Shown here in pieces: positions 1 through 64,000 of a stretch of 64,000 nt of DNA. Below the pieces are notes generated by a model that did not search any database, was not told the origin of the DNA, and was given only the letters and a program-made list of their open reading frames with translations. Both the position numbers and the translations under genes were made by a program. Positions within the stretch are counted from its first letter, which is position 1; each line of letters opens with the position of its first letter. Location of the stretch: the IMG/VR virus record IMGVR_UViG_3300031413_000001. One strand, written 5' to 3'. The stretch is from a virus. Taxonomy: Duplodnaviria; Heunggongvirae; Uroviricota; Caudoviricetes.

Positions 1-43
1 CGCTAAATAGACGGAATTGATTTCCCGATCTGGAGGAACCTGA

Positions 44-841
44 ATGTCTCAACTTAAAGCAAAGCAGCTGAAGCTACCGGCAGCGGGTGACCTGCTGATC
101 GGCGGTACCGGTGGTACTGGTACCACCGTTGCTGCAACCGGAAACGGTGATAAGATTCTTCGTGTCGTTAATGGCGCACCTGCTTGGTCGCTTAACGATA
201 ACCTGAAGTCCGCAAACGGCTTCAACACCCTGACGATCGCTGATGGCGTTGGCGCCACGCTCGCAGTTCAGAATTCTGCTGGTACGGCAGCAACCACACT
301 GGCAACTTTCAAGAGCGGTTCGGTCGCTGATGAGAAGTTTGAGTTCAGCAGCACTGCTGGCACACTGAACATTGCCGCTGCAGGTTCGGCCAACGATATT
401 GACATCGTGATTGCACCAAAGGGCGGCGGCGACGTCATCATTGGTAACGCAGGCGGTGGCATCATCCAGGCAGACGATGGCGAAGATTTGAAGCTTATGG
501 GTGGCCAGGGCGCTGGTAACCTGATCCTAAACGGTGGCGGCACTGGTAGGATCTATTACGGCGCAGACGCCACGGACGCTTCCAGGGAAGTGGCTACGAT
601 TGGTACGGTCTCCGCTGCAACTCGCACGCAGGTTCGTACCGAGTTTGCTGGCAATGCAGCTTCCTTTGCACTGAATGCCAAGACGATTGATGACTCGGTT
701 ATCCCACACATCAACGGTCTGGTTATCAAAAAGGACTTCTACACCGTGAACGCTTCGACTAAGGTTGTGACCTTTACGGGTCTTCCTTATGGGTTGGACG
801 ATGTGGATCAGGTTGTCTTCACTTACGAAGTAGCAGCCTAA
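44..841 (+). CDS. Putative virion structural / tail-associated protein, Gly/Ala/Thr-rich
   Basis: 265 aa ORF with beta-rich composition; TAAATA motif at 4-9 upstream. Confidence 0.5.
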   Translation: MSQLKAKQLKLPAAGDLLIGGTGGTGTTVAATGNGDKILRVVNGAPAWSLNDNLKSANGFNTLTIADGVGATLAVQNSAGTAATTLATFKSGSVADEKFEFSSTAGTLNIAAAGSANDIDIVIAPKGGGDVIIGNAGGGIIQADDGEDLKLMGGQGAGNLILNGGGTGRIYYGADATDASREVATIGTVSAATRTQVRTEFAGNAASFALNAKTIDDSVIPHINGLVIKKDFYTVNASTKVVTFTGLPYGLDDVDQVVFTYEVAA

Positions 842-859
842 AACTTTATGGGGATGGAT

Positions 860-1062
860 TCCAAGGTCCATCCCCATAGCCATGAATAGTGACGGTCCGT
901 CCCACTCCTTGTAATGAGGAGGAGACGAACAGCGGTGGGTCCTGGCTCCCCTCTTTCTGTGCTGGGGCTTAGAAAGAGCGCAACGTCAACGGGAAGAGAG
1001 TGACACTGAAGACGCTTGAACCGGGCTCCGCGCAGAGTGGAGGCGTCATAAATCTCTTCACA
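860..1062 (+). ncRNA. Candidate structured RNA with an H-type pseudoknot
   Basis: Non-coding gap; stems ctctttct/agaaagag crossing gctccc/ggggc, gaagaga/tctcttc, gacgctt/aggcgtc. Confidence 0.4.
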
Positions 1063-1087
1063 GGGCGGCCTTCGGGTCGCCCTTTTT
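1063..1087 (+). terminator. Rho-independent terminator
   Basis: gggcggcc-ttcg-ggtcgccc followed by a T run. Confidence 0.8.
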
Positions 1088-1242
1088 ATCAACCAGAATA
1101 TTGCACCAGGTTGAACTTTTCTGTATAACGAGAACATGAACAGACACGCAAGCCCCAATGAGGGACTTGGTGCGGGCTGGTAAGCATCCAGGGTTCATGA
1201 ATCAAGATAACCACTCTACTTAGAGAAAGAGAGAGGCAGAAA

Positions 1243-2199
1243 ATGTCCAGCACTTCGAACGTCATCGCGAACATCATTGCGGTCAAAGACCTAATTGCCA
1301 ACAACAAATTGGCAGTCAATATCATCCATGCAGGCCAGGTACAGCAGCAGAACGTTGGCACCCTAGAATGGGCCAAGCCAGCAGACCTCCTCATCCCTCT
1401 TGATGTTCAGCGTGATCTGAACACCGGTCATGCGATGAAGATTGCACTGGGATTCAAGTTCCTAAACATGAAGCCTGCAACGGGCTTTCGCGACCCAGTA
1501 TCGGGCAAGATCCTGATCACTGATGGTCAGCACACCGTAACGGCCGCCGCGCTTTGTGGCCTTCCGTTGGTTCCCGTTTATGTTCACAACCTTCCTGCCG
1601 GAATCACCGCAGAAAGAGCTCTTGCAATGCAGAGCGAGCAGTTTCTGAGCATCAACCTGTCCAACAAGCCAGTCAACCTCTACACCATCTATAAGAACAA
1701 GCTGATCCAGATGGAGCCAGGTCATATGGCTCTTGCTGCGATGTGTGCCAGGGTTGGCGTTACCCCTTGCTTGAACCACAACAATCGTGCCGGTGCGGTA
1801 AGCCACATCAAGAACCTCAACACTTCCTGGTTCCAGATTGGCGAAAAGGAAACCGAAGAGGCGCTGACGTACATGCGGAAGTATTTCCCCAACGAGGTCA
1901 TCCACGGTGCAATGCTGGTTGGTCTCACACTGTTCATTCAGAAGATGAACAACTATCAGGCCCGAAACAGGGCTGATGCTGTGTGGGATCCAATGCTTTT
2001 GACAACGGCGCTGAGCAAGAATGGAACGCTCAAGTTGAAGGAAATCTACGACGAACTTCACGAGCTAAACAGGAACATTGGCCACTATGGTGCATCGGCT
2101 ACCACTCAGCAGTGGGTAGCAGGCATGATTCGCGAAACCTACAACGAGTACATTCGCACCAACGGCCTCTCGCAGACCCAGCTGGGACGCTACTGCTAA
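1243..2199 (+). CDS. ParB/Srx-like (DGQH-motif) protein
   Basis: ITDGQHTVTAA motif preceded by VQRDLN. Confidence 0.6.
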   Translation: MSSTSNVIANIIAVKDLIANNKLAVNIIHAGQVQQQNVGTLEWAKPADLLIPLDVQRDLNTGHAMKIALGFKFLNMKPATGFRDPVSGKILITDGQHTVTAAALCGLPLVPVYVHNLPAGITAERALAMQSEQFLSINLSNKPVNLYTIYKNKLIQMEPGHMALAAMCARVGVTPCLNHNNRAGAVSHIKNLNTSWFQIGEKETEEALTYMRKYFPNEVIHGAMLVGLTLFIQKMNNYQARNRADAVWDPMLLTTALSKNGTLKLKEIYDELHELNRNIGHYGASATTQQWVAGMIRETYNEYIRTNGLSQTQLGRYC

Positions 2200-2987
2200 T
2201 GTTTACCACAGAGCAGCTAGATGGGAGGAGTGATCTCCTCCCAGTCTTCAATGGCAACACGGTTGTCCTCTATGTTCGAGACACTCATCCACACTTCTCT
2301 GGCGATTACAGCATGATGATTCATGGTCTTCGTAAGAGTGGCGACTTGGACAATGTCTTCCAACGCTGTCTATCAACTTCCAAGAGCGGTCAGGAACTGT
2401 ACTTTCCGCTTGAGGACTTTAGGCCAACAGCGACTGGATGGGAGTCCAGTCTGCATGATGCTGCCAAGGCAGTAACAAGGGCTGGGTATCAGGCAACTAG
2501 GGATAAGAATCTTCCCTTTCTCAGAATGTACATGATGGGAGATGTGGACACCAACATCGTTTGCCCAATTACTGGTCAGCAGGTTGATGCTTGGGTGTTT
2601 GATAACCAGCCCATCAATATCTGGGAACAGCATCACTTCAAGGTCCGTAATCGTGCTTCCATCCAAAAGGAACTAGCCGATCCAGGCGAGATTCTCCGTC
2701 GGCTTGATTTCACGGAGGTCTCTGGTGAGACGGTTGAAGCAATCAAGGACATGATGCGAACAGTCTTCCTGAGCCCAACAGCCCACAAGGCGGTCCACAA
2801 TGCGTGGAATGATTCGGACATCAGGAACTATCGGGCAGAGCAGCGTCCCTGGGCACTCCGGGATTGCGGCAATTGGGATAAGTGGATGGATTTCCTCCAG
2901 TCCTATGGATATCCCATTGAAACGTTTGGTCCCTTTGGTCCTTGGATCATTAGCCTTGAGCTAACCGAGGCTGAAAAGACCAGCTGA
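2199..2987 (+). CDS. Hypothetical protein, possible HNH-like nuclease
   Basis: Start overlaps upstream stop (TAATG); CPITG...EQHH...LSPTAHKAVH. Confidence 0.5.
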   Translation: MFTTEQLDGRSDLLPVFNGNTVVLYVRDTHPHFSGDYSMMIHGLRKSGDLDNVFQRCLSTSKSGQELYFPLEDFRPTATGWESSLHDAAKAVTRAGYQATRDKNLPFLRMYMMGDVDTNIVCPITGQQVDAWVFDNQPINIWEQHHFKVRNRASIQKELADPGEILRRLDFTEVSGETVEAIKDMMRTVFLSPTAHKAVHNAWNDSDIRNYRAEQRPWALRDCGNWDKWMDFLQSYGYPIETFGPFGPWIISLELTEAEKTS

Positions 2988-2993
2988 AAGTAA

Positions 2994-3031
2994 TTGACGG
3001 TGGACTCCTACCCTCATAAGTAGGAGTCCAC
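2994..3031 (+). promoter_or_regulatory. Sigma70-like promoter with its -10 region in the loop of a 12-bp inverted repeat
   Basis: ttgacg then gtggactcctac-cctcataa-gtaggagtccac. Confidence 0.6.
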
Positions 3032-3044
3032 AAAGGAGTACCTG

Positions 3045-3338
3045 ATGAGCACCGCACTCGACACTGAAACCGTCACCAAGCTGAAGGTTCCCAGCCTTTA
3101 CAAGGTAGTCATCCTAAACGATGACTACACGCCCATGGACTTCGTGCTCCAGGTCTTGGAAGAGATCTTTGGCAAAAGCGCGTCCGAGGCACACCTGCTC
3201 TGCATGGAAGTGCATGAAAAGGGCCGTGGCATCGCGGGCATCTACAGCAAGGAAGTCGCGGAGCAGAAGGTCTTCGAGACCAACACGATCAGCAAGAGCT
3301 ACCGTCATCCGCTGAAGACGCTTTCCGAACAGGCATGA
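3045..3338 (+). CDS. clpS: ATP-dependent Clp protease adaptor ClpS
   Basis: YKVVILNDDYTPMDFV...EVHEKGRGIAGIYSKEVAEQKV signature. Confidence 0.95.
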   Translation: MSTALDTETVTKLKVPSLYKVVILNDDYTPMDFVLQVLEEIFGKSASEAHLLCMEVHEKGRGIAGIYSKEVAEQKVFETNTISKSYRHPLKTLSEQA

Positions 3339-3499
3339 GCGACGGGGGTGATAAGCCGATGACGTCCTATGAACGGAAGATCCATTTGATAATGGAATCC
3401 AGTATGAAGCGGTTCAACGGCGAGTACACCCAGGAGCAATATGACCTAGAGCTCACGGTTGCTAGGAACATGCTGTCCGCGTTGGGGATTCACCCATGA
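3335..3499 (+). CDS. Small hypothetical protein (54 aa)
   Basis: ATGA overlaps with both neighbouring genes. Confidence 0.6.
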   Translation: MSDGGDKPMTSYERKIHLIMESSMKRFNGEYTQEQYDLELTVARNMLSALGIHP

Positions 3500-4095
3500 G
3501 CAAAGACATGATCAACATGCAGATTGCTTCTCAACTCGCTGCCCTTGAAGAGGTGGCTGAGCTGAAGGAGCAGAATCTCTTCTCGCATCTTAGAAGGCAG
3601 TTGGTTGAAAACCAGGACCTTCAAGACCGCAAGAACATGGACGGTCACGTTACGAGCAGCTTTCTGCTCCTTGATCCCACGTTGACCAAGGTGTTGATGA
3701 TCTTCCACAAGGGCTTTGGAAACTGGTTTCCACCTGGTGGTCACTATGAGGGCTTCGTAACTCTCAGGGAATCCGCCCTTCGTGAACTCGAGGAAGAAAC
3801 TGGCTTTCCGGCCAACAAGGTAAGGTACCTCAATGAATCTGGTTATCTGGCTCTGGACTTGGACACGCATCCTATTCCCGCGCGACCCAGCAAAGACGAA
3901 GGTGACCACTGGCACCACGACTTCCTCTTCATCGGAGTTGCCAAGGAACTGATTCCCCTGGTCCATCAGGTTGAGGAAGTCGAAGCAGCGGAGTGGATGA
4001 CTCTTGAGGATGCAGCGGTGCTTCCCGATGAGCGAGTGCGCCGTGGAATCAAAAAGGCACAGCGACTTATTGACGCAATGGCTCCAAGCCTGTAA
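3496..4095 (+). CDS. Nudix hydrolase
   Basis: GGHYEG...SALRELEEETG Nudix box. Confidence 0.9.
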   Translation: MSKDMINMQIASQLAALEEVAELKEQNLFSHLRRQLVENQDLQDRKNMDGHVTSSFLLLDPTLTKVLMIFHKGFGNWFPPGGHYEGFVTLRESALRELEEETGFPANKVRYLNESGYLALDLDTHPIPARPSKDEGDHWHHDFLFIGVAKELIPLVHQVEEVEAAEWMTLEDAAVLPDERVRRGIKKAQRLIDAMAPSL

Positions 4096-4104
4096 GCTGA
4101 AACA

Positions 4105-4476
4105 ATGATAGCACTTTGGCTGATGGCTGGCCTATTGGTCAAGCACTTTATCTGTGATTACCCACTTCAGCTTCCCTACATGCTAAGGGAAAAGGGAACC
4201 TACGGAGAAAAGGGCGGCATCCATCATGCGCTATTCCATGGAGCGGGTACGGCAATCGTATTCCTCCTCTTTGGAATGGCAGAAGTTGCCGCGGTGATGG
4301 CAATCCTGGATGTGATGATTCATTACCATGTGGATTACTTGAAGATGCAGATCAACAAGTGGGCGCAGCTCAAGCCGGACAACAACAGGTTTTGGCATCT
4401 CATTGGTCTGGATCAACTTGTACATCAGCTGACTTATGTGCTATTGGTCGCATTGGCTGTAGCTAAATACAGCTAG
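4105..4476 (+). CDS. DUF3307 family membrane protein
   Basis: KHFICDYPLQ, HALFH, HYHVD, GLDQLVH motifs. Confidence 0.8.
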   Translation: MIALWLMAGLLVKHFICDYPLQLPYMLREKGTYGEKGGIHHALFHGAGTAIVFLLFGMAEVAAVMAILDVMIHYHVDYLKMQINKWAQLKPDNNRFWHLIGLDQLVHQLTYVLLVALAVAKYS

Positions 4477-4529
4477 TCGGATAGTCCGACAAACAAGTCC
4501 CACAAGTAGGTGGGCAGTGGAGAAATGGT

Positions 4530-5399
4530 ATGCTAAACGCAACCCGAGCCTATGAGCTCAATGTTCTGGTAAACAACCGTCCTGTTACGGAATTCGACAG
4601 CCAGGGCAACATCTTTATCGAGGGTCGGAAAGGTTCCGACTTTGAACTCGAATTCAAAAACAAATCGTCCAAGCAAGTCTTGATCGTTCCCAGCGTGGAC
4701 GGCAAGAGTGTTCTCGATGGCAAGCGCGCGACTCCTGAGAGTCGTGGCTACATCGTGAGCGCCTGGGGAAGCATTCGCATTCCTGGTTGGACCCTTGACA
4801 ACAACAGCGTGGCAAAGTTCACCTTTGATGACAAGGAAAAGTCCTACAGCGCAGCGATCGCCGAGCCCGGCGAGGAAGTGATCACCGGCGTCATTGGTGT
4901 GCTCGTATATAGCGAGAAGGCCAAGCCCGCTCCAGTGCATCACATCCATCACTATCCGGCACCAACCCCACGCCCTGATCCCTTTGGTCCCACCGCGTGG
5001 CCAAACAATGGCCCAACGTGGACCACGACCTCGCTGGGATCTGCTGACAGTGCCTCGTACAGCAAGGGCACCAAGGGTGTCCTGCGTGGCATGGGTGCTC
5101 AGGCGCAAACGGCCAACACCGCGACCCTGAGTGCAAGTGCCAGCACGGTCAGCAATCCTGCTCCAGCGGACAATCCTTTGGAAATGGGCACGGCCTTTGG
5201 AGCCAAGTCGGACTTCAAGACCCACAACGTCTCGTTTGAGCGTGATGCCATCGTGGCAACCATGCAGCTCTACTATGACAGCCGGAAGAACCTCGAGGCT
5301 CGTGGTATTCAGTTTCCTCGTCGTGAGGTGGCTGATGCTACGTTGCCCCAGGCATTCAGTGGTGTGGGTTGCCCCACTCCTCCGGGCTGGAAGGGATAA
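4530..5399 (+). CDS. Hypothetical protein
   Basis: 289 aa ORF, codon use like neighbours. Confidence 0.7.
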   Translation: MLNATRAYELNVLVNNRPVTEFDSQGNIFIEGRKGSDFELEFKNKSSKQVLIVPSVDGKSVLDGKRATPESRGYIVSAWGSIRIPGWTLDNNSVAKFTFDDKEKSYSAAIAEPGEEVITGVIGVLVYSEKAKPAPVHHIHHYPAPTPRPDPFGPTAWPNNGPTWTTTSLGSADSASYSKGTKGVLRGMGAQAQTANTATLSASASTVSNPAPADNPLEMGTAFGAKSDFKTHNVSFERDAIVATMQLYYDSRKNLEARGIQFPRREVADATLPQAFSGVGCPTPPGWKG

Positions 5400-5457
5400 T
5401 TAGACGTAGGACACCAGAAATGCTATAAAGGGGAGTGGGAAACTACTCCCCTTTTTA

Positions 5458-5694
5458 GTGAGTAAAATGAACTTGGACGATCTCTCGCACAACGATCTGA
5501 GCACCATTGCCCTGGCAATGGACTATCTGCTCTGCAACGCCGATCTACCTCCCAAGGCCATGAAGGATGTGGAAGAACTGTTCTACTTTCTGGATGCCAT
5601 CGCAGAAGCAGCCGAACAGGAAGCTGGCGAAAACCGCCTCCTAGAGAGGACAGAAAATGTCCTTCACGTGGACTTTACACCAAAAGCTGGTTGA
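5458..5694 (+). CDS. Hypothetical protein
   Basis: 78 aa acidic ORF. Confidence 0.55.
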   Translation: MSKMNLDDLSHNDLSTIALAMDYLLCNADLPPKAMKDVEELFYFLDAIAEAAEQEAGENRLLERTENVLHVDFTPKAG

Positions 5695-5763
5695 CATAGA
5701 CACCAAGTCACTGCATTAGAGGGTTCTCTAACGGAATCCACTTCAGCAGGGGTAAGGAGTTAA

Positions 5764-6537
5764 ATGAAGCGCAGCACACAGGTATCGCTGGTCCTACTAG
5801 CCAGCGTCAGTGCCATGGCGTCGCTGTCCGGATGCGAATCGCAGCCCGAACAGATCGCAGACAATGGCGGCACGTTCACTTCCATGGCGGAGTGCGTGGC
5901 AGTATATGACCAGCAGACCTGCAACGCAGCTCAGAGCCTGGCCAACAAGGAGCACGTACAGAACGCGCCCAAGTATGGCAGCCAGGCAGCTTGCGCGGCA
6001 GAATATGGCGCAGACATGTGCCGTCCTGCATCGGCATACGGTGGCCAGAGCAACGTGTTCCTGCCCCTGATGGCCGGCTACATGCTGGGCAGCGCAACGT
6101 CGACGCCGAGCCCGCTCTATTACGGCAATCGTCGCGAGCGTGAATCGTATGGTCGCACCCACGGTGGTTCGGCTCCGATCTTCACCAGCGGCCGCGGCTA
6201 CAACAACCGCGCCCCAATCGGCGCAGCGCCGTTCTCGTCGGTTCGCGGCTCGGGCGTTACGTCCAAGGGTGGCCTGAAGAGCAGCACGGCGATCAGCAGC
6301 GGCACGGTTGCCACCCAGCGCGGTGGTTTCGGTAGCAGCTTCAAGCCCACGCAGAGCTTCAAGAGCAACTACGCGGCAACGAACCCCAGCAGCTTTGGCC
6401 GCGCGGCACTGCCGTCGACCTCGGCACGTGCAACGAGCATCAGCAGCTCGCGGGCATATTCGAGCAGCTCGTCGATCTCCTCGCGGGGTGGCTTCGGTTC
6501 GAGCGGTCGTTCCTTTGGTGGCGGGTTCGGCGGCTGA
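5764..6537 (+). CDS. DUF1190 family lipoprotein (YgiB/YjfM-like)
   Basis: Lipobox LSGC, paired-Cys region, FLPLMAGYMLG, C-terminal RGGFG repeats. Confidence 0.85.
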   Translation: MKRSTQVSLVLLASVSAMASLSGCESQPEQIADNGGTFTSMAECVAVYDQQTCNAAQSLANKEHVQNAPKYGSQAACAAEYGADMCRPASAYGGQSNVFLPLMAGYMLGSATSTPSPLYYGNRRERESYGRTHGGSAPIFTSGRGYNNRAPIGAAPFSSVRGSGVTSKGGLKSSTAISSGTVATQRGGFGSSFKPTQSFKSNYAATNPSSFGRAALPSTSARATSISSSRAYSSSSSISSRGGFGSSGRSFGGGFGG

Positions 6538-6980
6538 TGCGCGCTGGACTCCTCATGGGGCTGGTCCTTGCGGCCGGCCTCACCGCTTGCGAGAGTGCTC
6601 CGTCACCCAACGCACAGACGGCTGTTCAGGCGGTTCAAATCGGAAACGTGGTACATCGCTGCCTCAAGACCGACGACACCAAGCTGAGCACTGGCAGCAC
6701 CACCGATGTCAGTGGTGACATTCGCAGGAAGCTGTTGACTCCACAGGCACTGGCTGCGGGCGTTCGCGTCTTCATCAGTGGCTCGGACGTCAACAACTAT
6801 GGCTCCGTGGTGATCCACTATGCGACGGCCAACAACTCCTGCATTCTCTGGTCGGAAACCATTCCCGTCCAGGAATACAGCCAGCGTCTGGACCTGAACC
6901 CCCTGGGCATCAGTCCATACTTTGAGCCCACCCCCAAGGTGGCGCCCAAGCCGGCGACTCCGCCGGTCACCACCAAGTAA
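6537..6980 (+). CDS. Putative lipoprotein
   Basis: Lipobox LTAC. Confidence 0.65.
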   Translation: MRAGLLMGLVLAAGLTACESAPSPNAQTAVQAVQIGNVVHRCLKTDDTKLSTGSTTDVSGDIRRKLLTPQALAAGVRVFISGSDVNNYGSVVIHYATANNSCILWSETIPVQEYSQRLDLNPLGISPYFEPTPKVAPKPATPPVTTK

Positions 6981-6989
6981 GGAACCGGT

Positions 6990-7463
6990 ATGTTCTGGGT
7001 TTACGGTCTGGCAATCATCGTCTCGTTCGTCGTTGGTTACTTGATGTGGCCCAAGGACACTCGCTCCTTTCGAGTGGTATCCGTTAGTGGTTTGGTGATC
7101 GGCTCGATTATCATGCTCGGCATTTACATCACACAGTGGTGGCCAGTTGAGCACAAGGTAATCCAGAAGGTCACCAAACAATACGTCGATCCACCCAAAG
7201 TCGTCTTCAAAGACCGGATCGTCTACAGGGTCCCCGACGGTGAAGTGGCCCCCGTTGATGTCAAGGCGGCCTGCAGTGGGAAGAACCCCATTGAGATTGT
7301 CCGTATGAATGTAGCCGATGCTGACAAAGATTCGCGTATGACGTGGATTACCGGTCGCGTTGTTGGGAGCAAGATTCTGTTTACTTGCGGGCAGCCCGGT
7401 GATTATTCGGATAGCTGGGAAGTGGGCAATATCGTACAATTTGTCCGAGGTGAACCGCAGTAA
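6990..7463 (+). CDS. Hypothetical membrane protein
   Basis: Two N-terminal hydrophobic helices. Confidence 0.65.
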   Translation: MFWVYGLAIIVSFVVGYLMWPKDTRSFRVVSVSGLVIGSIIMLGIYITQWWPVEHKVIQKVTKQYVDPPKVVFKDRIVYRVPDGEVAPVDVKAACSGKNPIEIVRMNVADADKDSRMTWITGRVVGSKILFTCGQPGDYSDSWEVGNIVQFVRGEPQ

Positions 7464-7528
7464 GCGGTTGACACTGGTAGCGTCCAGTGTAGGACTGTGG
7501 TATCGGAATTAACAAAAGGAAGCGATCG

Positions 7529-8710
7529 TTGAAGCGCATTGAGATCGAAGCCCGTCCCAACTGGGAAGCGGAATGCGAGAAGGTTGGTTTTTACTGGCAC
7601 ACGCTGGCAACCGACCCTGGCGTGGACCCCAAGTATTGGGACGAGACCAAGGCCTACGAGTTCACCGAGGCAGAGGTCGAGCGCATCGAGGAAGCATCCG
7701 CTGAGCTGTACAGGATGTGCCTCTCGGCCGTCGATTACGTGATCGAAAAGGGCCCGGAGATGCTGAGCCGTCTCGCAATCCCGGCCGCATTCCACGAAAT
7801 GGTGATCAAGAGCTGGAAGCGCCAGGATCTGGATCTCTACGGTCGCTTCGACTTTGCGCTGGCGCCCGATGGCACGCCGAAGATGCTGGAATTCAACGCT
7901 GACACGCCGACGAGCCTTCTCGAGGCTGCGGTCGTCCAGTGGTTCTGGATGGAGCAGTACGCGCAGCGAACGGGCCAGACGCTGGATCAGTTCAACAGCA
8001 TTCACGACCGGATGATCGAGCAGATGCGCGATATCGGCGCAGCGGTCCTCGGCCCCAACGAGACGTTCTACTTCGCGGCGGTCGCCGAGAATCTCGAGGA
8101 CAAGGGCACCGCTGAATACTTGCGCGATTGCGCGATGCAGGCCGGCATCAAGACCGACTACATCGACATCGAAAGCATCGGGTGGAACGGAACGGGCTTC
8201 CGCGACATGCAGGAGCAGCCAATCACGACGATCTTCAAGCTGTACCCGTGGGAGTGGCTGGTCCGTGAGGAGTTTGGTCTCCACATGACCAAGGATCCCT
8301 GGGACGTTCTGGAGCCCAGCTGGAAGCTGATCCTGAGCAACAAGGGTCTTCTCCCCATCCTCTGGGAGCTCTACCCCGACCATCCCAATCTTCTCCCCAG
8401 CTACTGGAACAGCGCACCGCTGGGTCTCAACTATGTCGAGAAGCCCATGCTGGCTCGCGAGGGTGCTGACGTGAAGATCATCCGCGATGGCAAAGTGGCC
8501 GTCGAAGGTGTCAAGCGCGGCTACGACAACCTGGCGCGCTCCATCTATCAGGAGTATCTCCCGCTTCCCAAGCACGATGGCATGACGCCGATCATCGGAA
8601 GCTGGATCGTGGGTGGTCGTGCGGTCGGCATGGGGATCCGCGAGGACATCAGCGAGGTCACCGGCAACACGTCGCGCTTCATTCCTCACTTCTTCCGTCC
8701 GGAGGCGTAA
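7529..8710 (+). CDS. Glutathionylspermidine synthase family ATP-grasp protein (YgiC/YjfC-like)
   Basis: LYGRFDF, KMLEFNADTPTSLLEAA, FKLYPWEW, EPSWKLILSNK, SRFIPHF. Confidence 0.95.
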   Translation: MKRIEIEARPNWEAECEKVGFYWHTLATDPGVDPKYWDETKAYEFTEAEVERIEEASAELYRMCLSAVDYVIEKGPEMLSRLAIPAAFHEMVIKSWKRQDLDLYGRFDFALAPDGTPKMLEFNADTPTSLLEAAVVQWFWMEQYAQRTGQTLDQFNSIHDRMIEQMRDIGAAVLGPNETFYFAAVAENLEDKGTAEYLRDCAMQAGIKTDYIDIESIGWNGTGFRDMQEQPITTIFKLYPWEWLVREEFGLHMTKDPWDVLEPSWKLILSNKGLLPILWELYPDHPNLLPSYWNSAPLGLNYVEKPMLAREGADVKIIRDGKVAVEGVKRGYDNLARSIYQEYLPLPKHDGMTPIIGSWIVGGRAVGMGIREDISEVTGNTSRFIPHFFRPEA

Positions 8711-8973
8711 TGGCGCGCTACCGGGCAAAAGCAATCGTCACCGCGGAGCAGTTTCTGCCCGCAGAGGGGAAAGTGCCGGAGTGCGTTCACGCGGGGACAA
8801 TCCCCTTCAGTGGCGCACCCGGACATTACGTGGACGTTCATTTTGGACGCCAGTATATTCTCTCCGGCGAATACATCGTCACCGACGATTTGGGCGAACG
8901 CTCGGTGATACCTCAGGGTGAGTTCGAATCCACCTACGAGATCATCGACGAGCCCACACCACAGAAGGATTAA
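8710..8973 (+). CDS. Hypothetical protein
   Basis: TAATG coupled; FESTYEII C-terminus. Confidence 0.65.
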   Translation: MARYRAKAIVTAEQFLPAEGKVPECVHAGTIPFSGAPGHYVDVHFGRQYILSGEYIVTDDLGERSVIPQGEFESTYEIIDEPTPQKD

Positions 8974-8975
8974 TC

Positions 8976-9398
8976 ATGACCGAACGCGCAGCTACAGTCC
9001 ACTATTTCCTGGACACACTTCCCCACTTCCTGGGCTATTTCGCGATCGCCGCCCTTCTGGGCGCACTGTTCCTCGTGGCCTTCCAGGCAGTCACGCCCCA
9101 GAAGGAATTTGCGCTCATCCGTGAGGGCAAGCTGGCCCCGGCAATCTCGCTGGTCGGCGCTTTCGTGGGCTTCGCCATTCCAATGGCGGTTGTGGTCGGC
9201 CACAGTGCAAACTTCACGGACGTGATCCTCTGGGGCCTGACTGCCCTGGTCGTGCAGGTGATCGCATTCTTCATCGTGGAAAAGGCATTCGGTCGCATCA
9301 GCGCACGGATCTCAGAAAACTGCTATGCAAGCGGTGTGTTCCTCGGTGGTATCGCCATCGGCGTCGGCATCCTGCAGGCAGGTTGCATGGTCCCCTAA
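8976..9398 (+). CDS. DUF350 family membrane protein (YjfL-like)
   Basis: Four TM helices, TPQKEFALIREGKLAPAISL. Confidence 0.85.
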   Translation: MTERAATVHYFLDTLPHFLGYFAIAALLGALFLVAFQAVTPQKEFALIREGKLAPAISLVGAFVGFAIPMAVVVGHSANFTDVILWGLTALVVQVIAFFIVEKAFGRISARISENCYASGVFLGGIAIGVGILQAGCMVP

Positions 9399-9424
9399 CG
9401 ACCAAGCATTCCTGACAGAAAGTG

Positions 9425-9451
9425 GGGGTTCAGCTAAATACTGGACCCCCT
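9425..9451 (+). promoter_or_regulatory. Putative late promoter CTAAATA in the loop of an inverted repeat
   Basis: gggggttcag-ctaaata-ctggaccccc. Confidence 0.55.
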
Positions 9452-9469
9452 TTTCTACCTGAGGCGTCC

Positions 9470-9964
9470 ATGAAAGATTCCCTTCGAACAATTCTAAAGC
9501 TCGCCTTTTTGGTATTTGGTCTGATCGGCCTCTACATTATTATCAATGGCGTCGTAGTTTCTGTGAACGCTAACGTGCAGGAAACACGCGACAATAATGC
9601 GGGCGCCAACATCATCATGAGCAGCATTAGCCGCGAACCATTTGGCGATCGTATCGCGGAAGTAAAGCGCGGTGAGCAGGTCTTTTACAACCTGACGATC
9701 AAGCGCGTTGAAGGCAGTCCATGCTTCGTACAGACCAGCTGGCGCTGGGTTCTCCACATGCCAACCGGCAACAGTGTGATGTGGAACAACGATGATGGTC
9801 AGTTCTTTGCCGGTGACAAGAACGAGAACCTCGCACAAGCTATTCAAGTTCCAGCAAATCTGATTCCCGGCTCCTATACGTTGAGCCGACTCAGTGTCTT
9901 CAAGTGCGGAACCAATCAGGAGTTTGCCAGGACGGTGCGCGACGCACCCTTGATGGTAAAATAA
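9470..9964 (+). CDS. Hypothetical membrane-anchored protein
   Basis: N-terminal TM helix. Confidence 0.65.
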   Translation: MKDSLRTILKLAFLVFGLIGLYIIINGVVVSVNANVQETRDNNAGANIIMSSISREPFGDRIAEVKRGEQVFYNLTIKRVEGSPCFVQTSWRWVLHMPTGNSVMWNNDDGQFFAGDKNENLAQAIQVPANLIPGSYTLSRLSVFKCGTNQEFARTVRDAPLMVK

Positions 9965-10007
9965 TCAACTCTCTGGTTGACGTACTGAAGTTTCCACTAC
10001 ATAAGAG

Positions 10008-10172
10008 ATACATGGAAAGGCGCCGGTCGGTTGTTGCAACAACTCCGGTACTACTAAGCTGGAGACGCAACCCGAGCGGTCCCCGGTCGAAGATAGGTGG
10101 CAAGAGTAGAAGAGGGATGAGCCACCCGCTTTCCAGACAGTTTCCGATGCTGATACACGTTGTATCAGCAGA
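10008..10172 (+). ncRNA. Candidate structured ncRNA with its own promoter and terminator
   Basis: tggaaag/ctttcca, gttgttgcaacaac, ggtggc/gccacc, tgctgataca/tgtatcagca. Confidence 0.45.
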
Positions 10173-10175
10173 CCT

Positions 10176-10211
10176 AACCCCGGAGGGCTAAGGCTTTCCG
10201 GGGTTCTTTTT
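10176..10211 (+). terminator. Rho-independent terminator
   Basis: aaccccgga...tccggggtt followed by a T run. Confidence 0.7.
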
Positions 10212-10263
10212 GTTCTTGTGACTTTGGCTTTTGGTGCTATGTTGGTGCATCAGAGGAGATCGT

Positions 10264-11835
10264 ATGGCAGACATCAAAAAGGGCGACTGGATCAAGGTTC
10301 CCAAGGGTTCCCACCTGATCCGGGACTATGGCAAGGGTCATTATGGTGAGGGCGAAAAGCCCACCAGTCGTGATGTGACGGTTCAGGTCAGTGACGTCGT
10401 TGAGCTGGACATCTACTATGCTAGAAAGCATGGTGATCCCGAGTTGTTCAAGGCCTATGACAGAATCTGTTATGCCAATCCCTACGCCAACACCTACGGC
10501 GGCGACATCACGGACGAGACGCGCGAGCAGCATCGGGCAAATATCAAGGCAGCGCGGGATACAGTTCTAGCCAGCATTCCCGGCCAGCCCAAGAACATCA
10601 TCTGCTGGAGCAACGGAAACAAGGCCGTCCTGGACTCCGTTCCGGAATTGGTACCTGCTCCTCCGCCTAAGAAAAAGGCAGTAGTCAAAGTCAACAAGCG
10701 CCAGATGATGGTCCCCGGCAGTCGCTGGAAAGTCACCGAGGACGTGACGATCCGCTATCAGCATGCCAACCCCGTGGTCATCCAGGGCGAAGCTGACTGG
10801 GAAGCTGCCAATCCTCGTCCATGGAATCAGCCTCACGGCACCATGGATCAGGATATGGCGTGGCGTGATCTCCTGTTCGCAGAGCGCCAGCGTCTTCGCG
10901 ATCTGCATGGCGAGCATATCACGCTGGATCATCTGGTCCTCAAGGCCGGCGATATCGTGAAGGTCGACGGAAAGTTCCTGTCCAGCTGGAACCCCGGAAC
11001 GTCCTACTTTACCGAGTATGTCAGCAACGTGGTTCCCATGGTTCGTGAAGGTCACGGCACCAAACAGTGGGGCGTTGAGTACAAGCAAATCGAACCCTTC
11101 ATCGAGGCGGAAGAGATTCCCACCGTGAAGGCATTCGTGCTCCGCTACAAGCCCACTGGTCTTTTCTACAAGGCCAACGATTGGGACTATGAGAACCGGG
11201 TGGACAAGAGTGTCAAGGGCCAGCAGATGGTCGACACGTTCATGAAGGGCAAAAAGTGGGACAATCTTGGCAAGGCCAAGACCAGCATCCTGATGATGAC
11301 CGGCTACTATGATGGTCTGCCGGGCGCCGACGAGGCCCTGCCCGACTGGAGCGGCGGTGGCGCAACCTTCGACATGAACGATGACTGGGAATTGGTGGAG
11401 TTCGACAAGCTGGCCCGGAAGGAAGTCGGCGTGGTCACTGAGTTCCAGGACTGGTTCAAGCGTAGCTGGGAATTACGCGCACTCACGGTCAAGTATGGCA
11501 GCGCAGTCCGGACAGTCTACAAGGCACTGGAAAAGTCCGGAAAGCTGGACGACCAAAAGGGCATGGTGGTCTTCACGGTGACCGACAAGGAAGCCCTCGA
11601 CATGGTGGGCTACTGGGACAAGAAGACCGCACTGACCGACGAGGACAAGGCGGAAATCGAACTCGCAACGGCTTCCATGAAAAAGGGAAGCTTCAAAAAG
11701 GCCATCGATCACAAGAGCATGGCCGTCAGCTTTACCAACAAGAGCAGCGCGCTGATGTTCAAGCTCAGCTACGCAGGCAACTTGAAGCTGACCGTACTGG
11801 ATCTCGAGGAAATGAAGGAAGCGGTTGATGGCTGA
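10264..11835 (+). CDS. Large hypothetical protein
   Basis: 523 aa from ATG after an aggag RBS. Confidence 0.75.
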   Translation: MADIKKGDWIKVPKGSHLIRDYGKGHYGEGEKPTSRDVTVQVSDVVELDIYYARKHGDPELFKAYDRICYANPYANTYGGDITDETREQHRANIKAARDTVLASIPGQPKNIICWSNGNKAVLDSVPELVPAPPPKKKAVVKVNKRQMMVPGSRWKVTEDVTIRYQHANPVVIQGEADWEAANPRPWNQPHGTMDQDMAWRDLLFAERQRLRDLHGEHITLDHLVLKAGDIVKVDGKFLSSWNPGTSYFTEYVSNVVPMVREGHGTKQWGVEYKQIEPFIEAEEIPTVKAFVLRYKPTGLFYKANDWDYENRVDKSVKGQQMVDTFMKGKKWDNLGKAKTSILMMTGYYDGLPGADEALPDWSGGGATFDMNDDWELVEFDKLARKEVGVVTEFQDWFKRSWELRALTVKYGSAVRTVYKALEKSGKLDDQKGMVVFTVTDKEALDMVGYWDKKTALTDEDKAEIELATASMKKGSFKKAIDHKSMAVSFTNKSSALMFKLSYAGNLKLTVLDLEEMKEAVDG

Positions 11836-12271
11836 TATTCAATACACGGAAGCTGGCGTCCTCTTTGGGGGCCAGCTGGTTTCCTGGGAAGATCTGGAAG
11901 CGCAGCGGAATCAGTTCCGCTTTATGCGCTCCGTGCTGGTGAAGATTTCCTTCACGTATGGGCGACAGGACTTCCAGGACGCAGAGATCTATGATGCCGA
12001 GGAATGGCACAAGCTGCGGGAAACTGTCCGCGGCTTGAATGTCTTCTTCAGCGATTTCGCGGGCAAGCATAGCGAGGTCTCGCTCGATCTCTTCAAGACC
12101 GTTGAGCTGGAAGAGATCACCAACTTGGATGAGATCATCGAGTTCCATCGCGTCTATGGTTTCGTCAATCACGATCTGGGCATCATCGAAGCTGCCCTGG
12201 AACAGGGTCGGGAAAATGGCGATATCGACCATGATGGCAATCGCGTGTCCGAGGAAGACCCCTCGGAGTGA
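11828..12271 (+). CDS. Hypothetical protein
   Basis: ORF overlapping both neighbours. Confidence 0.7.
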   Translation: MADIQYTEAGVLFGGQLVSWEDLEAQRNQFRFMRSVLVKISFTYGRQDFQDAEIYDAEEWHKLRETVRGLNVFFSDFAGKHSEVSLDLFKTVELEEITNLDEIIEFHRVYGFVNHDLGIIEAALEQGRENGDIDHDGNRVSEEDPSE

Positions 12272-12534
12272 GCTATATCGATCAACCCTCTGATAGCAAG
12301 ATCAGCTATCTGATGCTGGGGATCATCTTTCTTCTGATCATGATGGCAGTTGGCTTGATCGCCAACCAGCCCGAGCCAACTGTTGAGCTGACAGTCAAGG
12401 ACTGGCGCTGCATCAGCAGTCACGTGGAAGATGATCCCACGGGTGTCTACATTCCCGATGGCATCTACTTTGAAATCCCAGGCAAAAAGAATGTCTGTGA
12501 CCACTGGATCCGGCGTCTCTCTCCAAATAAATAG
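12268..12534 (+). CDS. Hypothetical membrane protein
   Basis: Single TM helix. Confidence 0.55.
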   Translation: MSYIDQPSDSKISYLMLGIIFLLIMMAVGLIANQPEPTVELTVKDWRCISSHVEDDPTGVYIPDGIYFEIPGKKNVCDHWIRRLSPNK

Positions 12535-12549
12535 CTGTAGTTAATACAG

Positions 12550-13017
12550 TTGGAGGGCAACGTGCGGGCCAGTGAGTTCTTGTATGAAGATCATCGAACC
12601 AAAATCCAAAAGTTGGAAGAGCTGATCGATCACCCCTCCACGGAGGAAACCATCCGTAGTGTGGCGCGCAGTCGTTTGAAGATCCTGCAGCAGCATCAGC
12701 TTGCGATTGTGCCCATTGAGCCCCCAGCGCGTATCACGGTGCCCGTCAACATCAGTGAGAGTGACCTAGACACGTACTTCGTACCGGGCATCAAATTGGG
12801 CTATCTCTATGATGGTCTTTGCAACTTGAGCCCAGCACCCAACAACATTCGATTCCTGCGTCAGGGTCAGATCCAGATGATGGTTCCTCCACCCTTTATG
12901 GGCAAGACCAAGATCCAGTATTTGAAAGAGATCAACGCGGTCACCATTGGCGCTCTCCACATTGACAGCAAGATGGTCGAAGGTCACGGCTACTCTTTTA
13001 CCATCTCATACGTGTGA
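12550..13017 (+). CDS. Hypothetical protein
   Basis: 155 aa ORF. Confidence 0.55.
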   Translation: MEGNVRASEFLYEDHRTKIQKLEELIDHPSTEETIRSVARSRLKILQQHQLAIVPIEPPARITVPVNISESDLDTYFVPGIKLGYLYDGLCNLSPAPNNIRFLRQGQIQMMVPPPFMGKTKIQYLKEINAVTIGALHIDSKMVEGHGYSFTISYV

Positions 13018-13040
13018 CTGGTTGACATTTCCCCTCACCT

Positions 13041-13721
13041 ATGTTCAAAGAGAGCATAGACAGTGAGGAGAATCTAGTGGGTAAGTTCCAGAAAAAGTTG
13101 ATGACGCTTCGGGTGGCGCTCACTAACGCCAAATACTTCCACGCCCTTCGTGCCCTGGAATTTGCTCACAAACATCATACCGGCCTCCGCAAGGATGGAA
13201 TTACTCCGGAATTCCAGCATCAGGTCGAGATCTCGCTGTTTGCGCTGACCCTCCCTGATCTCATGTATCGCGAGGAAGTGATCGCGACCATCCTGCTCCA
13301 CGATGTGCGGGAAGACTACGGCGTCTCGGATTCAGAGATTCGCTTGCTATTCTTCAACGATGCTGATTTTTCAGCCCGTGTTGCTAATGCGGTCGAGAAC
13401 ATGACCAAAGAGTTCCGCGGAGTGAAGAAGGACGAGCAGGCCCTCTTCGACGCAATGGCGCAGGATCCCATTGCCAGCATCGCAAAGGGTTGCGATCGGA
13501 TGCACAACCTGCAAAGCATGGTGGGTGTGTTCAAGCTGGAGAAGCAGAAGGAATACATCCGCGAGGTCCACGACCTCTTCTTCCCGATGCTGAAGAAGGC
13601 TCGCCGGACGTTTACGTACCAGATCATGGCTTACGAGAACATCAAGCACATCCTGCAGTCGCAGATCCAACTCCTGGAGGCCATCCACGAGGCAATGGAA
13701 ACTGCCCAGCCGGCCGACTAA
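13041..13721 (+). CDS. RelA/SpoT-type HD-domain hydrolase ((p)ppGpp hydrolase-like)
   Basis: HTGLRKDGITPEFQH, LLHDVRED, KGCDRMHNL. Confidence 0.85.
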   Translation: MFKESIDSEENLVGKFQKKLMTLRVALTNAKYFHALRALEFAHKHHTGLRKDGITPEFQHQVEISLFALTLPDLMYREEVIATILLHDVREDYGVSDSEIRLLFFNDADFSARVANAVENMTKEFRGVKKDEQALFDAMAQDPIASIAKGCDRMHNLQSMVGVFKLEKQKEYIREVHDLFFPMLKKARRTFTYQIMAYENIKHILQSQIQLLEAIHEAMETAQPAD

Positions 13722-13810
13722 AATATAGACAATCACTGGGGCGTCCTTTTATGTAAAGGGACGCTCTAGTCATATCAGCTGAGCCAGATCGAACAACCTG
13801 GTGAGGCACT

Positions 13811-14518
13811 ATGACGGAAGAAGTAACGGCAACGGCAGCCCCGGCAATCAACCTGGATACCTATACGGGTCGTGAGCTGAGCTTGAGTTTCTACAGTTTC
13901 AAAAAGGGTGATCCCAAGGAGCGCGAATACCAGGCGGTCCGGAAGGATATCGAGGACAAGCTGGCCAAGGGCGAGCCAGTCTACGTGACATTCAGCGATG
14001 AGCGACGTGAGCATTCCGTTGGCCGCATCAAGTCCGTGGACTTTTCCTACAGTGAGCGACAGCATCGCAGCTATTACAGCCAGGGCGCCGGTGACACTTA
14101 CTGCTATGCCAGTTTGGAAAACATCGTAGTGGTGTGGGATGGGCGTTCCAACAAGGTAAAGCCACAGCCTGGTGAGATCACCTACTGGCCTGATTGGAAT
14201 CAGGGAACTCAGTGGTACTGGGAGCAGAACGTCCGCCCCAAGGTTGAGCCCATTATTGCCTACGACCACTTGGGTCAGCAGCTGGAAGTTGGTCAGAACG
14301 TCTGCTTTGTTCACCGCAGCTATGGCCAGGCATCCATGCACTTTGGTACAGTGACGCGCTTTACCAAGATGGGAACCGTGTTCGTCAAGACGATGAAGCT
14401 CAAGGACGGCGATTACCGGGCTGGAAGTGAGCTCAAGGCCAACAGCATGGAGGACGTCGTTATTGTCAACGATGCCCTGATGAAGCGCCTCGTAATGGCC
14501 AAGCTGGCAGCAAACTAA
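13811..14518 (+). CDS. Hypothetical protein, paralog family A
   Basis: DHLGQQLEVGQ...VMAKLAAN shared with the next genes. Confidence 0.75.
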   Translation: MTEEVTATAAPAINLDTYTGRELSLSFYSFKKGDPKEREYQAVRKDIEDKLAKGEPVYVTFSDERREHSVGRIKSVDFSYSERQHRSYYSQGAGDTYCYASLENIVVVWDGRSNKVKPQPGEITYWPDWNQGTQWYWEQNVRPKVEPIIAYDHLGQQLEVGQNVCFVHRSYGQASMHFGTVTRFTKMGTVFVKTMKLKDGDYRAGSELKANSMEDVVIVNDALMKRLVMAKLAAN

Positions 14519-15222
14519 TGGCCTTTACTCGCATTCCTCTAAAGGCCAATGGCCGGAACATGACGGCTTTCAAGCATGACCAGCAGAACCTCGCTGACAT
14601 GCTCAAGCTCTACTTGAGTGGCGAGCCTGTCTATATTGAACTATCCGCGGAGCCCATGAGGGTTGGTGCGATCGCCCGTCTAAAGCTGGAAGATGATGTA
14701 ATTCAGGATCTCCTGCATGGAGAAGTGGATCGTCATCGCTGGTATGGAAGCCGGACAGCGGTTCGCCAGCGTATTGAGCCCAAGCCCGAGAACGTTGTGG
14801 TTGAGAACATGGGCAAGATCAACATCAACGGCTCAGCGGTGTGGGATGGTCGAAAGAACCGCGTCAACTATCTCTCGGGCTGGAACATGAACTGGCTCAA
14901 GGGACATGAGGGCGGAACCGTTTGGGTCTATCAGAAGGTCCAGGTTCCCAAGGTTGTGGCCAAGGACAAGCTGGATCGTGAGATCAAGGTCAACGATTTC
15001 ATCTCCTACATCTTGTATCAGTTCGATGGTGAGGGCGCCGCAGGTATCTACTATGGCAAGGTCACCAAGGTGGATGATGATGGAAGCGTGTGGGCCAAGA
15101 ACATCAAGCTGAAGAGTGATGACAAGCAGGCCGAGAAGAGGATCCACCACAACGGCTTGATCGTTATCATGACCAAGGATCTAATGGATCAGTTGATGCT
15201 GGCAAAGCTGAGCTCCTTGTAA
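14518..15222 (+). CDS. Hypothetical protein, paralog family A
   Basis: DKLDREIKVND...LMLAKLSSL. Confidence 0.75.
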   Translation: MAFTRIPLKANGRNMTAFKHDQQNLADMLKLYLSGEPVYIELSAEPMRVGAIARLKLEDDVIQDLLHGEVDRHRWYGSRTAVRQRIEPKPENVVVENMGKININGSAVWDGRKNRVNYLSGWNMNWLKGHEGGTVWVYQKVQVPKVVAKDKLDREIKVNDFISYILYQFDGEGAAGIYYGKVTKVDDDGSVWAKNIKLKSDDKQAEKRIHHNGLIVIMTKDLMDQLMLAKLSSL

Positions 15223-15275
15223 AGTGGTTGACTACTGGAGCCCGGCAAGTAAGCTGGCTCCAGTAAGGAGACGTC

Positions 15276-15626
15276 ATGAACAAGTTTCTCGTAATGATTC
15301 CTGCACTGGCACTCGTGGCATGTGGGCAGCCCATGATCCGCGATGGTGATCTGCAGGCAAAGCTGAAGACGCTGGGCTACACCAAGGTGCTCATCCGTCC
15401 CGGCAAGCTGAACTGCGGTCAGTTCGGCAAGGGAAAGCACTTTCTCGGCACCCGCAAGGATGGCATGAAGGTCATCGGTCAGATCTGCTATCGCAAGGCA
15501 GAGCGCGACGTTCAGTACAACGTGGCGATCAACCAGGAACTGGGCAAGGGCGGCGGCCCGGTGAGCACCGAGACCAAGGGTGATACCAAGGGTCAGCTCA
15601 ACGTTCCCAACCCTTGGAAGAAGTGA
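15276..15626 (+). CDS. Putative lipoprotein
   Basis: Lipobox LVAC; aggag RBS. Confidence 0.7.
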   Translation: MNKFLVMIPALALVACGQPMIRDGDLQAKLKTLGYTKVLIRPGKLNCGQFGKGKHFLGTRKDGMKVIGQICYRKAERDVQYNVAINQELGKGGGPVSTETKGDTKGQLNVPNPWKK

Positions 15627-15931
15627 CCGACGAAGCAACCCCGGAGAGGACCAAACTTCTCCGGGGAAAGCGTTGGCCCAAAGATCGCAATGGTCAAGAG
15701 ATCGACGTTGGTGACTTCCTCTTGTTTGTCTACTGGGGTGGATATCCCACGGCATCCATTGGGCAAGTTATCAAGGTTGGCAAAACGGGAAAGGTCACTG
15801 CCCGTATTGTCAAGCTGGGAAACCGCGATGATGGCAGCGAGCAGGAGATCAAAGAATGCACGACAACGACCAAGTTGAGCCAGAACATGATCAGCGCCCT
15901 GACGCTGGACAAGCTCGCAAGGGTCGACTAA
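15623..15931 (+). CDS. Hypothetical protein, paralog family A
   Basis: DRNGQEIDVGD...LTLDKLARVD. Confidence 0.7.
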   Translation: MTDEATPERTKLLRGKRWPKDRNGQEIDVGDFLLFVYWGGYPTASIGQVIKVGKTGKVTARIVKLGNRDDGSEQEIKECTTTTKLSQNMISALTLDKLARVD

Positions 15932-16146
15932 AGAGCATTCTCTGGACAGTCCTCTGGGCCTGCATTATGTTCTACAGCGGGTTTAGCACCCGTGGCTCCA
16001 TTGATGCACGTGATATACGAAAGCAACAGGATATCACCACAGAGTGCATCGGCGTTCTAAAGGGGTTCATTGCTGGCCGGCACAGCTACGGCGTCCGTGA
16101 CAAAGATGTTGACAAGGGCAACACCCTAATTTAAGATACAGGTATT

Positions 16147-16233
16147 GGACAGGTGGGTGAGCGGTTTAAACCACTCCCTTGCTAAGGGAACGTAGGGGAA
16201 ACTCTACCGTGGGTTCGAATCCCACCCTGTCCG
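16147..16233 (+). tRNA. tRNA-Ser(GCT)
   Basis: ggacagg/cctgtcc acceptor, ttgctaa loop, long variable arm. Confidence 0.85.
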
Positions 16234-16260
16234 CTCACAGATCGAACAAACGTAGGATCT

Positions 16261-16680
16261 GTGATGTATCAGGACATTGTCCCCGGCTATCGGGTCCAGG
16301 TAACGACCTGGGAAAACGATTGCGACAATTACAACACTGAAGCTATTGATGGCTTGGACGAAAACGACGTCCGCTTCGTGCTTCACGTCTGCAAGCTCTT
16401 CGACCGCCACCAAAGCAATTCACTTGGAAATGAGGACCTTCACGGTGAGGCATTCGTGCTCGCCCTGCAAGTTCATCTAACCAACTTTGAGGGTACGATC
16501 CCCGAGGATTGGATTCCCGACAAGGACCTCGACGACGAGGAAATCCAATACTTTTACGGCGACATGCTGAGCCTGATTGGCATCAACAGCACAGAGTATG
16601 GCTACTGGCGCGTGTTCGATGACGCACAGGTTTACCTGGTCCCACAGCCCATTCAGAATGTGACAAAGAAGTTCAAGTGA
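16261..16680 (+). CDS. Hypothetical protein
   Basis: 139 aa acidic ORF. Confidence 0.7.
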   Translation: MMYQDIVPGYRVQVTTWENDCDNYNTEAIDGLDENDVRFVLHVCKLFDRHQSNSLGNEDLHGEAFVLALQVHLTNFEGTIPEDWIPDKDLDDEEIQYFYGDMLSLIGINSTEYGYWRVFDDAQVYLVPQPIQNVTKKFK

Positions 16681-17147
16681 GTAACGAGCTGGACTTTCCT
16701 CTCCGGATCTATGAAAAGGGTCCCGATGAGTTGGTGCTGCTGGTTGCCCACGAGGCTGCTGACTGGCACAATCGAGCGGCCCACAAGGCCAAGACCAACA
16801 AGACGCGGATGTTCTGCAACTGGCTTCGAAAGCAGTTTCCCGACGTTCCCACTGAGTTCCGCTACATGCGGAAGGAGCGCGTCCGGGATTACCGTTACCG
16901 TGGCTGGAGTGTTCGCTACAAGACCGTCAACAGTGACAAGCATTTTGTGGCTTATGGTCTCACAAAGAACCAACTGCTGATGATCAAGCTGGCCTGGGTT
17001 TACAAAACCCAGAATGTGAAGATTGAGGGCAAGGACAGCTACGGTACCGATGACGTGGTGTTTCCCTGGATTCCAGAGCCCACCGAGGAACTTCTCACGC
17101 GCTTGAAGAACAAAAAGAAGCCCACCAAAGCTCTGGAGGTTCTCTAA
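16677..17147 (+). CDS. Hypothetical protein, paralog family B
   Basis: YGLTKNQLLMIKLAW motif. Confidence 0.7.
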   Translation: MSNELDFPLRIYEKGPDELVLLVAHEAADWHNRAAHKAKTNKTRMFCNWLRKQFPDVPTEFRYMRKERVRDYRYRGWSVRYKTVNSDKHFVAYGLTKNQLLMIKLAWVYKTQNVKIEGKDSYGTDDVVFPWIPEPTEELLTRLKNKKKPTKALEVL

Positions 17148-17587
17148 TGGATCTCCATTACCCCATCCGTGTGTTGCATCGTGCCGACGGGCTGATCAAT
17201 TTCTACATCTTCCACCCCGCTGGTTACACATGGGGTGAGTACCGCACCTATGCAAATCAGAACAGAGCGCTGGTAAATTCCATTCGGTCGCAATGTCCTG
17301 AAGTGATGAATGAGATGCGACAGGTGCCCACGTACTATTATGACATACATGGAAATGCGCGGGACAATCACTTCTGCTTTTATGGTTTGACCAAAGCCCA
17401 GTATATGATGATAAAGCTGAGCTGGACTTTCAAGGAGATCAAGCTCAAGGCAAAGTTCAAGCCCAACGCCAATGGTGAGGTAGTGAACGATTACGTGGCC
17501 AAGGCTTATGTTCAGCCAAGTGAAGAGTGCAGGCTCCGATTCGCCAAGCCGGGCTACAAGCCAAAAGCATTGAAGATTCTCGGCTAA
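17147..17587 (+). CDS. Hypothetical protein, paralog family B
   Basis: YGLTKAQYMMIKLSW motif. Confidence 0.7.
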   Translation: MDLHYPIRVLHRADGLINFYIFHPAGYTWGEYRTYANQNRALVNSIRSQCPEVMNEMRQVPTYYYDIHGNARDNHFCFYGLTKAQYMMIKLSWTFKEIKLKAKFKPNANGEVVNDYVAKAYVQPSEECRLRFAKPGYKPKALKILG

Positions 17588-17669
17588 CCGTAATAAAATT
17601 GCGTTGAGTGCGCTTGATAGGCGTCCTCTAACGTGCTTGAATAACAATGTTGCAACGTAGGAGTAAGGT

Positions 17670-18005
17670 ATGACTGAACCACACCATCCCACTATCGTAG
17701 ACGCAATCGAGAACCGACTTCAGATCACTTTCCGCTACCACAGCGAGAACAGTCAGGAAGAAGAGCCCACTGTTCGTGTTGTGGAGCCCTGGGTCTATGG
17801 TTGCAAGAATGGCAAGGAAAGTCTCTACGGCTTTCAGGTCAGCGGCGGCTCCGAGGGGATGAAGCGTTACGATATGCGGCGTGTGAAGAGTGTGAGCCTG
17901 ACCGGTGAGCACATGGAGAACCATCCCACGGCGGCCGCGAACGTAACCAAGTGGGACAATATCTGGGCTTCAACGGGGCCGGTGCCGGCTGTCGTCACCG
18001 CATAG
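17670..18005 (+). CDS. Stand-alone WYL-domain protein
   Basis: ITFRY...RVVEPW...LYGFQ...KRYDMRRVKSV pattern. Confidence 0.7.
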   Translation: MTEPHHPTIVDAIENRLQITFRYHSENSQEEEPTVRVVEPWVYGCKNGKESLYGFQVSGGSEGMKRYDMRRVKSVSLTGEHMENHPTAAANVTKWDNIWASTGPVPAVVTA

Positions 18006-18058
18006 TTGCTCCCTAGAGCAAAGACTGGCTGGATGGAGAGTGATTTCCATCCAGCCTT

Positions 18059-18418
18059 TTGTTTGACAGACTGACAAGCTGGTACTACCTGCGCTCTATG
18101 CGTATTGGATTCAACATAGCGATCTTTGAAAACCACAACAAGTGGGGCAGCCTGTTCAGCAAGAGCGGCTCCACTCGTTGGCCCAACAAGCATTGGGAGA
18201 TCGAGGGCCATAGCTTTGGCTGGGGCAACCTTCTGGACTTTGAGTTCTCGTGGACTCGGAAGACCGATCATGCTGGCGTTCGACTCAAGCTGGGCCTGTT
18301 TGGCTACACCTTTGAGGGACAGCTCTATGATTCTCGACATTGGGACGAGGACACCAATGCGTGGCGCGTCTATGATGAAGCATACTTCAAGCGCCACGGA
18401 ATGCACAAGGATTCATGA
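18059..18418 (+). CDS. Hypothetical protein
   Basis: 119 aa ORF. Confidence 0.6.
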   Translation: MFDRLTSWYYLRSMRIGFNIAIFENHNKWGSLFSKSGSTRWPNKHWEIEGHSFGWGNLLDFEFSWTRKTDHAGVRLKLGLFGYTFEGQLYDSRHWDEDTNAWRVYDEAYFKRHGMHKDS

Positions 18419-19191
18419 TGATTCGGAGCTCGCTATTCTACATTGCCTACTGGCTGCTCAGTATCACCTACATTCTCTTTTGTGTGGTGGCCAGCATCAT
18501 TCCCGGAAAGCAAGTGACCACTTGGATGGTTCAGCGATACGCCCGGCGAATGGTTCAGGCAATGTACGTCTTCGCGGGCATCCGAGTAACCATCTTGGGA
18601 CAGGAACGGCTTCCCAAGGGTGCTTTCATCCTCGCTCCCAAGCATCAGAGCTGGGGAGACGGCTTTTGCAGCTTCAGCGCAGTCGATGATCTGGTGTTCG
18701 TCACCGGAAACCACCTGGAAAAGATCCCCTTGCTCAAGGGTGTCCTGAGCAAGATCGGTGCCATCGTGGTGGATAACTGCGGAGGCGGCAACAGCAAGGA
18801 AGACCTGAACCGTGGAGCCGATCGAGCCTTCGCGGAAGGCAAGCGGATACTGATCTACCCTGAGGGGCATCTTAGCAAGCCAGGAACGCATCACAGATAC
18901 CGTCTGGGCATCTGGGCGCTGTATAGTAGGCACAATGTTCCCGTGGTTCCAGCGGCCACCAATCTCGGCCACTATTGGCAGCAGACTGATTTCCTGAAGA
19001 AGCCAGGTCGCGCCGTAGTGGAATACCTGGAACCCATCATGCCCGGCCTGAGCAAACAGGAATTCATGAACCTCCTGGAAACGCGCATCGAGCTCAACAC
19101 GCAGATGTGGGCCATTGTGGCAACCGGTGACGCCAACTATCCCCCGAGCCAGATGGTTCACTTCGAAGGAGAGAAGACCCATGCTGGCTGA
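18415..19191 (+). CDS. plsC: 1-acyl-sn-glycerol-3-phosphate acyltransferase family (PlsC-like)
   Basis: KHQSWGD (HX4D) and IYPEG motifs. Confidence 0.9.
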   Translation: MMIRSSLFYIAYWLLSITYILFCVVASIIPGKQVTTWMVQRYARRMVQAMYVFAGIRVTILGQERLPKGAFILAPKHQSWGDGFCSFSAVDDLVFVTGNHLEKIPLLKGVLSKIGAIVVDNCGGGNSKEDLNRGADRAFAEGKRILIYPEGHLSKPGTHHRYRLGIWALYSRHNVPVVPAATNLGHYWQQTDFLKKPGRAVVEYLEPIMPGLSKQEFMNLLETRIELNTQMWAIVATGDANYPPSQMVHFEGEKTHAG

Positions 19192-20077
19192 AATGGCAAT
19201 CGCTGATGCTTATGCGATCCCCTGGGAATTCACTGATCAACAGACGGGCAAGAATGACCTGTCGATGTACTATCAGCATCCCACGTATGCCGCACTGACC
19301 AAGGGTCAGTACACCGATGATACCCAGCGGGCAATCGCCAATGCCGAGGTTCTCCTAAGTGGTGATGCGATGGATCCATTCACACCGCTTTCCTATGCCT
19401 GCTACATGGTCAACGCCTACAAGCGAGATCGGCGGGATGGCTACAGTCGTGGTTTTCAGGCACTCCTGGACAGCGTGGATCATGGGGCGGAATTGCTTCA
19501 AAAGGTTCAGCGCACCAAGGACAGTAATGGATCGGTAATGGGCGTGGCGCCCCTGGGCTTTATCAGCGACATTCCCAGCTTGAAGATGGCAGCAACCATC
19601 CAGGCAATATCCACCCATCACCCCTCTACGGCCATCCACGCGCAGATCGTGGCGCTGGCGGCCCACTACTTTATCCATGGCGTGGGGGATCGTACCGGGC
19701 TGGTAAACTTTGTCGTGGAGCACACCGACTGGGTATCGGCCGATCAGAAGTTCCGCTGGTTGGGTGAAATGTCCAATTACTCCGTGGACCCCAGCAAGCC
19801 CACGACCATCAAGGCCCAGAGCATCAGCGCATACGTGGTCCACGCGGCGTTCACGATGCCCACGTTGGGCTCCATTATGATGGATGCAGTGGCACGAGGA
19901 GGGGACACCGACAGTGCGGCTGCTGGTGCGGTGGCGGTTGCCAGTTGCTCCAAGGAAGTTGAGTACGATATTCCGGCGGTTCTCTCGCTGGCACTCGACT
20001 ATGCCAACCCCCATTATGGTACCCTGTTTCTGAGCGGTCTTGAACAAAGATTGCGAAGCGAGTACGTTGAAGCTTGA
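19181..20077 (+). CDS. ADP-ribosylglycohydrolase (DraG/ARH family)
   Basis: AIADAY, YTDDT, SNGSVMGVAP, GGDTDS. Confidence 0.9.
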   Translation: MLAEMAIADAYAIPWEFTDQQTGKNDLSMYYQHPTYAALTKGQYTDDTQRAIANAEVLLSGDAMDPFTPLSYACYMVNAYKRDRRDGYSRGFQALLDSVDHGAELLQKVQRTKDSNGSVMGVAPLGFISDIPSLKMAATIQAISTHHPSTAIHAQIVALAAHYFIHGVGDRTGLVNFVVEHTDWVSADQKFRWLGEMSNYSVDPSKPTTIKAQSISAYVVHAAFTMPTLGSIMMDAVARGGDTDSAAAGAVAVASCSKEVEYDIPAVLSLALDYANPHYGTLFLSGLEQRLRSEYVEA

Positions 20078-20108
20078 CACCAACCCTACTCTCTTGTAAA
20101 AGGGTTGT

Positions 20109-20594
20109 ATGGCAAAGATGATCATCCTAGTAGGTCCCCCGGCAAGCGGGAAGAGCACTTGGCGAGCCAAGTTCCTTTCCCAGACGACCGAAGAGTGGGT
20201 CATTGCCTCGACCGATGATCTGGTGGATGCGTGGGCTGCGGAACGCAACCTAACGTACAACGAAGCGCATGGGAAAGCGCCCTGGGCTCAGTTCAACAAA
20301 ACGTTCAAGTACGCGGTGAAAAACGCCGTCGCTGCTGGAAAGAACATCATCATCGATCGCACTTCGATGAGTGCCAAGAACCGCAAGGACTACTTCAAGG
20401 ACCTCCCTGAGGGCTATGAAGTGGAGGCAGTCGTCTTCGTTGTTGATCAGGTTGAACTGGAGCGGCGCATGAAGGCGCGCTTCGAAGCTACTGGAAAGAG
20501 CGTTCCCCACGTGGCGTTGCTTTCGATGCAGAAGCGATACGAAACGCCCACAAAGGAAGAGGGCTTCACCAAGATCACTTACGCTTACCCGTAA
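20109..20594 (+). CDS. P-loop kinase (AAA_33 / polynucleotide kinase-like)
   Basis: LVGPPASGKST Walker A; IIIDRT. Confidence 0.85.
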   Translation: MAKMIILVGPPASGKSTWRAKFLSQTTEEWVIASTDDLVDAWAAERNLTYNEAHGKAPWAQFNKTFKYAVKNAVAAGKNIIIDRTSMSAKNRKDYFKDLPEGYEVEAVVFVVDQVELERRMKARFEATGKSVPHVALLSMQKRYETPTKEEGFTKITYAYP

Positions 20595-21639
20595 GTCGAG
20601 TGCCATCCGACCCGTAGAACGGGTCCCCCTGGTTCGCAGAGAACCGCGCTGAGTCGTCCCCATAGCTTCCACGGAGCAATGGTGGGCGGCTCTTTGCGTC
20701 TAGGGTGTTGCCAAACTTTGCCGCCTGTCGCTGCGTCTCACCTGGTTGTACGTCCACGGTGGTGTTGACATTGGGAATGATCTTTCCCTCTTCCTTCAAA
20801 TCCTTGTAAGGCTCCACGTAGAACATGGTGCCGCTGCTGGTCTGCTGACTGTTGGACTTCCAACCCATTTCCTTTGCCAAGAGACTTGCGAGACGTCCAT
20901 AGAGTTTGGCACGACTGGGCTCCTTGGCTGAAAAGCGGATTCCCTCTGGCTTGTGGCGGGTTAGAAAGTCCCGGCAGATATCAGCGACCGTTGCAAAGAT
21001 CTGAAACGATGCACCAGCGCCCGTGATATCCATCCCGTGGTTTTTGCTGCTGAACATGATATCCGTGTAGCCATCACCCAGCGAGAGTGTGACATCAATC
21101 CGATCATCCTTGACGTAGAAGCTGGCGATCGATCCCTGAGGACGCTCACGTGCCCACTCCCATTCAATGGGTGCGTTCAAGAGTTCATCAACCCGTTCCT
21201 CTTCAACTGGTTCACCAAAGTTCAAGATGTAGCCCTTGCCCCAATGGGGATCCATTTCCGTGGTCAACTGGGCTCCAGTCTTTCGAGCCAACTCTCCAGC
21301 CATCCTAGCGTAAAGCTTCTGGCGACTGGATTCCTTGGCGTGAAAGGAAAACGTCTTGGGTTGATTGTCCCTTAGATAGTTCTTGATGATATCCGCAATG
21401 GTACCAAAGACCACAAAGGCGTCGCCCTTGCCTGTGACTTCCTCACTGTGATCATCATCATTGAATGTTAGGCTGACGTTGCCATCCTTGTTGTGAAAGT
21501 AGACCCAAAAGACGCGCTCGGTCATTGTGATCTTGGCAAGCCAATAGTCAGAGACCTTCTTCATCCAAGACCAAGGCTGGATGTTGTCAAAGGCTTCATC
21601 CAGTTGCGAGGATGGCGATAGAAGTTCCCAGAGTTTCAT
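20575..21639 (-). CDS. Hypothetical protein with an internal domain duplication, possibly a virion internal protein
   Basis: Two copies of a ~120 aa unit ending SR.KLY.R.A..LA; TAAATA upstream. Confidence 0.75.
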   Translation of the reverse strand: MKLWELLSPSSQLDEAFDNIQPWSWMKKVSDYWLAKITMTERVFWVYFHNKDGNVSLTFNDDDHSEEVTGKGDAFVVFGTIADIIKNYLRDNQPKTFSFHAKESSRQKLYARMAGELARKTGAQLTTEMDPHWGKGYILNFGEPVEEERVDELLNAPIEWEWARERPQGSIASFYVKDDRIDVTLSLGDGYTDIMFSSKNHGMDITGAGASFQIFATVADICRDFLTRHKPEGIRFSAKEPSRAKLYGRLASLLAKEMGWKSNSQQTSSGTMFYVEPYKDLKEEGKIIPNVNTTVDVQPGETQRQAAKFGNTLDAKSRPPLLRGSYGDDSARFSANQGDPFYGSDGTRLTGKRK

Positions 21640-21816
21640 GCGATATTTAGCTTGACAGTGGAACTCACTTTTGCTACCATTGCGCCATGTTCACGAGAAG
21701 ACACCAACCGGCGCGCTAAATACTCCGCGCCCCTGCCAGCGGATCTGGTCTTGGGTCTTCTAAGCCTAAAGCATTGGGGTTCGACTCCCCTCAGGGGCTC
21801 CAAATGGAGAGTGAAC

Positions 21817-22209
21817 ATGGATGGATTTACCACAACAACCTTTGAGCCCGAGGCTCAAGACAGCTTTGGTCAATATGCCATTCAGCCTGGCAGCATCCAT
21901 GTCTTTCCCTTTCAAATTCCCATGTTTGGCGCAATGGAAATTGGCCATGCCCATATCCTGCCCAGCACTCAGGACTTTTCCATAGATGGATGGGTCTCGG
22001 ATGCTCCACTTGATGGTCGCCGTTATGGTCACTTCAAGCTGATGCGCCGCCGAACAGAGATTGTCTACCACTGCTCCTTTATGAAGACTGACGTCGAGGA
22101 CCCCAGATACTTTCTCGAGAGTGGCAAGACGTTCTACGTGAACATCAAGAACCTAGCCAACCAGCGCAACGCATACGAGCTGACATTTTCGCCAACGACT
22201 GCACAATAG
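21817..22209 (+). CDS. Hypothetical protein
   Basis: ATG after ggagag. Confidence 0.6.
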   Translation: MDGFTTTTFEPEAQDSFGQYAIQPGSIHVFPFQIPMFGAMEIGHAHILPSTQDFSIDGWVSDAPLDGRRYGHFKLMRRRTEIVYHCSFMKTDVEDPRYFLESGKTFYVNIKNLANQRNAYELTFSPTTAQ

Positions 22210-22263
22210 GAGTTGACGCACTGGTGTGACCTGCTACACGTGGGGAAACCACTAGGAGCGCTC

Positions 22264-23817
22264 ATGCTTTACGCGACCAAGGAAATGATCGACAACCGTG
22301 TGGCCACGCTGGTGGCCGCCGCTGACACTGTCGAGGAATTCACAGCTTTTCTCGACGCCATCAAGGGTCAGGAAGAGAATCCCAACTGGAATGAACTGTA
22401 TGCGTCCAACTTCATGGACCACATGCAGCGTCCCCTTTACAAGGGCTTCAAGCATTCCGTTCTCGCCGTATATCACAACGATGAAGCGCAGCGCGACGCT
22501 TTCTGGACCGAGTGGTCGCTGGAAGAGCGGCACACGGCAACCATCCGTGACCAGCATCTCGACATGCTCCATCAGAAGATGGTCGAGATCAAGGAGGCCA
22601 CGGAGACTCCCGAACAGAAGGCAATGACCATCGAGGAGCGGACCGGCCTGGACAAGGACGACCCCTTCGATCGTCGGACCGAGGCAGAGGTCGAGGCCGA
22701 CAACAAGATGAAGGAGCAGATGAAGGAGATGCGGAAGAAGGGCGACCTCTCCGGCGACTCCTTTAGCGGCGCAGACGCGCAGCGCGAGGCACGTCCCCAG
22801 AATCAGGACGTTCCCGGCGCATACGGTCGCTCCAAGGCCATCGAGGGCCTCAACATCTTCGAGCCCGAAACGGACTTCAGCAGCAAGACCAACGAGGAGC
22901 TCAAGGAAGCCCTCACGGAAATGGGCGTTCCCGACGTGCAGGGCGTCTATGATGACGACAAGGTGCCCCAGAAGGCCGTTGCCAAACAGGGCAACATCTA
23001 CGTTGAGGACATCAAGGGCGACCGAAACGAGGACGGCACCTTCGATATCGACAGCATCACGGCTCACAAGGTCGGTGGCGAGGTCGATGAAGTGACGAAG
23101 GCGGAGCGCGAAGCCGCCTATGCGGAAAAGGCCAACGCGGCCAAGGGCGGAAAGAAGCGTTTCAGCCCCGATGACTTCGCCGCCATCCTGCGTGGCGATG
23201 GTTCGGCCGACGCCGTGCTTCACGAAGAGGGCGACAACCGGATGACCCGGACGGCCGCCGACGGCAAGAGCCGGCCCACGCTGAGCGATCACGCCGAGCA
23301 GGCAATCGCCGAGCACAAGGAAAAGGAGCGCGGCGAAATGAAGCGCCGTCGCACCCAGGCCGAGAAGGAGCAGGATGTCAAGGCTCGCGGCGAGCGCGAT
23401 CGTGGCATCTTCAAGGGCGGTGATCTCCACCCCGATGACATCGACGCAGTGGAGTGGGATGCGATCCCCGAAGAGGTCCGGAAGGTTCTCGAGGACGCGG
23501 ATCTCAAGCGGGACACCATCGAGGTCAAGAACTATCCCTTCAACAGTGAGCTGGGTGGCCGCGCACTCCTCCCCTTCGATGGACTTTCCACGAAGGGTGG
23601 CTTCCGCTATGTTGGCGGCGTGAACCTCACCACCGAGGGCACGATCTCGATGGGCACCCCAGGTGTTGCGATCGTCTCGCGCACCGATACTGCCCAGGAC
23701 GGCTATGGCATCTATGGTCGCCGCAGCTACACCAAGGTTGCTTCGGAGGTCGAGGGCGAGCCGGCAACCGAGGAGTCGACTGTTGACGTGTGGTTGGTTC
23801 GAGTTCGGGCTAACTGA
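22264..23817 (+). CDS. Large acidic hypothetical protein
   Basis: 517 aa, strongly biased codon use, aggag RBS. Confidence 0.8.
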   Translation: MLYATKEMIDNRVATLVAAADTVEEFTAFLDAIKGQEENPNWNELYASNFMDHMQRPLYKGFKHSVLAVYHNDEAQRDAFWTEWSLEERHTATIRDQHLDMLHQKMVEIKEATETPEQKAMTIEERTGLDKDDPFDRRTEAEVEADNKMKEQMKEMRKKGDLSGDSFSGADAQREARPQNQDVPGAYGRSKAIEGLNIFEPETDFSSKTNEELKEALTEMGVPDVQGVYDDDKVPQKAVAKQGNIYVEDIKGDRNEDGTFDIDSITAHKVGGEVDEVTKAEREAAYAEKANAAKGGKKRFSPDDFAAILRGDGSADAVLHEEGDNRMTRTAADGKSRPTLSDHAEQAIAEHKEKERGEMKRRRTQAEKEQDVKARGERDRGIFKGGDLHPDDIDAVEWDAIPEEVRKVLEDADLKRDTIEVKNYPFNSELGGRALLPFDGLSTKGGFRYVGGVNLTTEGTISMGTPGVAIVSRTDTAQDGYGIYGRRSYTKVASEVEGEPATEESTVDVWLVRVRAN

Positions 23818-24206
23818 TGTTCACGGTCGATGATATAACGCTTCTGCGGGCTATCGCGATCATCGAAACGGAGGAGGTGAATACGGTCACCTCCTCCGCA
23901 CTCACGCGGTTGCTGGGAGCAGAGGACGACTTCAACATACTTCGCACCAACGACCACCTCCGAGGTCTTCTAAAGACGTTCCTGCAAGCCAGCGTAGCAG
24001 TGGAGTCCAGAAGCAAGGACCTCTTCCGTGAGCAGGCAAAGGGCATCATTGGCCGTATGTTGAATGGTCATGCCTCGAGAGTAAAAGACCTCCAGGATGA
24101 AGTGATCATCCTGAAGGCCATACGTGATGAAGCTTTCAAACCCTACGAGATGCTACGCAAGCTCACTGATAATGAGAACGACTTGCTGAAGCGGGTACTC
24201 ACTTAG
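23817..24206 (+). CDS. Hypothetical protein
   Basis: TGATG coupling. Confidence 0.7.
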   Translation: MFTVDDITLLRAIAIIETEEVNTVTSSALTRLLGAEDDFNILRTNDHLRGLLKTFLQASVAVESRSKDLFREQAKGIIGRMLNGHASRVKDLQDEVIILKAIRDEAFKPYEMLRKLTDNENDLLKRVLT

Positions 24207-24850
24207 GCGAAACCAACTTCCCTCTTGAGTGCAGCAAGCTGGCTGTCATAGCGCGCTCCCCACTTGCCAACCCAGTCCTTGAGCTTGGCGAAGAAGCCAG
24301 TCAGCTTGTCGCCAACGCCCTCTTGGATTCCCTCTTCCGCGACTCCGGCCTTGTCGGTTGTCTTGAGACTTGGGCTCTTCTGAACTGGTGCGCTGGTGTG
24401 CTTGGCAATCAGCGTCTCGAGAACATCCTGTAGCTCTGGAGTCAGCTTGCTCTGGAGTTCCTCAAGAACCTTCGCGTACTTGACGGTTTCAGTGGCCTTG
24501 GGATCCTTGCTCATCTGAAACACAAACGAGACAGTATCAACGACGCGGGTGCAAGCTGCATCCTCGGCGTGGAACAAGTCCTGAATCATGTCCTTGGTAT
24601 CAGCCTTGGTCTCTTCCTTGAGCTTTTTGATTCGAGCCTCAAGACGTTCCACACGGTTTAGAGTACGACCCAGCTTGGTGTACTTTCCGCTCTGATAGCT
24701 GGAAAGAAACGCGGTGACCTTGGTGATCTCTCCACCGGCCTTCATTTCAGCAGAATAGGAAACACTGGGATCATCCAGCTTTCCACGGTAGCTTGTGTCT
24801 TCGGCCTCAAACAGGTTGAGGAACCCGCGCATGTTGGTTGCGTCTGTCAT
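24203..24850 (-). CDS. Hypothetical protein, possibly virion-associated
   Basis: ggag RBS; TAAATA upstream on the minus strand. Confidence 0.75.
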   Translation of the reverse strand: MTDATNMRGFLNLFEAEDTSYRGKLDDPSVSYSAEMKAGGEITKVTAFLSSYQSGKYTKLGRTLNRVERLEARIKKLKEETKADTKDMIQDLFHAEDAACTRVVDTVSFVFQMSKDPKATETVKYAKVLEELQSKLTPELQDVLETLIAKHTSAPVQKSPSLKTTDKAGVAEEGIQEGVGDKLTGFFAKLKDWVGKWGARYDSQLAALKREVGFA

Positions 24851-24918
24851 TGATAACTCCTATTTGAAGCGTTCGCTTATTTATTGAGTTTTTCAAGCCT
24901 ACTTGTCTACAAAGTGGA

Positions 24919-25524
24919 ATGCACCTATTCCTATACCAAGCCGCCAGGCACGAGAAGCCCAGTTGGGGCACCCGTCGCCTAAGTCAGAACACCATCAGGA
25001 TGGACTTTGATCTTGCACTGCTCAAGCAGGGCATCAAGGGACGATATGAGATTGTTGGCTGCACCCTCCACCCCTGGCAGCAAGCCTTAAAGAAGGTTGG
25101 CTTGGAAGAGGAGTTCTACGGTCACATCATTGAAATCGAAGACAGCAAGAATGCCGTGTGGTTCAAGCTCAACTACGATAACATTGGCCGAGGGGTGACA
25201 AAGTATATTGGTGGTTGGCGGGACCTCGACCCCGCGCATATCGAGCCCCACATCCTTCAGTACCAGAACTTGAACAAGGTCCTGACAGAGCTGAACAGCC
25301 AGACGCAAGGCATCCGAAATCAGGGCTACTATTTGAATAGCTTCTGCGAGCCCAGGCAGCCTCATCCAGAGGTCTTCCATGAGGCGCAGAAAAAGGCCAT
25401 TGAATACCAATCAGCCCTGAGGGATGCAACCAACACGCTGAACAGCGAGGTCAAGAAAACGCAAAAGGCAATGGCCAAGATTCAAGATGCGGTCCGTCAG
25501 TATATGAAGGACCACAAGGGATAA
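24919..25524 (+). CDS. Hypothetical protein
   Basis: 201 aa ORF. Confidence 0.65.
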   Translation: MHLFLYQAARHEKPSWGTRRLSQNTIRMDFDLALLKQGIKGRYEIVGCTLHPWQQALKKVGLEEEFYGHIIEIEDSKNAVWFKLNYDNIGRGVTKYIGGWRDLDPAHIEPHILQYQNLNKVLTELNSQTQGIRNQGYYLNSFCEPRQPHPEVFHEAQKKAIEYQSALRDATNTLNSEVKKTQKAMAKIQDAVRQYMKDHKG

Positions 25525-25590
25525 AACTGGTTGACCCCTATCCTGTTTGTGCTAGAAGCTGGTGTATAGGCAGCACAAGCAGGAGATCGA

Positions 25591-26502
25591 ATGTCCATTC
25601 CAACGATCCAGGAATTCAAGTCCATCGCAACTACGACGATGCACGAGATTCAGGTCTGGGCCCGGGAAGCGTTTAATCTTTCCTCACTGCCGATCAAGCT
25701 GACCATCACGGAACACCGCCACAATTTCTACGGCATAGCGGGCATCAAGCGCGACAAGATGGAACGCTTTGATGCGTTTACGATCAAGCTGGCCGCGCAT
25801 GATTACATCAACTATCCCCTGAAGGCTGTTGGTGAATATGCCAGCTACAACAACATTGTGGGTATTGGTGGCTTCGAAACCACTGACACCACGTTGTCCA
25901 TCAGGGCGCTGGTTGCCCATGAGATGGCCCACGTGATTCAGTTCGCGCTTCGCATGGATGCAATCAACGGCATCAGTAATGGTCGCCCCCATCCGCTGGT
26001 CACCGATTGGAAGGGTGCAACGCCGATATTTGGCAAGACACTGGGCGAGTATGAGGGCGGTCACGGTTCGTTCTTCCAGGCCATCTACAAGCGGGTACGT
26101 GAGCGCTTTATCAATGACGCTGTGCCACGCTCCGCATATACGGCTCCCAGGGTTCAGTTCACCATCCCCGATCTGTTCGACGAAAAGATGGCCAAGATGC
26201 CAAAGAGCAAACTGGCCGGCATCAAGTTCTTCAACGGTGGTCGACAGCTAACGGTTCTGGGTTACAATCCCAAGCGGAACAAGCTGTTTGATTACGTGGT
26301 CGAGGACGCGCAGGGCAAGGTTCTCCGCTGCAAGATGAGCCTGATCGTCCAGCAAAGCCCGGAAGCAAAGAAGCTGACCGAGACCGACCCGGCAGTCCGC
26401 GCAGAATTCTATGCCCACTGCATCGCGCAGCAGGGCAAATCGCAAGCAAACATGAAGAGCCGGCAGACCAAAGCGCGTCGTGCCGTTGCAAGGAGCAACT
26501 GA
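25591..26502 (+). CDS. SprT-like zinc metalloprotease domain protein
   Basis: VAHEMAHV (HExxH) and GHGSFFQ. Confidence 0.65.
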   Translation: MSIPTIQEFKSIATTTMHEIQVWAREAFNLSSLPIKLTITEHRHNFYGIAGIKRDKMERFDAFTIKLAAHDYINYPLKAVGEYASYNNIVGIGGFETTDTTLSIRALVAHEMAHVIQFALRMDAINGISNGRPHPLVTDWKGATPIFGKTLGEYEGGHGSFFQAIYKRVRERFINDAVPRSAYTAPRVQFTIPDLFDEKMAKMPKSKLAGIKFFNGGRQLTVLGYNPKRNKLFDYVVEDAQGKVLRCKMSLIVQQSPEAKKLTETDPAVRAEFYAHCIAQQGKSQANMKSRQTKARRAVARSN

Positions 26503-26503
26503 T

Positions 26504-26878
26504 ATGATCCTCTTGGCACTGGCCCTGGCCGCGCAGGGCAATTTCACAGAAACTTTTGAACGAGGGCAGACTGTGAATCTTTCCAACGGCTTCTACATCT
26601 GCCGTGGAAAGCCCGTCGCCAACGTCCTGGAAAGCATCGCGCTATTCCGTGATCAGCGGACGCGGAAGAACAAAGCCCGGAGCCTGGGCTGCCCGCTACA
26701 TCAGAGTGAACTCCCAGCAGTCACGGAAGTGCAAGAGGTGGTTGCCGCTTACTGTGGTCCCATGGTGCCCGTGAACGGCGGAATGATGTGCAGGAACGAG
26801 GCATACCAGCTGAAGGTGGGCAACAGTCGTCACCAGACCACGGTTATATTCGTCCTCGACGATTACGCGATCGACTGA
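26504..26878 (+). CDS. Putative secreted protein
   Basis: Signal peptide, paired cysteines. Confidence 0.6.
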   Translation: MILLALALAAQGNFTETFERGQTVNLSNGFYICRGKPVANVLESIALFRDQRTRKNKARSLGCPLHQSELPAVTEVQEVVAAYCGPMVPVNGGMMCRNEAYQLKVGNSRHQTTVIFVLDDYAID

Positions 26879-26918
26879 TATATTGACGGAACAATCCTCT
26901 CCCCAGCTATAAGGGGGT

Positions 26919-27344
26919 ATGAAGATTGGTTTCTCCTTTGGTCGCTGCCTTCGGGATATTGTCAATGGCACCGTTGATTACGACGATGTCTATCTGATCG
27001 TATGCCGAACGGCTATCTATGACAGTCACCAGATGGATGGGGTGGTTGAACAGTACCTCATGCGTCCCGACTATTTGATGGGGTTGGATGAAGGCGAATG
27101 TTACGACATGGCCTTAAAGCTGATGACTGAGCGAAAGCTCTATCAGCCCCGCGTCGTACATGGCACCAATCCCCGTCAGGTTGCCGAGGACTGCGTCTGG
27201 ATGGATCTTGCCCCAACGATCTTGGGTGAGGATGCAGCCAGTGAGCAAGTGGTTCATGCGTGGAAGCAATACCAGCTGGCTCTGAAGATGACTTCGCTGA
27301 AGAAGTTTCCAGAACCCCGCCACCTCCTAGATGATAACTTCTAA
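26919..27344 (+). CDS. Hypothetical protein
   Basis: 141 aa ORF after a promoter. Confidence 0.7.
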   Translation: MKIGFSFGRCLRDIVNGTVDYDDVYLIVCRTAIYDSHQMDGVVEQYLMRPDYLMGLDEGECYDMALKLMTERKLYQPRVVHGTNPRQVAEDCVWMDLAPTILGEDAASEQVVHAWKQYQLALKMTSLKKFPEPRHLLDDNF

Positions 27345-27673
27345 TGAGGGTCATTGATGCAGGCCACGTCTATGAGCTCGACGATCTAAAGAGCGACACC
27401 AAGACGGACTTTAACTTTCACATGGATCCCAAGATCCACCCTCAGGGAATGGATGGTCCCAGCTGCCAGGAAGTCCTGAGAATGCTGATTGACCGTGTGG
27501 AGTATCTGGACCGCGAGAAGTTCTGGGGACGCAATGCGGAGATCGTCCAGCATCTTCGTCAAGCCATCCTCTTGTTTGAGATCCGTGCCCTGGAACTCAA
27601 GGTGGTCAAGGGCCAGCTAGCCATTGAGGACTTGGAAGTGGGTCCTGATGGTCATATAAAACTGTCCAAGTGA
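27344..27673 (+). CDS. Hypothetical protein
   Basis: TAATG coupling. Confidence 0.65.
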   Translation: MRVIDAGHVYELDDLKSDTKTDFNFHMDPKIHPQGMDGPSCQEVLRMLIDRVEYLDREKFWGRNAEIVQHLRQAILLFEIRALELKVVKGQLAIEDLEVGPDGHIKLSK

Positions 27674-27684
27674 ATAAGTAGTGG

Positions 27685-28254
27685 ATGGTAAACACTACAC
27701 ATAGGGATCCACCCAAGCCAGTTGGGTGGGACACTCCCACAAAGGGAACGTGTAGATTCTGCGGTCTTCCAGTCTTGAACGAAGATGGAACCGTGAACTA
27801 CCGCACCTACTGGCATCCAATCTGTGTCGTCGATTACAAGATGATCTTCTGGCCAGGTGTTACCCGTCAGGCAGTATTCATGCGCGATGGCGGAAAGTGT
27901 GCCACTTGTGGGCATCGCTGCTCCACGCGAGGATCGGACGTATGGCACCTAGACCATATCCAGCCACTGGTTGAGAACCGTGGCGTCGGTGATATTGAGT
28001 ACTGGAAGATGGGCAACCTGCAGACGCTTTGTCAGCCCTGCCACCATGCCAAGACCAGTCGAGAAGCCACAGAACGAGCGGCCAGCAGAAAAGCTGCCAA
28101 GGAAGCCGAAAAGGCCGGTGTGACTCTTGACCCCACATTGTTTGTGGTGCCAAGCAAGCAAGACGATGAGCAGGTCACGAAAATTCGGGACCGTATCTTC
28201 GAAAAGGACCAGCGGAAGCGAACAAGGCCTCCACGTGGTAAGAGACGCCGTTAG
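27685..28254 (+). CDS. HNH endonuclease
   Basis: CATCG...LDHIQPL...NLQTLCQPCHHAKT. Confidence 0.85.
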   Translation: MVNTTHRDPPKPVGWDTPTKGTCRFCGLPVLNEDGTVNYRTYWHPICVVDYKMIFWPGVTRQAVFMRDGGKCATCGHRCSTRGSDVWHLDHIQPLVENRGVGDIEYWKMGNLQTLCQPCHHAKTSREATERAASRKAAKEAEKAGVTLDPTLFVVPSKQDDEQVTKIRDRIFEKDQRKRTRPPRGKRRR

Positions 28255-28409
28255 CGGTTGCTCTTAATGTCCTTTACGTCGGTGCTGACACTGCTCGCCA
28301 GATCGGTTGCTTCTTCCTGCTGGGTTTCCTGTGTGTAACCCATCATGGAGAGGAAGCCGGGATCTAGGTCTTGCCACCAGCTTTCGGGTAGGATTTCTCT
28401 GATCTTCAT
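28251..28409 (-). CDS. Small hypothetical protein (MKIREILPE...)
   Basis: 52 aa; N-terminus resembles capsid-targeting peptides. Confidence 0.45.
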   Translation of the reverse strand: MKIREILPESWWQDLDPGFLSMMGYTQETQQEEATDLASSVSTDVKDIKSNR

Positions 28410-28515
28410 GCTTTTATTTAGCGGGTGTTTATGTCGGATACGGTGTGGTGCCTTTTGACTGCAATCGTGGTGGCCATCCTGGCTGCAACAATGCTGGCAC
28501 GATGGGAAATGAGCG

Positions 28516-28728
28516 ATGGCTGAGCTGGTAATCCACAAGCATGATGGCGCAACGGCAACCGAGGGATTGGCCCGTACAATACGTGATGTAACGGGATGTA
28601 ACATCAAGGAAGCCAAGAAAATCATCGACCATTGCAAGGCGGGCGGACGTGCTACCATACAAGTGCCCTTTGCTCAGCGGTTAACGGTTGCGGCAAAGTT
28701 TCACGAAAAAGGTTTCACAACGTCATAA
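28516..28728 (+). CDS. Ribosomal protein L7/L12 C-terminal-domain-like protein
   Basis: LARTIRDVTGCNIKEAKKIID resembles [21 protein letters not shown]. Confidence 0.6.
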   Translation: MAELVIHKHDGATATEGLARTIRDVTGCNIKEAKKIIDHCKAGGRATIQVPFAQRLTVAAKFHEKGFTTS

Positions 28729-29001
28729 GAACATATTGCAACGCCAACGATACGGCTACATAAAGAACATGCGGTTCGAGAAATTGCTCGTTTTTGGGCT
28801 ATTTCGAAAGTGTCCTGTTTATTCAGGCATAAATAGAAACGTAGAAACGCTGTAGAAAACATATTGCAAACGCGGTTTTGTTTTCGTATAGTGTGGACAT
28901 AGGGCAGAGGGAACGCTTAGGCGCTTTTACTGCCCTCGCTGCAAACGCCGAGCGCGAAGCGAGGTTCGGACCCGGTGGGTCGGGGAGTTTGCGGTACCCA
29001 C

Positions 29002-29074
29002 GGGGGATTAGCTCATCTGGGAGAGCGCGTGCTTTGCAAGCATGAGGTGGTCGGTTCGAGTCCGACATTCTCCA
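29002..29074 (+). tRNA. tRNA-Ala(TGC)
   Basis: Cloverleaf, G3:U70. Confidence 0.9.
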
Positions 29075-29157
29075 CTAAGGCAAACGGTTGGAAATAAAAA
29101 TTCAACGGTGCGCTTTTTTATTGCTTGACATAACGTCAGGGCAGTATAAGTAAACAG

Positions 29158-29420
29158 GCAGCACGGAATAGTCCGCGCTACAGTTTTAAAGGAATGTGTT
29201 TTCAATGTTGCATCTAGGCACTCATATGGTATGCGGAAAGGTCGGCCAAGTCGCCGCCTCCTTTATCGCGACCGTACTGGGCGCCACATGGTCGCAGCGC
29301 GGAGAACAGATTTCCAACCCAGTCGATAGTAAGCGTCCATATGCGCTTAATACGGCCGGGGTCGGTTTCCAGGAGCAAGACTGGGGAGGTTAACACTTTC
29401 CATTCAGCTTTAGGAAAACA
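29158..29420 (+). ncRNA. Candidate ~270-nt structured ncRNA
   Basis: Promoter at 29125, catatgg/ccatatg and gcgacc/ggtcgc stems, own terminator. Confidence 0.45.
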
Positions 29421-29452
29421 GACCCCGGCAGGAAACTGCCGGGGTTTTTCTT
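29421..29452 (+). terminator. Rho-independent terminator
   Basis: accccggcag-gaaa-ctgccggggt followed by a T run. Confidence 0.85.
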
Positions 29453-29545
29453 TACTCTAACGTGCTTTTAGCACACAGCGGAAAAAGATTTAAAGGTCAG
29501 CATTTAGTTGTTGACACAGTAATCGGAAGCTGCTAAACTTTAGAT

Positions 29546-29880
29546 CGGCAGAAGCTTGCTTAGGCATGCAGATGCAGCACGGAGGGAAAGCAATTTTCCT
29601 CAGTGGATTGTAAGACAATTTCCAAGATGAGCCATAGCGCAGACTCAAAGAGTTGTCAAGCAATCAAAGTGGTAAACGCGGAACGAGACTGCGGGATAGC
29701 CACTCTAAATAAACCCAAATGGGCGTAGCCGAGGATGAAATCGGGGGTTAAATTACCCCGAGAGTAAAAATCAGATGGTCTAGTGATAGGCTGTCTCTTA
29801 GGCGAGTTGGGGAAGGAAGTTCCCTGACAGCGGTCAAGCTAGAAGTGCCTAGCAATATAGATCGCATATCACAAACAAAA
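29546..29880 (+). ncRNA. Candidate ~330-nt large structured ncRNA heading the tRNA array
   Basis: Promoter ttgaca 29511 / taaact 29534; ttgcttaggcat/gtgcctagcaa closing helix; several internal hairpins. Confidence 0.55.
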
Positions 29881-29891
29881 GGCCAAAACAT

Positions 29892-29968
29892 CGGGGTATA
29901 GCGCAGTCAGGTAGCGCGTTCGTCTGGGGGACGAGAGGTCGCAGGTTCGAACCCTGCTATCCCGACCA
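29892..29968 (+). tRNA. tRNA-Pro(GGG)
   Basis: Cloverleaf, encoded CCA. Confidence 0.9.
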
Positions 29969-29990
29969 AGCTGGTTAGTCCAGCATACAT

Positions 29991-30073
29991 TCCCGTATGG
30001 TGAAATTGGTAGATACGCTTGGCTGTTAACCAAGTGCGAAAGCGTGGAGGTTCGAGTCCTTCTACGGGAGCCA
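29991..30073 (+). tRNA. tRNA-Asn(GTT) with a long variable arm
   Basis: cttgg-ctgttaa-ccaag; G73; extra gcgaaagc arm. Confidence 0.8.
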
Positions 30074-30095
30074 AGCTGTTAGTCAGCAATAATAT

Positions 30096-30172
30096 CTAGG
30101 TGTGGCCCAATCTGGTAAGGCGTTCCCTTCGGGAGGGAGAGACTGGAGGTTCGAATCCTCTCACCTAGACCA
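30096..30172 (+). tRNA. tRNA-Pro(CGG)
   Basis: Cloverleaf, CCA. Confidence 0.9.
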
Positions 30173-30193
30173 AGCATGTCAGTCATGCACTAT

Positions 30194-30278
30194 GGACACG
30201 TTGAGCAATTGGTTGGCTCACCGCACTCTTAATGCGCCGGACGAAAGTCCCTTGTGGGTTCGAACCCCACCGTGTCCT
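30194..30278 (+). tRNA. tRNA-Lys(CTT) with a long variable arm
   Basis: cgca-ctcttaa-tgcg; ggac-gaaa-gtcc arm. Confidence 0.75.
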
Positions 30279-30282
30279 CTTC

Positions 30283-30357
30283 GGCCCCATCTTCTAATGG
30301 TCAGGAAAGCGGGTTCTCAACCCGACAATCGGAGTTCAATTCTCCGTGGGGTCACCA
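30283..30357 (+). tRNA. tRNA-Glu(CTC)
   Basis: Cloverleaf, CCA. Confidence 0.85.
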
Positions 30358-30377
30358 AGCTGTAAGTCAGCAAACAT

Positions 30378-30453
30378 TGCCCCTTGGCGTAGTTGGTAGC
30401 GCAGCGCACTCTGAATGCGAAGGTGCCTGGTTCGAGACCAGGAGGGGCATCCA
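30378..30453 (+). tRNA. tRNA-Gln(CTG)
   Basis: Cloverleaf, CCA. Confidence 0.85.
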
Positions 30454-30473
30454 AGCTGTTAGGCAGCAAACAT

Positions 30474-30547
30474 TCCCCTGTCGTCTAACGGTAGGACAAC
30501 AGACTCTGACTCTGTTTGTATTGGTTCGAATCCAGTCGGGGGATCCA
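30474..30547 (+). tRNA. tRNA-Gln(CTG), second copy
   Basis: Cloverleaf, CCA. Confidence 0.85.
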
Positions 30548-30567
30548 AGCTGTAAGTCAGCAAACAT

Positions 30568-30641
30568 GGACAATTAGCTCAGTTGGTAGCAGCGACGGTC
30601 TCTTAAACCGTAGGTCCTGGGTTCGAACCCCAGATTGTCCA
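30568..30641 (+). tRNA. tRNA-Lys(CTT)
   Basis: Cloverleaf. Confidence 0.9.
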
Positions 30642-30645
30642 CTCT

Positions 30646-30734
30646 GGAAGATGATTCAGCCTGGGAACGCTGACGGGGATTGCTAATCCTTTGGATCCGA
30701 AAGGATTGGGGTTCGATTCCTCCTTCTTCCGCCA
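30646..30734 (+). tRNA. tRNA-Ser(GCT)
   Basis: Long arm, G73, CCA. Confidence 0.85.
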
Positions 30735-30753
30735 AGCTGTTAGTCAGCAATAT

Positions 30754-30853
30754 GGAAAGTCGTACCGTCGAGGCCGACGGGCTGATGCAAATCATGTAAA
30801 CGCCCGTTCACCCCTACACGGCGTTTGAGGTTCGAGTCCTTCGCTTTCCGCCA
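30754..30853 (+). tRNA. Ser-type tRNA-like RNA with the anticodon loop reduced to a GCAA tetraloop
   Basis: ggaaagt/gctttcc-G-CCA, T loop, long arm, tgat-gcaa-atca. Confidence 0.65.
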
Positions 30854-30854
30854 C

Positions 30855-30926
30855 GCTCCTATAGTGATAATGGTAGCACAGCCCTTTGGTAGGGGGCCGG
30901 CAGAGGTTCGATTCCTCTTGGGAGCA
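30855..30926 (+). tRNA. tRNA-Thr(GGT)
   Basis: Cloverleaf. Confidence 0.85.
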
Positions 30927-30946
30927 CTGACGAAAGTCAACATCAT

Positions 30947-31028
30947 GCGGATATGATGAAACTGGTAGACTTGCAGGCATGAGAGGCCTGTGCCTTCGGG
31001 CGTGTGGGTTCGAGTCCCACTATCCGCA
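30947..31028 (+). tRNA. tRNA-Leu(GAG)
   Basis: Type II cloverleaf. Confidence 0.85.
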
Positions 31029-31034
31029 CTCCAC

Positions 31035-31117
31035 GCTCTGGTGGTGAAATGGTAGACGCAGCGCACTCAAAATGCGCCGGCCGCGAGGTCATGAGGGTTC
31101 GAGTCCCTCCTGGAGCA
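31035..31117 (+). tRNA. tRNA-Leu(CAA)
   Basis: Type II cloverleaf. Confidence 0.9.
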
Positions 31118-31174
31118 CTAGCAAGCTGGGTCCTAAGAGCGCCCTACTTGAGCTGGATAACGACCAGCAAACAT

Positions 31175-31258
31175 GCGGATATGATGGAATTGGTAGACTT
31201 GCTGCACTCAGAATGCAGTGCCCGAAGGGGCGTGGGGGTTCGACTCCCCCTATCCGCA
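31175..31258 (+). tRNA. tRNA-Leu(CAG)
   Basis: Type II cloverleaf. Confidence 0.9.
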
Positions 31259-31259
31259 C

Positions 31260-31390
31260 GGTGAGCCGATTGATATTGGGTTATCTTTCTGCAAAAAAGC
31301 GAGGCTTGGTTCGAATCCAAGTGCGCCCTCAATGTGGGCGTATAGTGTAGTGGTAGCACCGAAAACATCCAGATCTCCACTTGCTCACCA
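31260..31390 (+). ncRNA. YrlA-like Y RNA containing a circularly permuted tRNA-Cys module
   Basis: Outer stem ggtgagc/gctcacc with CCGAUUG / CCACUUG; order is anticodon (GCA), T arm, closed acceptor, D arm. Confidence 0.75.
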
Positions 31391-31394
31391 TTTT

Positions 31395-31465
31395 GCGCCT
31401 GTAGTTAAACGGTATAACGTTCGGCTGATAACCGGATATTGTAGGTTCGATTCCTTCCGGGCGCA
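31395..31465 (+). tRNA. tRNA-Ile(GAT)
   Basis: Cloverleaf. Confidence 0.85.
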
Positions 31466-31469
31466 CTCT

Positions 31470-31548
31470 GCACACCTAGACGAAAGTCGTTTGGAACGAC
31501 AAGGGTCTTTTAAGCCTTGGTCAAAGGGTTCGATTCCCTAGGTGTGCT
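31470..31548 (+). tRNA. tRNA-Lys(TTT), enlarged D region
   Basis: gcacacc/ggtgtgc; cttttaa loop. Confidence 0.75.
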
Positions 31549-31552
31549 CTAT

Positions 31553-31637
31553 GGAAGAGGAAAGTCATCTTGGATATGGCAGTCTGACTGTAAATCAGAT
31601 CCTTCGGGGAGTGGTTCGATTCCGCCCTTTTCCACCA
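31553..31637 (+). tRNA. tRNA-Tyr(GTA)
   Basis: tctga-ctgtaaa-tcaga; CCA. Confidence 0.85.
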
Positions 31638-31654
31638 AGCTGTTAGTCAGCCAT

Positions 31655-31729
31655 ATGGGTGTATGATACAGGTAGTCGACTGGTCTCCAAAACCATGCAG
31701 AGAGGGTTCGAATCCCTCCACCCATGCCA
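31655..31729 (+). tRNA. tRNA-Trp(CCA)
   Basis: ctccaaa loop; G73; CCA. Confidence 0.8.
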
Positions 31730-31750
31730 AGCTGTAAGTCAGCAATCCAC

Positions 31751-31823
31751 GCGAGGTGGGCGGTACAGGTTATCGCACTGGTCTCATAAGCCGGCAAAAC
31801 AGGTTCGAGTCCTGTACTTCGCA
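31751..31823 (+). tRNA. tRNA-Met or Ile2 (CAT)
   Basis: ctcataa loop. Confidence 0.75.
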
Positions 31824-31827
31824 CTAT

Positions 31828-31901
31828 GCAGCCATAGCTCAGTCTGGTAGAGCGGTACCCTGAAAAGGTACGCGTCGTTGGTTCAAATCCAACTGGTTGC
31901 A
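31828..31901 (+). tRNA. tRNA-Phe(GAA)
   Basis: Cloverleaf. Confidence 0.9.
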
Positions 31902-31904
31902 CTA

Positions 31905-31974
31905 GCAGGGACAAGCACCGGTCGCTGACTAGCCTCATAAGCTAGTATTAGATGGTTCGATTCCATCCTCTGCA
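31905..31974 (+). tRNA. tRNA-Met or Ile2 (CAT)
   Basis: ctagc-ctcataa-gctag. Confidence 0.75.
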
Positions 31975-32010
31975 ACTTGACAGACCGATCCTTTGTGCTA
32001 GGAAACCAGC

Positions 32011-32685
32011 ATGAAGGTCACTGCTCATAAATGCCCCTGGAGTGGCAAGCTGTTCGAAGATCCGAAGAAATATCGGAAGCATCTTCGATCACTACGCACT
32101 GAGCATCAGCTCTTGCGAGCCAAGGCACGGGCAACGGCAGATTTCAAACAGTCGTGCGCGCTTCTATATCAGGCGAACACCACAGATGAGATCGTCGAGT
32201 GGCTCAACGAAAACTACATGCAGGTTGCACTGCATTTTGGTCTTGGTTGGAAAACACGAAAGGGCGTTGTTCCTGGACCGGCTGATCGAGTGAGCTTTTC
32301 ATTCGAGAACGTCTACTTCAAGGAAAAGTGCTCAACAAGCCACGCGGCCCCCATTGGTCAAAAGCATACCGGTTGGGGACGACTGGGTAGCGGTGACGAG
32401 ATTGTGATTCCCGAAGAGGGATGGTATGGTCGGATCAGGGCTACCTTTGAGGGCAACGCATACGACTTCTTCGATAGTGACCATCTGAAGAACATTGGTG
32501 TCAACACTGGAAGCGGTGGTGGCGGAAACAATTCACTGGCCTACGAGGTAACTCTCTTCACCAAGGACTTTCCAGGTCTGCGGCGACTTTCATTGTTGAA
32601 CCAACTGGCGATCAACGATGGAAAACTTGGCCTAGATGGCAATGGTGTCGAACGGCAACCAGAGATCAGATCTAGGCGCTGGTAA
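32011..32685 (+). CDS. Hypothetical protein within the tRNA array
   Basis: 224 aa ORF with its own promoter. Confidence 0.75.
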   Translation: MKVTAHKCPWSGKLFEDPKKYRKHLRSLRTEHQLLRAKARATADFKQSCALLYQANTTDEIVEWLNENYMQVALHFGLGWKTRKGVVPGPADRVSFSFENVYFKEKCSTSHAAPIGQKHTGWGRLGSGDEIVIPEEGWYGRIRATFEGNAYDFFDSDHLKNIGVNTGSGGGGNNSLAYEVTLFTKDFPGLRRLSLLNQLAINDGKLGLDGNGVERQPEIRSRRW

Positions 32686-32690
32686 CAAAC

Positions 32691-32762
32691 GGACGATTGG
32701 CGCAGCGGTAGCGCGTTCCCTTGACATGGGAAAGGTCACAGGTTCAATCCCTGTATCGTCCA
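32691..32762 (+). tRNA. tRNA-Val(GAC)
   Basis: Cloverleaf. Confidence 0.9.
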
Positions 32763-32784
32763 CTGATCACTAAGTGATCGCCAT

Positions 32785-32856
32785 GGCGCGTGATGCTAAT
32801 GGCCGGCAGATAGGTTTTCACCCTGTTGTAAGCGGGTTCGATCCCCGTACGCGCTA
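32785..32856 (+). tRNA. tRNA-Glu(TTC)
   Basis: Cloverleaf. Confidence 0.8.
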
Positions 32857-32860
32857 CTTT

Positions 32861-32935
32861 GGACTACTGACGGGAACCGGCATACCTACTCCGCTTAAAA
32901 CGGAGTGTGTCCCGGTTCGAATCCGGGGTGGTCCA
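32861..32935 (+). tRNA. tRNA-Leu(TAA), short variable region
   Basis: ctccg-cttaaaa-cggag. Confidence 0.8.
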
Positions 32936-32941
32936 CTCCAT

Positions 32942-33024
32942 GGAAAGTTTCAGTCCCGGGACGGGATAAGCTGGCTGTAACCCAGTGGCTTCGGCGCGCA
33001 GTTCGACTCTGCAACTTTCCACCA
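32942..33024 (+). tRNA. tRNA-Tyr(GTA)
   Basis: ggaaagt/actttcc; CCA. Confidence 0.8.
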
Positions 33025-33025
33025 T

Positions 33026-33100
33026 GGTCCGTTAGCTCAGCGGTAGAGCATCTCGTTTACACCGAGGCGGTCGGCGGTTCAATCCCGTCACGGACTACCA
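33026..33100 (+). tRNA. tRNA-Val(TAC)
   Basis: Cloverleaf, CCA. Confidence 0.9.
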
Positions 33101-33101
33101 T

Positions 33102-33177
33102 GCCCTTGCCAGCGGATCTGGCCCCGACCGTGCGAAGGTCGGATTTGGATGAGGTTCAACTCCTCTCAAGGGCGCCA
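33102..33177 (+). tRNA. tRNA-Arg(GCG)
   Basis: cgacc-gtgcgaa-ggtcg; CCA. Confidence 0.75.
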
Positions 33178-33178
33178 C

Positions 33179-33250
33179 GGAAGTCTAGCCATCTGGGATG
33201 ACGTCTGCCTCACATGCAGAATTAGGTGAGTTCAATTCTCACGGCTTCCA
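33179..33250 (+). tRNA. tRNA-Val(CAC)
   Basis: tctgc-ctcacat-gcaga. Confidence 0.8.
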
Positions 33251-33254
33251 CTTT

Positions 33255-33323
33255 GCTCTCGCTGGCGGATCCAGCATCGGCCCTGCGAAGGCGGATTGGG
33301 TGGTTCGACTCCACCCGAGAGCG
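33255..33323 (+). tRNA. tRNA-Arg(GCG), second copy
   Basis: gcc-ctgcgaa-ggc. Confidence 0.7.
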
Positions 33324-33348
33324 CGAATATAGACTTATGGCATCCTAG

Positions 33349-33786
33349 ATGTTAGAAGAATATATGAACAACAAAGGTCTGAAAGACCAAACATTCACTT
33401 GTGGGTGTTGCGGTGAAGAGTTCCCCTTTAAGGGTTATTCCTTTACCCATCGGTTTTGCAGTTCTAAATGCGCTGGCGATGCGAAAGCAAAAGCCAAGCG
33501 TGTTGAAGTTGAACAACTGTTCCTTGAGGGAAAGCTAACTGCTCGACCTCACATTTACCAGCTACTGGTAGATAGGGATGGTAACGAATGTTCAGTATGT
33601 AAGATCACAGAGTGGAATGGCCAGTCCATTAGACTTTGGGTCGACCATATTGATGGCGATGCGACCAACAACGCACCGCTAAACTTCCGATTGATTTGTC
33701 CAAATTGCGACAGTCAATCGGATACGTTCGGGGCTCGTAACAAAGGCAACGGACGCAAGTCTCGCGGACTTCCTCAATACGGCTAG
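33349..33786 (+). CDS. HNH homing-type endonuclease
   Basis: CSVC...VDHIDGDATNN...LICPNCDSQ. Confidence 0.9.
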   Translation: MLEEYMNNKGLKDQTFTCGCCGEEFPFKGYSFTHRFCSSKCAGDAKAKAKRVEVEQLFLEGKLTARPHIYQLLVDRDGNECSVCKITEWNGQSIRLWVDHIDGDATNNAPLNFRLICPNCDSQSDTFGARNKGNGRKSRGLPQYG

Positions 33787-33803
33787 ATCGAAAGGGAGGT
33801 CTT

Positions 33804-34013
33804 ATGGACGAAAAACTATTCAATGACATGAATGCTCCAATCACTGCTACTTCGGTAGGATTGTCGTTACTCATTGGTATGCTCCGTGATAATGGTACCA
33901 TTACTAATGAACAGCTCAGCGAGCTTACCCGCATTAGGGAAAGCTTATTGGCTGCTCCTAATGTTGAAGAGCGCAATAAATTGCTTGCAGAGTTGTTAGA
34001 AAGGCTATTATAA
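33804..34013 (+). CDS. Hypothetical protein
   Basis: ggagg RBS. Confidence 0.6.
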   Translation: MDEKLFNDMNAPITATSVGLSLLIGMLRDNGTITNEQLSELTRIRESLLAAPNVEERNKLLAELLERLL

Positions 34014-34024
34014 TAGCCTGATAT

Positions 34025-34095
34025 TGGGATATCCTCTAAGGGTAAGAGATCCGACTGTTAATCGGTCAATCTAGGTTCGAATCCTAGTTTCCCAG
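34025..34095 (+). tRNA. tRNA-Asn(GTT)
   Basis: Cloverleaf, G73. Confidence 0.85.
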
Positions 34096-34173
34096 CAAGT
34101 AGACGAGCCGAAGCAATGAGGGTTATCCTTTTAAGATTCACCCCTCGACCGCATCAACTTGTTCGTCGACTAT

Positions 34174-34246
34174 GTTTGGATAGCCCAGTGGTGAGGCAGG
34201 CGCTCGTGAACAGCGTCGGAGGCAGGTTCGAATCCGGCTCCAAACA
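34174..34246 (+). tRNA. Atypical tRNA, undetermined (loop cgtgaac)
   Basis: gtttgga/tccaaac acceptor; D and T arms present; no U33. Confidence 0.6.
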
Positions 34247-34248
34247 CT

Positions 34249-34346
34249 TCCTGGGGCCGTTGTGGACTGAAACCATCAGCCGGAACTCACAACTAAGCCC
34301 TCGCGAGCAGCCTAATTAACTGCTCAAGCGGCGTGCCCCAGGGACC
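34249..34346 (+). ncRNA. CCA-terminated non-cloverleaf RNA
   Basis: tcctggg/cccaggg-A-CCA; gttgtg/cacaac; gagcag/ctgctc. Confidence 0.5.
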
Positions 34347-34353
34347 AACTACA

Positions 34354-34429
34354 TTGCCCAATTAGCTGTTCGGTACGGCCGCCGTGTTTTGAGCTCGGAA
34401 AGACAAAGGTTCGAATCCTTGTTGGGCAT
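34354..34429 (+). tRNA. tRNA-Gln(TTG)
   Basis: tgcccaa/ttgggca; ttttgag loop. Confidence 0.75.
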
Positions 34430-34485
34430 CCCAGTTGACAAATTGAACAAAGGTGTTAGTTGTGGCTTCCAATAGGAGGTCGTCA

Positions 34486-34944
34486 ATGAATCCCGAGTTT
34501 GATGTCAACATCATCCAGCCCAAGCACATCTCGCTTTTGCGGGAAGTTGCTGATGGCAGGAAGAATTGGCGCGATGGGATCGTTGCACTTTACCGGCGAG
34601 AGCTGGTTGAGTATGATGGCCTCCACGCGGTCAAGATAACGGACCGAGGACGGTTTGCTCTACGGGGCATCTTTCCTGGTGCGATCGTACAAGTCGCCGC
34701 CGCCCACAAGCATTCATTCCTCCATGGAGTGGTTGGTCTTGTGGAGTCCCTGGACGTTCACTTTGTGGACGCTGATGGGATTGACGAGTATGGTTACGTT
34801 ATCAAGCGAGCGCGAGCATCGGCCTCCGCCAGTGTTCGTCTCGCAGATCGACCCGGACAGTGGATCTTCTACAATCCGGAATCGTTGGTTGGCTTTCCCA
34901 AACTGAAGGCCGAGATAAACGAGTATTGGAGAAACGTATGCTAA
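34486..34944 (+). CDS. Hypothetical protein
   Basis: aggagg RBS. Confidence 0.7.
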   Translation: MNPEFDVNIIQPKHISLLREVADGRKNWRDGIVALYRRELVEYDGLHAVKITDRGRFALRGIFPGAIVQVAAAHKHSFLHGVVGLVESLDVHFVDADGIDEYGYVIKRARASASASVRLADRPGQWIFYNPESLVGFPKLKAEINEYWRNVC

Positions 34945-35550
34945 GGGGAACTCGAGTTCTCGTGGGGGCTGAAGCCCGCGCGATGATTCAGATGACCGAT
35001 CTCCTGAGGAGGTTGGTTCACTGAAGCTGGATTTGATGAAGTAATTCTGCCCGCACTGTGGGAACAACAGACCTTCATCGACAAGGCTGGACCGGAAATC
35101 GTCAATCAAATGTGGGCCTTCCAGGATAAGGGAGGTCGAGATGTTTGCTTGATCCCCGAGGCCACTGGTCTCATCCAAGAATTGTGGCGCGACAAGTGGA
35201 AGGGAATGGGGAAGCCCATGAAGATCTTCTACGTGCAACGCTGCTATAGATACGAACGGCCACAAGCCGGACGCTATCGGGAGTTCACGCAATTTGGTGT
35301 GGAGTATCTAGGCGGAAACGCCCAGGACGACCGCCAAGAGGTTGTTGAGCTACTGCGGCGCTGTATGGAAGCAACAGGTGTCAATTGGACGCTCGTTGAT
35401 GCTGTAAAGCGCGGTCTATCCTACTATGTTGAGGATGGCTTTGAAGCTGTCTGCGACCAACTAGGGGCACAGAAACAGGTAGCCGGAGGTGGTAGATACG
35501 CTGAAGGTATTGGTTGGGCCATTGGGCTTGACAGACTGCTTCTGGCCTAA
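34938..35550 (+). CDS. hisS: Minimal histidyl-tRNA synthetase-like catalytic core, split by a +1 frameshift near 35016-35024
   Basis: Motif 2 YRYERPQAGRYREFTQFG, RGLSYY, motif 3 GGGRY..GIGWAIGLDRL; frame-0 stop TGA at 35022. Confidence 0.8.
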
Positions 35551-35560
35551 TAGACAAGAC

Positions 35561-35639
35561 TTTGGGATGGTTGTTCCAGCATACGCAAGAGTGTATGAGA
35601 GGCTAGAGGGTTGCCCTCTTGAAAACCATCCCAAACCCA
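35561..35639 (+). ncRNA. CCA-terminated non-cloverleaf RNA
   Basis: 12-bp tttgggatggtt/aaccatcccaaa-C-CCA enclosing two hairpins. Confidence 0.55.
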
Positions 35640-35640
35640 T

Positions 35641-35713
35641 GGGGACTTAGCTCAGTTGGGAGAGCGACTCGCTGGCAGCGAGTAGGTCAGGGGTTCGACT
35701 CCCCTAGTCTCCA
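35641..35713 (+). tRNA. tRNA-Ala(GGC)
   Basis: Cloverleaf, G3:U70. Confidence 0.9.
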
Positions 35714-35714
35714 C

Positions 35715-35792
35715 TCAACGTAGCAGTTGGATAAGAGAAGATCAGCGCACTGGCTACCACGGCCGGTATTGATGTTCCGCTACGTTGAACCA
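35715..35792 (+). ncRNA. CCA-terminated non-cloverleaf RNA
   Basis: 10-bp tcaacgtagc/gctacgttga-A-CCA; internal actggc/gccggt with a 7-nt loop. Confidence 0.55.
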
Positions 35793-35793
35793 T

Positions 35794-35866
35794 GGCCTAT
35801 GACTCAGCTGGGAAAGAGAACCGCCTGTCTAGCGGAATTTGGTGGGTTCGATTCCCATATAGGTCG
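35794..35866 (+). tRNA. tRNA-Asp(GTC)
   Basis: Cloverleaf, G73. Confidence 0.8.
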
Positions 35867-35919
35867 CGCAGGGAAAGCCGCCGGAACTGGCTTGACACTC
35901 TGAGAGCAGAGAACCAAAT

Positions 35920-35988
35920 GGGGCATCCTCTGGGTGTTGTCGCTGCACTTGCACTGCGGTAGGAAGGGTTCGATTCCCTTATGCTCCA
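35920..35988 (+). tRNA. tRNA-Ala(TGC), weak D arm
   Basis: G3:U70; cttgcac loop. Confidence 0.7.
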
Positions 35989-36010
35989 CTGAACAACTGT
36001 TGTTCTCCAT

Positions 36011-36083
36011 GGTGACCGTGGTGTAGCGGTAACATTTCTGGCCTGTGAAGCCGGAGTCGCGGGTTCGAACCCCGTCGGTCACC
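36011..36083 (+). tRNA. tRNA-His(GTG)
   Basis: Encoded G-1:C73; ctgtgaa loop. Confidence 0.9.
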
Positions 36084-36125
36084 CCTTCTAATTGACAGCA
36101 CGGCAACGTGGTGTTAGTTTGATAA

Positions 36126-36267
36126 TGTTGCTGATGCAGCTTGAGAGGATGGTCTTAAAAAGCCAGTGCCCTTGGGTCGCTATACGGTCGAGCAATAGGG
36201 ACAAGATTACCCGGACGTGAAAGCGTGGTGAGGTTGCGTCGCTGGCGAGAGGATCCGGTTGGCAACA
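36126..36267 (+). ncRNA. Candidate structured ncRNA
   Basis: Promoter ttgaca at 36092; closing stem tgttgctga/ttggcaaca. Confidence 0.4.
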
Positions 36268-36271
36268 ACAT

Positions 36272-36346
36272 GCGGGCATAGCTCAGTGGTAGAGCACTTC
36301 GTTGCCAACGAAGATGTCGTGGGTTCGAGCCCCATTGCCCGCTCCA
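36272..36346 (+). tRNA. tRNA-Gly(GCC)
   Basis: Canonical, CCA. Confidence 0.95.
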
Positions 36347-36347
36347 T

Positions 36348-36418
36348 ACTCAGTTAGCACAATGGCAGTGCGGTCGGCCGATTACCGATTGATGAGGGTT
36401 CGATTCCTTCACTGAGTA
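36348..36418 (+). tRNA. tRNA-Ile(GAT)
   Basis: actcagt/actgagt; C33. Confidence 0.75.
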
Positions 36419-36419
36419 C

Positions 36420-36704
36420 TGATCTTGCAAGTCGAGTTACAGCAGGGCAGAGATGCTTTGAGGAAGTTCGCGACTGGCGTGAGGGACGAGTGGGAGGTGG
36501 CCAAAAGCCATCGTAAGGGAAGAGACCACCGTGATTAAGCCAGCAAGCCAAATAGACCATGGCAATCCTTCAGCTATATGGTCGGGTTGGTGCAGCCAGA
36601 GAGCAGTAAGTTCTCATCGCGTAATGGCGAGGCACAAGGCCAGAAATGGTCGGGTAGGTAGATTGTAGCATAGAACAGGATCGCGGCTACAGACGGCAAG
36701 ATCA
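36420..36704 (+). ncRNA. rnpB: Putative RNase P RNA (compact)
   Basis: P1 tgatcttgc/gcaagatca; P2 gttacag/ttgtagc; P3 cagggc/gctttg; P4 agttcgcga/tcgcggct with bulged U; GAGGAAGU and AACAGGAUCGCGGCUA motifs. Confidence 0.75.
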
Positions 36705-36709
36705 AACAT

Positions 36710-36780
36710 GCGGGTATCGTATAATGGTATTACCTCAGCCTTCCAAGCTGATGACAGGGGTTCGATCCCCCTTACCCGCT
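36710..36780 (+). tRNA. tRNA-Gly(TCC)
   Basis: Cloverleaf, U73. Confidence 0.9.
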
Positions 36781-36784
36781 CATA

Positions 36785-36884
36785 GGCTCCACCCTCTGAT
36801 TGCGCCCTCGTGGTTCTTTCAAGGTCCCGTCTCGAGTACGAGGGGCACTATCGGCTACCTAGGAAGAGCTGATAGTTGGGAGTC
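36785..36884 (+). ncRNA. Candidate three-way-junction ncRNA
   Basis: ggctcc/ggagtc, ccctcgt/acgaggg, ctatcggct/agctgatag. Confidence 0.4.
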
Positions 36885-36888
36885 ATCT

Positions 36889-36962
36889 GCGGGTATGATG
36901 TAATGGTAGCTTGACACCTTGCCATGGTGTACGCGGGGGTTCGATTCCCCCTACCCGCTCCA
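36889..36962 (+). tRNA. tRNA-Gly(GCC), second copy
   Basis: Cloverleaf, CCA. Confidence 0.9.
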
Positions 36963-37091
36963 AGGTTCGTAACGAGACGGTCCGGGATTCATGAGTCCCT
37001 GGGCACGGCGTGGAGCGAAGGGTTGGCCGGCAATGTATAGAACGTTGTGACGAGGCAGCCGGTGTGGGGTGTGGATACCCATTACGAACTT
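36963..37091 (+). ncRNA. Candidate multibranch ncRNA
   Basis: aggttcgtaa/ttacgaactt closing stem; gggatt/agtccc, gccgg/ccggt, tggggt/acccca. Confidence 0.45.
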
Positions 37092-37097
37092 TAACAT

Positions 37098-37173
37098 GGC
37101 CCCATGACGGAATGGGAATCGTGACCGCCTGCAAAGCGGATCTATGTGGGTTCAATTCCCACTGGGGCCTCCA
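37098..37173 (+). tRNA. tRNA-Cys(GCA)
   Basis: Cloverleaf, U73, CCA. Confidence 0.9.
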
Positions 37174-37227
37174 ACGTTTGTTGTATCGTGCATCCAAGTC
37201 CCGTCTGATGGGAAGAGGAGAAACAAT

Positions 37228-37563
37228 ATGGCAAAGTTGAGCAAAGCTGTTCTGCAAAGGCAGCAAAAAGTAGATTACGTCGCCACCCTAGGTGAAGATG
37301 AAAGTCTCGATCTGGACAAGATCATCGCAGAGCACGGCCCTGGACTAACAATCCACTGGGAAAGTGGCTACTATGATGATCCCGGAAGTGTCACCATTCG
37401 TCGCATCCGTGAGGAGTCCGACGATGAATATGAGGCACGACTTGAACTGTTCCGTCAGATGGAACGCGACGCTCGGAACACCGTGAAAGCGGCTGCTGAG
37501 CGAAAGCTGATGGAAGAGCGGGCAACTTACGAGCGACTCCGCAAAAAGTTCGAGGACCAATAA
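37228..37563 (+). CDS. Hypothetical protein
   Basis: gaggag RBS. Confidence 0.75.
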   Translation: MAKLSKAVLQRQQKVDYVATLGEDESLDLDKIIAEHGPGLTIHWESGYYDDPGSVTIRRIREESDDEYEARLELFRQMERDARNTVKAAAERKLMEERATYERLRKKFEDQ

Positions 37564-37641
37564 GCCGTAAGGGGACACGCTTTAGGCGTTCTGGCAAACA
37601 GGAACTCACCCACTGGGGAGCAAAAGTCCTGGTCCCCATAT

Positions 37642-37714
37642 GCAACTCTGGCAGTGATGGTTCATGCGCCGGACTGAAAATCCGAGAATGTGGGTTCGAT
37701 CCCCACGGGTTGCA
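37642..37714 (+). tRNA. tRNA-Phe(GAA), second copy
   Basis: Cloverleaf. Confidence 0.85.
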
Positions 37715-37743
37715 CAAGTTGACAACAGTCCATCCAGACAGTA

Positions 37744-38019
37744 ATGTCTAGTATGACTTTTGAACGCTTTGAAGATTATGTGAAGACAATGGGTGGCGCG
37801 GCAATCTGCGTTCACCTTTTTATCACACAGCTTCTCTTTGGTTTGATCATGCAGCGGCCGGATTTGGTAAGCCAAGTCCAATGGCCCCTCGCAGGATTAG
37901 CTTTGCTTTGGGGCTGGATGGTGGTTCGCCGCTCCCCAGCCACACAGTATGTTCGTTGTCCAACGTGCCACAGTCGAGTGGACGAAAAGACTATTGACAT
38001 GCCGAGCAAAGAGCCATAA
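37744..38019 (+). CDS. Hypothetical membrane protein
   Basis: Two TM helices, CxxC. Confidence 0.55.
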   Translation: MSSMTFERFEDYVKTMGGAAICVHLFITQLLFGLIMQRPDLVSQVQWPLAGLALLWGWMVVRRSPATQYVRCPTCHSRVDEKTIDMPSKEP

Positions 38020-38027
38020 GTTAGTGT

Positions 38028-38101
<74 letters not shown>

Positions 38102-38155
38102 CTTAGACCAAGAATGCAGGATAGCGTTATGCCTAGATTGATATGCTTGGTCGAT

Positions 38156-38345
38156 GGTCACCGATGGGTAACCAGTGGAGGCGGCAGAATTATCTGTAGC
38201 GTCTGCCGGAAGCCCCGACCCTGGTAACAACGCACGGGCCGGACAGTCTGGGTTATCTCAAACTCAAACTTTGAACAAACCCCCAGATTACCAACTTGTC
38301 CGTGTTTTTAACTTCAGTGAAACCCATCTTAAATATCCGGTCACC
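38156..38345 (+). ncRNA. Candidate structured ncRNA
   Basis: gatgggt/acccatc, cggaca/tgtccg, tctggg/cccaga long-range stems. Confidence 0.35.
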
Positions 38346-38363
38346 AGAAAAGGAGATCGGCTT

Positions 38364-38615
38364 ATGTACAATGTGGTTCCTGCACTCGACGCGCTCAAGC
38401 TCGTTGGCGTAAACGCCAAGGATTGGATCATCAAGGCTGCAAAGTCCAAGACGATCTGGTTCTCGGCTGCTCTCACTGTTTTCGGTGCCGTGGAGGGTTT
38501 TCTTCCACAGATGGCAACAGTCCTTGGATCGCACTACGGCGCGGTTATCTCGGTTGTTGGTGTTATCACCGGCTTGCTTCGCTTTGCAACTACGGACGCA
38601 ATCGCGGACAAGTAA
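38364..38615 (+). CDS. Small membrane protein, holin-like
   Basis: KSKTIW followed by two TM helices; aggag RBS. Confidence 0.6.
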   Translation: MYNVVPALDALKLVGVNAKDWIIKAAKSKTIWFSAALTVFGAVEGFLPQMATVLGSHYGAVISVVGVITGLLRFATTDAIADK

Positions 38616-38645
38616 TAAAGTCCTGGGCTCCGGCCCAGGCAACAT

Positions 38646-38715
38646 GCCCCGTCCAGCGGATCTGGTGATTGGCCTTCGAAGCCGATTTACGATGGTTCAA
38701 CTCCATCCCGGGGCT
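38646..38715 (+). tRNA. tRNA-Arg(TCG)
   Basis: cttcgaa loop. Confidence 0.75.
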
Positions 38716-38719
38716 CTTT

Positions 38720-38822
38720 GCAGTCGTAGCTCAGTGTTGTCCTTCAAGTTTCTGCAGGAACTCGGACATTGGAATGAGCGCCGGTAGCCCGGAGGTCGGG
38801 GGTTCGATTCCCTCCTGCTGCA
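38720..38822 (+). tRNA. Atypical tRNA-like RNA: large D-loop insert, 4-nt anticodon loop
   Basis: D stem gctc/gagc around a ~43-nt insert; ccgg-tagc-ccgg; canonical T arm. Confidence 0.55.
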
Positions 38823-38826
38823 CTTT

Positions 38827-38900
38827 GCATCTATAGATCAGCTGGATAGATCGTTGCCCTCCGAAGGCAAAGGCCGTTGGTTCGAATCCAACTAGATGCG
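38827..38900 (+). tRNA. tRNA-Arg(CCG)
   Basis: Canonical. Confidence 0.9.
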
Positions 38901-38935
38901 CTTGACAAGCGGTGTAGAGCTGCTAGTTAAAAGAT

Positions 38936-39080
38936 CGATACGAGGGTGGTCCTCTGGGAAATTACCACCTGGAGGAAAGCGGCCCTCTTGGACGAGGCTG
39001 GGTGAGGCGACGGGACTGGTAACTCGTTGCAAGAGACCAGATACTCCAAGAGACTCTCCTGCTTTCACAGCCCTTGTATC
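38936..39080 (+). ncRNA. Candidate rod-shaped ncRNA (6S-like architecture)
   Basis: gatacgagggt/gcccttgtatc, gaaagcgg/ctgctttc, tcttgga/tccaaga, ctggt/accag; promoter at 38902. Confidence 0.45.
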
Positions 39081-39084
39081 TTAC

Positions 39085-39157
39085 GCCGGTTTAACTCAGT
39101 TGGTAGAGTGCCACCTTTGTAACGTGGATGTCAGGGGTTCGATTCCTCTAACCGGCA
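39085..39157 (+). tRNA. tRNA-Thr(TGT)
   Basis: Cloverleaf. Confidence 0.9.
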
Positions 39158-39231
39158 CTGTGGCCCCTAGTGGGCGAGGGTGGGTCGCCCCCATCTAAAG
39201 CGGGTACGCTATGAACATTGGGTACCAACAT

Positions 39232-39302
39232 GCCTTTATCGTTTAGTGGTAAGACAACGGATTCGTAACCCGTAAACCAGAGTTCGATTCTCTGTGAAGG
39301 CA
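39232..39302 (+). tRNA. tRNA-Thr(CGT)
   Basis: Cloverleaf. Confidence 0.8.
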
Positions 39303-39470
39303 CCGACCAAGAGAGTTAACGCCGTAGGCCCACTGGGACGCCTTTGGAAGCATGGTATTACTGTTGGGCAAGCCCCTGGATATTTGGATTCCAGAAGGTA
39401 AAGGAACCGGGTGTGGAAACTGGTCCTTGGTCGCTTGACACCCTGTACTCCTGATGTTATTCAGGATTCC

Positions 39471-39734
39471 ATGTATAAGGGAACCTTCCGACACGACGAC
39501 TACGTCCACCCCCGATTGTTAAATCGGATGGGTCGTGAGGGTATCAATCTGCGGATTGAGGTCACTTTTGCCATAAGCAAAGAGTGGAAGGCGACTTGGC
39601 TCCCCATCTATGAATGGTTGGCTGAACATCGCGTTTCCTACTGGACCTATAGCCCGTTTTCCACGGACTACAGGCGATACTTTGGGTTCGAGAGAGCCCA
39701 GGACGCCATGCTGTTTAAGCTGACGTTCGCATAA
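39471..39734 (+). CDS. Hypothetical protein (F..AQDAMLFKL family)
   Basis: C-terminal motif shared with other small ORFs. Confidence 0.65.
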   Translation: MYKGTFRHDDYVHPRLLNRMGREGINLRIEVTFAISKEWKATWLPIYEWLAEHRVSYWTYSPFSTDYRRYFGFERAQDAMLFKLTFA

Positions 39735-39735
39735 C

Positions 39736-39803
39736 GCTCCAACCAATGGATGGAGGCGGTCCTCCTAAGACTGCCCTTGTAGGTTCGACTCCCACTTGGA
39801 GCA
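39736..39803 (+). tRNA. tRNA-Arg(CCT), reduced D arm
   Basis: gcggtc-ctcctaa-gactgc. Confidence 0.55.
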
Positions 39804-39843
39804 CTTGGCATAAGTAGATTGCAACTCAACAGGAGTAACTTTT

Positions 39844-39939
39844 ATGTTCAAGAAGATTTTCGAATTCGTCATTGCCAAGAAGCTGATTGAAAAGGTGCTC
39901 GCAAAGCGCGCAGCAAAGAAGAATCAGCCAAGGGTATAA
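39844..39939 (+). CDS. 31-aa cationic amphipathic peptide
   Basis: aggag RBS; MFKKIFEFVIAKKLIEKVLAKRAAKKNQPRV. Confidence 0.55.
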   Translation: MFKKIFEFVIAKKLIEKVLAKRAAKKNQPRV

Positions 39940-39979
39940 TTGACTTACGGCTAACCAAGCTGTAGAACAAGAATATGAT

Positions 39980-40052
39980 CGGCGGACCGATCGTTTAGGG
40001 TTATCGCATTGGAAGCACTGGTATGTGGGTTCGAGTCCCACCTCCCCGACCA
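39980..40052 (+). pseudogene. Degenerate tRNA-Pro(TGG)
   Basis: T arm and CCA intact; anticodon stem mostly lost. Confidence 0.5.
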
Positions 40053-40123
40053 CATGACGGGGAGTAGGCCAATTGGATGAGCCGGTTTACATCCTATTCA
40101 ACACTTGTCCGCCGATTATACAT

Positions 40124-40196
40124 GGTCCATTGGAGAAGCGGAGTTCTCGCCACCCTGTCACGGTGGAGATCACGGGTTCGATCCCCGTATGGATCG
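40124..40196 (+). tRNA. tRNA-Asp(GTC), second copy
   Basis: ccacc-ctgtcac-ggtgg. Confidence 0.9.
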
Positions 40197-40199
40197 CTG

Positions 40200-40345
40200 A
40201 ATCAAGAACCGATGGCCTTGGGTTATCGAAAACTAGCTGACCTTGGTCATGTAGGTTCGAGTCCTACCGTTCCGACTTTGACGGAACGTGGCGGAATTTG
40301 GCAGACGCGGCTATTATATCCAGAGCAAACAACTTGTTCTTGATT
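40200..40345 (+). ncRNA. Second YrlA-like Y RNA (permuted Leu-type tRNA module)
   Basis: aatcaagaa/ttcttgatt; CCGAUGG / CAACUUG; T arm, cgttccg-7nt-cggaacg, D arm. Confidence 0.75.
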
Positions 40346-40352
40346 CAATCTT

Positions 40353-40440
40353 GGAAGATTAATTGGACTGGGTCCAAACCTGCCTCGAAAACAGTGTGTG
40401 CGGCTAATACCCGTATGGAGTTCGATTCTCCAGTCTTCCG
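40353..40440 (+). tRNA. tRNA-Ser(CGA)
   Basis: Long arm, G73. Confidence 0.75.
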
Positions 40441-40443
40441 CTT

Positions 40444-40686
40444 ATGACATGGAACGATTATCCACTGATCAAGCCCGATACCAAGGGCTACTATATGACC
40501 GTCTATTTTGATCCCCTGGCGTGCCGGGAGTATTGGAAGGCCATATGGTATGATCCAAAGGATGATCGCTGGTGGCCTTGGCGTCTAAGCCAAGACAATC
40601 CCGAGGTCATAAAGTTTGTACCAGAATCACGGCATGATTACTATGTGCCTTGCGTGATGTGGTATGAACAAAATCATGGAAAGTAA
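40444..40686 (+). CDS. Hypothetical protein
   Basis: 80 aa aromatic-rich ORF. Confidence 0.55.
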   Translation: MTWNDYPLIKPDTKGYYMTVYFDPLACREYWKAIWYDPKDDRWWPWRLSQDNPEVIKFVPESRHDYYVPCVMWYEQNHGK

Positions 40687-40763
40687 ACTGCACAGGGTGT
40701 AGCACTGATTGGAAATCAGTTGGGACCGCAAGGTCTGGGGTTCGAGTCCCCTGCTTTCCTCCA
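40678..40763 (+). tRNA. tRNA-Ser(GGA)
   Basis: actga-ttggaaa-tcagt; long arm; CCA. Confidence 0.8.
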
Positions 40764-40764
40764 T

Positions 40765-40842
40765 CAGGGTGTGAGCTAATTGGTAAGCTGTCTCCTTTGG
40801 AAGGAGGACATCGTGGGGGTTCGAGTCCCTTCACCCTGACCA
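40765..40842 (+). tRNA. tRNA-Pro(TGG)
   Basis: C1:G72, A73, CCA. Confidence 0.85.
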
Positions 40843-40844
40843 AT

Positions 40845-40875
40845 GCGGCGCTGGCGAAAGCTGGCGTCGCTTTTT
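40845..40875 (+). terminator. Terminator closing the tRNA array
   Basis: gcggcgctggc-gaaa-gctggcgtcgc followed by ttttt. Confidence 0.75.
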
Positions 40876-40949
40876 CCATGAATGAGCGGTTGCGAACACT
40901 GGTGTTCTGTTCTATTGCTACTGAACAACAACAATAGGAAACACAGAAC

Positions 40950-41234
40950 ATGGCCGACGGACTGCAGAACAAGAAGATCGTACTCACCGAAACCGTTTCG
41001 CGCCTCGCGGTGGTCGAAGGTCGGCTCAAGGCGCTGACCAACATGGATCCCCAGAATCCTGAGACGGCGCGCTTTCAGATGATTCGCGACGATCTGGCCG
41101 GCCAGCTGACCGAGGACGAACTCGCAGCATACGAGAAGAGCAAGAACAAGGAGCTCACCCCCAAGGAAAAGAAGGAGGCCGCAGAGCGCCTTCGCTTGGA
41201 GATGGAAGCAAATCGCGACAAGCCTTCGATCTAA
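40950..41234 (+). CDS. Hypothetical protein
   Basis: Strong codon bias. Confidence 0.75.
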   Translation: MADGLQNKKIVLTETVSRLAVVEGRLKALTNMDPQNPETARFQMIRDDLAGQLTEDELAAYEKSKNKELTPKEKKEAAERLRLEMEANRDKPSI

Positions 41235-41323
41235 GCGCGCTGGGGCCCCACGCTGATAGTGTGGGGCCTTTTCGTACCTCTGACTATATTGATCCCGCGG
41301 ATCATGTCGTATAGGACGTCCAC

Positions 41324-41470
41324 ATGGAAACCATCACACTAGAGCTCGATCACGATCTTCTCCACAAGCTGATGCTTATGGCACACGAGCGTGACATCAC
41401 GTTAAACCAGCTGTTCAATGATGTCGTGCGCCAGTATATCGATGATATGCCAGAGTCGCCCGAAAAATAA
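41324..41470 (+). CDS. Small ribbon-helix-helix-like protein
   Basis: METITLELDHDLLHKLMLMAHERDITLNQLFNDVVRQYI. Confidence 0.55.
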   Translation: METITLELDHDLLHKLMLMAHERDITLNQLFNDVVRQYIDDMPESPEK

Positions 41471-41555
41471 AACGCAGATTAACTTGCCTGCTCTTGTAAT
41501 CCATGGTGCCAGTGGTTAAAACACTCTGCACTATAGAAATACGGAGTCCTCAAAG

Positions 41556-41714
41556 ATGGAAATCAAACCAATCGCGCACAAATGCTTTGCAGTTCGAGAA
41601 CTGAATCGCGATGTGGCCACCTTTGACAGGCTTGTCAGTACCCTCAGGTCCCGAGGTGTGGATGTAACTATCCTGCCCGATCAGGGTCAGGAAAAGCGTT
41701 TCTGTATCGCCTGA
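41556..41714 (+). CDS. Small hypothetical protein
   Basis: 52 aa ORF after ggag. Confidence 0.4.
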   Translation: MEIKPIAHKCFAVRELNRDVATFDRLVSTLRSRGVDVTILPDQGQEKRFCIA

Positions 41715-41795
41715 ATGTAGACGCGCAGAACTCCCCAGTGTTATAAATATATGAAACGGGTTGCAAGACCCGATGTTTATATTGGGAGGACTGTT

Positions 41796-41987
41796 ATGTC
41801 TCTTTTGTCGCTTATCGTTCTACTCGCTGTTCTGATCGCTATTGGTTGGGTCGCAGCTTGGGTCGCAGACCGCTTTCTGCCATATCCTGGCAACATGATC
41901 GCAAAGGTCATCGTTGGTGTCCTCTTGCTGGTAGTTCTGCTCCAGAAGACGGGTCTAATCGACGGTCTCGGCAGCGTAACGCTCTAA
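41796..41987 (+). CDS. Small two-TM membrane protein
   Basis: ggagga RBS; TATAAATA upstream. Confidence 0.7.
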   Translation: MSLLSLIVLLAVLIAIGWVAAWVADRFLPYPGNMIAKVIVGVLLLVVLLQKTGLIDGLGSVTL

Positions 41988-42084
41988 GACGAATAAAGCG
42001 GGAAGAGGAAACTCTTCCCGCTTTTTCCATGAGTATTGTCCAACGAGCACCAGCAATGCTAGAAAGCGGTATGGAAAACACATC

Positions 42085-42465
42085 ATGCTAGGCTGGCTCT
42101 TTGTTCCAATCATCTGGCTTGTCAGCTGGCTGGAGGGCGCACCACCGCGTACCAGTGCTCAGTTCTGTCTGGTCTTTCTGCAGATCCATTACGTGATCCG
42201 CATCTTTGCTAACCTAATCATGGATCGAGATGCCGAGGATGCAAGGATTGAAAACTCCCGAAAGCATTTTGGCCGTCCATCGTTTCGCTGCTGGGTGGAC
42301 AAAGAGGGAAAACTCCACGTGGAAGGCGGAGAGGACCCCGATCATTCCACTCGATGTCAGCGATCACTGAATGAATGGTATGACACAGAAAGCCGTCTAA
42401 AGTGGAACAACTGGATCTATGGTGGATGGATCCTACTATTTGCCCTGATCCTCCATGTGTTGTAA
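42085..42465 (+). CDS. Hypothetical membrane protein
   Basis: Hydrophobic segments. Confidence 0.55.
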   Translation: MLGWLFVPIIWLVSWLEGAPPRTSAQFCLVFLQIHYVIRIFANLIMDRDAEDARIENSRKHFGRPSFRCWVDKEGKLHVEGGEDPDHSTRCQRSLNEWYDTESRLKWNNWIYGGWILLFALILHVL

Positions 42466-42474
42466 GAACGTCCC

Positions 42475-42663
42475 ATGAGAAACATCCAGCAGTATCCGCT
42501 CACCGACGAGGAAATCTTTCAGTGGCTGAACCAGAAGATGGCGGAAGAGGAAGCAAGCCAGAGGGTGGGTGGAATGGACGGACTGATCCTCCAGGCCCTG
42601 AAGTCGCGGGTGCAGAACAATCCCTTGGAGCCCGACGAGATCATGGCAAATCTCCACAACTGA
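42475..42663 (+). CDS. Small hypothetical protein
   Basis: 62 aa ORF. Confidence 0.5.
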   Translation: MRNIQQYPLTDEEIFQWLNQKMAEEEASQRVGGMDGLILQALKSRVQNNPLEPDEIMANLHN

Positions 42664-42889
42664 CCTATGACCCTCAGGAACGTGCTGCTGAAAAGGCACG
42701 CGCTCGGGAGCAGGACGAGGAGGACCTCAAGAGTGGAAAAGTCACGCCAGAACAGCTAAGTAAGCGTAACGGCTTCTTTTCCTCCCTAGACCTCCGGAAT
42801 GCCCGCATCGTGCGTCCACGAGGCAAATTCAAATAGGTTGACACCGGAAAAGGCGCCAGTATATTGGTGACAGTCTTAATGGAGGTCAT

Positions 42890-43582
42890 ATGGAACTAAC
42901 ACGCGGCGAGACCTATGATCAGGGTCTTCGCAATTACATGGTGGGCATCTACAACTGGCTCATCCTCGGCGTCCTGATCAGCGCCGCCGGTGCCTATGGT
43001 GGCATCGCGCTGGGTCTCCCGGCGTTCTTCGCAGCCCACAGTGGCTGGTTTCTCCTCGCACTCCTGGCTCCCCTGGGCATCGTGTTCTTCATGGCCAGCG
43101 GCCTGGAACGTGCCAGTGTAACTGCCCTGGCCGTGGCATTCATTGCCCTCACGGCCGTAGAAGGCATGACGCTTTCGCTGATCCTGAGTAAGGTAAGCGG
43201 CGTGCTGGTCCTGGAAGCGTTTATGATGACCGCAGTGGCATTCGCCGGCTGTAGTCTATACGGCTATACGACCGGGAAGTCGCTGAGCGGTCTGGGAACC
43301 ATCCTGCTGATGAGTCTCATTGGTCTGATCGTGGCCATGATCATGGGAATGTTCTTCCAGTCAACGGTGTTTCAGCTGATCATCTGCTTTGCAGGTCTGA
43401 TCATCTTCGCAGCCTTTATGGCCTACGATACGCAGAAGCTGAAGCAGGCATATCATCCGGGTATGAGCAGCGATGAGCGGGCTCGGGTCAGCTTGTGGGG
43501 CGCACTGGAGCTCTACTTGGATATCCTGAACTTCTTCCTCTTCGTCCTTCGCATCCTGGGCATCTTCAGCAGCGACGACTAA
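42890..43582 (+). CDS. Bax inhibitor-1 / YccA family membrane protein
   Basis: Seven TM helices; AYDTQKLK, ALELYLDILNFFLFVL. Confidence 0.95.
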   Translation: MELTRGETYDQGLRNYMVGIYNWLILGVLISAAGAYGGIALGLPAFFAAHSGWFLLALLAPLGIVFFMASGLERASVTALAVAFIALTAVEGMTLSLILSKVSGVLVLEAFMMTAVAFAGCSLYGYTTGKSLSGLGTILLMSLIGLIVAMIMGMFFQSTVFQLIICFAGLIIFAAFMAYDTQKLKQAYHPGMSSDERARVSLWGALELYLDILNFFLFVLRILGIFSSDD

Positions 43583-43597
43583 GAGCGGCACTCATGG

Positions 43598-43633
43598 AAA
43601 AAGGGACGGGAGAAATCCCGTCCCTTTTCTTTT
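43598..43633. terminator. Bidirectional terminator
   Basis: aaaaagggacggga-gaaa-tcccgtcccttttctttt between convergent genes. Confidence 0.85.
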
Positions 43634-43645
43634 GACTGATTGAGA

Positions 43646-44215
43646 TCAGCGAATGCGCTGAACGATTAGCTCACGTCCGCTCACTTCCTGCGGGGTACCA
43701 TCCCAGTAACCATACAGTCTGAGGGCGTCCCCAGCGTTCAGGGTGAGTGTTCGGTTGATCACCATAGTAAAGCGGCTAGCCCCACTTGCAGACACCGTGC
43801 TGGGCGTCTGAGACCAGATAAAGCCTGGACTATCAACGTTTGCGGTATCAATACCAATGCCCACGCTGGTGTTCAATGTCATCTCATCTTGGATACGAAC
43901 ACGACCTTGTACCTCATAGATTCCATCTTGTGGAACAATATAGGTGTTGGTGGCCTGATCCCATCCATCATGACTGTCTTGGACAATGGTGTTCAGGGGA
44001 ACGGTGGTAAAGTTCATCACCAGATTGAACAGCGTATTGCCGGATCCAATGAAGATTGGAAAGGAAGCCAGTGGCTTGTCCCAATACATTCCCTGTTGTG
44101 CTAGAGTAATGACATCGCCGGGAGAACCTCCAGTAGGGGTGAGCCTACTGGAGATTGCTGCGAACTGCTCCGCAACACGTTCAGCGAGTGCGGTGATCTG
44201 TGTTACGAGAGACAT
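43646..44215 (-). CDS. Tail-fibre-associated protein with a C1q-like beta domain
   Basis: GWDQATNTYIVPQDGIYEVQG; N-terminus similar to the next gene. Confidence 0.55.
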   Translation of the reverse strand: MSLVTQITALAERVAEQFAAISSRLTPTGGSPGDVITLAQQGMYWDKPLASFPIFIGSGNTLFNLVMNFTTVPLNTIVQDSHDGWDQATNTYIVPQDGIYEVQGRVRIQDEMTLNTSVGIGIDTANVDSPGFIWSQTPSTVSASGASRFTMVINRTLTLNAGDALRLYGYWDGTPQEVSGRELIVQRIR

Positions 44216-44225
44216 GTTCTACCTC

Positions 44226-44957
44226 TTAGGCTGGGAGGTTGTCGACGAGTGCTGCATCAAAGGTTGCAACAGCATCTAGGGACGAGACGTCACCAATGGT
44301 GTCCGTAACGGCCTTGATCATTGCAGTTACCTGTGCCTTGCTGAACACGTCCATGTTGGACTGTGCCTGTGCAAGCTGTGGTGCAGTGAAGACCTGTGCT
44401 TCACCAACGCTGATGCGCTTGCCCAGCGACTCAGTGACAGTGGATGCAAAGTCCGCGTCATCGCCCAGTGCTGCCGAAAGTTCCTTCAGGGTGTTGAGGG
44501 CATCGGTTGCGCCATCGACAACCGAATCAACTGCAACCTTGATCTGCTGATCGGTCTTGGTTGCCGAGTAAACAGTGGTCAGCGATGGTGCAGTGTCGTT
44601 GATCAGCTCAGCGGCTGCGTTCTGTGCTGCGGTGATCGCTGCGCGAACTTCGTTGACTGCAAGGACGATGTTGCCGTTTGCAGCGGTGGTCAGTGCAGTT
44701 ACGTCACCGATCTTGCCGTTGAAGTCTGCCTCGATACCAGTGCGAGTGGTGTCAACCAAAAGTTCCAAGGTGTCGACTGCGGTGTCAACCTTGGTGTCCA
44801 GGGTGGTGATACGACCACCAAGCAAGGTGTCAGCGGCAGCAAAGTCGGTGCGGATTGCACCTTCTGCGGTAACCAACAGGCCCTTGATGAGCTTGTCTTC
44901 GGTCGCGGCCCTCTGAGCGAGCGCCTGGATCTGCTGTACGAGAATTGAAGTAGCCAT
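44226..44957 (-). CDS. Tail-fibre / coiled-coil structural protein
   Basis: VDGATDALNTLKELSAALGDDADFASTV phage fibre motif. Confidence 0.75.
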   Translation of the reverse strand: MATSILVQQIQALAQRAATEDKLIKGLLVTAEGAIRTDFAAADTLLGGRITTLDTKVDTAVDTLELLVDTTRTGIEADFNGKIGDVTALTTAANGNIVLAVNEVRAAITAAQNAAAELINDTAPSLTTVYSATKTDQQIKVAVDSVVDGATDALNTLKELSAALGDDADFASTVTESLGKRISVGEAQVFTAPQLAQAQSNMDVFSKAQVTAMIKAVTDTIGDVSSLDAVATFDAALVDNLPA

Positions 44958-44972
44958 TTCGATCGTCTCCTA

Positions 44973-45263
44973 TTAAAGGCCGGATTCAAAGATCCCAACG
45001 AGGTCTAGGTCGTTGGGAATGCCGTTCTTGGCAAACTCACCAAGAAGGTAGGTGTGTGTAGCCAGAATGTTATTGAACGTTGTTCCGCTCTGATTCTGGT
45101 ACTCATTGAACTCGCGAGGGGCAATGATATTGATGGTATCATTGATCAGGCGAATTGCAATCTTGTTGTTGACGACGACTGCCGTCAGTGTCTGGGGAGC
45201 AAAGACCTGCTTGAAGCCTTCGATGATGATCAAATCACGATCAATGTCATAATAGATCTTCAT
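44973..45263 (-). CDS. Hypothetical protein
   Basis: In the minus-strand structural operon. Confidence 0.6.
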   Translation of the reverse strand: MKIYYDIDRDLIIIEGFKQVFAPQTLTAVVVNNKIAIRLINDTINIIAPREFNEYQNQSGTTFNNILATHTYLLGEFAKNGIPNDLDLVGIFESGL

Positions 45264-45805
45264 AGTCTGCTCACCGGAATGATTAGAAGTCCCACGCCCC
45301 AGAGAGTTGCATCGTAGTCCGCAATGGCCTCGAAGGTTCCGCCACTGTTCTTGAAATCCTGCAAGCAGGAAACATGATAGTTGAACGTGAACATGCTCTC
45401 GTCACCGGGGTTGGTCACGAAACTTTCAGTGTTCTGCTGGACGACTCCTGGAGCCTTCAGTCGAACCGTGAGGGCATTGTCAAAGGTTCCTGAGACAGCC
45501 TTGAAGGTTAGACGAAGAAGGTAGGTGTCACCAACATTCTTGGGAAAGAACTTGCTGTCAACGACGAAGTCAAAGTTGGCAAGATCCTTGCTGACGTAGC
45601 TTTTGCCGTAGTCCAGAGTTCCATCATTCCTGATGGTCTGAGCTACTGCGCCACGAAGCGACTGAGGGTTGGAAGCTGTGTGGGTTCCGTCTCCATAGAA
45701 GACAAAGCCCGTGTAGCCGTTGTTGGTGCTGCTATTGGCGTCGCCATCATAGCCACCACCAGTACCACCGCCGCCAATGACGAGACTTTTTAGACTAAGG
45801 CTCAT
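45260..45805 (-). CDS. Putative structural protein
   Basis: In the minus-strand operon. Confidence 0.6.
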   Translation of the reverse strand: MSLSLKSLVIGGGGTGGGYDGDANSSTNNGYTGFVFYGDGTHTASNPQSLRGAVAQTIRNDGTLDYGKSYVSKDLANFDFVVDSKFFPKNVGDTYLLRLTFKAVSGTFDNALTVRLKAPGVVQQNTESFVTNPGDESMFTFNYHVSCLQDFKNSGGTFEAIADYDATLWGVGLLIIPVSRL

Positions 45806-46236
45806 TAGACGCGGACTCCTCCCTGGGCACCGGAGATCGCGACGAGGATTGGACCATCAAGGCCCAAGATCCTAACACGCCACCAAGCGGTGCTTGGTTC
45901 AAAGTAGCCAGCTGGGCTGATGCCGGTCGAGGGATCGCCACGACTTTCCGCATCATCAACTGGGGCGGGGTGTTCACCAAGTGGACCGTTGGGATCGGAA
46001 ACCGAACGCTCCACGATGTAGGTTACCTGGCTGGCTGCACCGGTGATCTGAACTGCGATCTTACCCGCGAGGGCGACCCATTCAGTTACTCCAGCGGTTT
46101 CAAACGTCTGAAGGCAATTGATAGTGCGGTTCACGTTGCGATTCTTGAATTCGAATGTTTGCATCATGGGGCCCTCCTTGTCCATATTTACCCCAAAGGC
46201 AAAAGAATGAACATAGTGTAGATTTGCTGTTGACAC
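45805..46236 (-). CDS. Hypothetical protein
   Basis: TAATG coupling; true start may be the internal ATG after TAAATA. Confidence 0.55.
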   Translation of the reverse strand: MSTANLHYVHSFAFGVNMDKEGPMMQTFEFKNRNVNRTINCLQTFETAGVTEWVALAGKIAVQITGAASQVTYIVERSVSDPNGPLGEHPAPVDDAESRGDPSTGISPAGYFEPSTAWWRVRILGLDGPILVAISGAQGGVRV

Positions 46237-46260
46237 ATTGATTGGTGTATTCTATAAAGA

Positions 46261-46306
46261 GGGCAAGTTAGGAGCCCAGGGCCGGAAGGCAGCAAGTTTC
46301 TAACCC
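46261..46306 (+). ncRNA. SRP (4.5S) RNA domain IV-like hairpin
   Basis: CAGG-GCC-GGAA-GGC-AGCA on a 9-bp stem; promoter ttgaca 46230 / tataaa. Confidence 0.7.
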
Positions 46307-46353
46307 AAGCGACCATGCCGGTTTCAGTCACACGGACGGGTGGTCGTTTACAT

Positions 46354-46429
46354 ATCGGGGTAGCTGAGTTGGTTAAGCGTCCGGCTGTGAAGGCTGGGAG
46401 TTACGGTGGTTCGAATCCATCCCCCGATG
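46354..46429 (+). tRNA. Atypical His-like tRNA (loop tgtgaag)
   Basis: atcgggg/ccccgat; D and T arms canonical. Confidence 0.6.
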
Positions 46430-46690
46430 CTCGGCGTGCGGTCGGAGTTGGTTAAATTGGGCGATGAGTCTCCCAATACGCCCGATGCGAGCCAAATGCT
46501 TGGGGAGGGCAATTGATTTTGTCCTCTCCATCCATGTCCCCTCGGTGACCTCTGACTTCTCGACTTTGGGTCATGTTGCTGCGGGTATGTTTGGGACACT
46601 TGGCCGCTGGCGTTTCCAAACAGAAGCGGGTGCCCACAAGGCATTCCGGCGCGGTTAGACGTTCGAGCGCAAATGTGGTGAAAGTCCCAA

Positions 46691-46719
46691 GAAGCCCAGG
46701 GGAGAAATCCCTGGGCTTC
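46691..46719. terminator. Terminator-like hairpin
   Basis: gaagcccagggg-agaaat-ccctgggcttc. Confidence 0.6.
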
Positions 46720-46763
46720 GCCATATGTGTTGACAAGCACTCTCATGTTGCTATCCAGAGCAG

Positions 46764-47078
46764 ATGATCGCAATCGTAGTCGCAACTGAACGTAAACGTA
46801 TCCCTGAGCTCTACGAGTTCCTGGATGCACACGGTCCTGACTGGCGCTTCTACAATGTCTATGACAACGAGGCCGCCGAGGCTGATAAAAATCAGCGTAT
46901 TCGAGCCATGAACCTTGCCTTTGTGGAACAAAGTCGGGAAGTGGAAACCGACGGCTATACCAGCGAGACAACCGTAGTCGTGAGTCCACAGTGTGGCATG
47001 GCGGTTCGGCTTTGCTGGAACGTTATAACCTTGATTGATCTGCGAAAGCTAGAAAGCAACGGAGACGGGCTAATTTAG
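46764..47078 (+). CDS. Hypothetical protein
   Basis: 104 aa ORF. Confidence 0.6.
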   Translation: MIAIVVATERKRIPELYEFLDAHGPDWRFYNVYDNEAAEADKNQRIRAMNLAFVEQSREVETDGYTSETTVVVSPQCGMAVRLCWNVITLIDLRKLESNGDGLI

Positions 47079-47169
47079 CCAGAGCCCTCGAGATTTCGCA
47101 ACAAAACGCTTGACTTTGGAATCCACTAGTCGCTTACGTGCGTGAGCTGTTGACAACTCGTGGAATTTC

Positions 47170-47526
47170 ATGAACGAAATGACTATGGCGCGCCCAGTAG
47201 CCCAAGATGGAATGAAAGATCGGATCGCGGACCACCTCAAGGTAGTTCCTGATCGAGACACGCGCCTTTTACTTGTGGAGATTCTCCACTACTTGGAGAA
47301 GCCCTACGATCTACAATGGATGCAGGATGAATACCGTCTGAGTCCAACGGAGTTTCGTGTCATGAGTCTTCTGGTGGAGGGCAACAGCCCAGTGGCAATC
47401 AGCGAGACCACTGGAACGGCAACCAGTACGATTCGTCGACAGATACACGACGTCTATAAGAAAACGCGAGTCAGCAATATGGCAGAGCTGATGGCTCTCT
47501 TGCTGGCAAGAGCACACAACACCTAA
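47170..47526 (+). CDS. LuxR-family helix-turn-helix regulator
   Basis: LSPTEFRVMSLLVEG..ISETTG..STIRRQIHDVYKKTRV. Confidence 0.8.
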   Translation: MNEMTMARPVAQDGMKDRIADHLKVVPDRDTRLLLVEILHYLEKPYDLQWMQDEYRLSPTEFRVMSLLVEGNSPVAISETTGTATSTIRRQIHDVYKKTRVSNMAELMALLLARAHNT

Positions 47527-47578
47527 ACGGTTGACGCTCTGGTCTCCAGTGTTATTGGGAGATCAGAGGAGACAACAT

Positions 47579-48013
47579 ATGAAGATCGCAATTCTACTGG
47601 CTGCCACCCTTTCCCTGTCGGCCTGCTATAGATCCCCTCCGGCTGCGGCCGTTGAGAATGATGGCGGGGTACAGACCCTGGAAGAAAGTCAGTCACAGGT
47701 TCCCATGGCGGAGACTTCGACCAGCAACACCATGTTGACCGAAGAGGAACTGGACGCATCCAGCAACTCGATGATGGTCGAAAAGGCCAAGGATGAGGCA
47801 GAAGAGGCCAAAGCCATAGCGGCCAAGGAAGTCTTCGAACTGGTAAGTGACAGCGAGAACGGCTTCAATGTGTGGCGGGACAAACAGACCGGCTGCGAGT
47901 TCATCGAGAAATCCGATAGTGCATATCGCGGCGGCATAGCGATCATCTTTATTCCTCGTCCCAGCGGCGGTGCTGGACAGCGCGGCTGCAAGACTGGCAC
48001 CGATTTCAAATAA
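47579..48013 (+). CDS. Putative lipoprotein
   Basis: Lipobox LSAC; DKQTGCEFI. Confidence 0.7.
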   Translation: MKIAILLAATLSLSACYRSPPAAAVENDGGVQTLEESQSQVPMAETSTSNTMLTEEELDASSNSMMVEKAKDEAEEAKAIAAKEVFELVSDSENGFNVWRDKQTGCEFIEKSDSAYRGGIAIIFIPRPSGGAGQRGCKTGTDFK

Positions 48014-48065
48014 GTGCTAGACTTCTGGATCCAATAGCGTTAAGGGTTCCTTAAAGGAGGACTAC

Positions 48066-48950
48066 ATGAGCGTCAAAATGGCTCTGGCAAAACTTTGTGC
48101 CTGCGCTTGCGGAGGTGCAATCATTGGAGGCGGTGCAGTTCACGTTGCTGAACGACCCGCATCCAAACAGCGCCTGATGACCAAGACGACCAAGGCGGTT
48201 CACCGTCCCAGTCGCCGTGTAGTCCACCGAAAGGTTGTTCGACGAGGAAAGCGGGTCATCACGACCACGCAGACTTGTGCCCCTGCGGTGGTCACTGTGG
48301 TAAACGGTGGCGCTGGGGTACCTGTACCGGTCCCACTGGCCTCGGGTATCGTAGGGGGCAGTGGGGGCAGCTCTGGGGGCCTGGGAGGCAGTGGGGGCTT
48401 CTTCGGAGGCTCGGGCGGCTTTGGTAGCAGCGGTGGTGGTTTTGGTGGAGGAGGCGGCTTCGGAGGAAGTGGTGGCTCCGGCGGAAGCATCGTGGTCTCC
48501 AGCACGAGCAGCGGCGGAAGCACTTCTACTGGCGGTGGCTCCACCAGCACAGGTGGCAGTTCAACTAGTACGGGTGGAAGTTCGACGAGTACCGGCGGCA
48601 GCTCAACCAGCACCGGTGGTGTCTCGAGCACGAGCAGCTCAAGTGGAAACGTGAGCAGCACCAGCAGCGGCAATGTCAGCAGCACCAGCAGTGGCAACGT
48701 TTCGTCCACCTCGTCGGGTTCCAGTAGTTCGTCGACCAGCAGCAGCACGAGCAGTTCCAGCAGCTCAAGTGGTTCGAGCAGCACCAGCAGTGGTGGCTGG
48801 AGTTCCAATGGTGGATCATCGGGCAATCATGGTTCCACTGGTAGCAGTGGTGGTCCTCCGGCTCCCGTTCCTGCTCCACCGATGGTGATTCTCTTTGGCG
48901 CAGCGGCCCTGGCACTTGTGGTCCGTAAGCGGATCACCAAGCCGGCCTAA
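48066..48950 (+). CDS. Gly/Ser-rich exported protein with a PEP-CTERM-like sorting signal
   Basis: Signal peptide; GGSST repeats; PVPAPPMVILFGAAALALVVRKR. Confidence 0.75.
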   Translation: MSVKMALAKLCACACGGAIIGGGAVHVAERPASKQRLMTKTTKAVHRPSRRVVHRKVVRRGKRVITTTQTCAPAVVTVVNGGAGVPVPVPLASGIVGGSGGSSGGLGGSGGFFGGSGGFGSSGGGFGGGGGFGGSGGSGGSIVVSSTSSGGSTSTGGGSTSTGGSSTSTGGSSTSTGGSSTSTGGVSSTSSSSGNVSSTSSGNVSSTSSGNVSSTSSGSSSSSTSSSTSSSSSSSGSSSTSSGGWSSNGGSSGNHGSTGSSGGPPAPVPAPPMVILFGAAALALVVRKRITKPA

Positions 48951-49035
48951 GTTATTCACAAAGTTATGCACAGGCAATATAGGGCGTCCTATTTTTGTTC
49001 TTGCACTGCTCGGTGGTCTTGCGTAGAAGAGTGTT

Positions 49036-49450
49036 ATCGGAAGCGCAGACGCAGAAGGTAACGCAGACGAAAGTTTGCCAGATCAGAAGCAGAAGCAAAT
49101 TCGATACCAAAGAACTTCGGTTCGATGGTTGACCAGTTGGTGGCCTAATCCCCCTAAAGGCACACGGTGCCAACTGGTCTAACCGAGTTTACCCAAGTGG
49201 TGCTGAACTCCCTGGCTTGTAGCTTCGGCTATCTGTCAAAGCAACAGCATTGCGGAAGGTGAAACCACACGGGTAGCAATACTTGTGTTGGTTGGGATGC
49301 AGGGCCTCAAAACTCTGCATCCCTAACAGATTGGCAGGTTGATCGTTAGGACAGGCTTCGGCTAATCCGTGGTTGCCCTGCTGATACTTTGCAGGAGCCC
49401 GAGGCTCGGCAGAGTTGGGGTCGGCGGCTTTAGGGCTTCCGGCCCCTTAA
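49036..49450 (+). ncRNA. Large structured ncRNA of unknown family (~400 nt)
   Basis: Promoter ttgcac 49001 / tagaag 49024; many stems with UUCG or GNRA loops. Confidence 0.65.
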
Positions 49451-49546
49451 TCATTTCCAGCAGAAGCAAAAACATATCGCAGGGCAGAACGTTAACCCGT
49501 ATTAAATAGAGAACATGACGCGCACCGCGTCCGAGGTATTCTCAAT

Positions 49547-51076
49547 ATGCAGGTTGCCCAGTTCAACAAGGGTCACGACATCTTCTTCGCCGCGATCGAG
49601 AAGACCCGTATGCCCATGGCACTTACGGATCCCAATCAGCCTGACAATCCAATCGTATTCGTCAACCGGGCGTTTGTTGAGCTCACGGGATACGAGGAAA
49701 CTGAAATCCTTGGCCGTAACTGTCGCTTTCTACAAGGCGAGGATTCTGATCCCGAGACAGTCACGCAGATCCGTGAAGCCATTGCGGCTCGCGAGGATCT
49801 GTCTGTTGAACTCCTGAACTATCGCAAAGATGGCAGCACCTTTTGGAATGCCCTTTACATCAGTCCAGTCTATGACGACAAGAACAACCTGCGATTCTTC
49901 TTTGCCAGCCAGCTGGATATCAGTCGTCGCCACTTGGCCGAGGAAGCACTTCAGCAAGCGCAGAAGATGGAAGCAGTCGGCCAGCTGACCGGTGGCATTG
50001 CCCATGACTTCAACAACATGCTGACCGTCATTCAGGGAAACTTAGAACTTGCGATGGCGAGAGCTAATGGGCAAGACGCCGTGATCAAGCCAATGGATCG
50101 TGCCATGAAGGGTGCCCTCCATGCGGCCAAGCTGACCGAGCAGCTATTGAGCTTTGCCCGAAAGCAGCGCCTGAACAGCACCACGGTCAACTTGAATGAC
50201 ATGGTCACTGGAACCGTTGACGTCATTGCTCGGACGCTTGGTAGCAATGTGGAGATTGGTCTCAACTTGGATCAGGATGTGGCCTTGGTGGAAGTGGACG
50301 TTGTCCAGCTGAACACGGCCATCTTGAACGTTTTGATTAATGCCCGTGACGCGATGCCTCATGGTGGCAAGATCTGCATCTCCACCCACAACGAAACTAT
50401 TGAAGATCCAGGTGAGTGGCTGGTCACGCCGGGAACCTACAGCGTGATCTCCCTAAAGGATGATGGCGTAGGAATTCCTCCCGAGCATATCAAACACGTC
50501 ACGGAGCCCTTTTACACCACCAAGGAAGTTGGCAAGGGAACCGGTATGGGTCTTGCAATGGTCTTTGGATTCCTAAAGCAAAGTGGTGGACACCTCGTCA
50601 TCAACAGCGATGGTGATGGAACTGACATCCGCTTTTACCTGGCTCAGAGCTCCAACGCTGAGATCCACAAGAGCAACGTAAAGGCTCACTTCAAAGAATC
50701 CCCTCGTCGTAGCGAGCGCCTATTGGTTGTTGAGGACAACCAGCAGATCATGGATATGATGCACGACACACTTACGGATCAGGGCTATGACGTCCGCTTT
50801 GCAACCAGTGCCGCAGAAGCCATTGGGATAATGGACGATGGTTTCAAGCCTGAGGTGCTCTGCACGGATATCGTGATGCCTGGTCTGCTGAACGGTGTAG
50901 ATCTCGCCCATGAGGTTAAGAAGCGTTTTCCCAAGGCAAAGGTTCTCCTCTGCACTGGCTGGGCCAATCGTCACCTTGACCGTGAACACGAGTTTTCAAT
51001 CTTGTCCAAGCCCTACAAGCCAAGCGATCTGGTGCAAAGGCTGACCAGCTTGATTGTCCGGGGCCACGAAGGCTAA
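49547..51076 (+). CDS. LOV-domain hybrid sensor histidine kinase (LOV-HisKA-HATPase-REC)
   Basis: GRNCRFLQG; GIAHDFNN H-box; GKGTGMGL; receiver domain LCTDIVMPG. Confidence 0.95.
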   Translation: MQVAQFNKGHDIFFAAIEKTRMPMALTDPNQPDNPIVFVNRAFVELTGYEETEILGRNCRFLQGEDSDPETVTQIREAIAAREDLSVELLNYRKDGSTFWNALYISPVYDDKNNLRFFFASQLDISRRHLAEEALQQAQKMEAVGQLTGGIAHDFNNMLTVIQGNLELAMARANGQDAVIKPMDRAMKGALHAAKLTEQLLSFARKQRLNSTTVNLNDMVTGTVDVIARTLGSNVEIGLNLDQDVALVEVDVVQLNTAILNVLINARDAMPHGGKICISTHNETIEDPGEWLVTPGTYSVISLKDDGVGIPPEHIKHVTEPFYTTKEVGKGTGMGLAMVFGFLKQSGGHLVINSDGDGTDIRFYLAQSSNAEIHKSNVKAHFKESPRRSERLLVVEDNQQIMDMMHDTLTDQGYDVRFATSAAEAIGIMDDGFKPEVLCTDIVMPGLLNGVDLAHEVKKRFPKAKVLLCTGWANRHLDREHEFSILSKPYKPSDLVQRLTSLIVRGHEG

Positions 51077-51117
51077 TTCAATATCGCAACCCACATTCTA
51101 CTCTGTTAGTTTGAACT

Positions 51118-51423
51118 ATGAGCGCAGATGTAGATGAACTCCTAGATATTCACCAGCAGATGATCACCATGATCCGCACCTATGGGGTGGACGTGGAGGA
51201 GATCTGCGATGCATGGGAAACCCGCCTATACGCATGGCATGATGCTTTCCTTGAGATCACAGCCGAGGTGCAAGTTCAGTACCAACAGACTGGTGATCCC
51301 AAGATGGAGCTCAGCAAAAGTCAGTTCGAGAACTTTCAGGACATCGCAGCCCTGAAGGAAGAGATTACTGAGTACGGAAACGCGATCTTTGACGCTATCA
51401 AGCGCGACCGAGAAGAGGGTTAA
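51118..51423 (+). CDS. Hypothetical protein
   Basis: 101 aa acidic ORF. Confidence 0.65.
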   Translation: MSADVDELLDIHQQMITMIRTYGVDVEEICDAWETRLYAWHDAFLEITAEVQVQYQQTGDPKMELSKSQFENFQDIAALKEEITEYGNAIFDAIKRDREEG

Positions 51424-51666
51424 ACAGAAAAAGTCACCGAGTGTGATTTTTGTTGTTGACGTTGTTCAAAAGGATCCGTATAAGAGTGAGACCAAAGCGG
51501 TGCAGCGCACGGCAGAGGACAGCAAAAGCGGTACGAACCGGACGCCATCTAGGTGGCAAATGGCAAGTTAAAGCGAGTAGGTGTCCAACGCCAAAAACTA
51601 CACCGTCTTGGTACTGATCGAAACAAAGTTGTTGACATCCCAATGCTTCGGCAGTAAGTTGTAAAC

Positions 51667-52550
51667 ATACAGAGTTAGAACAGATTGGCCGCTTGGGGCC
51701 ATTAACAGAGTAACGTTAGGGTAACTTAACGGAAAGAGAGCAAAACCCAATAGCTCTCGCGTAGAAATGCGTCTCACCAAGCAAGTCCAATCCTGCTGAT
51801 TAACAGTCAGCTCTTTGATCCCTCCCAAGGGGTGCAGAGATAGATAGGACACCAATAGAGCTGTTGTTCCAGGTTCGCCTGGTATGAATGCAGATGGCGA
51901 CGAGCGGTCTGCTAAGGGTTTCGCACCCCACATGGCTCATGCGATATTGGTTAGTATCAAGTGGTAATGGATAGTCAATTAGTCTGAGGGTCGCACCAAG
52001 GGCGTTTGGCAAATACAAGGGTTGTGGTATTGGTGTAAAAAGCCAATGACATAGTCCTGAAGATTGATCAAGTAGCCCCGCAAGGCGAAAGATACGTGGT
52101 GTGTAGTATTTTGTCGGCCGAAAGGTCTATGAAGCTACTGAGTCAGCACATCGCAATGGGTTTGGTGAAAGCCATTTAGCATTCTGGACATTGCTGTCAA
52201 AAATCGAAAGCCTGACTCGCTAGTGAAGCAAGTAGCGAAAGCTGCGTAAGATGCCTAATCCTCCAGGCTAAGGCTAATGGAGGCACTGAAAGGCCCGAAA
52301 GCCCGACGGTGTTGGTAGAAGAGTTCTTGGTGGGGCCGCAACCCCTTAGTTGCCCGCGAGGGTAGACGTGAACAGACGCTGCCGAATAGCTCGCTAGGTC
52401 ACCGCTAACGCCAGCGGTATATAAGATGGAAGCGGCATTGCTGACTACTAGGTGAATACTTCGGTTACCCTTAGTGGAATACGACAGAAAACGGATGTCA
52501 CAGTCCGGGATAATGGTCGAAGGTCAGTACAAGAGGTGTATTCTCAGCCT
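51667..52550 (+). ncRNA. GOLLD-like giant ncRNA
   Basis: ~880-nt gap with promoter ttgaca 51632 / taagtt 51655; recalled GOLLD-like motifs gtggtgtgtagtatt...gagtcagcacatc, gaatagctcg, tattctcagcc. Confidence 0.7.
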
Positions 52551-52588
52551 ACCAGGAGGCCCAGGACGGAAACGTTCTGGGCTTCGCC

Positions 52589-54646
52589 ATGTCCGGCGCT
52601 CTCCGCCCGAACACACCAAACATCAAAATGATTAAATACACGGGTATCCTCCTGAAAGGTAGCTTCGTGTCTAAACATCTTTTCACCCCACATTCCAGTG
52701 AGATGGCAAAGCGGATGCAAGCCCATGATTGGGACAGCACTCCACTTGGCTCTTCGGATGGGTGGCCGGAGACTTTGAAGACTCTTGTCCGCATTATGCT
52801 TGCAAGTGGTCAGCCTATGTTTACAACATGGGGACCAGATCGAATCCTACTTTACAATGATCCATATATTCAGATGCTGGCTGATCGTCATCCAATGGCG
52901 CTGGGTCAGCGATTCAATGATGTGTGGGTTGAAGCGATGCCCGACTTGGAACCACTGTTCCATCAAGTCTACGAGGGCTTTCCAGTATTCATGGACGACC
53001 TAACTCTCTTTCTAGACCGGGAAGGCTTCCCCAAGGAAAGTCACTTTGCATTCAGCTATACGCCAATTCGTCCCATGGTTGGTGAAGAGATCCTGGGCTT
53101 GTTCTGTGCCTGCACAGAGACAACCAACAGTGTGATGGCGCGCAAAAAGGTGGACATGGAGCGTGAACGCTTGTTCCGCATGAGCAGCGACTTGTTCGCA
53201 GTTGGAACCTTTGATGGATACCTGCTGAGTGTAAATCCTGCATGGTCAGTATCGCTGGAACGCACTGACGAAGAACTCCTAGCTATTCCCTTTCTGGATA
53301 TCATCCACCCCGAGGATCTGGAAAAAGTTGAGATTGCTGTTGAGATAATGCGAAGTGGAGAGCCTCATCAGTTCCACACTCGTCTTCTAAAGAGCGATGG
53401 GACGTCACGCAATTTTGCATGGTCGTCAATTCCCGATACAGATTCCAGTAGCTCAATCTTCTACACCGTTGGCCGTGATATCACGGATGAGGTGCAGCGA
53501 GAAGAGATGTTCCGTCAGGCACAAAAGATGGAGGCCGTTGGTCAGTTGACCGGAGGTGTCGCTCATGATTTCAACAACCTCTTGACAGTTATCCAGGGAT
53601 CCGTTGATCTGTTGCGTCGCGCTGATCTACCGGAAGCCCGACGAGTCAAGTACATTGATGCCATTGCCAACACCAGCAAGAGGGCAGCCAAGCTGACAAG
53701 CCAGCTGTTGGCTTTTGCTCGTCGCCAGGCACTGAAGCCAGCGGTGTTTGAAGTTGGTCAGAATGTCCGCGCAGTCACGGATATGATCCAGAGTCTAATG
53801 GGTGGAAAGATCAATGTAACGACGCTGTTCAGCGATCTCCCCTGCTATGTGAATGCAGACCCCAGCCAGTTTGATACAGCGATTGTCAACATGGCAATCA
53901 ACGCACGTGATGCAATGGACCATGAGGGAGCATTGACGATCACCGTAAAGGAAGTCGACAGTCTGCCGGCTGTTCGAGAGAATGCCGCCATCGCTTCCAG
54001 CTACATCTCGGTTAGCCTTGAGGACAACGGATGCGGCATTCCTGCTGATCAGATCAACAAGATCTTTGAGCCGTTCTTCACAACCAAGGACACTGGCAAG
54101 GGCACTGGACTGGGCTTGAGTCAGGTCTTTGGTTTCTCACGCCAGAGCGGAGGCGAGATTCAAGTTGAGAGCGAAGTTGGAGTTGGTAGCAAGTTCACAC
54201 TATTCCTTCCATCGGTCGAGGAACCCGCGGAGTTCAAGACTGAGGGCGAAGTAATTGAGCTGGTAAAGGGACACGGTACGAGAGTTCTGCTAGTTGAAGA
54301 CAATGCCGATGTTGGAAACTTTGCGACTCAAGCACTCAATGAGCTTGGCTATGAAACCGTATGGTCCGCTACAGCAGACGAGGCCTTGGAAGAACTAGCC
54401 GAGTGCGATGATTGCTTTGACATCGTGTTCAGTGATGTTGTGATGCCTGGTATGAATGGCGTTGAGCTTGGCCATGAGATCCGTCGACTATACAAGAACT
54501 TGCCCGTGGTACTAACCAGCGGCTACAGTCATGTATTGGCCAAGAACGGTACTTACGGCTTTGAACTACTTCACAAGCCATACAGTATCGAACAGCTCAG
54601 TCAGATTTTGAGCAAGGCGCTTGCTTGGAAAAAGGCTAATTCCTAA
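52589..54646 (+). CDS. PAS-PAS hybrid sensor histidine kinase with receiver (true start probably ~52668-52703)
   Basis: WDSTPLG, HFAFSYTP, GVAHDFNN, GKGTGLGL, VFSDVVMPG. Confidence 0.95.
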   Translation: MSGALRPNTPNIKMIKYTGILLKGSFVSKHLFTPHSSEMAKRMQAHDWDSTPLGSSDGWPETLKTLVRIMLASGQPMFTTWGPDRILLYNDPYIQMLADRHPMALGQRFNDVWVEAMPDLEPLFHQVYEGFPVFMDDLTLFLDREGFPKESHFAFSYTPIRPMVGEEILGLFCACTETTNSVMARKKVDMERERLFRMSSDLFAVGTFDGYLLSVNPAWSVSLERTDEELLAIPFLDIIHPEDLEKVEIAVEIMRSGEPHQFHTRLLKSDGTSRNFAWSSIPDTDSSSSIFYTVGRDITDEVQREEMFRQAQKMEAVGQLTGGVAHDFNNLLTVIQGSVDLLRRADLPEARRVKYIDAIANTSKRAAKLTSQLLAFARRQALKPAVFEVGQNVRAVTDMIQSLMGGKINVTTLFSDLPCYVNADPSQFDTAIVNMAINARDAMDHEGALTITVKEVDSLPAVRENAAIASSYISVSLEDNGCGIPADQINKIFEPFFTTKDTGKGTGLGLSQVFGFSRQSGGEIQVESEVGVGSKFTLFLPSVEEPAEFKTEGEVIELVKGHGTRVLLVEDNADVGNFATQALNELGYETVWSATADEALEELAECDDCFDIVFSDVVMPGMNGVELGHEIRRLYKNLPVVLTSGYSHVLAKNGTYGFELLHKPYSIEQLSQILSKALAWKKANS

Positions 54647-54698
54647 TTGACGTGCTTTCAAGCTGGTGCTAGGGTACTGGCTTGGGAGACAACGATCG

Positions 54699-55316
54699 AT
54701 GTATGATGCTCTGATAAAAGCTGCCGCCGCTGGATGCGTTTGTGTATGCACCATGGTGGTGGCTGACAAAGTCTCCAAGCCACGTCCAGCAGTTCACAAC
54801 ACTGCCGCAGGGGCTCACACAGCCCACAAGCGCGTGACAAAGCGCCATCGCGTACACCACAAGATCCGACATCATGCCAAGCGCCGGAAGGCCGTGAGGA
54901 TGAAGAAAGTCTGCGATTGCACGCTCGATACGGGCGGCGGTGCAGGGCTAATGGATCTCACTCCCATCACCTACTTGGGCGATCTGCCCACTGCACCCGT
55001 ACATCTCTGGAGCGAACTTCCCATTCTCGGCGAAACTGACGAGGATGAGCAGACCGGCGGCGGTGGTGGAGGCGGCAGCCTGGGTAGCTTTCCCGGTGGT
55101 TTCGCTGGTGGAGGCGGTGGCTTCGGCGGTGGTGACTACATCATCCCAACCACTCCCGTGAAACCCAATCCTCCCATCGTTCCCGGAACCCCTGCTCCAG
55201 CGGTGCCCGAACCCTCAACGTGGGCAATGATGCTCTTTGGTTTTGGCATGGTTGGTTATACGATGCGGCGGCAAAGGGTGAGGATCAATACCAATGGACT
55301 ATCAGGAACGAGATAA
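54699..55316 (+). CDS. PEPxxWA-CTERM sorting-domain protein
   Basis: AVPEPSTWAMMLFGFGMVGYTMRR. Confidence 0.9.
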   Translation: MYDALIKAAAAGCVCVCTMVVADKVSKPRPAVHNTAAGAHTAHKRVTKRHRVHHKIRHHAKRRKAVRMKKVCDCTLDTGGGAGLMDLTPITYLGDLPTAPVHLWSELPILGETDEDEQTGGGGGGGSLGSFPGGFAGGGGGFGGGDYIIPTTPVKPNPPIVPGTPAPAVPEPSTWAMMLFGFGMVGYTMRRQRVRINTNGLSGTR

Positions 55317-55554
55317 ACTTTCCAAATCTTGGAGAGGACGCCGACTTCTGACCTGCAGGGCCATTGGTGATCTGCATTGCATGATTGAGAACTTGGGTGT
55401 CGAGGAAAACAGCGACCCCATTCCCGATGGCTTTGTCAGCACTATCACGCCGGAGCTCAAAGAGGAGCTCATGAACCAAGCAACCGTGTTGCTTCGAACC
55501 ATCCTCCTTCATAACGATGGGCGGGTCAGTCCCTCACGACTTCAGAGGTTCTGA
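55294..55554 (+). CDS. Hypothetical protein
   Basis: 86 aa ORF. Confidence 0.5.
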   Translation: MDYQERDKLSKSWRGRRLLTCRAIGDLHCMIENLGVEENSDPIPDGFVSTITPELKEELMNQATVLLRTILLHNDGRVSPSRLQRF

Positions 55555-56051
55555 TGGCACTCGATGACAAGGATATCGACTACCATATCCTGGAGTTGAT
55601 GAAACTCCATATTCCCATCGAGGAGAACACCGACGCTCGCCTCCGCGAGATGCTGAAGTTCACTGATTGGTTTGCGGACAAGGAAAAGGCTGTCCTGTAT
55701 ATCAACATGGCCAAACGGGAAATCGTCAACCGTCTGGAGAGAAACCGGGCTGCTGGTCCGTTTTATCGCGGCAACACCGTTGAGGTAATAGAAGACCTCG
55801 TCTGGTGGAATGGCGCAGCCTCTTTGCGTCCTCCAGTGGGTGTCCGAGGACGTGTGATCAATCGGTGCGTTCCCCACAATGAACGCTACATTGACTCCAA
55901 GTTTCACGACTCTGATTATGACTATCTGGTCCCCACACGCTTTCTTAGCACCGACGTGGGCTATGAGTGGAGCGAGGAAGACGGGAACCCTGATCGCCAG
56001 TACATCACGTACAATATGCCAGCCTACTCTATTAGAAAGGTTTCAACCTAA
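55554..56051 (+). CDS. Hypothetical protein
   Basis: TGATG coupling. Confidence 0.7.
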   Translation: MALDDKDIDYHILELMKLHIPIEENTDARLREMLKFTDWFADKEKAVLYINMAKREIVNRLERNRAAGPFYRGNTVEVIEDLVWWNGAASLRPPVGVRGRVINRCVPHNERYIDSKFHDSDYDYLVPTRFLSTDVGYEWSEEDGNPDRQYITYNMPAYSIRKVST

Positions 56052-56119
56052 GTGGTTGACTGACTGGCGCTGTTCTGTAAGTGCTGCGGTGCAAAATATT
56101 AAAGGGAGTTTAACACATC

Positions 56120-56380
56120 ATGGCTGCACCCTCCGTTCAGCATTACAAGAACCCACTCAAGTGGGGCTGGTACTTTGTAAAGCGACAGGGAGACACGATC
56201 TCGGGCCTGATGAGCCAGCGCGCTGCTCGAAAGATGCGTCGTGAGATGTCGCGCGGATATGGTGCCGGCTATGGCCTGTCGATCTCCTACCACCCGGATG
56301 CGCCGGAGTTCAAGGCGCTTCGTCGTATTGGTTTCCCCATCCAGCCGCTTTCGGATGGTGAAAAAGTCAGCCAGGCCTAA
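56120..56380 (+). CDS. Hypothetical protein
   Basis: gggag RBS. Confidence 0.6.
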   Translation: MAAPSVQHYKNPLKWGWYFVKRQGDTISGLMSQRAARKMRREMSRGYGAGYGLSISYHPDAPEFKALRRIGFPIQPLSDGEKVSQA

Positions 56381-56452
56381 AAACCTGGTTGACTGCTGGG
56401 TGTCTGGTGCTAGGACTGGTACATCGGAAACAAGCAATACGGAGATCGGAAG

Positions 56453-57160
56453 ATGGCAACGCAGATCGCAACCCCACAGTACAATGTCAAGGACGTCCTG
56501 GACAAGCTGCGCGGTGTCTCGTTTATCGGCCTCGACATCGAGACCATCGTTCCGCTGAAGGGCGGCAAGAAGAACCCCATGAAGGGTCGCGTGACCAAGC
56601 GGGTCACCGGTTCGACGGTCCTGGTCGCACAGAACAAGACGACCAACACGTATCAGAACATGGTTCGCAATCGGCTCGCCAATCAGTTCCTCAACGAGGC
56701 GCTGGCCAAGGCCGACACTGCAAAGGGCGCGCTGGTCAACATCCTGACCCCCGCAGAGCTCGACGCACTGGCCGACCAGATCGAGACGGCCCTGGCTGCT
56801 GGCGAGGACGAGCGCAAGGATCAGGCCGAGGCAGCGTTCACGGTCTCGGAGCGGAAGTGGGGCGAGCGTATCCCCAACAGCCCGTTCATCCAGCACACCA
56901 AGGCCGACAGCGTCCACCCCAGCTACTATCTGGACACGTACTTTCTGCGCGCTGGCAAGTCGGAATTCTTCCTCGACGGCAAGCCCATCGACGAAAAGGA
57001 CATCGAGGGCTACGAGCGTCCGGTGGCCAAGGAAGGCGATAACGTGCAGGGCGGCCTCAAGGCCAGCGAGCAGGTCATCGTGCGCTCCATCGGCCTCGAC
57101 AGCATCCTCGCAATCCGGACGGCCGGCACCAGCTACTCGGGCGCTTTCTACTACGCCTAA
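56453..57160 (+). CDS. Hypothetical phage protein, likely highly expressed
   Basis: Strong codon bias; ggag RBS. Confidence 0.8.
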   Translation: MATQIATPQYNVKDVLDKLRGVSFIGLDIETIVPLKGGKKNPMKGRVTKRVTGSTVLVAQNKTTNTYQNMVRNRLANQFLNEALAKADTAKGALVNILTPAELDALADQIETALAAGEDERKDQAEAAFTVSERKWGERIPNSPFIQHTKADSVHPSYYLDTYFLRAGKSEFFLDGKPIDEKDIEGYERPVAKEGDNVQGGLKASEQVIVRSIGLDSILAIRTAGTSYSGAFYYA

Positions 57161-57225
57161 ACGTTGACAACGTGGAAATACCCGTGCTACTTCGGTGGTG
57201 CGGGTATTTTACTCAGGAGCAGAGC

Positions 57226-57402
57226 ATGGACAACTACGGACTGGTTGGCAAGAGCGGAACCTTCAAGGCCATTCAGCGCGGTCACCCCGAAGTCAAGGGC
57301 AAAATCGTCAACGCTGATACGGCGATCCTGGGTCTGGTGCGTATCCAGATTGAGGACGGCAGCAAGATTGCAGTCTTCTACCCAGAAATCTCCATGGACT
57401 GA
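57226..57402 (+). CDS. Small hypothetical protein
   Basis: aggag RBS. Confidence 0.6.
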   Translation: MDNYGLVGKSGTFKAIQRGHPEVKGKIVNADTAILGLVRIQIEDGSKIAVFYPEISMD

Positions 57403-57499
57403 TACGTCCTGGTTGACAACAGGATTGCCCGTGCTACTCCGGTGGTACGGGTTTTCTTTTGGGAGATGCACTTTGGGCGTCAACATAGCCAAATACTGC

Positions 57500-57826
57500 A
57501 TGGACAAGAACGACAAGTTCATCATCATGAACAAGAACTGTGGCCTTCAGCACGACGACATCTCGCTTCTGCTGGAGTTTCCACCGATCGCCGCTGGCTT
57601 CGTCATTGAAATGGGTGGAGAGTTGATTGCCTATGGGCAGTCCATCACCCTCGATCTGGACGGTCGTCCAGAGGATTCCGCGATCATCCAGACGGCCTTA
57701 AAGGAGGGCAGAATACGCGGCATGTGGGACGACATCTGCGATCACTGGGCCGTGGGAACCATCGACCATCTTCCCATGCCGGATCAGGAGACGATGGAAA
57801 CACTCCAGGCCAAGCGGGTAATATGA
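57500..57826 (+). CDS. Hypothetical protein
   Basis: ATG within a longer ORF. Confidence 0.55.
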   Translation: MDKNDKFIIMNKNCGLQHDDISLLLEFPPIAAGFVIEMGGELIAYGQSITLDLDGRPEDSAIIQTALKEGRIRGMWDDICDHWAVGTIDHLPMPDQETMETLQAKRVI

Positions 57827-58107
57827 CCCCACAGGAGTCCATCTACAACAAGGTTCGCTTCAACGGCTTCCACGTGACCTACTTCAATCACGAGCGGAAT
57901 GCCATTGATCAGCAGAGCTTTCCGGATGCCAAGGACGTGGAAGCGCGGGGTTTCACTGATGGCTTCCCCGATGCCAGATCCTTTGCGGAAGACCTCTACA
58001 ATGTGTTTGGCGATGAAGTAGGGCTGGTAGTCGACAACAGTGGCACGATCCTCTATGACAAGAGGGCTGACATGCACCGCACCTACGATGAACTGAACAA
58101 CTGGTAA
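57823..58107 (+). CDS. Hypothetical protein
   Basis: ATGA coupling. Confidence 0.6.
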   Translation: MTPQESIYNKVRFNGFHVTYFNHERNAIDQQSFPDAKDVEARGFTDGFPDARSFAEDLYNVFGDEVGLVVDNSGTILYDKRADMHRTYDELNNW

Positions 58108-58388
58108 TGAGCAGTCCAGTCTATAACAAGCTGGTGTTCCGTGGCTATATGATCTACATCCTATACATGGGTGGGGTGACGAGGAAGTTTCCCTACAAGA
58201 CCTATGAAGAGATTCAGGACCTGACAAAGAGCAAGGACAACTTTCCCAGTCCCGCGGAAGCCTGCATGTTGATTGCCAACAGTGAGCGGTTTCTTGGGTT
58301 CATGTGTGCCCCGCATCACGTGGAAGATCTAGAGGGCAATACTCTGTGGGTCAACGAGGGCGTGGTAAATGTCGAAAACGCCTCGTAA
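58107..58388 (+). CDS. Hypothetical protein
   Basis: TAATG coupling; resembles the previous ORF. Confidence 0.6.
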   Translation: MSSPVYNKLVFRGYMIYILYMGGVTRKFPYKTYEEIQDLTKSKDNFPSPAEACMLIANSERFLGFMCAPHHVEDLEGNTLWVNEGVVNVENAS

Positions 58389-58716
58389 CCTTCGGGGAAT
58401 GTGTTGGCGTCTGGGCTTCAAAGGCTACCGAGTCTTTATGGCCACTCCGCCCAATTACCAGATCCATCCACCTGGCACCAAGTATATGCTACACTATCGT
58501 GATTACAATCTGGCGACTTGTGATTACTTTGCGAGAAACTACGGCTACTTTCCTGGCCCTGAGGATATTGGGGAATATGCCGTAAAGGACATGGAACGGC
58601 GTGAACGACACGCTGGTACCAAGTTCAAGCTGGCATTCGTCAACGATGGTGAGTATCAGAACCTCTGGAATGCGGAATGGTACCTAAAGGACCAGATTAA
58701 GCGCGGGCTTGACTAA
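58369..58716 (+). CDS. Hypothetical protein
   Basis: 115 aa ORF. Confidence 0.55.
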   Translation: MSKTPRNLRGMCWRLGFKGYRVFMATPPNYQIHPPGTKYMLHYRDYNLATCDYFARNYGYFPGPEDIGEYAVKDMERRERHAGTKFKLAFVNDGEYQNLWNAEWYLKDQIKRGLD

Positions 58717-58793
58717 ATAGGGCGCACCTTTGTGCGCCTTTTCTATCAATCTCAGGAGTCCTATGACACCAGACTAAATGCAGGAGATACGCC

Positions 58794-59135
58794 ATGAACA
58801 AGATCCTTCGCAACCGATTTGATCTATTTTCCGAGTGGGTTGGTGACAACCTAGGCAAACCAACAACGTTTGCAATGGCGCTAATTACCATCCTGTTCTG
58901 GGCTGGCTTTGGACCGTTCACGCATTACAGCGAAACATGGCAGTTGATTGTCAACACTGGCACTACGATTGCTACCTTTTTGATGGTGTTTCTCTTGCAG
59001 AACACGCAGAACCGCGACACCGCGGAGACGCATGAATGCCTGAAGGAACTGCGAAAGCAGACTGAAATCGTGATGAAGCTGACCCGTATGCACGGCGAAG
59101 CCCTCACCAAGATTCAGCTTTCTCTTGACAAATAG
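58794..59135 (+). CDS. Low-affinity iron permease family protein
   Basis: WQLIVNTGTTIATFLMVFLLQNTQNRD. Confidence 0.9.
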   Translation: MNKILRNRFDLFSEWVGDNLGKPTTFAMALITILFWAGFGPFTHYSETWQLIVNTGTTIATFLMVFLLQNTQNRDTAETHECLKELRKQTEIVMKLTRMHGEALTKIQLSLDK

Positions 59136-59268
59136 GAGCGTGGTGTGATGATGGTGGTGGGTACCCACCACCATCATCTTTGAGGTCAGATATTATTCTA
59201 AAAGGTTGACTCTGTTAATCCTATTCATTAAAAGGATTGGACATACTCCTCTTAGATAGGATAGGGCT

Positions 59269-60900
59269 TTGAAAACGGATCGGATGATGATTTACTGCTG
59301 GTCTGAACCAGCATATCCCGGCGAGTATAAAGTTGGTGAGCATTGGGTCAGTGACATGACCCTGGATGATGCAATACAGCATACTATCGCAGGTCGTATC
59401 AGAAGCTCTTTAGGCGTCAGGAAAGATCTCTTTGACAGGGATCGCATCAAGGTACACTTTGTGATCGACGCATCCGTGTATGCGCGTCAAAAGAACAAGT
59501 TTCATCCCAGATCAAAACTAGACGCAGAACTTCACCAATTGATTGAAGGACGCTACGGCCTAGGAGAAGTCTTCGACTGCGAGTATCAACAAATCGTTGA
59601 TGTGATCGAGAGGGAAATCGACAAGATCAATACCCATCAAGTCGAAGTTACTATAAAGAGTAAGAGCTTCAAAAAGCTCTTGAAGATGAAGGATCGCGCC
59701 AGTTGTATTTTGGACCAGGGTGATCCAAAGGATGTTTGGAAAGAGATCGTAGATCGTATCCCATTCACACGTAAGCGACCTTCATTCTTGATTGTCGCTT
59801 GTGGTTATGGTACCGAAGTATCACTTCTCATTGAACGCCTGCAAAAGCTGGGATGGTCTGATACTGCGATCAAGCGATCGATAACTATTAATGACCGATC
59901 GGATCAATTTACGAAAACATGGGAGGAGGCTGGATATACCACGGTTGTTGGCGACCTGTTGTATCTGGATTTTGGTATGAAATTTGACATCATTCTGGGA
60001 AATCCTCCTTATCAGGATTCTACCACTGGTAGTGGTAAGCTATATCCAAAATTCTTTGCCAAGTGCTTCGATGACTTGCTGATCGACGATGGGTACCTTG
60101 GATTCATAACGCCCATGGCGTGGATGTCTCACTTCAATGATGAGAATGAGCGCTCCAGGAACAAGGAATTGGATCGTATGAAACATGCAATGCGATCCAA
60201 CTTCTTGGTCTTTGTAGACTTCAAGGAAACTTTGAAGCATTTCGAAGGGGTTGGTTCGACCTTCTCCTCGTACATACTCCAGAAATCTACGGTCAAGGGA
60301 AAAACCTATATCCGCGACTCTGATGAATATCTAGATGTTCCCTACATGAAGTCCTTCCCCAAAGACTTTAGCGTACTGTCCTTTTCGATCTTCAATAAGA
60401 TGAAGAGTGATATAACACTCCCACTTATCGAAGGCGGAACCTATGCCCATATGGGCTTTCATTCAGGCCCGGCTGACAAGAAGGCTAAGAAGCCTATTAC
60501 CTATCAGACATCTGAATACTGCAACCCACTGTTCCACACCAATGGCATCATCCTGTATTCTGATATCAAACATCCACTGCAAGATTCTAAGAAAGTAATC
60601 GCATCGCTTTCTGGATACTTCTCCCCGCGTTTCGATGATGGCGAGCTAGGGCTTTCGCAGCATGGTGTTGCTATTCTAGTTGAGAATGAAGAGGCTGCGA
60701 AAAGTGTGATTTCAATTTTGAACTCCAAGCTGTATGGATTTCTCATGGAGCAAACGAAGCACAGCGGATTCACCAACCAGTATTCGCTAAGGAGTATGCC
60801 ATTTCTAACAACTGATCAGATTTGGTCGGATGCCGACATTTACCACGAGTTTGGTCTCACCTCTGCTGAAATCAATTATATTGAGGAGTCCTCAAAGTGA
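59269..60900 (+). CDS. Eco57I/TaqI-type adenine DNA methyltransferase (NPPY + target-recognition domain)
   Basis: KFDIILGNPPYQD; GYLGFITP; degenerate motif I ACGYGT. Confidence 0.85.
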   Translation: MKTDRMMIYCWSEPAYPGEYKVGEHWVSDMTLDDAIQHTIAGRIRSSLGVRKDLFDRDRIKVHFVIDASVYARQKNKFHPRSKLDAELHQLIEGRYGLGEVFDCEYQQIVDVIEREIDKINTHQVEVTIKSKSFKKLLKMKDRASCILDQGDPKDVWKEIVDRIPFTRKRPSFLIVACGYGTEVSLLIERLQKLGWSDTAIKRSITINDRSDQFTKTWEEAGYTTVVGDLLYLDFGMKFDIILGNPPYQDSTTGSGKLYPKFFAKCFDDLLIDDGYLGFITPMAWMSHFNDENERSRNKELDRMKHAMRSNFLVFVDFKETLKHFEGVGSTFSSYILQKSTVKGKTYIRDSDEYLDVPYMKSFPKDFSVLSFSIFNKMKSDITLPLIEGGTYAHMGFHSGPADKKAKKPITYQTSEYCNPLFHTNGIILYSDIKHPLQDSKKVIASLSGYFSPRFDDGELGLSQHGVAILVENEEAAKSVISILNSKLYGFLMEQTKHSGFTNQYSLRSMPFLTTDQIWSDADIYHEFGLTSAEINYIEESSK

Positions 60901-61358
60901 TTGAACGGTCCCAAGAACGCATCGACCAAACCGGTGAGATCTTCACGCCGGCGGAGTTGGTAGAGATCATTCTAGATCAATTCCCTCCTGAAATCTGGGC
61001 TGATGCTAAAAAGACTTGGTTAGACCCCACGTGTGGTGATGGAAACTTCCTCGTTGCTGTTCAAAAAAGACTTATGAATGGCCTACAGGATGTGATTTCA
61101 GATTCAACGACACGCCATCAGCATATTCTGGAAAATCAGCTTTTTGGAGTTGACTTAATGTCTGATAACGTCGAGCTCTGTGTTGATAGGCTTAACGCTG
61201 CTGGATTATTTCACAACATCGTCTGCGCTGATGGGCTGGAATACGACTATGGATTCGGCAGATCCGAATTGGATGAATCTGGCATGTTCGAACAGCCGTC
61301 TCAAACTCTATATAAACATGCAGGTAAGAATGCGTGGTACACGACTGAATCTGGTTGA
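60897..61358 (+). CDS. N6-methyltransferase SAM-binding half
   Basis: TGEIFTP, LDPTCGDGNFL, LFGVDL; no NPPY. Confidence 0.85.
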   Translation: MIERSQERIDQTGEIFTPAELVEIILDQFPPEIWADAKKTWLDPTCGDGNFLVAVQKRLMNGLQDVISDSTTRHQHILENQLFGVDLMSDNVELCVDRLNAAGLFHNIVCADGLEYDYGFGRSELDESGMFEQPSQTLYKHAGKNAWYTTESG

Positions 61359-61389
61359 CGGTTGCAGTAGATAGTTCTAAGTTGGTGGA

Positions 61390-61887
61390 ATGATGATAGT
61401 TCATTCCACACGCAATGCGGGCTTTCTCCCACAACCTAACACGATCGATGTGGTGGCCAGTGACATCCTGGCCCCTTTGGCGCTGACCACCACAGCCTTT
61501 ATGATCCCACTGATGCCCAACGGGGACATCGTGATGGCGCACAATCGGCGCCGTGGACTGGAGTTTCCCGGTGGTCACATCGAACCCGGCGAGAGCCCAA
61601 CGGCCGCCGCAGTTCGCGAGACATTCGAGGAAACCGGTTATCGAGTTTCCAACATCCGAGCAATTGGTTATCAGATGATGACCAGCCTGGGCATTGCGCC
61701 TCCGGGCTACAAATATCCCCACCCTCTGAGCTTTCAGCAGTTCTTCGTTGGTCGCGTGATCGACTTCGATCCCTACGTGGAAAACGACGAGTGCCTGAAC
61801 CCTCAGATCATCTCGCCCTATGAGGCAATGAGGACGCTGAGCCTGGCTCGCATCGCATTGTTGACACAGGCAATCAAGCGTATATAA
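61390..61887 (+). CDS. Nudix hydrolase
   Basis: GGHIEPGESPTAAAVRETFEETG. Confidence 0.95.
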   Translation: MMIVHSTRNAGFLPQPNTIDVVASDILAPLALTTTAFMIPLMPNGDIVMAHNRRRGLEFPGGHIEPGESPTAAAVRETFEETGYRVSNIRAIGYQMMTSLGIAPPGYKYPHPLSFQQFFVGRVIDFDPYVENDECLNPQIISPYEAMRTLSLARIALLTQAIKRI

Positions 61888-61895
61888 GCGGCAAC

Positions 61896-62180
61896 ATGGC
61901 AAGCAACCTCCCCACCGGCTATCAGGCCGGATACATCGCAGTTGAAGTCGAAGGTGACGGCGATACCCACTATTGGGTGCTGGACCAGACGCAAATGGAT
62001 GAGGTTGAGCAGATAGGCAACAAGGTCGGCTCCGACTATTGCGAGGCCATGAACACGGTCGTCGACAAATACAACCTCTGGGTTAGTGGCGTTCGCTTTG
62101 CTACCATCAAGGCGGCCTTGGAACACATGCTGTCAGAGAAGATCATCTTGGTCGAGGACTTCAGCTACCTAACATATTGA
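61896..62180 (+). CDS. Hypothetical protein
   Basis: 94 aa ORF. Confidence 0.65.
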   Translation: MASNLPTGYQAGYIAVEVEGDGDTHYWVLDQTQMDEVEQIGNKVGSDYCEAMNTVVDKYNLWVSGVRFATIKAALEHMLSEKIILVEDFSYLTY

Positions 62181-62213
62181 TCGCCTGATCACTAGGTAGT
62201 AAATATGCAAGAT

Positions 62214-62306
62214 GGAAGGTTGACTCGCCAGGGGCGGGCGCTGCCTTGAAAACAGATGGAGCCGGCTAGTAACCGGTTTGGGGTTCGAGTCCTCAGCCTT
62301 CCGCCA
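62214..62306 (+). tRNA. tRNA-Ser(TGA)
   Basis: Long arm, G73, CCA. Confidence 0.85.
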
Positions 62307-62595
62307 CGTGAACCCACTGCACCACGGCATTGCCCTTTTCAGCAATGGAATACCACAAGTCCTCGTTGGTATAATCGGTGCACCAATCCTCAATCACAAC
62401 TGGATAGCCCGCTTCCAAGAGAAAGCGAGCGTTTTCTGACATGACTGCGGTCAAGTGTGGGGCGTCTACGACTGTTAGGAATGCCGCGGCCAGTGCAGCA
62501 CGATCCATCAAGATGGCATTGTGGAGACGGGCCAGGCTCTCGGCCTTCTGTGTTTTTGCAGAACTCTGGGGACCACTTAGAACATAAAGAATCAT
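62293..62595 (-). CDS. Small P-loop kinase-like protein
   Basis: LSGPQSSAKT; GYPVVIED. Confidence 0.5.
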   Translation of the reverse strand: MILYVLSGPQSSAKTQKAESLARLHNAILMDRAALAAAFLTVVDAPHLTAVMSENARFLLEAGYPVVIEDWCTDYTNEDLWYSIAEKGNAVVQWVHVAEG

Positions 62596-62668
62596 TCGAT
62601 CGCCCTCACCAGAGGTTGACAATAGGTATCAACACACTACTTATAGAGTAACAGAGTAGGAGTGTAGC

Positions 62669-62905
62669 ATGAGCAAGCCAGTATTCGAAATCGTCGGCGG
62701 CGTTGAACTCCTACAGCAGGCACCGGCTGACCCGGTCGAGAACCTGATCCAAAACATCTTCGGCCAGCCCTATCAGATGATGGGTGCCGCAGAAGCAGCA
62801 GCGCATGACCGTGCATTCTATGATGCGCAGGACAACGGCGACTCGCAGGTCATGGAATTCAACAGCATCGAGGAAGCACTGGAATACTTCTTCGGTCCGC
62901 GCTAA
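62669..62905 (+). CDS. Hypothetical protein
   Basis: aggag RBS. Confidence 0.65.
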   Translation: MSKPVFEIVGGVELLQQAPADPVENLIQNIFGQPYQMMGAAEAAAHDRAFYDAQDNGDSQVMEFNSIEEALEYFFGPR

Positions 62906-62940
62906 TCGCATCCTGAGGGCGGTCATGCTATACTGCCCTC

Positions 62941-63483
62941 ATGTTCGAGATCAAAGTTCTAGGCATCGCAAAGGCGAAGCAGCAGATTGGCGCCGACTGG
63001 CCCACTCACATTATCAGCATTATCAATGACGCAGGGCCAAACTGGCCAGCGACAACCATTGATCAGCAGCATGGCAACCATGTGATCTACAATTTCCATG
63101 ATGTGGAAACTGATGATCCTGAGGAATATGCCGACCTGACTCCTCCGACGATGAAGGAAGTCCGGGACATTCTCGAGACCGTTGACTACTGGGAGCTCAA
63201 CGATTCCAGTAAGCTTCTAGTCCACTGTAGTGCGGGAAAAAGCCGCAGCACTGCGATTGCTCTTGCCTTGCTGGTAAAAGCCGGTATGAGCCCCGAGGAC
63301 GCGCTCAAGAAGGTAAAACTGCTCAGCCCCGCTATGTGTCCTAACCGGCTCATGGTGGAGCTCTTTGACGAGGCTATGGGGCAGGATGGTGCGCTGATTG
63401 ATGCCGTGAATGCCTACTATACCAAAAGCATCATGATGATCCCTGGACTGGCCTTTCCCAATAGGGGTGGCCACAACCGGTAA
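62941..63483 (+). CDS. Protein-tyrosine / dual-specificity phosphatase
   Basis: LVHCSAGKSRS (CX5R); FHDV; PNRLMV. Confidence 0.9.
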   Translation: MFEIKVLGIAKAKQQIGADWPTHIISIINDAGPNWPATTIDQQHGNHVIYNFHDVETDDPEEYADLTPPTMKEVRDILETVDYWELNDSSKLLVHCSAGKSRSTAIALALLVKAGMSPEDALKKVKLLSPAMCPNRLMVELFDEAMGQDGALIDAVNAYYTKSIMMIPGLAFPNRGGHNR

Positions 63484-63510
63484 ATATGGAAAACCACTCG
63501 GAGGTCTTCC

Positions 63511-64000
63511 ATGCGTTGGAACGAAATTATCAATGAGGGTTCGGATTTCAATTGCCCCAACTGCGGCGAGTATCTGGGTAAAGCCAGTGAAATCGAGCTC
63601 AACAATTCCCGCTATTGCGGAAACTGCGGTTGGAGTGATCGCAAGCCTGAGCCCAAGGCGGTGCCAAAGAGCAAGCAGCCAACGGACAAGACTTCCGGTG
63701 ACTATTCCATTCGCATCAACTCCACCAAAACCCAGGCGGACTTGACCTACAACGGCACTCCAGTGTCGCTCATCAAGGTTGGTGACGATGCTGGTACTGC
63801 CACGATGATGAGCAAGGGTGTCTACGTTGCCAGCTGGAAGGTGGACTTCTACAACAGCCACAAGATTCCAGGTCAGTTTCCAACTTTGACTCAAGCAATC
63901 AACGCCGTAAAGCGTATGCACCAGAGCAAGGTAAAGGAATACATGAAGGCTCGGAAAAAGAGCACTCGTAGGGTTGGTGAGATGATTGACGAGGATGTGG
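63511..64000 (+). CDS. Hypothetical zinc-ribbon protein, runs off the window end
   Basis: MRWNEIINE; CPNC...CGNC; TAAATA at 63481. Confidence 0.6.
   Translation, partial: MRWNEIINEGSDFNCPNCGEYLGKASEIELNNSRYCGNCGWSDRKPEPKAVPKSKQPTDKTSGDYSIRINSTKTQADLTYNGTPVSLIKVGDDAGTATMMSKGVYVASWKVDFYNSHKIPGQFPTLTQAINAVKRMHQSKVKEYMKARKKSTRRVGEMIDEDV

Follow-up and report, generated by a model that had tools for sequence, protein, structure and literature searches.

A probable tRNA operon in a jumbo phage, with genes for a miniature RNase P RNA, for Y RNAs and, in two frames, for HisRS

At 29002-40870 on the + strand, the window (the whole stretch of DNA that was analysed, 64,000 nucleotides) carries the principal tRNA array of a jumbo phage with a genome of ~417 kb. 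ARAGORN called 46 standard tRNA genes, all + strand and within 29002-40842, that together represent all 20 amino acids, and seven further tRNA-type genes were found using Rfam and hand reading. An earlier note on this DNA had counted about 55 tRNA-type genes for all 20 amino acids. This is fair, as 46 standard genes, the seven additional genes and three tRNA-like modules within Y RNAs give ~56, and the ARAGORN and Rfam runs confirm the array. Only 16 of the 46 tRNAs encode CCA.

29002-29075, +: tRNA-Ala(UGC), 5' of the main operon (ARAGORN, Rfam)
29892-31976, +: first tRNA block, 18 ARAGORN tRNAs (ARAGORN, Rfam, hand reading), with nine spacer hairpins (CCA-A-GCUG-UUAGU-CAGC)
30646-30730, +: tRNA-Ser(GCU), first block (Rfam/hand reading)
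30754-30853, +: Ser-type RNA with the anticodon loop replaced by a GCAA tetraloop, first block (Rfam/hand reading)
31470-31549, +: tRNA-like RNA, first block (Rfam/hand reading)
32691-33324, +: second tRNA block, 7 tRNAs (ARAGORN)
35920-35988, +: Ala-like tRNA-type gene (Rfam/hand reading)
36011-36085, +: tRNA-His(GUG), with a genome-encoded G-1 opposite C73 and CCAU before it
38720-38822, +: tRNA-type gene, D loop with a ~32-nt insertion (Rfam/hand reading)
39736-39804, +: tRNA-type gene (Rfam/hand reading)
40353-40439, +: tRNA-Ser(CGA) (Rfam/hand reading)

All genes of the array have the same orientation (+). Signals that may delimit its transcript, and the RNA at its 5' end, are as follows.

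29511-29539, +: sigma-70-type promoter (TTGACA and, after 17 nt, a TG-preceded TAAACT)
29545-29891, +: ~330-nt structured, ORF-free leader RNA running into tRNA-Pro
40845-40870, +: strong intrinsic terminator (11-bp stem with 8 GC pairs, T run)

The promoter is conserved in the relatives L004, L005 and L006 and is a candidate promoter for the whole array. The terminator lies 3 nt past the last tRNA, tRNA-Pro at 40765-40842; between 29447 and 40845 the + strand showed no other strong one. Promoter-like matches across the region are not in excess (13, compared with 13.6 in shuffles), in a sigma-70-type scan that phage-specific internal promoters would escape. U is present at -1 in 37 of the 46 tRNAs, and most tRNAs are preceded by a general (C/A)(C/U)AU leader. 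The interleaved RNAs adjoin tRNAs with spacers of 0-7 nt and carry the same leader. Judged from these signals, the layout of one promoter and one strong terminator fits a single processed, tRNA-punctuated transcript.

Also encoded in or near the array are a few proteins and several other RNAs.

29205-29393, +: small protein gene, 62 aa from ATG
32011-32685, +: 224-aa protein, phrog_12523
33349-33786, +: HNH homing endonuclease (PHROG phrog_10822, E 1.8e-20)
34248-34354, +: "CCA-ended" RNA 1, predicted to fold into a ~10-bp terminal helix followed by N-CCA
35551-35793, +: two predicted long-stem hairpins (35551-35640, 35715-35793) flanking tRNA-Ala(GGC)
36175-36271, +: conserved ORF-free element 5' of tRNA-Gly (76-82% identical in five relatives; weak structure support)
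36782-36888, +: conserved ORF-free element between two tRNA-Gly genes (78-91% identical in L004, L006 and L079)
38364-38615, +: 83-aa hydrophobic protein gene with a Shine-Dalgarno site
52096-52550, +: GOLLD RNA, outside the island (Rfam RF02032, E 1.7e-40, full model length)

Among the "other structured RNAs" of the earlier note, the leader RNA stands: 15 of 90 predicted pairs are compensated relative to L004 and L005, no ORF is conserved, and Rfam gave no match for it. The elements at 29205-29393 and 38364-38615 were rejected as RNAs. The former aligns as protein across L004, L005 and L006 with in-frame indels and has its own promoter-like sequence (TTGACA..TATAAG) and terminator (29420-29447); the latter, with its Shine-Dalgarno site, possibly encodes a membrane protein. 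Three hairpins proposed as CCA-ended novel RNAs do exist, but they lack broad conservation. RNA 1 has an 80% identical copy in one relative only (L006), and BLAST found no conservation for the other two, whose "CCA" belongs to the CCAU form of the (C/A)(C/U)AU leader of the next tRNA. The suggested GOLLD-like RNA was confirmed (145.9 bits, with a gathering score of 150), and the SRP-like RNA was reduced to a 30-nt, 22.6-bit partial Rfam resemblance.

The boldest call of the earlier note, a putative RNase P RNA, finds support in covariation and in a search run the other way round, in which a model of the phage copies picks out E. coli rnpB.

36420-36709, +: miniature RNase P RNA, 290 nt, exactly between tRNA-Ile and tRNA-Gly

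This is a real, shrunken RNase P RNA with a type-A-derived catalytic domain, in which a ~60-nt stub stands where the specificity domain (S-domain) would be. It is the best conserved of the ORF-free gaps (84-89% identity in close relatives), and its position between tRNA-Ile and tRNA-Gly is kept in five relatives. A two-motif pattern search gave matches in 28 viral contigs and 22 distinct full-length copies, so that the family has at least 22 members; at most of these loci the RNA is directly flanked by tRNA genes. Strong covariation in the 22-copy alignment supports P15 and helices P1 to P5, among them P2 and P4, which cross each other: P1 has 7 of 7 pairs compensated, P2 is 99% paired (5/5 compensated), P4 is 99-100% paired (four of six inner pairs compensated) and P15 is 99% paired. 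In slid-partner controls 0-78% of cells pair (at most 50% for P2, P4 and P15). RNAalifold recovers the long-range P4 unaided. Nucleotides invariant over these diverged copies (J3/4-P4 with its bulged U, J2/4, J5/15 and the L15 G-run) align with catalytic-core regions of E. coli M1. A sequence-only family profile searched against a 5-kb E. coli locus gave a single match, inside rnpB at J18/2-P2'-J2/4-P4'. The covariance model built from phage copies alone matches rnpB end to end (25.9 bits, E 1.4e-8; next match 8.9 bits), collinear across all conserved regions. Rfam RNase P models gave no match to 36420-36709 even at E <= 10, because the stub replaces the specificity domain. Given this and the missing S-domain, belonging to the family does not by itself imply catalysis. 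Endonuclease ORFs split the gene in some relatives (including GIY-YIG-split copies in L004 and L005), exactly at the point that normally holds the large S-domain.

Five Y RNA genes were identified, three YrlA-type and two stem-only (YrlB-like). The earlier note had named two (31260-31394 and 40198-40350); both are real and, like the RNase P RNA, far beyond chance, but the count was too low.

31260-31394, +: Y RNA 1, YrlA-type, with an extra hairpin with a GCA loop (R1 model 101.4 bits; fold, alignment)
34097-34173, +: Y RNA 4, stem-only, YrlB-like, matching the GCCGAAGC motif exactly (R1 model 24.1 bits)
38228-38312, +: Y RNA 5, stem-only, YrlB-like (R1 model 31.6 bits)
39976-40121, +: Y RNA 3, YrlA-type (Rfam RF02553 33.8 bits; R1 model 127.2 bits)
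40198-40350, +: Y RNA 2, YrlA-type, with a Leu/Ser-type D arm (R1 model 111.1 bits)

The Rfam YrlA model detects only Y RNA 3, below its gathering score of 69, with the T-arm, closed acceptor and D-arm in the correct order. The R1 match to Y RNA 4 reaches both model ends, and orthologues are 85-89% identical in L004, L005 and L006. Orthologues of Y RNA 5 occur in L004, L005 and L079, and it also matches the Rfam nematode sRNA family ceN72-3_ceN74-2 (33.6 bits). Covariation compensates 17 of 25 Y RNA pairs. A genome search for Ro60/TROVE, as the note proposed, found the gene (129.6 bits), tens of kb away from the Y RNAs. Strong multi-copy Y RNAs are confined to TROVE-positive relatives. The five RNAs, three with a permuted tRNA-like module and two stem-only, would be ligands of the phage's own Ro60.

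The minimal HisRS of the earlier note is present as well, and the similarity is far beyond chance.

34938-35550, +: mini-HisRS, ~205 aa (ATG at 34938 in frame 0, remainder in the +1 frame)

It comprises a HisRS catalytic core with intact catalytic motifs. The profile matches PDB HisRS at E 3e-42, compared with 1e-14 for HisZ, and the AF2 model (pLDDT 90.9) has a TM score of 0.89 to E. coli HisRS with His-AMP. The putative +1 shift site reads GUU(35016-18) CAC(35019-21) UGA(35022-24), with GAGGAGG at 35006-12. The frame break and its NUU-CAY site are kept in 11 of 11 split genes from separate assemblies with 45-83% protein identity, and most have an SD-like G-run 3 nt 5' of the site. The +1-frame peptide 5' of the first ATG is conserved, and distant relatives have single ORFs. 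A tRNA-His lies within 1.5 kb of the HisRS-like gene in 13 related loci, and here the gene is close to the canonical G-1:C73 tRNA-His at 36011-36085. Making the protein would require the ribosome to slip by +1 on (G/C)UU CAY, so that a shortage of charged tRNA-His may increase its production; the protein would probably act in aminoacylation.

Overall, we consider it likely that the island is a tRNA operon with a miniature RNase P RNA, Y RNAs that bind Ro60 and a frameshifted HisRS. The ~11-kb + strand unit would probably start at the 29511-29539 promoter and end at the 40845-40870 terminator; non-tRNA RNAs and a few small protein genes are scattered among its 53 tRNA-type genes. The RNase P RNA retains the complete type-A catalytic domain (P1-P5, the P2/P4 pseudoknot with bulged U, A-rich junctions, J5/15 and P15). 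Its G-rich P15 loop corresponds to the one that binds tRNA 3'-CCA, and the lost specificity domain is the part that reads the tRNA elbow. Most likely it cuts the 5' leaders of the phage's own precursors, nearly all of which have U at -1; cutting the 5' end of the next tRNA would also free its own 3' end. The kept CCA-binding loop is in tension with the small share of tRNAs that encode CCA (16/46). With these genes the phage seems to supply a large part of what it needs to make and maintain tRNA. The "near-complete RNA housekeeping kit" of the earlier note has a largely correct parts list but is overstated, as a whole-genome search found no RtcB, CCA-adding enzyme or RnpA. Host factors are therefore still needed, and host RnpA probably partners the phage RNA because the phage genome lacks RnpA.

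Alternatively, the island could be a loose set of independently acquired and transcribed modules in a permissive region, with no coupling through processing. Its parts are modular: among 20 relative records the RNase P RNA occurs in 10 and strong Y RNAs in 4 only, and many relatives have HisRS without either, which argues against an obligate functional unit. Gene order also varies among relatives, and the island is dotted with homing endonucleases and with small ORFs that have signals of their own. We nevertheless regard this reading as unlikely, given that the genes are co-oriented with no strong internal + terminator, that the RNAs adjoin tRNAs behind a common leader, and that the RNase P RNA stays between tRNA-Ile and tRNA-Gly in five relatives.

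It is more doubtful still that the RNase P RNA, as a true homologue, has lost its enzymatic function and serves as a decoy or regulator (sequestering host RnpA, for example, or binding pre-tRNAs or 3'-CCA ends) while host RNase P does all the cutting. The absent S-domain, the failure of all Rfam models and the lack of a phage RnpA are in its favor, as are the interrupting endonuclease ORFs. However, those ORFs are placed at the S-domain site, which tolerates big insertions, the nucleotides invariant in 22 diverged copies align with the M1 catalytic-core blocks, and compensatory changes keep all core helices. RNase P RNAs consisting of the C-domain only are active, as in archaeal type T and engineered bacterial C-domains. 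It is very improbable, and largely refuted, that the split HisRS gene is decaying into a pseudogene or stems from misassembly and that the Y-like RNAs are tRNA pseudogenes, degenerate and rearranged. The gene does lie in two frames within the window, and the Y RNAs have tRNA-derived arms and score below the Rfam threshold, but the same break recurs in 11 independent assemblies with a conserved upstream peptide, intact motifs and a confident fold, and the Y RNAs show covariation that keeps their non-tRNA stems and co-occur with Ro60.

The phage RNAs share with E. coli M1 (rnpB; RF00010) P1, P2, P3, the GAGGAA(A)G junction, P4 with bulged U, P5, the CAA of J5/15, P15 with a G-rich L15 loop, the P16 hairpin, AGAU(G/A)AAUG before the P2 3' strand, and ACAGAA..CGGCU(U/A)A. 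They differ in length (215-290 nt versus ~377), in having a 30-60-nt stem-loop stub in place of the 147-nt P7-P14 specificity domain, in a variable or absent P18 region and in one A fewer in J3/4. Unlike M1, they are phage-encoded, inside tRNA arrays and unseen by Rfam RNase P models. Archaeal type T RNase P RNA (Pyrobaculum; RF02357) has little beyond the catalytic domain and still processes pre-tRNAs. It is likewise a natural RNA cut down to about this domain, but its lineage and its proteins are archaeal, whereas the phage RNA clearly descends from bacterial type A; the RF02357 model gave no sequence match to it.

The programmed +1 frameshift site of prfB (RF2), AGGGGG UAU CUU UGA, resembles the HisRS site in its SD-like G-run 3 nt before an NUU codon able to re-pair on UUN after the slip, and in the 0-frame stop directly after in most HisRS copies. 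In the HisRS site, CAY (His) takes the place of a stop as A-site codon; the stop follows one codon further on and is not required (L013, L016). The regulated product is a HisRS-like enzyme, which suggests that the shift would sense charged tRNA-His rather than release factor.

The phage T4 tRNA cluster encodes 8 tRNAs and, co-transcribed with them, two further stable RNAs (species 1 and 2), which tRNA-processing enzymes, RNase P among them, release from a shared precursor. Non-tRNA stable RNAs amid phage tRNAs are thus common to both, but T4 has no ribozyme gene, Y RNAs or synthetase and depends wholly on host RNase P. GOLLD (RF02032) is known from tRNA arrays and prophages. Here the match is full-length in a tRNA-rich genome, but it lies 11 kb off the array between two sensor kinase genes, just below the gathering score.

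The claim that this combination is undescribed in phages must be narrowed, as Y RNAs in phages (PMC4201824) and GOLLD within tRNA arrays (Morgado 2020, as cited in PMC9569102) are already published. We found no published description of an RNase P RNA in a phage. For Mycobacterium austroafricanum and M. sp. YC-RL4, Behra et al. (2022, PMC9569102) describe additional RNase P RNA copies with specificity-domain differences, conserved functional residues, a suggested horizontal origin and two annotated pieces separated by an endonuclease gene. By that description they are very like the GIY-YIG-split copies of L004 and L005. The passages concerned are a side remark on bacterial genomes, with no phage origin, tRNA-array link or family analysis.

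Bacterial YrlA and YrlB RNAs with Ro60 (Rsr) are described (Chen et al., 2014, PMC4201824; Rfam RF02553), with phage species among the carriers and RNase P cleavage of a YrlA shown. The phage RNAs share the terminal stem with a GNCGAAN0-1G-like motif, the module of T arm, closed acceptor and D arm, shorter partners without the module, and Ro60 in the same genome. They differ in scoring below the Rfam gathering score, in having U at motif position 6 in the three large RNAs (two of the phage RNAs carry an extra hairpin), in their number (five genes here, and up to 11 model matches in relatives) and in being embedded in a tRNA operon rather than beside rsr.

The island's most strongly conserved segment outside the tRNA genes (window 36420-36709, + strand) exactly spans the gap between tRNA-Ile and tRNA-Gly. 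It is ORF-free and 84-89% identical in the related viral contigs L004, L005 and L006. A putative RNase P RNA had been proposed in the earlier note, and this is borne out by covariation among 22 phage copies and by the recovery of E. coli rnpB with a model built from them. We conclude that the segment is a bacterial RNase P RNA, a putative ribozyme derived from type A, of which the catalytic domain and a stub are left. A reading as a group I intron was rejected because there is no Rfam intron match and the segment sits between two complete tRNAs. No Rfam family of any kind matched it, even at E <= 10, and at that threshold the RNase P families (including RF00010) gave no match on the element, the whole genome record or the diverged homologue in contig L143. 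Plain pairwise alignment with M1 RNA (E. coli rnpB) was no better than with shuffles (z 1.2) and is uninformative; homology is visible only by profiles and structure.

An initial 14-mer DNA pattern was unspecific (at least 119 loci, mostly random, with three true homologues among them). A two-motif DNA pattern taken from the invariant blocks of the segment matched in 28 viral contigs, and a profile search recovered 22 distinct full-length copies of 215-290 nt. At most loci, tRNA genes lie directly on both sides of the RNA. Helices were threaded by hand before covariation was computed on the 22-sequence phage alignment.

Helices of the phage RNase P RNA in the 22-sequence alignment
P1: 88% of cells paired; compensatory change at 7 of 7 pairs
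P2: 99% of cells paired; compensatory change at 5 of 5 pairs
P3: 90% of cells paired; compensatory change at 6 of 7 pairs
P4 (inner six pairs): 99-100% paired; compensatory change at 4 of 6 pairs
P5: 89% of cells paired; compensatory change at 2 of 5 pairs
P15: 99% of cells paired; compensatory change at 1 of 5 pairs

Controls with slid partners had 0-78% of cells paired (at most 50% for P2, P4 and P15). P2 and P4 cross in an RNase P-like pseudoknotted arrangement, and the long-range P4 was found by RNAalifold without guidance. Invariant nucleotides occur in the blocks GAGGAAG-U-UC, AGCAA-CCAAA-AG, CGGGU-GG-GC, AGAU..AUG and ACA..A....GGCUA. Conserved regions I, IV and V are present in invariant or nearly invariant form (GAGGAAG-U-UC, AGAU(A/U)(A)AUG and ACAGAAUC..GGCUA). 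They correspond to J3/4-P4 with its bulged U, to J18/2 and to J2/4 with the 3' strand of P4, and align to M1 61-75, 328-336 and 347-361, respectively. The CAA of J5/15, invariant across the phage copies, aligns with M1 A248/A249. P15 (GCCAA/UUGGU) is paired in 99% of cells, has one covarying pair and carries an invariant CGGG at its 3' side; together they align with M1 P15 and G291-G293, and the G-run of L15 is probably the counterpart of the M1 G-G that pairs with the tRNA 3'-CCA. The specificity domain (P7-P14, conserved regions II/III), the reader of the T/D-loop elbow, is absent, and a 30-60-nt stem-loop alone stands between the P5 strands.

In a 5-kb E. coli locus, a sequence-only family profile had a single match, inside rnpB at J18/2-P2'-J2/4-P4'. 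The covariance model R2, made from the 22 phage RNAs only, covers rnpB end to end (2212-2598, versus 2217-2593 as annotated) with 25.9 bits and E 1.4e-8; the runner-up scored 8.9 bits. This alignment is collinear through P1, P3, CR-I/P4, P5, J5/15, P15/L15, P16, J18/2, CR-V and P1', and the S-domain takes up 147 nt in E. coli against 29 nt at this point of the phage model. The RNase P RNA gene of L004 and L005 is interrupted by a GIY-YIG endonuclease ORF, exactly at the S-domain position.

Homing-endonuclease-type insertions at the S-domain point of the RNase P RNA gene in related contigs
L004: 11898-12497
L005: 11860-12458
L173: 8701-9187

ARAGORN identified 49 tRNA genes in the whole window, 46 of which are on the + strand at 29002-40842 and represent all 20 amino acids. 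At gathering score, Rfam matches were confined to tRNAs. A permissive Rfam scan combined with hand reading added seven genes to ARAGORN's 46, and therefore the earlier count of about 55 tRNA-type genes is accurate.

tRNA-type genes beyond the ARAGORN set (permissive Rfam scan and hand reading)
30646-30730, +: tRNA-Ser(GCU)
30754-30853, +: Ser-type RNA with a GCAA tetraloop in place of the anticodon loop
31470-31549, +: tRNA-like RNA
35920-35988, +: Ala-like gene, called by ARAGORN in relatives
38720-38822, +: tRNA with a ~32-nt D-loop insertion (hairpin), missed by ARAGORN
39736-39804, +: tRNA-like RNA whose anticodon loop, apparently of 9 nt, includes CCU; missed by ARAGORN
40353-40439, +: tRNA-Ser(CGA)

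The Ser-type RNA at 30754-30853 has its acceptor stem, G73, CCA, long arm and T arm all intact, and is 78-80% identical in L004 and L005. Outside the island, on the same strand, ARAGORN labels three genes as tRNA-Ser (16147-16234, 46354-46430 and 62214-62306). Related large phages carry suppressor-type tRNAs, often paired, with the anticodon CTA (UAG; 'Pyl' in ARAGORN) in L011, L012, L016, L029, L160, L163 and L183 and TTA (UAA) in L161; these hint that some members of the group recode stop codons. A tmRNA gene is also present in L183. Megablast matches to deposited phages were confined to single tRNAs.

The leader consensus before the island tRNAs is (C/A)(C/U)AU, with U at position -1 in 37 of 46 and A at position -2 in 38 of 46 (background 24% in each case). 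U(-1) is the nucleotide preferred by bacterial RNase P, in which A248 of J5/15 reads it. CCAU precedes tRNA-His, which encodes G-1 opposite C73. CCA is encoded in 16 island tRNAs, and in nine of these it is followed by one base and then a 4-5-bp hairpin, GCUG-UUAGU-CAGC (window 29966-31743). This spacer hairpin has compensated variants, is found also in L004-L006, and may serve to halt 3' trimming or as a signal to a nuclease.

Among the + strand promoter-like sites of the region, the best is at 29511-29539; such sites are no commoner here than in shuffles. The two strongest + strand terminators are at 29420-29447, where a small upstream protein gene ends, and at 40845-40870, beginning 3 nt past the last tRNA. 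All genes from 29447 to 40845 are on the + strand. The leader (29545-29891, ~330 nt) is conserved and ORF-free, with 15 compensated pairs against two relatives. This layout fits a single long precursor that would be cut at tRNA borders, and is likened to the tRNA cluster of phage T4, a long precursor of which is processed at tRNA borders. Twenty phyllosphere or leaf-litter metatranscriptome runs were listed with 6-25% of the sampled words of 31000-40900, which settles neither expression nor habitat.

Both of the Y RNAs reported in the earlier note were confirmed, but its count of two was low, as three more bring the total to five.

Y RNA genes in the window
31260-31394, +: YrlA-type
39976-40121, +: YrlA-type
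40198-40350, +: YrlA-type
34097-34173, +: stem-only
38228-38312, +: stem-only

Rfam YrlA (RF02553) matches 39997-40114 weakly (33.8 bits, below the gathering score of 69), with the T arm, closed acceptor and D arm in correct order; the two Y RNAs reported earlier have the same frame. Thirteen Y RNA genes from the window and four relatives were aligned, and share the invariant blocks CCGA, GG.UUAUC, GGUUC.A..CC and ACUUG. Of the 25 pairs, 17 show compensatory change, and the terminal, T and acceptor stems covary. Covariation in relatives, suggested earlier as a test of the RNAs between the tRNAs, was found for the RNase P RNA and for the Y RNAs. The Y RNA covariance model (R1) scores 127, 111 and 101 bits on the three large window genes. 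It also detects 38228-38312 and 34097-34173, with both model ends matched and the tRNA module absent; these are minimal Y RNAs of the YrlB kind, and they have orthologues in relatives. The former scores 33.6 bits to the Rfam nematode sRNA family ceN72-3_ceN74-2, and nematode stem-bulge RNAs of this kind are regarded as Y RNA relatives. The three large Y RNAs contain GCCGAUUG, ACCGAUCG and ACCGAUGG (position 6 is U), and the stem-only RNA at 34097 contains an exact GCCGAAGC. These motifs fit the YrlA signature, a long end-to-end stem with a GNCGAAN0-1G motif (Chen et al., 2014, PMC4201824). YrlA RNAs are already known in phage species, and RNase P cleaves a YrlA, with CCA addition next (Chen et al., 2014, PMC4201824).

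A full TROVE/Ro60 protein (129.6 bits) is encoded in the genome, tens of kb from the five Y RNA genes of the tRNA operon. Strong multi-copy Y RNAs (4-11 model matches) are restricted to TROVE-positive records among 20 related records. In several related genomes, a weak Y-like match lies ~1-2 kb from the Ro60 gene.

Weak Y RNA-model matches near the Ro60 gene (classical position beside rsr) in related genome records
G003: 15725-15889
G004: 132217-132391
G006: 310359-310536
G012: 247656-247803

The minimal HisRS of the earlier note also stands. An ORF of 146 aa (35110-35550), with matches to HisRS (a class IIa synthetase) and to class II core families, is conserved over its full length in about 35 large-phage contigs. 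The family profile matches HisRS structures at E 3e-42 (HisZ at 1e-14), and covers HisRS 5-155 and 231-319, where the protein ends; the HisRS insertion domain and the C-terminal anticodon-binding domain are absent. An AF2 model (pLDDT 90.9) superimposes on 1kmm, E. coli HisRS with His-AMP, with TM 0.89 and rmsd 2.4 A. Class II motifs 1-3 and both histidine-pocket motifs (RGLDYY and GGGRYD types) are conserved, with little or no variation in RYERPQAGRYREFTQFGVE, KRGLSYY and GGGRY..GIGWAIG.DRL across the family.

In distant relatives, this protein is encoded by a single ~210-aa ORF that starts with M..KGTR. In the window and ten relatives, the N-terminal piece (ATG at 34938) is in frame 0 and the remainder in the +1 frame, and conservation of the +1-frame peptide extends upstream of any start codon. 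All 11 split genes have (G/C)UU CAY at the junction (in the window, slip site 35006-35024 of the gene at 34938-35550), and most have GGAGG or GGGGG ending 3 nt before NUU. By slipping +1 from NUU to UUC, a ribosome would make a protein collinear with that of the unsplit relatives. The next codon is CAY (His), with no stop in the A site and UGA usually one codon later; L013 and L016 keep CUU CAU and have lost the adjacent stop. The site shares a slippery NUU, an SD-like element 3 nt upstream and a conserved break with prfB-type frameshifts, which, however, have a stop codon in the A site where this one has CAY. We hypothesize that it is a hungry-codon sensor: scarce His-tRNA-His would cause a pause at CAY, the pause a +1 slip, and the slip synthesis of mini-HisRS. 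As far as we found in the literature searched, no such His-codon frameshift has been described. In 13 related loci, less than 1.5 kb separates the tRNA-His and HisRS genes. G-1 is missing from the tRNA-His of many alphaproteobacteria, and with a host of this type the phage mini-HisRS/tRNA-His pair could be orthogonal to that of the host.

In keeping with the GOLLD-like RNA of the earlier note, a probable GOLLD RNA lies at 52096-52550. It aligns with all of RF02032 (positions 1-416 of 416) at 145.9 bits and E 1.7e-40, just under the gathering score of 150, and is absent from the gathering-threshold Rfam scan. The SRP-like RNA was not sustained, as the match within 46230-46720 is limited to 30 nt (model positions 31-60 of 97, 22.6 bits versus a gathering score of 40) and does not provide the domain IV helix, with its symmetric and asymmetric loops, in a full hairpin. 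The sequence at 46230-46430 has a good TTGACA..TATAAA promoter, a hairpin of ~46 nt whose apex resembles SRP domain IV (CAGGGCCGGAAGGCAGCA), and then the tRNA at 46354-46430. Three N-CCA hairpins exist, in keeping with the CCA-ended novel RNAs proposed earlier, but they are poorly conserved and two of the three CCAs belong to the CCAU leader of the next tRNA; formally, the hairpins would be minimal RNase P substrates. Protein-level conservation with in-frame indels identifies 29150-29455 and 38313-38500 as small ORFs rather than RNAs. A gene for a conserved 62-aa protein, which has a promoter-like site and a strong terminator to itself, occupies 29120-29447 and separates tRNA-Ala from the main array. 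Short ORF-free blocks (28938-29001, 36175-36271 and 36782-36888) are 74-91% conserved in several relatives, with weak structure support. For six island ORFs (32011-32685, 34453-34944, 37144-37563, 37744-38019, 39411-39734 and 40444-40686), no function emerged from Pfam, PHROGs or the protein atlas, and none of them resembles RNase P protein, CCA-adding enzyme or RNA ligase.

In the two genes compared, the window matches a 416,714-bp IMG/VR contig (estimated 90% complete) at 99-100% identity, and this near-identical record was used for the whole genome. Close relatives of 435-465 kb have syntenic arrays of 43-50 tRNAs. Of the four proteins for which a genome search had been suggested, Ro60/TROVE is present, but RtcB, CCA-adding enzyme and RnpA are absent from the phage genome and were rejected as kit parts. 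Across the 20 related records, RNase P RNA occurs in 10, Ro60 in 8 and strong Y RNAs in 4, and the HisRS gene is often found without any of them. All components are combined only in the window's own clade. The "near-complete RNA housekeeping kit" of the earlier note overstates the case; the parts (RNase P RNA, Ro60, Y RNAs and HisRS) are modular additions to large-phage tRNA regions.

A broader reading, which we consider possible but rather unlikely, is that the island is a self-processing RNA factory joined to a phage-private His charging pair that a hungry-codon frameshift switches on. A ribozyme lacking the S-domain would be excised from the same transcript that it helps to process. Due to the loss of its elbow-reading domain, it would have a broad substrate range, accepting any helix with a CCA-like 3' end and U(-1) before it, and so might mature ~50 tRNAs, the aberrant tRNA-like RNAs, five Ro60-bound Y RNAs and the hairpin-CCA RNAs. 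Mini-HisRS and the G-1:C73 tRNA-His would form the private charging pair, possibly orthogonal to an alphaproteobacterial-type host lacking G-1, and synthesis of the enzyme would be turned on by +1 frameshifting at a hungry His codon.

Here, a natural bacterial-type RNase P RNA cut to the catalytic domain is found in dozens of large phages, among its likely substrates. It would offer a compact model for substrate recognition without a specificity domain, show the extent to which large phages replace host RNA-maturation functions, and account for an unannotated gap that recurs in phage tRNA arrays and escapes Rfam. Two further ideas are testable: that Ro60/Y RNA surveillance is wired into a viral tRNA operon, and that output of a synthetase depends on a frameshift at the codon of its own amino acid, which, if true, would represent a type of autoregulatory sensor not seen before.

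RNase P RNA is seen as a housekeeping ribozyme of cells, and our literature search found no published description of a phage- or virus-encoded one. Of the combination for which the earlier note knew no description in a phage, two elements have already been published: phage Y RNAs, and GOLLD within tRNA arrays. The nearest known case is a side remark on two mycobacteria, where extra RPR homologues with altered specificity domains flank an endonuclease gene and horizontal transfer is suggested (Behra et al., 2022, PMC9569102). The split copies of L004 and L005 resemble this arrangement of two extra RPR copies around an endonuclease gene, as described there.

Follow-up and report, generated by a model that had tools for sequence, protein, structure and literature searches.

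A minimal histidyl-tRNA synthetase gene of jumbo phages with a predicted programmed +1 frameshift at a histidine codon

The window, a 64,000-nt stretch of phage DNA, belongs to a jumbo-phage contig (L002, 416.7 kb) with 49 tRNA genes, and it contains a gene for a minimal histidyl-tRNA synthetase (mini-HisRS) that is divided between two reading frames (Table 1). Frame 0 opens at ATG 34938, which overlaps the stop codon of the upstream ORF 34453-34944 (ATGCTAA), and continues for 28 codons (MLRGTR...LLRRLVH) until the TGA at 35022-35024. This ORF0 (34938-35024) codes for the HisRS N-terminus, and the remaining catalytic core follows in the +1 frame up to 35550. The +1 frame in turn is closed by a TGA at 35005-35007 and is open from 35008 to the TAA at 35548-35550, with its first ATG, GTG or TTG not before 35110. 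The two frames overlap in AGG AGG TTG GTT CAC TGA alone, i.e. in five codons followed by the frame-0 stop. Since the +1 frame is open solely from 35008 and frame 0 terminates at 35024, the shift is confined to 35008-35024. The original prediction, which was made from the sequence of the window alone, had read frame 0 as AGG AGG UUG GUU CAC UGA with the synthetase continuing in +1, and this is exactly how the sequence runs. Codons 1-27 of ORF0 are taken to belong to the enzyme, and the joined product of the window gene comprises 203 amino acids with zero histidines.

Table 1. Features of the mini-HisRS locus in the window (positions in the 64,000-nt stretch).
Feature	Coordinates	Strand	Basis or remark
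Ribosome-binding site GGAGA	34928..34932	+	5 nt ahead of ATG, read from the sequence
ORF0, HisRS N-terminus (MLRGTR...), 28 codons and TGA	34938..35024	+	Frame-0 third-position variability in 45 unique relatives
Internal Shine-Dalgarno (SD)-like AGGAGG	35007..35012	+	3 nt (TTG) 5' of the slip codon
Presumed E-site codon UUG (spacer)	35013..35015	+	By analogy with prfB
Putative slip codon GUU (Val27) in the P site, re-pairing on UUC	35016..35018	+	Invariant NTT, limit set by relative L008, +67 sites
0-frame A-site His codon CAC, proposed sensor	35019..35021	+	CAY in all 51 shifted genes
Putative skipped base C	35019	+	First letter of CAC
0-frame stop TGA, end of the 28-residue default product	35022..35024	+	Not conserved among relatives
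+1 part, 176 codons and TAA, HisRS motifs 1, 2 and 3 and histidine-binding motifs	35020..35550	+	
Phage tRNA-His(GUG), G-1 (36011) and C73 encoded	36011..36085	+	Proposed substrate
Phage tRNA-Val(GAC), candidate P-site tRNA	32691..32763	+	Gene found; role inferred

On the basis of profile alignments and a structure model, the product is a HisRS catalytic core without the insertion and anticodon-binding domains. The HisRS motifs are carried by the +1 part, which matched Pfam tRNA-synt_His at 2.4e-19 and tRNA-synt_2b as well. Among NCBIfam models, hisS was matched at 4.9e-40 and hisZ at 4.4e-24, and the score of the +1 part against hisS (TIGR00442) was 137.8 bits, which is below the equivalog cut-off of 286.75. 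When the family profile was compared to PDB, HisRS of T. thermophilus was matched at 1.5e-34 and HisZ at 6e-9, the matches to the T. thermophilus, S. aureus and E. coli enzymes ranging from 1e-34 to 1e-29. The AF2 model of the +1 part had a pLDDT of 89.4 and a TM of 0.86 when superposed on the catalytic domain of E. coli HisRS.

Motif 2 (R-Y-E-R-P-Q-x-G-R-Y-R-E-F-x-Q), R-G-L-x-Y-Y, G-G-G-R-Y and motif 3 were invariant or nearly invariant in 20 members of the family. The invariant motif-2 stretch R-Y-E-R-P-Q-x-G-R-Y-R aligns with the tRNA-contacting residues of the Thermus enzyme. In the Thermus HisRS-tRNA complex, Glu114, Arg115, Arg120 and Arg122 contact A76, the acceptor stem and C74, and the insertion domain forms the other half of the acceptor-stem clamp (PMC4357726). 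The phage protein has no counterpart of Thermus residues ~157-229 and beyond ~318, and 11 residues of the motif-3 loop are missing as well. It was originally predicted that the protein lacks the anticodon-binding domain, and the product indeed ends directly after motif 3. The absence of the clamping insertion domain, together with the hisS score below the cut-off, counts against the assumed charging of tRNA.

Core fold, motifs 1-3, RGLxYY and GGGRY are common to the phage protein and to bacterial class IIa HisRS (E. coli 1KMM, T. thermophilus 1ADJ/4RDX), whereas the bacterial enzymes have ~420 residues and the phage product, which is His-free and reduced in its domains, ~203. Another HisRS-like protein without an anticodon-binding domain is HisZ, the regulatory subunit of ATP phosphoribosyltransferase, which has no adenylation activity (PMC9437257). 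However, HisZ profiles fit the phage protein far worse than HisS profiles, the phage family keeps the catalytic motifs, and the genomic partner of mini-HisRS is here a tRNA-His.

The neighbouring phage tRNA-His gene encodes both G-1 and C73, in line with the original prediction, and its 3' tail is CCT, i.e. CCA is not fully encoded. In most of the related loci, a tRNA-His gene likewise lies no more than a few hundred bases from mini-HisRS. Two adjacent tRNA-His genes of different kinds occur in several relatives, one with G-1:C73 and the other without G-1 and with G1-U72 and A73. The latter kind is that of Rhizobiales, Caulobacterales and Rhodobacterales, and the Caulobacter HisRS of that type did not charge E. 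coli tRNA (PMC3064791). Judging from the adjacent tRNA gene and the retained acceptor-contact residues, mini-HisRS probably charges the phage G-1:C73 tRNA-His, and the two would then constitute a phage-borne pair independent of the host enzyme.

The family was surveyed in collections of viral sequences, metagenomes and genomes, with 51 distinct shifted genes and 11 distinct unshifted ones as the outcome. The search for the same shift in homologs had been proposed together with the original prediction, and an identical +1 shift is required in all 51 shifted genes, the sources of which are jumbo-phage contigs, metagenomes and some bacterial assemblies. Each of them has an in-frame (G/C)TT CA(T/C) where a one-base skip alone gives the full-length protein, and the two overlapping ORFs make up one homologous protein, with the HisRS N-terminus in frame 0 and the rest in +1. 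In the protein database, with its roughly 1,900 homologs, TTC AYN translated in +1 (F-I or F-T) was seen in 85/85 shifted-type ORFs. In the unshifted homologs, the total distance between the RGTR Gly and the Gly of the G-F/Y motif is likewise 27 residues. Among cultured phages, a close homolog was seen in Sinorhizobium phage Phosso alone, the host of which is a member of Rhizobiales. Its layout is identical, as frame 0 reads MLRGTR...RGCLH and the remainder is in +1, and the annotated 'histidyl-tRNA synthetase' starts at a fortuitous +1 ATG. Within the 64-kb window, the pattern RGGRGG-N3-STTCAY has one match, at the HisRS site, with 0.14 expected by chance; as 14 out of 100 shuffles also gave one match, the single-window match is not significant, and the weight of the signal comes from its conservation across relatives.

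The position at which the frame switches was followed by per-base entropy in 45 unique genes with the site 23 codons past the Gly of the RGTR motif. Entropy tracks the third positions of frame 0 up to the site, is 0.94, 0, 0, 0, 0 and 0.80 bit over N-T-T-C-A-Y, and beyond the site the periodicity moves to the third positions of the +1 frame, the first codon of which is AYN. One relative (L008) has a +1-frame TAG directly in front of TTC, so that the slip codon can be only one of three. In total, the cassette was found at five codon positions past the RGTR Gly, i.e. 14 (L021), 15 (L044 and L054), 19 (L057), 23, and 67 (L020 and L051), and the protein length is kept at every one of them. At +67, the shifted gene L020 reads TGT CTT CAT CCC versus TGT CTT ATT CCA in the unshifted relative L022, a difference of one extra C. 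The V-C-L-I-P-E motif at this site implies Leu from CUU, a skip of C, and then Ile, with no His in the product. Accordingly, the joined product of the window gene most likely reads ...L-V-T-E-A-G-F, in which both the frame-0 H and the frame-+1 F are left out. The junction had earlier been written as FTEAGFDEV..., of which the +1 frame was correct and the incorporation of F most likely was not.

A slip on the His codon itself, with CAY in the P site and a stop codon in the A site, was considered and rejected. It would give no account of the invariant NUU, and re-pairing of CAY in +1 is poor. Moreover, relatives differ in the 0-frame codon that follows, and in L008 the TAG leaves only the three codons for the shift. 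Sequence comparison can be regarded as having established that a +1 shift is required, where it occurs, that the cassette is conserved and that the product is a HisRS core.

The slip codon is CUU in 36 genes and GUU in 15, with U in the third position and C as the next base without exception (0 bit at the NTT third position among the 45 unique sequences), and the NUU-C slip site of the original prediction is thus seen in all shifted relatives. CUU is a better-known slip codon than GUU. By wobble, the tRNA-Val(GAC) and tRNA-Leu(GAG) of the phage would read NUU and would gain a G-C pair on UUC. Re-pairing of tRNA-Val(GAC) from GUU to UUC leaves a mismatch in the first position.

The 0-frame A-site codon is CAU or CAC in 51/51 shifted genes and at all five gene positions, which bears out the predicted His codon in the A site. 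The codon that follows CAY in frame 0 is variable (TGA, TAA, CGN, TGC, CCC, CTC, CAA, GGA), and the constant element is therefore the His codon and not a stop. Unshifted homologs have V, R, I, T, A or M as residue 28 and a codon 27 that is free in its third position, so the constraint on C-A-Y comes from the site and not from the protein. Part of the C-A-Y conservation could serve otherwise, C for the re-pairing and A-Y for a quickly read AUY or ACU codon.

In most genes, CGGAGG, AGGGGG, AGGAGG or CGGGGG ends 3 nt 5' of the slip codon, and the original comparison with prfB, in which the internal SD, the 3-nt spacer and the P and A sites have the same spacing, holds for most of the relatives. 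The anti-SD duplex energy of the window sequence AGGAGG-TTG-GTT was -13.0 kcal/mol versus a gene background of -2.4, and the family median was -9.5 kcal/mol versus -2.1, with about 0 at the same place in the unshifted homologs. Independently placed sites also carry an SD-like element. Two of the 51 shifted genes (L015 and L017) have no SD-like element, and one sub-clade has only CGGAGC. The CGG/AGG codon shows little variation in its third position (0.57 bit). The SD-like element is strong at all GUU sites and ranges from strong to none (L015, L017) at CUU sites, which fits CUU being the more slippery codon (PMC5009743). The E-site or spacer codon is mostly U-initial in the family (UGU, UUG, UAU). 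No conserved downstream stimulatory RNA structure was found among the relatives (consensus -0.19 kcal/mol, no covarying pair).

In a quick maximum-likelihood tree, rooted on archaeal HisRS and with many weakly supported inner branches, the mini-HisRS genes form one clade with SH-aLRT support of 100. The +23 site is present already in the earliest branch of the large sub-clade, and unshifted genes are nested inside this sub-clade at several places. The two +67 genes are placed beside the unshifted L014 and L022, with a +23 gene (L028) as their sister, and the +14, +15 and +19 sites fall in the small sub-clade. The count of five cassette positions is independent of the tree.

We consider it likely that the locus is a working gene for a 203-residue minimal HisRS, expressed by a programmed +1 frameshift at a His codon and favoured when His-tRNA is scarce. 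The ribosome would read 27 codons in frame 0 until GUU (35016) reaches the P site and the His codon CAC (35019) is in the A site. At this point AGGAGG, located 3 nt upstream, would pair with 16S rRNA at an uncomfortably short spacing, as has been proposed for prfB. If His-tRNA(His) arrives promptly, CAC would be read, UGA would follow, and a peptide of 28 residues would be released. If His-tRNA(His) is scarce, the A site would stay empty and peptidyl-tRNA(Val) would slip from GUU to UUC, whereupon C would be skipped, ACU read and the full enzyme made. The enzyme would then probably charge the phage G-1:C73 tRNA-His, and the switch would close as a negative feedback loop. Both the dependence on His-tRNA and the frameshift efficiency are what we infer here.

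The histidine content of the proteins is what would be expected from an enzyme meant for times when His-tRNA is short. Of the 10,656 residues in the joined proteins of the shifted genes, 6 are His, and 45 of these 51 proteins, including that of the window, are His-free. A second sample of the shifted type, from the protein database, had 8 His in 15,416 residues. The corresponding figures for unshifted homologs were 14 in 2,408 and, in their second sample, 19 in 2,040. With the 2.6% His of the other long ORFs of the window as background, a His-free protein of 203 residues is expected by chance in ~0.5% of cases. Since other His codons are nearly absent, the sensor codon is essentially the sole His codon on the mRNA. 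The whole mini-HisRS family is His-poor, including its unshifted members.

A single frameshifted ORF is by default read as a dead gene or an error, in this case as a mini-HisRS pseudogene broken by a one-base insertion or as a flaw of the assembly, and the original prediction had itself called a sequencing error or pseudogene the simpler alternative. Gene callers annotate only truncated +1 ORFs of 146-210 aa. However, the break is kept in 51 distinct genes down to ~50% protein identity, and it recurs at five positions with the cassette always the same, which makes this explanation extremely improbable. The proposed check of sequence accuracy was carried out on contigs: those of four runs (the likely source run, an independent DNA run and two RNA-library runs) span 34600-35600 without an inserted or deleted letter, the independent DNA run differing by 24 SNPs. 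Together with the same break in many assemblies, this rules out a sequencing or assembly error. The single strain SNP in ORF0 (34979) is synonymous in frame 0, and downstream of the site five of the six strain SNPs are synonymous in +1, the sixth changing K to Q. Purifying selection thus acts on both sides of the site, each in its own frame, which rules out a pseudogene. Restoration of the frame without a ribosomal slip, by a four-base tRNA, by transcriptional slippage or RNA editing, or by internal start of the +1 part, is also very improbable, if slightly less so. Many relatives have an SD-like element ~7 nt before the +1 AUC or AUU, a possible weak start, and related phages carry large and odd tRNA sets. 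Against this, the +1 codon of the window is ACU, which is not a start, and none occurs before 35110; an internal start at the +67 site would remove motif 1; and internal starts explain neither the invariance of NTT-C nor the conservation of the N-terminus in frame 0. Internal initiation was rejected on these grounds. Neither in the window nor in 41 loci did ARAGORN report a tRNA with a four-base anticodon, which is weak negative evidence, and no homopolymer run is common to the sites. The RNA-library contigs cover the gene and are letter-identical to DNA, which speaks against editing, although they cannot prove transcription or exclude rare edited transcripts.

The most serious rival is a shift that is programmed but constitutive, with a low and constant yield of enzyme or a constant peptide-to-enzyme ratio set by the cassette, and with CAY kept for mechanical reasons. 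All evidence for the need of the shift fits this explanation equally well. CAY could be retained by slow decoding by tRNA-His or by a favourable +1 codon (AUY/ACU), as its C is needed for re-pairing on UUC and its A-Y begins an Ile or Thr codon. Moreover, the association between the shift and the absence of His was not significant under phylogenetic control, in a comparison of four independent pairs (p 0.25-1) that is underpowered, and the unshifted members are poor in His as well. Still, we regard a constitutive shift as rather unlikely. A His codon is in the A site in 51/51 genes and at five separate positions in front of a product that handles histidine, residue 28 varies freely in the unshifted homologs, and a vacant A-site codon makes a +1 slip sensitive to the supply of its tRNA, as at hungry codons and in Ty1 (PMC5009743), so that some dependence on His-tRNA is hard to avoid.

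We lean towards a natural ribosome-based sensor, a sense-codon counterpart of the prfB switch, in which the arrival of His-tRNA(His) at one CAY would be monitored and a frame shift would lead to a His-free HisRS. Such a design could be a general and transferable form of amino-acid-specific translational control. With about the same moderate confidence, and as part of the sensor reading, the module of SD, 3 nt, NUU and CAY appears so simple that it could have been introduced at five or more codons of one gene family. If sensing is true, hungry-codon frameshifting, which is known mainly as a starvation error, would also be a designed regulator, a compact 15-nt cassette would be available for amino-acid-responsive switches, and giant phages would control a private translation module (mini-HisRS and their own tRNA-His) inside their hosts. 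The cultured Sinorhizobium phage Phosso carries the device, which makes it directly testable. For annotation, the finding matters in that gene callers report hundreds of such genes as N-terminally truncated ORFs.

Full-text literature searches and a 2016 recoding review gave no aminoacyl-tRNA synthetase gene under a sense-codon +1 frameshift, and the mini-HisRS device looks like a prfB-like or Ty1-like programmed +1 frameshift that is described in no paper found. To our knowledge, programmed +1 frameshifts with feedback are very few, i.e. prfB, antizyme and a handful more. In prfB (AGGGGG-UAU-CUU-UGA-C), a short ORF0 and a long +1 ORF make one protein, as in mini-HisRS, and in both cases no downstream structure is involved. 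The mini-HisRS signal further resembles that of prfB in its NUU slip codon in the P site, which is CUU in most relatives, and in the SD-like element 3 nt upstream. The A-site codon of prfB is decoded via the product of the gene itself, which results in negative feedback (PMC5009743). In mini-HisRS, by contrast, the A-site codon is a sense His CAY and not UGA, the skipped base is C (re-pairing on UUC) and not U, and the molecule sensed would, by analogy, be an aminoacyl-tRNA and not a release factor. In addition, the mini-HisRS cassette is found at five positions of a single gene family, where it arose anew or to which it moved.

In Ty1 and ABP140 (CUU-AGG-C) and at hungry codons, peptidyl-tRNA(Leu) slips +1 on CUU with a slowly decoded sense codon in the A site, and the supply of the A-site tRNA determines the rate (PMC5009743). 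The anatomy of the mini-HisRS site fits this type in its NUU with an invariant U3, its sense A-site codon and the lack of conserved structure, and such a slip would presuppose slow decoding of CAY. The slow codon of Ty1, however, is one of a rare tRNA without functional link to the gene product, whereas in mini-HisRS the codon is that of the enzyme's own amino acid. Hungry-codon shifting in starved E. coli has been described as an error and not as a conserved device of expression, and unlike these cases and Ty1, mini-HisRS has a bacterial SD-type stimulator. Attenuation of the his operon and the T-box also sense the charging of a specific tRNA and raise the matching pathway, the former via stalling of ribosomes at His codons and the latter via binding of uncharged tRNA. 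Both act on transcription termination via alternative RNA structures, whereas the read-out of mini-HisRS would be the reading frame itself.

The upstream gene of the mini-HisRS in the window, an ORF with unassigned function, ends inside the start of the synthetase gene (ATGCTAA). Close relatives lack this 163 aa ORF, and in these tRNA-Gln is located immediately 5′ of the mini-HisRS. In one protein-database homolog, P0037, the N-terminal sequence MLRGTRMLMG is joined in frame to a +1 “junk” translation ahead of F-I, the +1 translation at the shift site. P0037 is an indel variant with its first helix translated in the wrong frame, and may represent an error or a decayed copy.

The mini-HisRS was also identified in assemblies of three cultured bacteria, where the copies may belong to resident jumbo phages or islands; these strains are a culturable source of the gene. 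Besides the mini-HisRS, the phage record includes a second size-reduced class II synthetase-like gene in a continuous frame of 271 aa, with the best resemblance to glycine-tRNA ligase (6e-16, far under the cut-off).

Features in the phage record, related loci and bacterial assemblies.
Feature	Location	Remarks
Upstream ORF, 163 aa	window 34453-34944	faint winged-helix match
Shrunken class II synthetase-like gene	L185:636-1451; G002:C1:109334-109819	minus strand; same phage record, outside window
Thalassospira xianhensis MCCC 1A02616 mini-HisRS	L106, contig1	+1 site present; within tRNA array
Azospirillum lipoferum Sp59b mini-HisRS	L112	+1 site present
Pararhizobium sp. BT-229 mini-HisRS	L111	continuous frame; adjoins tRNA-His called with anticodon ATG
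tRNA-His, set one	L006:2273-2348, L009:2296-2369, L010:3713-3785, L016:2396-2471, L026:2612-2685	
tRNA-His, set two	L009:3594-3669, L010:3555-3630, L026:2533-2607	compared against set one
tRNA-like genes, two-base “anticodon”	L005:1194-1266, L009:2206-2288, L021:5385-5452	ARAGORN

According to ARAGORN, the tRNA arrays of related phages contain tRNA-like genes with a two-base “anticodon” (six-base loop). The tRNA-His of the window (36011-36090) has both G-1 and C73, and its 3′ tail is CCT, so that CCA is incompletely encoded; CCA is gene-encoded in most relatives. In several of the phages with a mini-HisRS, tRNA-His occurs in two adjacent forms: a standard one with G-1:C73, and one with T at -1, G1-U72 and A73, which is the type of Rhizobiales and Caulobacterales hosts (PMC3064791). 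This pairing suggests a division in which one tRNA-His serves the host enzyme and the other the phage enzyme.

Follow-up and report, generated by a model that had tools for sequence, protein, structure and literature searches.

A probable reduced class A RNase P RNA encoded within the tRNA array of a jumbo phage

Does the segment that separates two neighbouring tRNA genes in this phage DNA encode an RNase P RNA and, if so, what would such an RNA do there? RNase P RNA, the ribozyme that trims new tRNAs, counts as a housekeeping component universal among cells, and the original prediction placed a version of about 285 nt inside the tRNA array of the 64,000-nt stretch of DNA analysed here (the window), whose source is a jumbo phage. 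The placement was borne out, as the element occupies 285 nt between tRNA-Ile and tRNA-Gly. Its 5' end abuts the discriminator base of tRNA-Ile(GAU) (36348-36419), a gene without an encoded CCA and with its last base adjoining helix P1, and its 3' end is separated by a 5-nt gap from tRNA-Gly(UCC) (36710-36781). The element is embedded in a same-strand array of 49 tRNA genes, 17 of which encode CCA, and the array also comprises long stretches without tRNA genes. A 416.7-kb IMG/VR viral contig, termed G001, carries a copy that is 98% identical to the window RNA. The larger ORFs of the window are of accessory type (two hybrid histidine kinases, a glutathionylspermidine-synthase-like protein and an Eco57I-type methylase).

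Positions 36420-36704 of the (+) strand constitute a real, conserved structured RNA gene. The predicted fold has an energy of -102.7 kcal/mol with the two ends paired to each other (z = -4.98 for a 290-nt segment against 200 dinucleotide shuffles), and R1, a covariance model built from 34 members of the phage family described below, matches the element with 142.6 bits (E 1.8e-40), its sole match within the window. The segment is overlapped solely by chance ORFs of 42-68 aa. A protein-coding reading was rejected, as these ORFs are of the kind expected by chance and the substitutions between family members are compensatory, which argues that the element is an RNA and not a coding sequence. Its parts, all on the (+) strand, are as follows.

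36420..36704, + strand: whole RNase P RNA-like gene, 285 nt, from the R1 match and the fold z-score
36420-36428/36696-36704, + strand: outer part of P1, standard pairs
36431-36433 (GUC)/36692-36694 (GAC), + strand: inner part of P1, 12 of 12 pairs standard over outer and inner parts
36420..36433 and 36692..36704, + strand: 5' and 3' strands of P1, complementary across members
36436-36442 (GUUACAG)/36663-36669, + strand: P2, all 6 pairs formed in 38 of 40 members
36443-36460, + strand: P3 hairpin, 7 bp with a GAGA loop, base covarying
36460..36474, + strand: conserved region CR-I, GAGGAAGUUCGCGAC, gapless against GAGGAAAGUCCGGGC of Rfam/E. coli
36460-36467, + strand: GAGGAAGU, in the region likened to CR-I in the original prediction
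36465-36473/36681-36688, + strand: P4, eight standard pairs, bulged U at 36468
36474-36478 (CUGGC)/36539-36543 (GCCAG), + strand: P5-like helix, covarying (UA/AU, GC/AU/UA/CG, CG/GC)
36479..36538, + strand: stub in place of the specificity domain, 60 nt
36543..36546, + strand: GCAA, the last P5 base plus CAA of J5/15, aligned by the bacteria-only model R2
36547-36551/36587-36591, + strand: P15, covarying
36556-36582, + strand: P16/17-like hairpin, in which P16 and P17 covary
36547..36591, + strand: module of P15, L15 and P16/17, supported by covariation
36583-36587, + strand: CGGGU, 3' side of L15, counterpart of the E. coli GGU
36595..36655, + strand: clade-specific insertion at the P18 position, MFE -24.1 kcal/mol, z = -4.03
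36655..36669, + strand: J18/2-like strand UAGGUAGA followed by the 3' strand of P2 (36663-36669), from collinearity with Rfam
36670..36689, + strand: J2/4 and CR-V, AUAGAACAGGAUCGCGGCUA, including the 3' strand of P4 (36681-36688)
36674-36689, + strand: AACAGGAUCGCGGCUA, in the region likened to CR-V in the original prediction

Blocks were assigned from the structure-annotated Rfam alignment of E. coli rnpB (RF00010). The phage RNA and E. coli rnpB share the order P1-P2-P3-CR-I-P5 in the 5' part, leading through P5' and J5/15 (CAA) to P15, and the order L15-P16/17-L15' (CGGGU)-P15'-[P18]-J18/2-P2'-J2/4-CR-V-P1' in the 3' part. The phage CR-I and CR-V (GAGGAAGUUCGCGA and UCGCGGCU) align without gaps to those of E. 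coli (GAGGAAAGUCCGGG and CCCGGCUU), and P4 displays the same geometry in the same register, with 3 bp, the bulged U and 5 bp; five of its pairs differ in sequence from E. coli and all five changes are compensated. Other class A junctions are likewise retained, namely GAGGAA in J3/4, CAA in J5/15, which we take to correspond to the position of A248 in E. coli numbering, CGGGU in L15, P16/17 and the ACAGAA...GGCU.A pattern of J2/4 and CR-V. The A-rich J18/2 is shared as well (UAGAUAAAUGA vs UAGAUGAAUGA); the family consensus at this junction is UAGAUAAA and the E. coli sequence UAGAUGAA, while the clade of the window departs from the bacterial invariants by two A-to-G differences. The features by which class A RNAs are recognised are found here: P1, P2 and P3 with the 5' end of the RNA paired to its 3' end, P4 formed as a long-range pseudoknot between CR-I and CR-V with its bulged U, conserved unpaired core nucleotides, and a P15/L15 internal loop with the GGU motif. 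We consider the element very probably to be a bacterial class A RNase P RNA in reduced form. Helices P1 to P4 with the bulged U and the resemblance to CR-I and CR-V, all proposed beforehand, were recovered at the positions listed above. Two readings of individual blocks were discarded, as AGCAAGCCAAAUAG, considered at one point CR-III-like, is placed by the Rfam structure line in J5/15-P15-L15, and CR-I, considered one A shorter than its bacterial counterpart, aligns without gaps and with compensated substitutions.

Differences from class A are observed in the specificity domain and at the P18 position. The P7-P10 cruciform, P11-P14 and CR-II/CR-III are absent from the window RNA, which instead has 60 nt with a family-specific fold at this site; the class A P7-P14 region, including the CR-II/CR-III T-loop module, is exchanged for a stub that is conserved in the family and measures 48-70 nt. 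The stub comprises a helix (36487-36493/36526-36531), an inner hairpin (36496-36512) and the strand GUAAGGGAAGAGA, with all pairs verified. P18 is absent in minimal phage members, whereas three hairpins stand at this position in the window RNA, a forked two-hairpin element at 36595-36633 and a GAAA-capped hairpin at 36634-36655 (core 36638-36651); these hairpins are also present in relatives L011 and L058 and reduced in the copy of Stenotrophomonas phage DLP6, and minimal members have nothing there. The absence of P19 and of some peripheral helices had been proposed from the outset, which holds as far as it goes but understates the loss, since essentially the whole specificity domain (P7-P14) is missing and extra hairpins are found at the P18 position. 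The window RNA is shorter (285 nt, and ~190-200 nt in the smallest members) than class A RNAs (~350-400 nt) and, unlike these, is carried by phages, within tRNA arrays and without rnpA, and falls below the Rfam gathering score or is undetected.

The element is one member of a phage RNA family with more than 55 copies, among them that of the cultured phage DLP6. A distant blastn search with the window sequence against 50,697 phage records returned DLP6 as the sole match (E 6e-16). The DLP6 copy, at about 105768-106025 of KU682439.2, sits in an unannotated spacer with a CDS on one side and tRNA-Arg on the other, and the alignment spans the whole element as long invariant blocks with variable stems between them. 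Searching IMG/VR with a CR-I 15-mer yielded at least 46 loci, representing 42 distinct sequences, that show every block of the signature, and a second pattern, lying outside P4, gave 25 viral loci, of which 12 were known members and 13 were new; R1 scores all 13, two of them being broken or divergent copies. Altogether R1 scores 56 copies, from 196 down to 34 bits (members' E 1e-55 to 1e-14), and it also scores those in the huge-phage records LR756501 (735 kb; 177 bits) and LR745206 (635 kb; 128 bits). With the same CR-I pattern, and among the matches listed, the signature was found at 46 of 119 viral loci vs 2 of 119 cellular loci, the latter two having a CR-V-like block. Neither of these was retained as a member, since cellular locus L183 has no R1 match and L213 only a partial match of 15 bits over the search-pattern region alone. 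No cellular source lineage was found among the 119 cellular loci listed for this pattern, and the family is essentially viral, because so few cellular loci carry the signature and R1 recognises neither. The smallest members measure ~190-200 nt, one (L284/L285) is broken by an insertion, and the phages that carry the RNA span GC contents of 33-63%. tRNA genes lie within 2 kb of 33 of 50 members and within 30 nt of 23 of 50, the nearest tRNA always being on the same strand as the RNA at the 40 loci with any tRNA; about 10 of the 50 fetched loci have none, and the same holds for both huge-phage loci.

The helices are supported by extensive covariation. RNAalifold applied to a plain MAFFT alignment, a result independent of model fitting, predicted 25 pairs, with compensatory double changes seen at 21, and recovered P2, the base of P3, the P5-like helix, P15, P16 and P17. 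In the model-fitted 56-member alignment (49 distinct rows), 96.8% of the cells are paired vs 67.4% in column shuffles, with 331 double-change cells vs 83; the covariation score of 0.772 vs 0.207 was reached by none of 500 shuffles and fell to 0.086 or below when the 3' partners were slid by 1-3 columns. The strands of P1 are unrelated in sequence between members and keep their complementarity, P2 is built from at least 15 sequence combinations, and P3 differs in length among members. P4 could not be assessed in the first sample because the search pattern had fixed its sequence, and the P4-independent second pattern was used for this helix. In that sample compensatory variants comprise A-U to U-A (L281/L291), G-C to C-G (L283/L288), G-C to A-U (L287/L292) and a triple change (L282), and P4 of LR745206 has three double changes, giving five independent compensatory variants in all. 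Every one of 48 sequences has the bulged U.

Of the specificity domain a conserved stub of ~60 nt is left, while the architecture of the catalytic domain is complete. In 47 members the stub region, including the P5 strands, measures 48-190 nt (median 58), and a common design recurs, with an A-rich 5' strand, a covarying helix of 4-6 bp, a variable hairpin and a conserved 3' strand. By itself, the catalytic domain of bacterial RNase P RNA still cleaves pre-tRNA with reduced efficiency, performing better with the protein subunit, and C-domain constructs bind that subunit. Engineered C-domain-only bacterial RNAs keep the same parts as the phage RNA, but they are laboratory deletions, whereas the phage RNA is natural, selected and has a conserved stub. 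A natural parallel comes from Pyrobaculum and its relatives, whose type T RNase P RNA (RF02357) has likewise lost nearly the whole specificity domain; the Pyrobaculum RNAs reportedly (Lai et al. are said to have described them in 2010) lack the S-domain naturally and are active. Type T RNAs are archaeal-type, cellular and associated with archaeal protein partners, in contrast to the bacterial-type, viral RNA described here, and RF02357 gave no match on the element at E <= 10. The likeness is functional, confined to S-domain loss, and reflects convergent reduction without sequence relationship; type T is the best functional precedent.

What would such an RNA do? The reading we favour, and hold to be probable, is that a lineage of large phages carries a miniaturised descendant of class A RNase P RNA that cleaves phage pre-tRNAs. 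The RNA would be co-transcribed with the tRNA array, with its 5' end produced by 3' processing of tRNA-Ile and its 3' end carrying a 5-nt tail left by an RNase P cut 5' of tRNA-Gly. RnpA (PF00825) had no match in G001, G052, G003 or DLP6, three of which are >=90% complete, while 10 of 10 control bacteria matched. As a phage rnpA was not found, host RnpA is the likely partner, and the RNA probably depends on the host protein subunit, which it would bind; the regions that contact the bacterial protein presumably all lie within the retained catalytic domain. The likeliest enzyme would thus be phage RNA plus host RnpA, cutting 5' leaders off the phage's own pre-tRNAs and adding processing capacity for the 49-gene array. 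Catalysis by the phage RNA is inferred, and the RNA may, as the original prediction proposed, work independently of host RnpB. In E. coli the GGU of L15 binds the tRNA 3'-CCA, which is the class A way of binding the tRNA 3'-RCCA, and retention of CGGGU points to continued reading of the tRNA 3' end, although no more than 17 of the 49 tRNA genes encode CCA. Recognition would rest mainly on the acceptor stem, 3' end and leader of the substrate instead of the T-loop elbow, and with the elbow-reading domain lost, substrates are predicted to be recognised more weakly or more broadly. The missing T-loop-reading domain, the small number of CCA-encoding tRNA genes and the roughly one fifth of members without a tRNA at the fetched locus count against cleavage of phage pre-tRNAs. 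A bolder version of this proposal holds that large phages carry a working RNase P ribozyme without an S-domain, active with host RnpA or alone, that matures tRNA arrays, and that the stub is a new recognition module freed from the tRNA elbow; we put it forward tentatively, at slightly below an even chance. If true, these would be the smallest natural bacterial-type RNase P RNAs (~190-290 nt), and unusual phage tRNAs and other RNAs of the island might be processed by them.

The same stub bears on an alternative in which the RNA is an RNase P-derived ribozyme that is still catalytic and has been retargeted, ordinary pre-tRNAs no longer being its main substrates. Candidate targets would be the non-tRNA structured RNAs of the island, tRNA-like ends, phage or host mRNAs and aberrant phage tRNAs, with the stub as the new module. 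That the T-loop-reading S-domain was exchanged for a conserved, covarying stub, and not merely deleted, is consistent with such a change, as are the ~10 of 50 members without a tRNA in the locus, including the 635-kb and 735-kb phages, and the long tRNA-free gaps of the array. However, most members lie within same-strand tRNA arrays, the CGGGU of L15, which binds the tRNA 3' end in bacteria, is among the best-conserved blocks, and an alternative substrate was not identified. We therefore consider retargeting unlikely and retain cleavage of phage pre-tRNAs as the preferred reading.

Conservation within the unpaired core argues for selection on catalysis. In a comparison set of 30 bacterial rnpB 3' halves 47 positions are invariant, and the window is identical at 30 of the 47; its mismatches fall in P4, where they are compensated, in P15 and in P18, together with the two A-to-G changes of J18/2. 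Between 83 and 100% of members retain the unpaired core nucleotides GCAA, CGGGU, AGA..AAUG, ACA.AA and the final UA: GCAA does not vary among the 30 bacterial rnpB genes or the 47 phage members compared, CGGGU is conserved in 94-100%, and ACA.AA and the terminal UA in 85-100%. These conserved junction nucleotides are those of the active site and of substrate contact, and the pattern argues for selection on catalysis over folding or protein binding alone. This bears on a second alternative, a non-catalytic decoy or regulator that would bind host RnpA or pre-tRNAs and in this way slow or reroute the maturation of host tRNAs during infection. As no phage RnpA was found, any function would go through the host protein; J18/2 of the window clade departs from bacterial invariants at two positions, and standard RNase P models score the RNA poorly, all of which would fit a decoy. 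Yet the strongest conservation falls on the nucleotides of the active site and of substrate contact and on the bulged U, none of which would be required for binding a protein alone, and the RNA can be traced, through a graded series, to a full-size RNase P RNA of a phage. A decoy is thus rather improbable, and a catalytic RNA acting on phage pre-tRNAs remains the favoured reading.

The graded series emerges from comparison with bacteria-derived models. Screening against Rfam with cmscan, the check proposed with the original prediction, came out negative for the window copy: no RNase P or other match was obtained at the Rfam gathering score over the whole window, nor at E <= 10 over 36400-36720. 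The DLP6 copy, which came to light through the window sequence and without any RNase P model, scores 54.7 bits against RF00010 (E 3.3e-17 under genome-search scoring), below the gathering score of 100 bits. As cmscan gave no match on this DLP6 copy either, its zeros are at least partly filter artefacts. The genome-search route with RF00010, which scores candidates and may not have had the element among its first-look candidates, gave nothing in the G001 copy or in 9 of 10 other member-bearing IMG/VR records. Scores across the gap between phage and bacterial RNAs are low in either direction: R1 gives E. coli rnpB 2.6 bits (E 0.27), not significant although collinear, and R2, a covariance model of bacterial 3' halves only, gives the window 9.1 bits (E 1.1), also not significant and likewise collinear, with the match at 36543-36593 in the right module and on the right strand and second-best in the 128 kb searched. 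Bacteria-only nhmmer profiles (3' half, 5' part and S-domain-deleted composite) found nothing on the window and matched L014 alone.

L014 is a complete 177-kb IMG/VR phage with a 303-nt RNA (837-1139) and tRNA genes within 300 nt of it. This RNA scores 178.2 bits against RF00010, above the gathering score, and its 3' half is matched by the bacteria-only nhmmer profile with E 9e-12. It is phage-borne like the window family and has the identical CR-I 15-mer and CR-V, and hence the same P4 variant, but keeps P7-P12 and P18, which the window RNA has lost; P13/P14 only are missing. R1 scores it with E 6e-8, part of this score arising by construction because L014 was fetched via the shared 15-mer. 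In this lineage L014 seems to represent the state before reduction, and the series runs from full-size L014 (178 bits) through DLP6 (55 bits) to the undetected window copy. The significant evidence for homology is transitive, via DLP6 and L014. Together with the collinear topology these two scores support the central claim of the original prediction, a phage-borne RNase P RNA, and we hold with high confidence that the element is an RNase P RNA derivative. That it is an unrelated phage structured RNA, its resemblance convergent or coincidental, is very unlikely: the window copy has no significant direct match to bacteria-derived models, but the DLP6 homolog does, seven helices and five junction motifs are collinear with the Rfam annotation, the P4 register is that of E. 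coli, and R2 picks out the correct module. Least probable of all is a decaying pseudogene of a once-complete phage RNase P RNA, for although a whole domain is lost and member L284/L285 is interrupted, the reduced form is kept in dozens of phages of widely divergent GC content, with compensation in every helix and near-invariant junctions, which points to purifying selection and not to decay.

The original prediction held such RNAs to be rarely described in phages. The full-text literature searched (subscription-only papers lie outside it) yielded no account of an RNase P RNA encoded by a phage or another virus; a paper on huge phages whose genomes contain copies mentions tRNAs and tmRNAs and not RNase P. 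RNase P RNA itself is known, and what is new is one that is phage-borne with a reduced S-domain. A conserved viral lineage of this kind would add a catalytic RNA to the translation kit of large phages, which comprises tRNAs, tmRNA, synthetases and ribosomal proteins. The family also reveals what natural selection has preserved as essential, namely the entire catalytic domain with its CCA-binding loop, and what can be dispensed with, P7-P14 and P18, and its predicted ribozymes of ~200 nt would be compact natural objects for mechanistic and structural study. Standard Rfam/cmscan annotation has a blind spot for such genes, which is why the DLP6, LR756501 and LR745206 records have no annotation at the sites of their copies.

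Among the miniature RNase P RNAs carried by phages, one copy is interrupted, being divided into two halves in locus L285, one of which is also present in a second locus, L284:

L285:8612-8794 and L285:9096-9320 (-), two halves of one split RNase P-like member
L284:7662-7844 (-), 3' half as in L285

In L285 an insertion of ~300 nt, which begins ...ATGAAAACAGTT, lies inside the P16/17 hairpin of the catalytic domain and separates the two halves, whose P4 strands still match (GCCAC / GGCGG). The insertion could represent a mobile insertion or an intron within a phage RNase P RNA gene. One unannotated member was also noted in each of two record-size "huge phage" genomes:

L293:1471-1710, family member without annotation, LR756501.1 (735 kb)
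L294:1449-1679, family member without annotation, LR745206.1 (635 kb)

No tRNA was found within 1.5 kb of either copy. P4 of the 635-kb phage copy carries three pair changes, all of which are compensated.

The Stenotrophomonas phage DLP6 copy (L124:1501-1749) scores 54.7 bits against RF00010 when candidates are scored in a genome-wide search, yet cmscan with E-value filters reported no match for it; thus, cmscan negatives on reduced RNAs are not proof of absence. At Rfam gathering thresholds the whole window (1-64000) returned tRNA matches only (n = 41). Y RNA, SRP RNA and GOLLD were not found at these thresholds, but these negatives are weak, since the RNase P RNA of the window likewise escaped cmscan. 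With R1, the covariance model built from 34 family members, no further RNase P-like copy was detected in the window besides the one at 36420-36704.

The tRNA array displays several long gaps without a tRNA call:

36086-36271 (+), tRNA-free gap
36782-36888 (+), tRNA-free gap
37174-37641 (+), tRNA-free gap
38103-38645 (+), tRNA-free gap
39305-40123 (+), tRNA-free gap

The ORFs in these gaps are all mechanical calls that are short or overlap in part, and the gaps could be sites of further structured RNAs. The 103-nt segment 38720-38822 (+) matches the Rfam tRNA model (38.6 bits) with no ARAGORN call; it could represent either a tRNA gene interrupted by an insertion or intron, or a tRNA-like RNA of atypical form. 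At 29968-30568 and 31637-31751 (+), CCA-encoding tRNA genes form a run separated by near-identical spacers of 17-22 nt that start with AGCTGT(T/A)A, which could constitute a repeated processing signal or the remnant of a tandem duplication.

The protein cargo of the window includes:

7529-8710 (+), glutathionylspermidine-synthase-family protein (Pfam E 9e-136)
49547-51076 and 52589-54646 (+), two hybrid histidine kinases (PAS-HisKA-HATPase_c-receiver)
59269-60900 (+), Eco57I-type methylase-domain protein

The two phage-encoded hybrid histidine kinases are unusual phage cargo.
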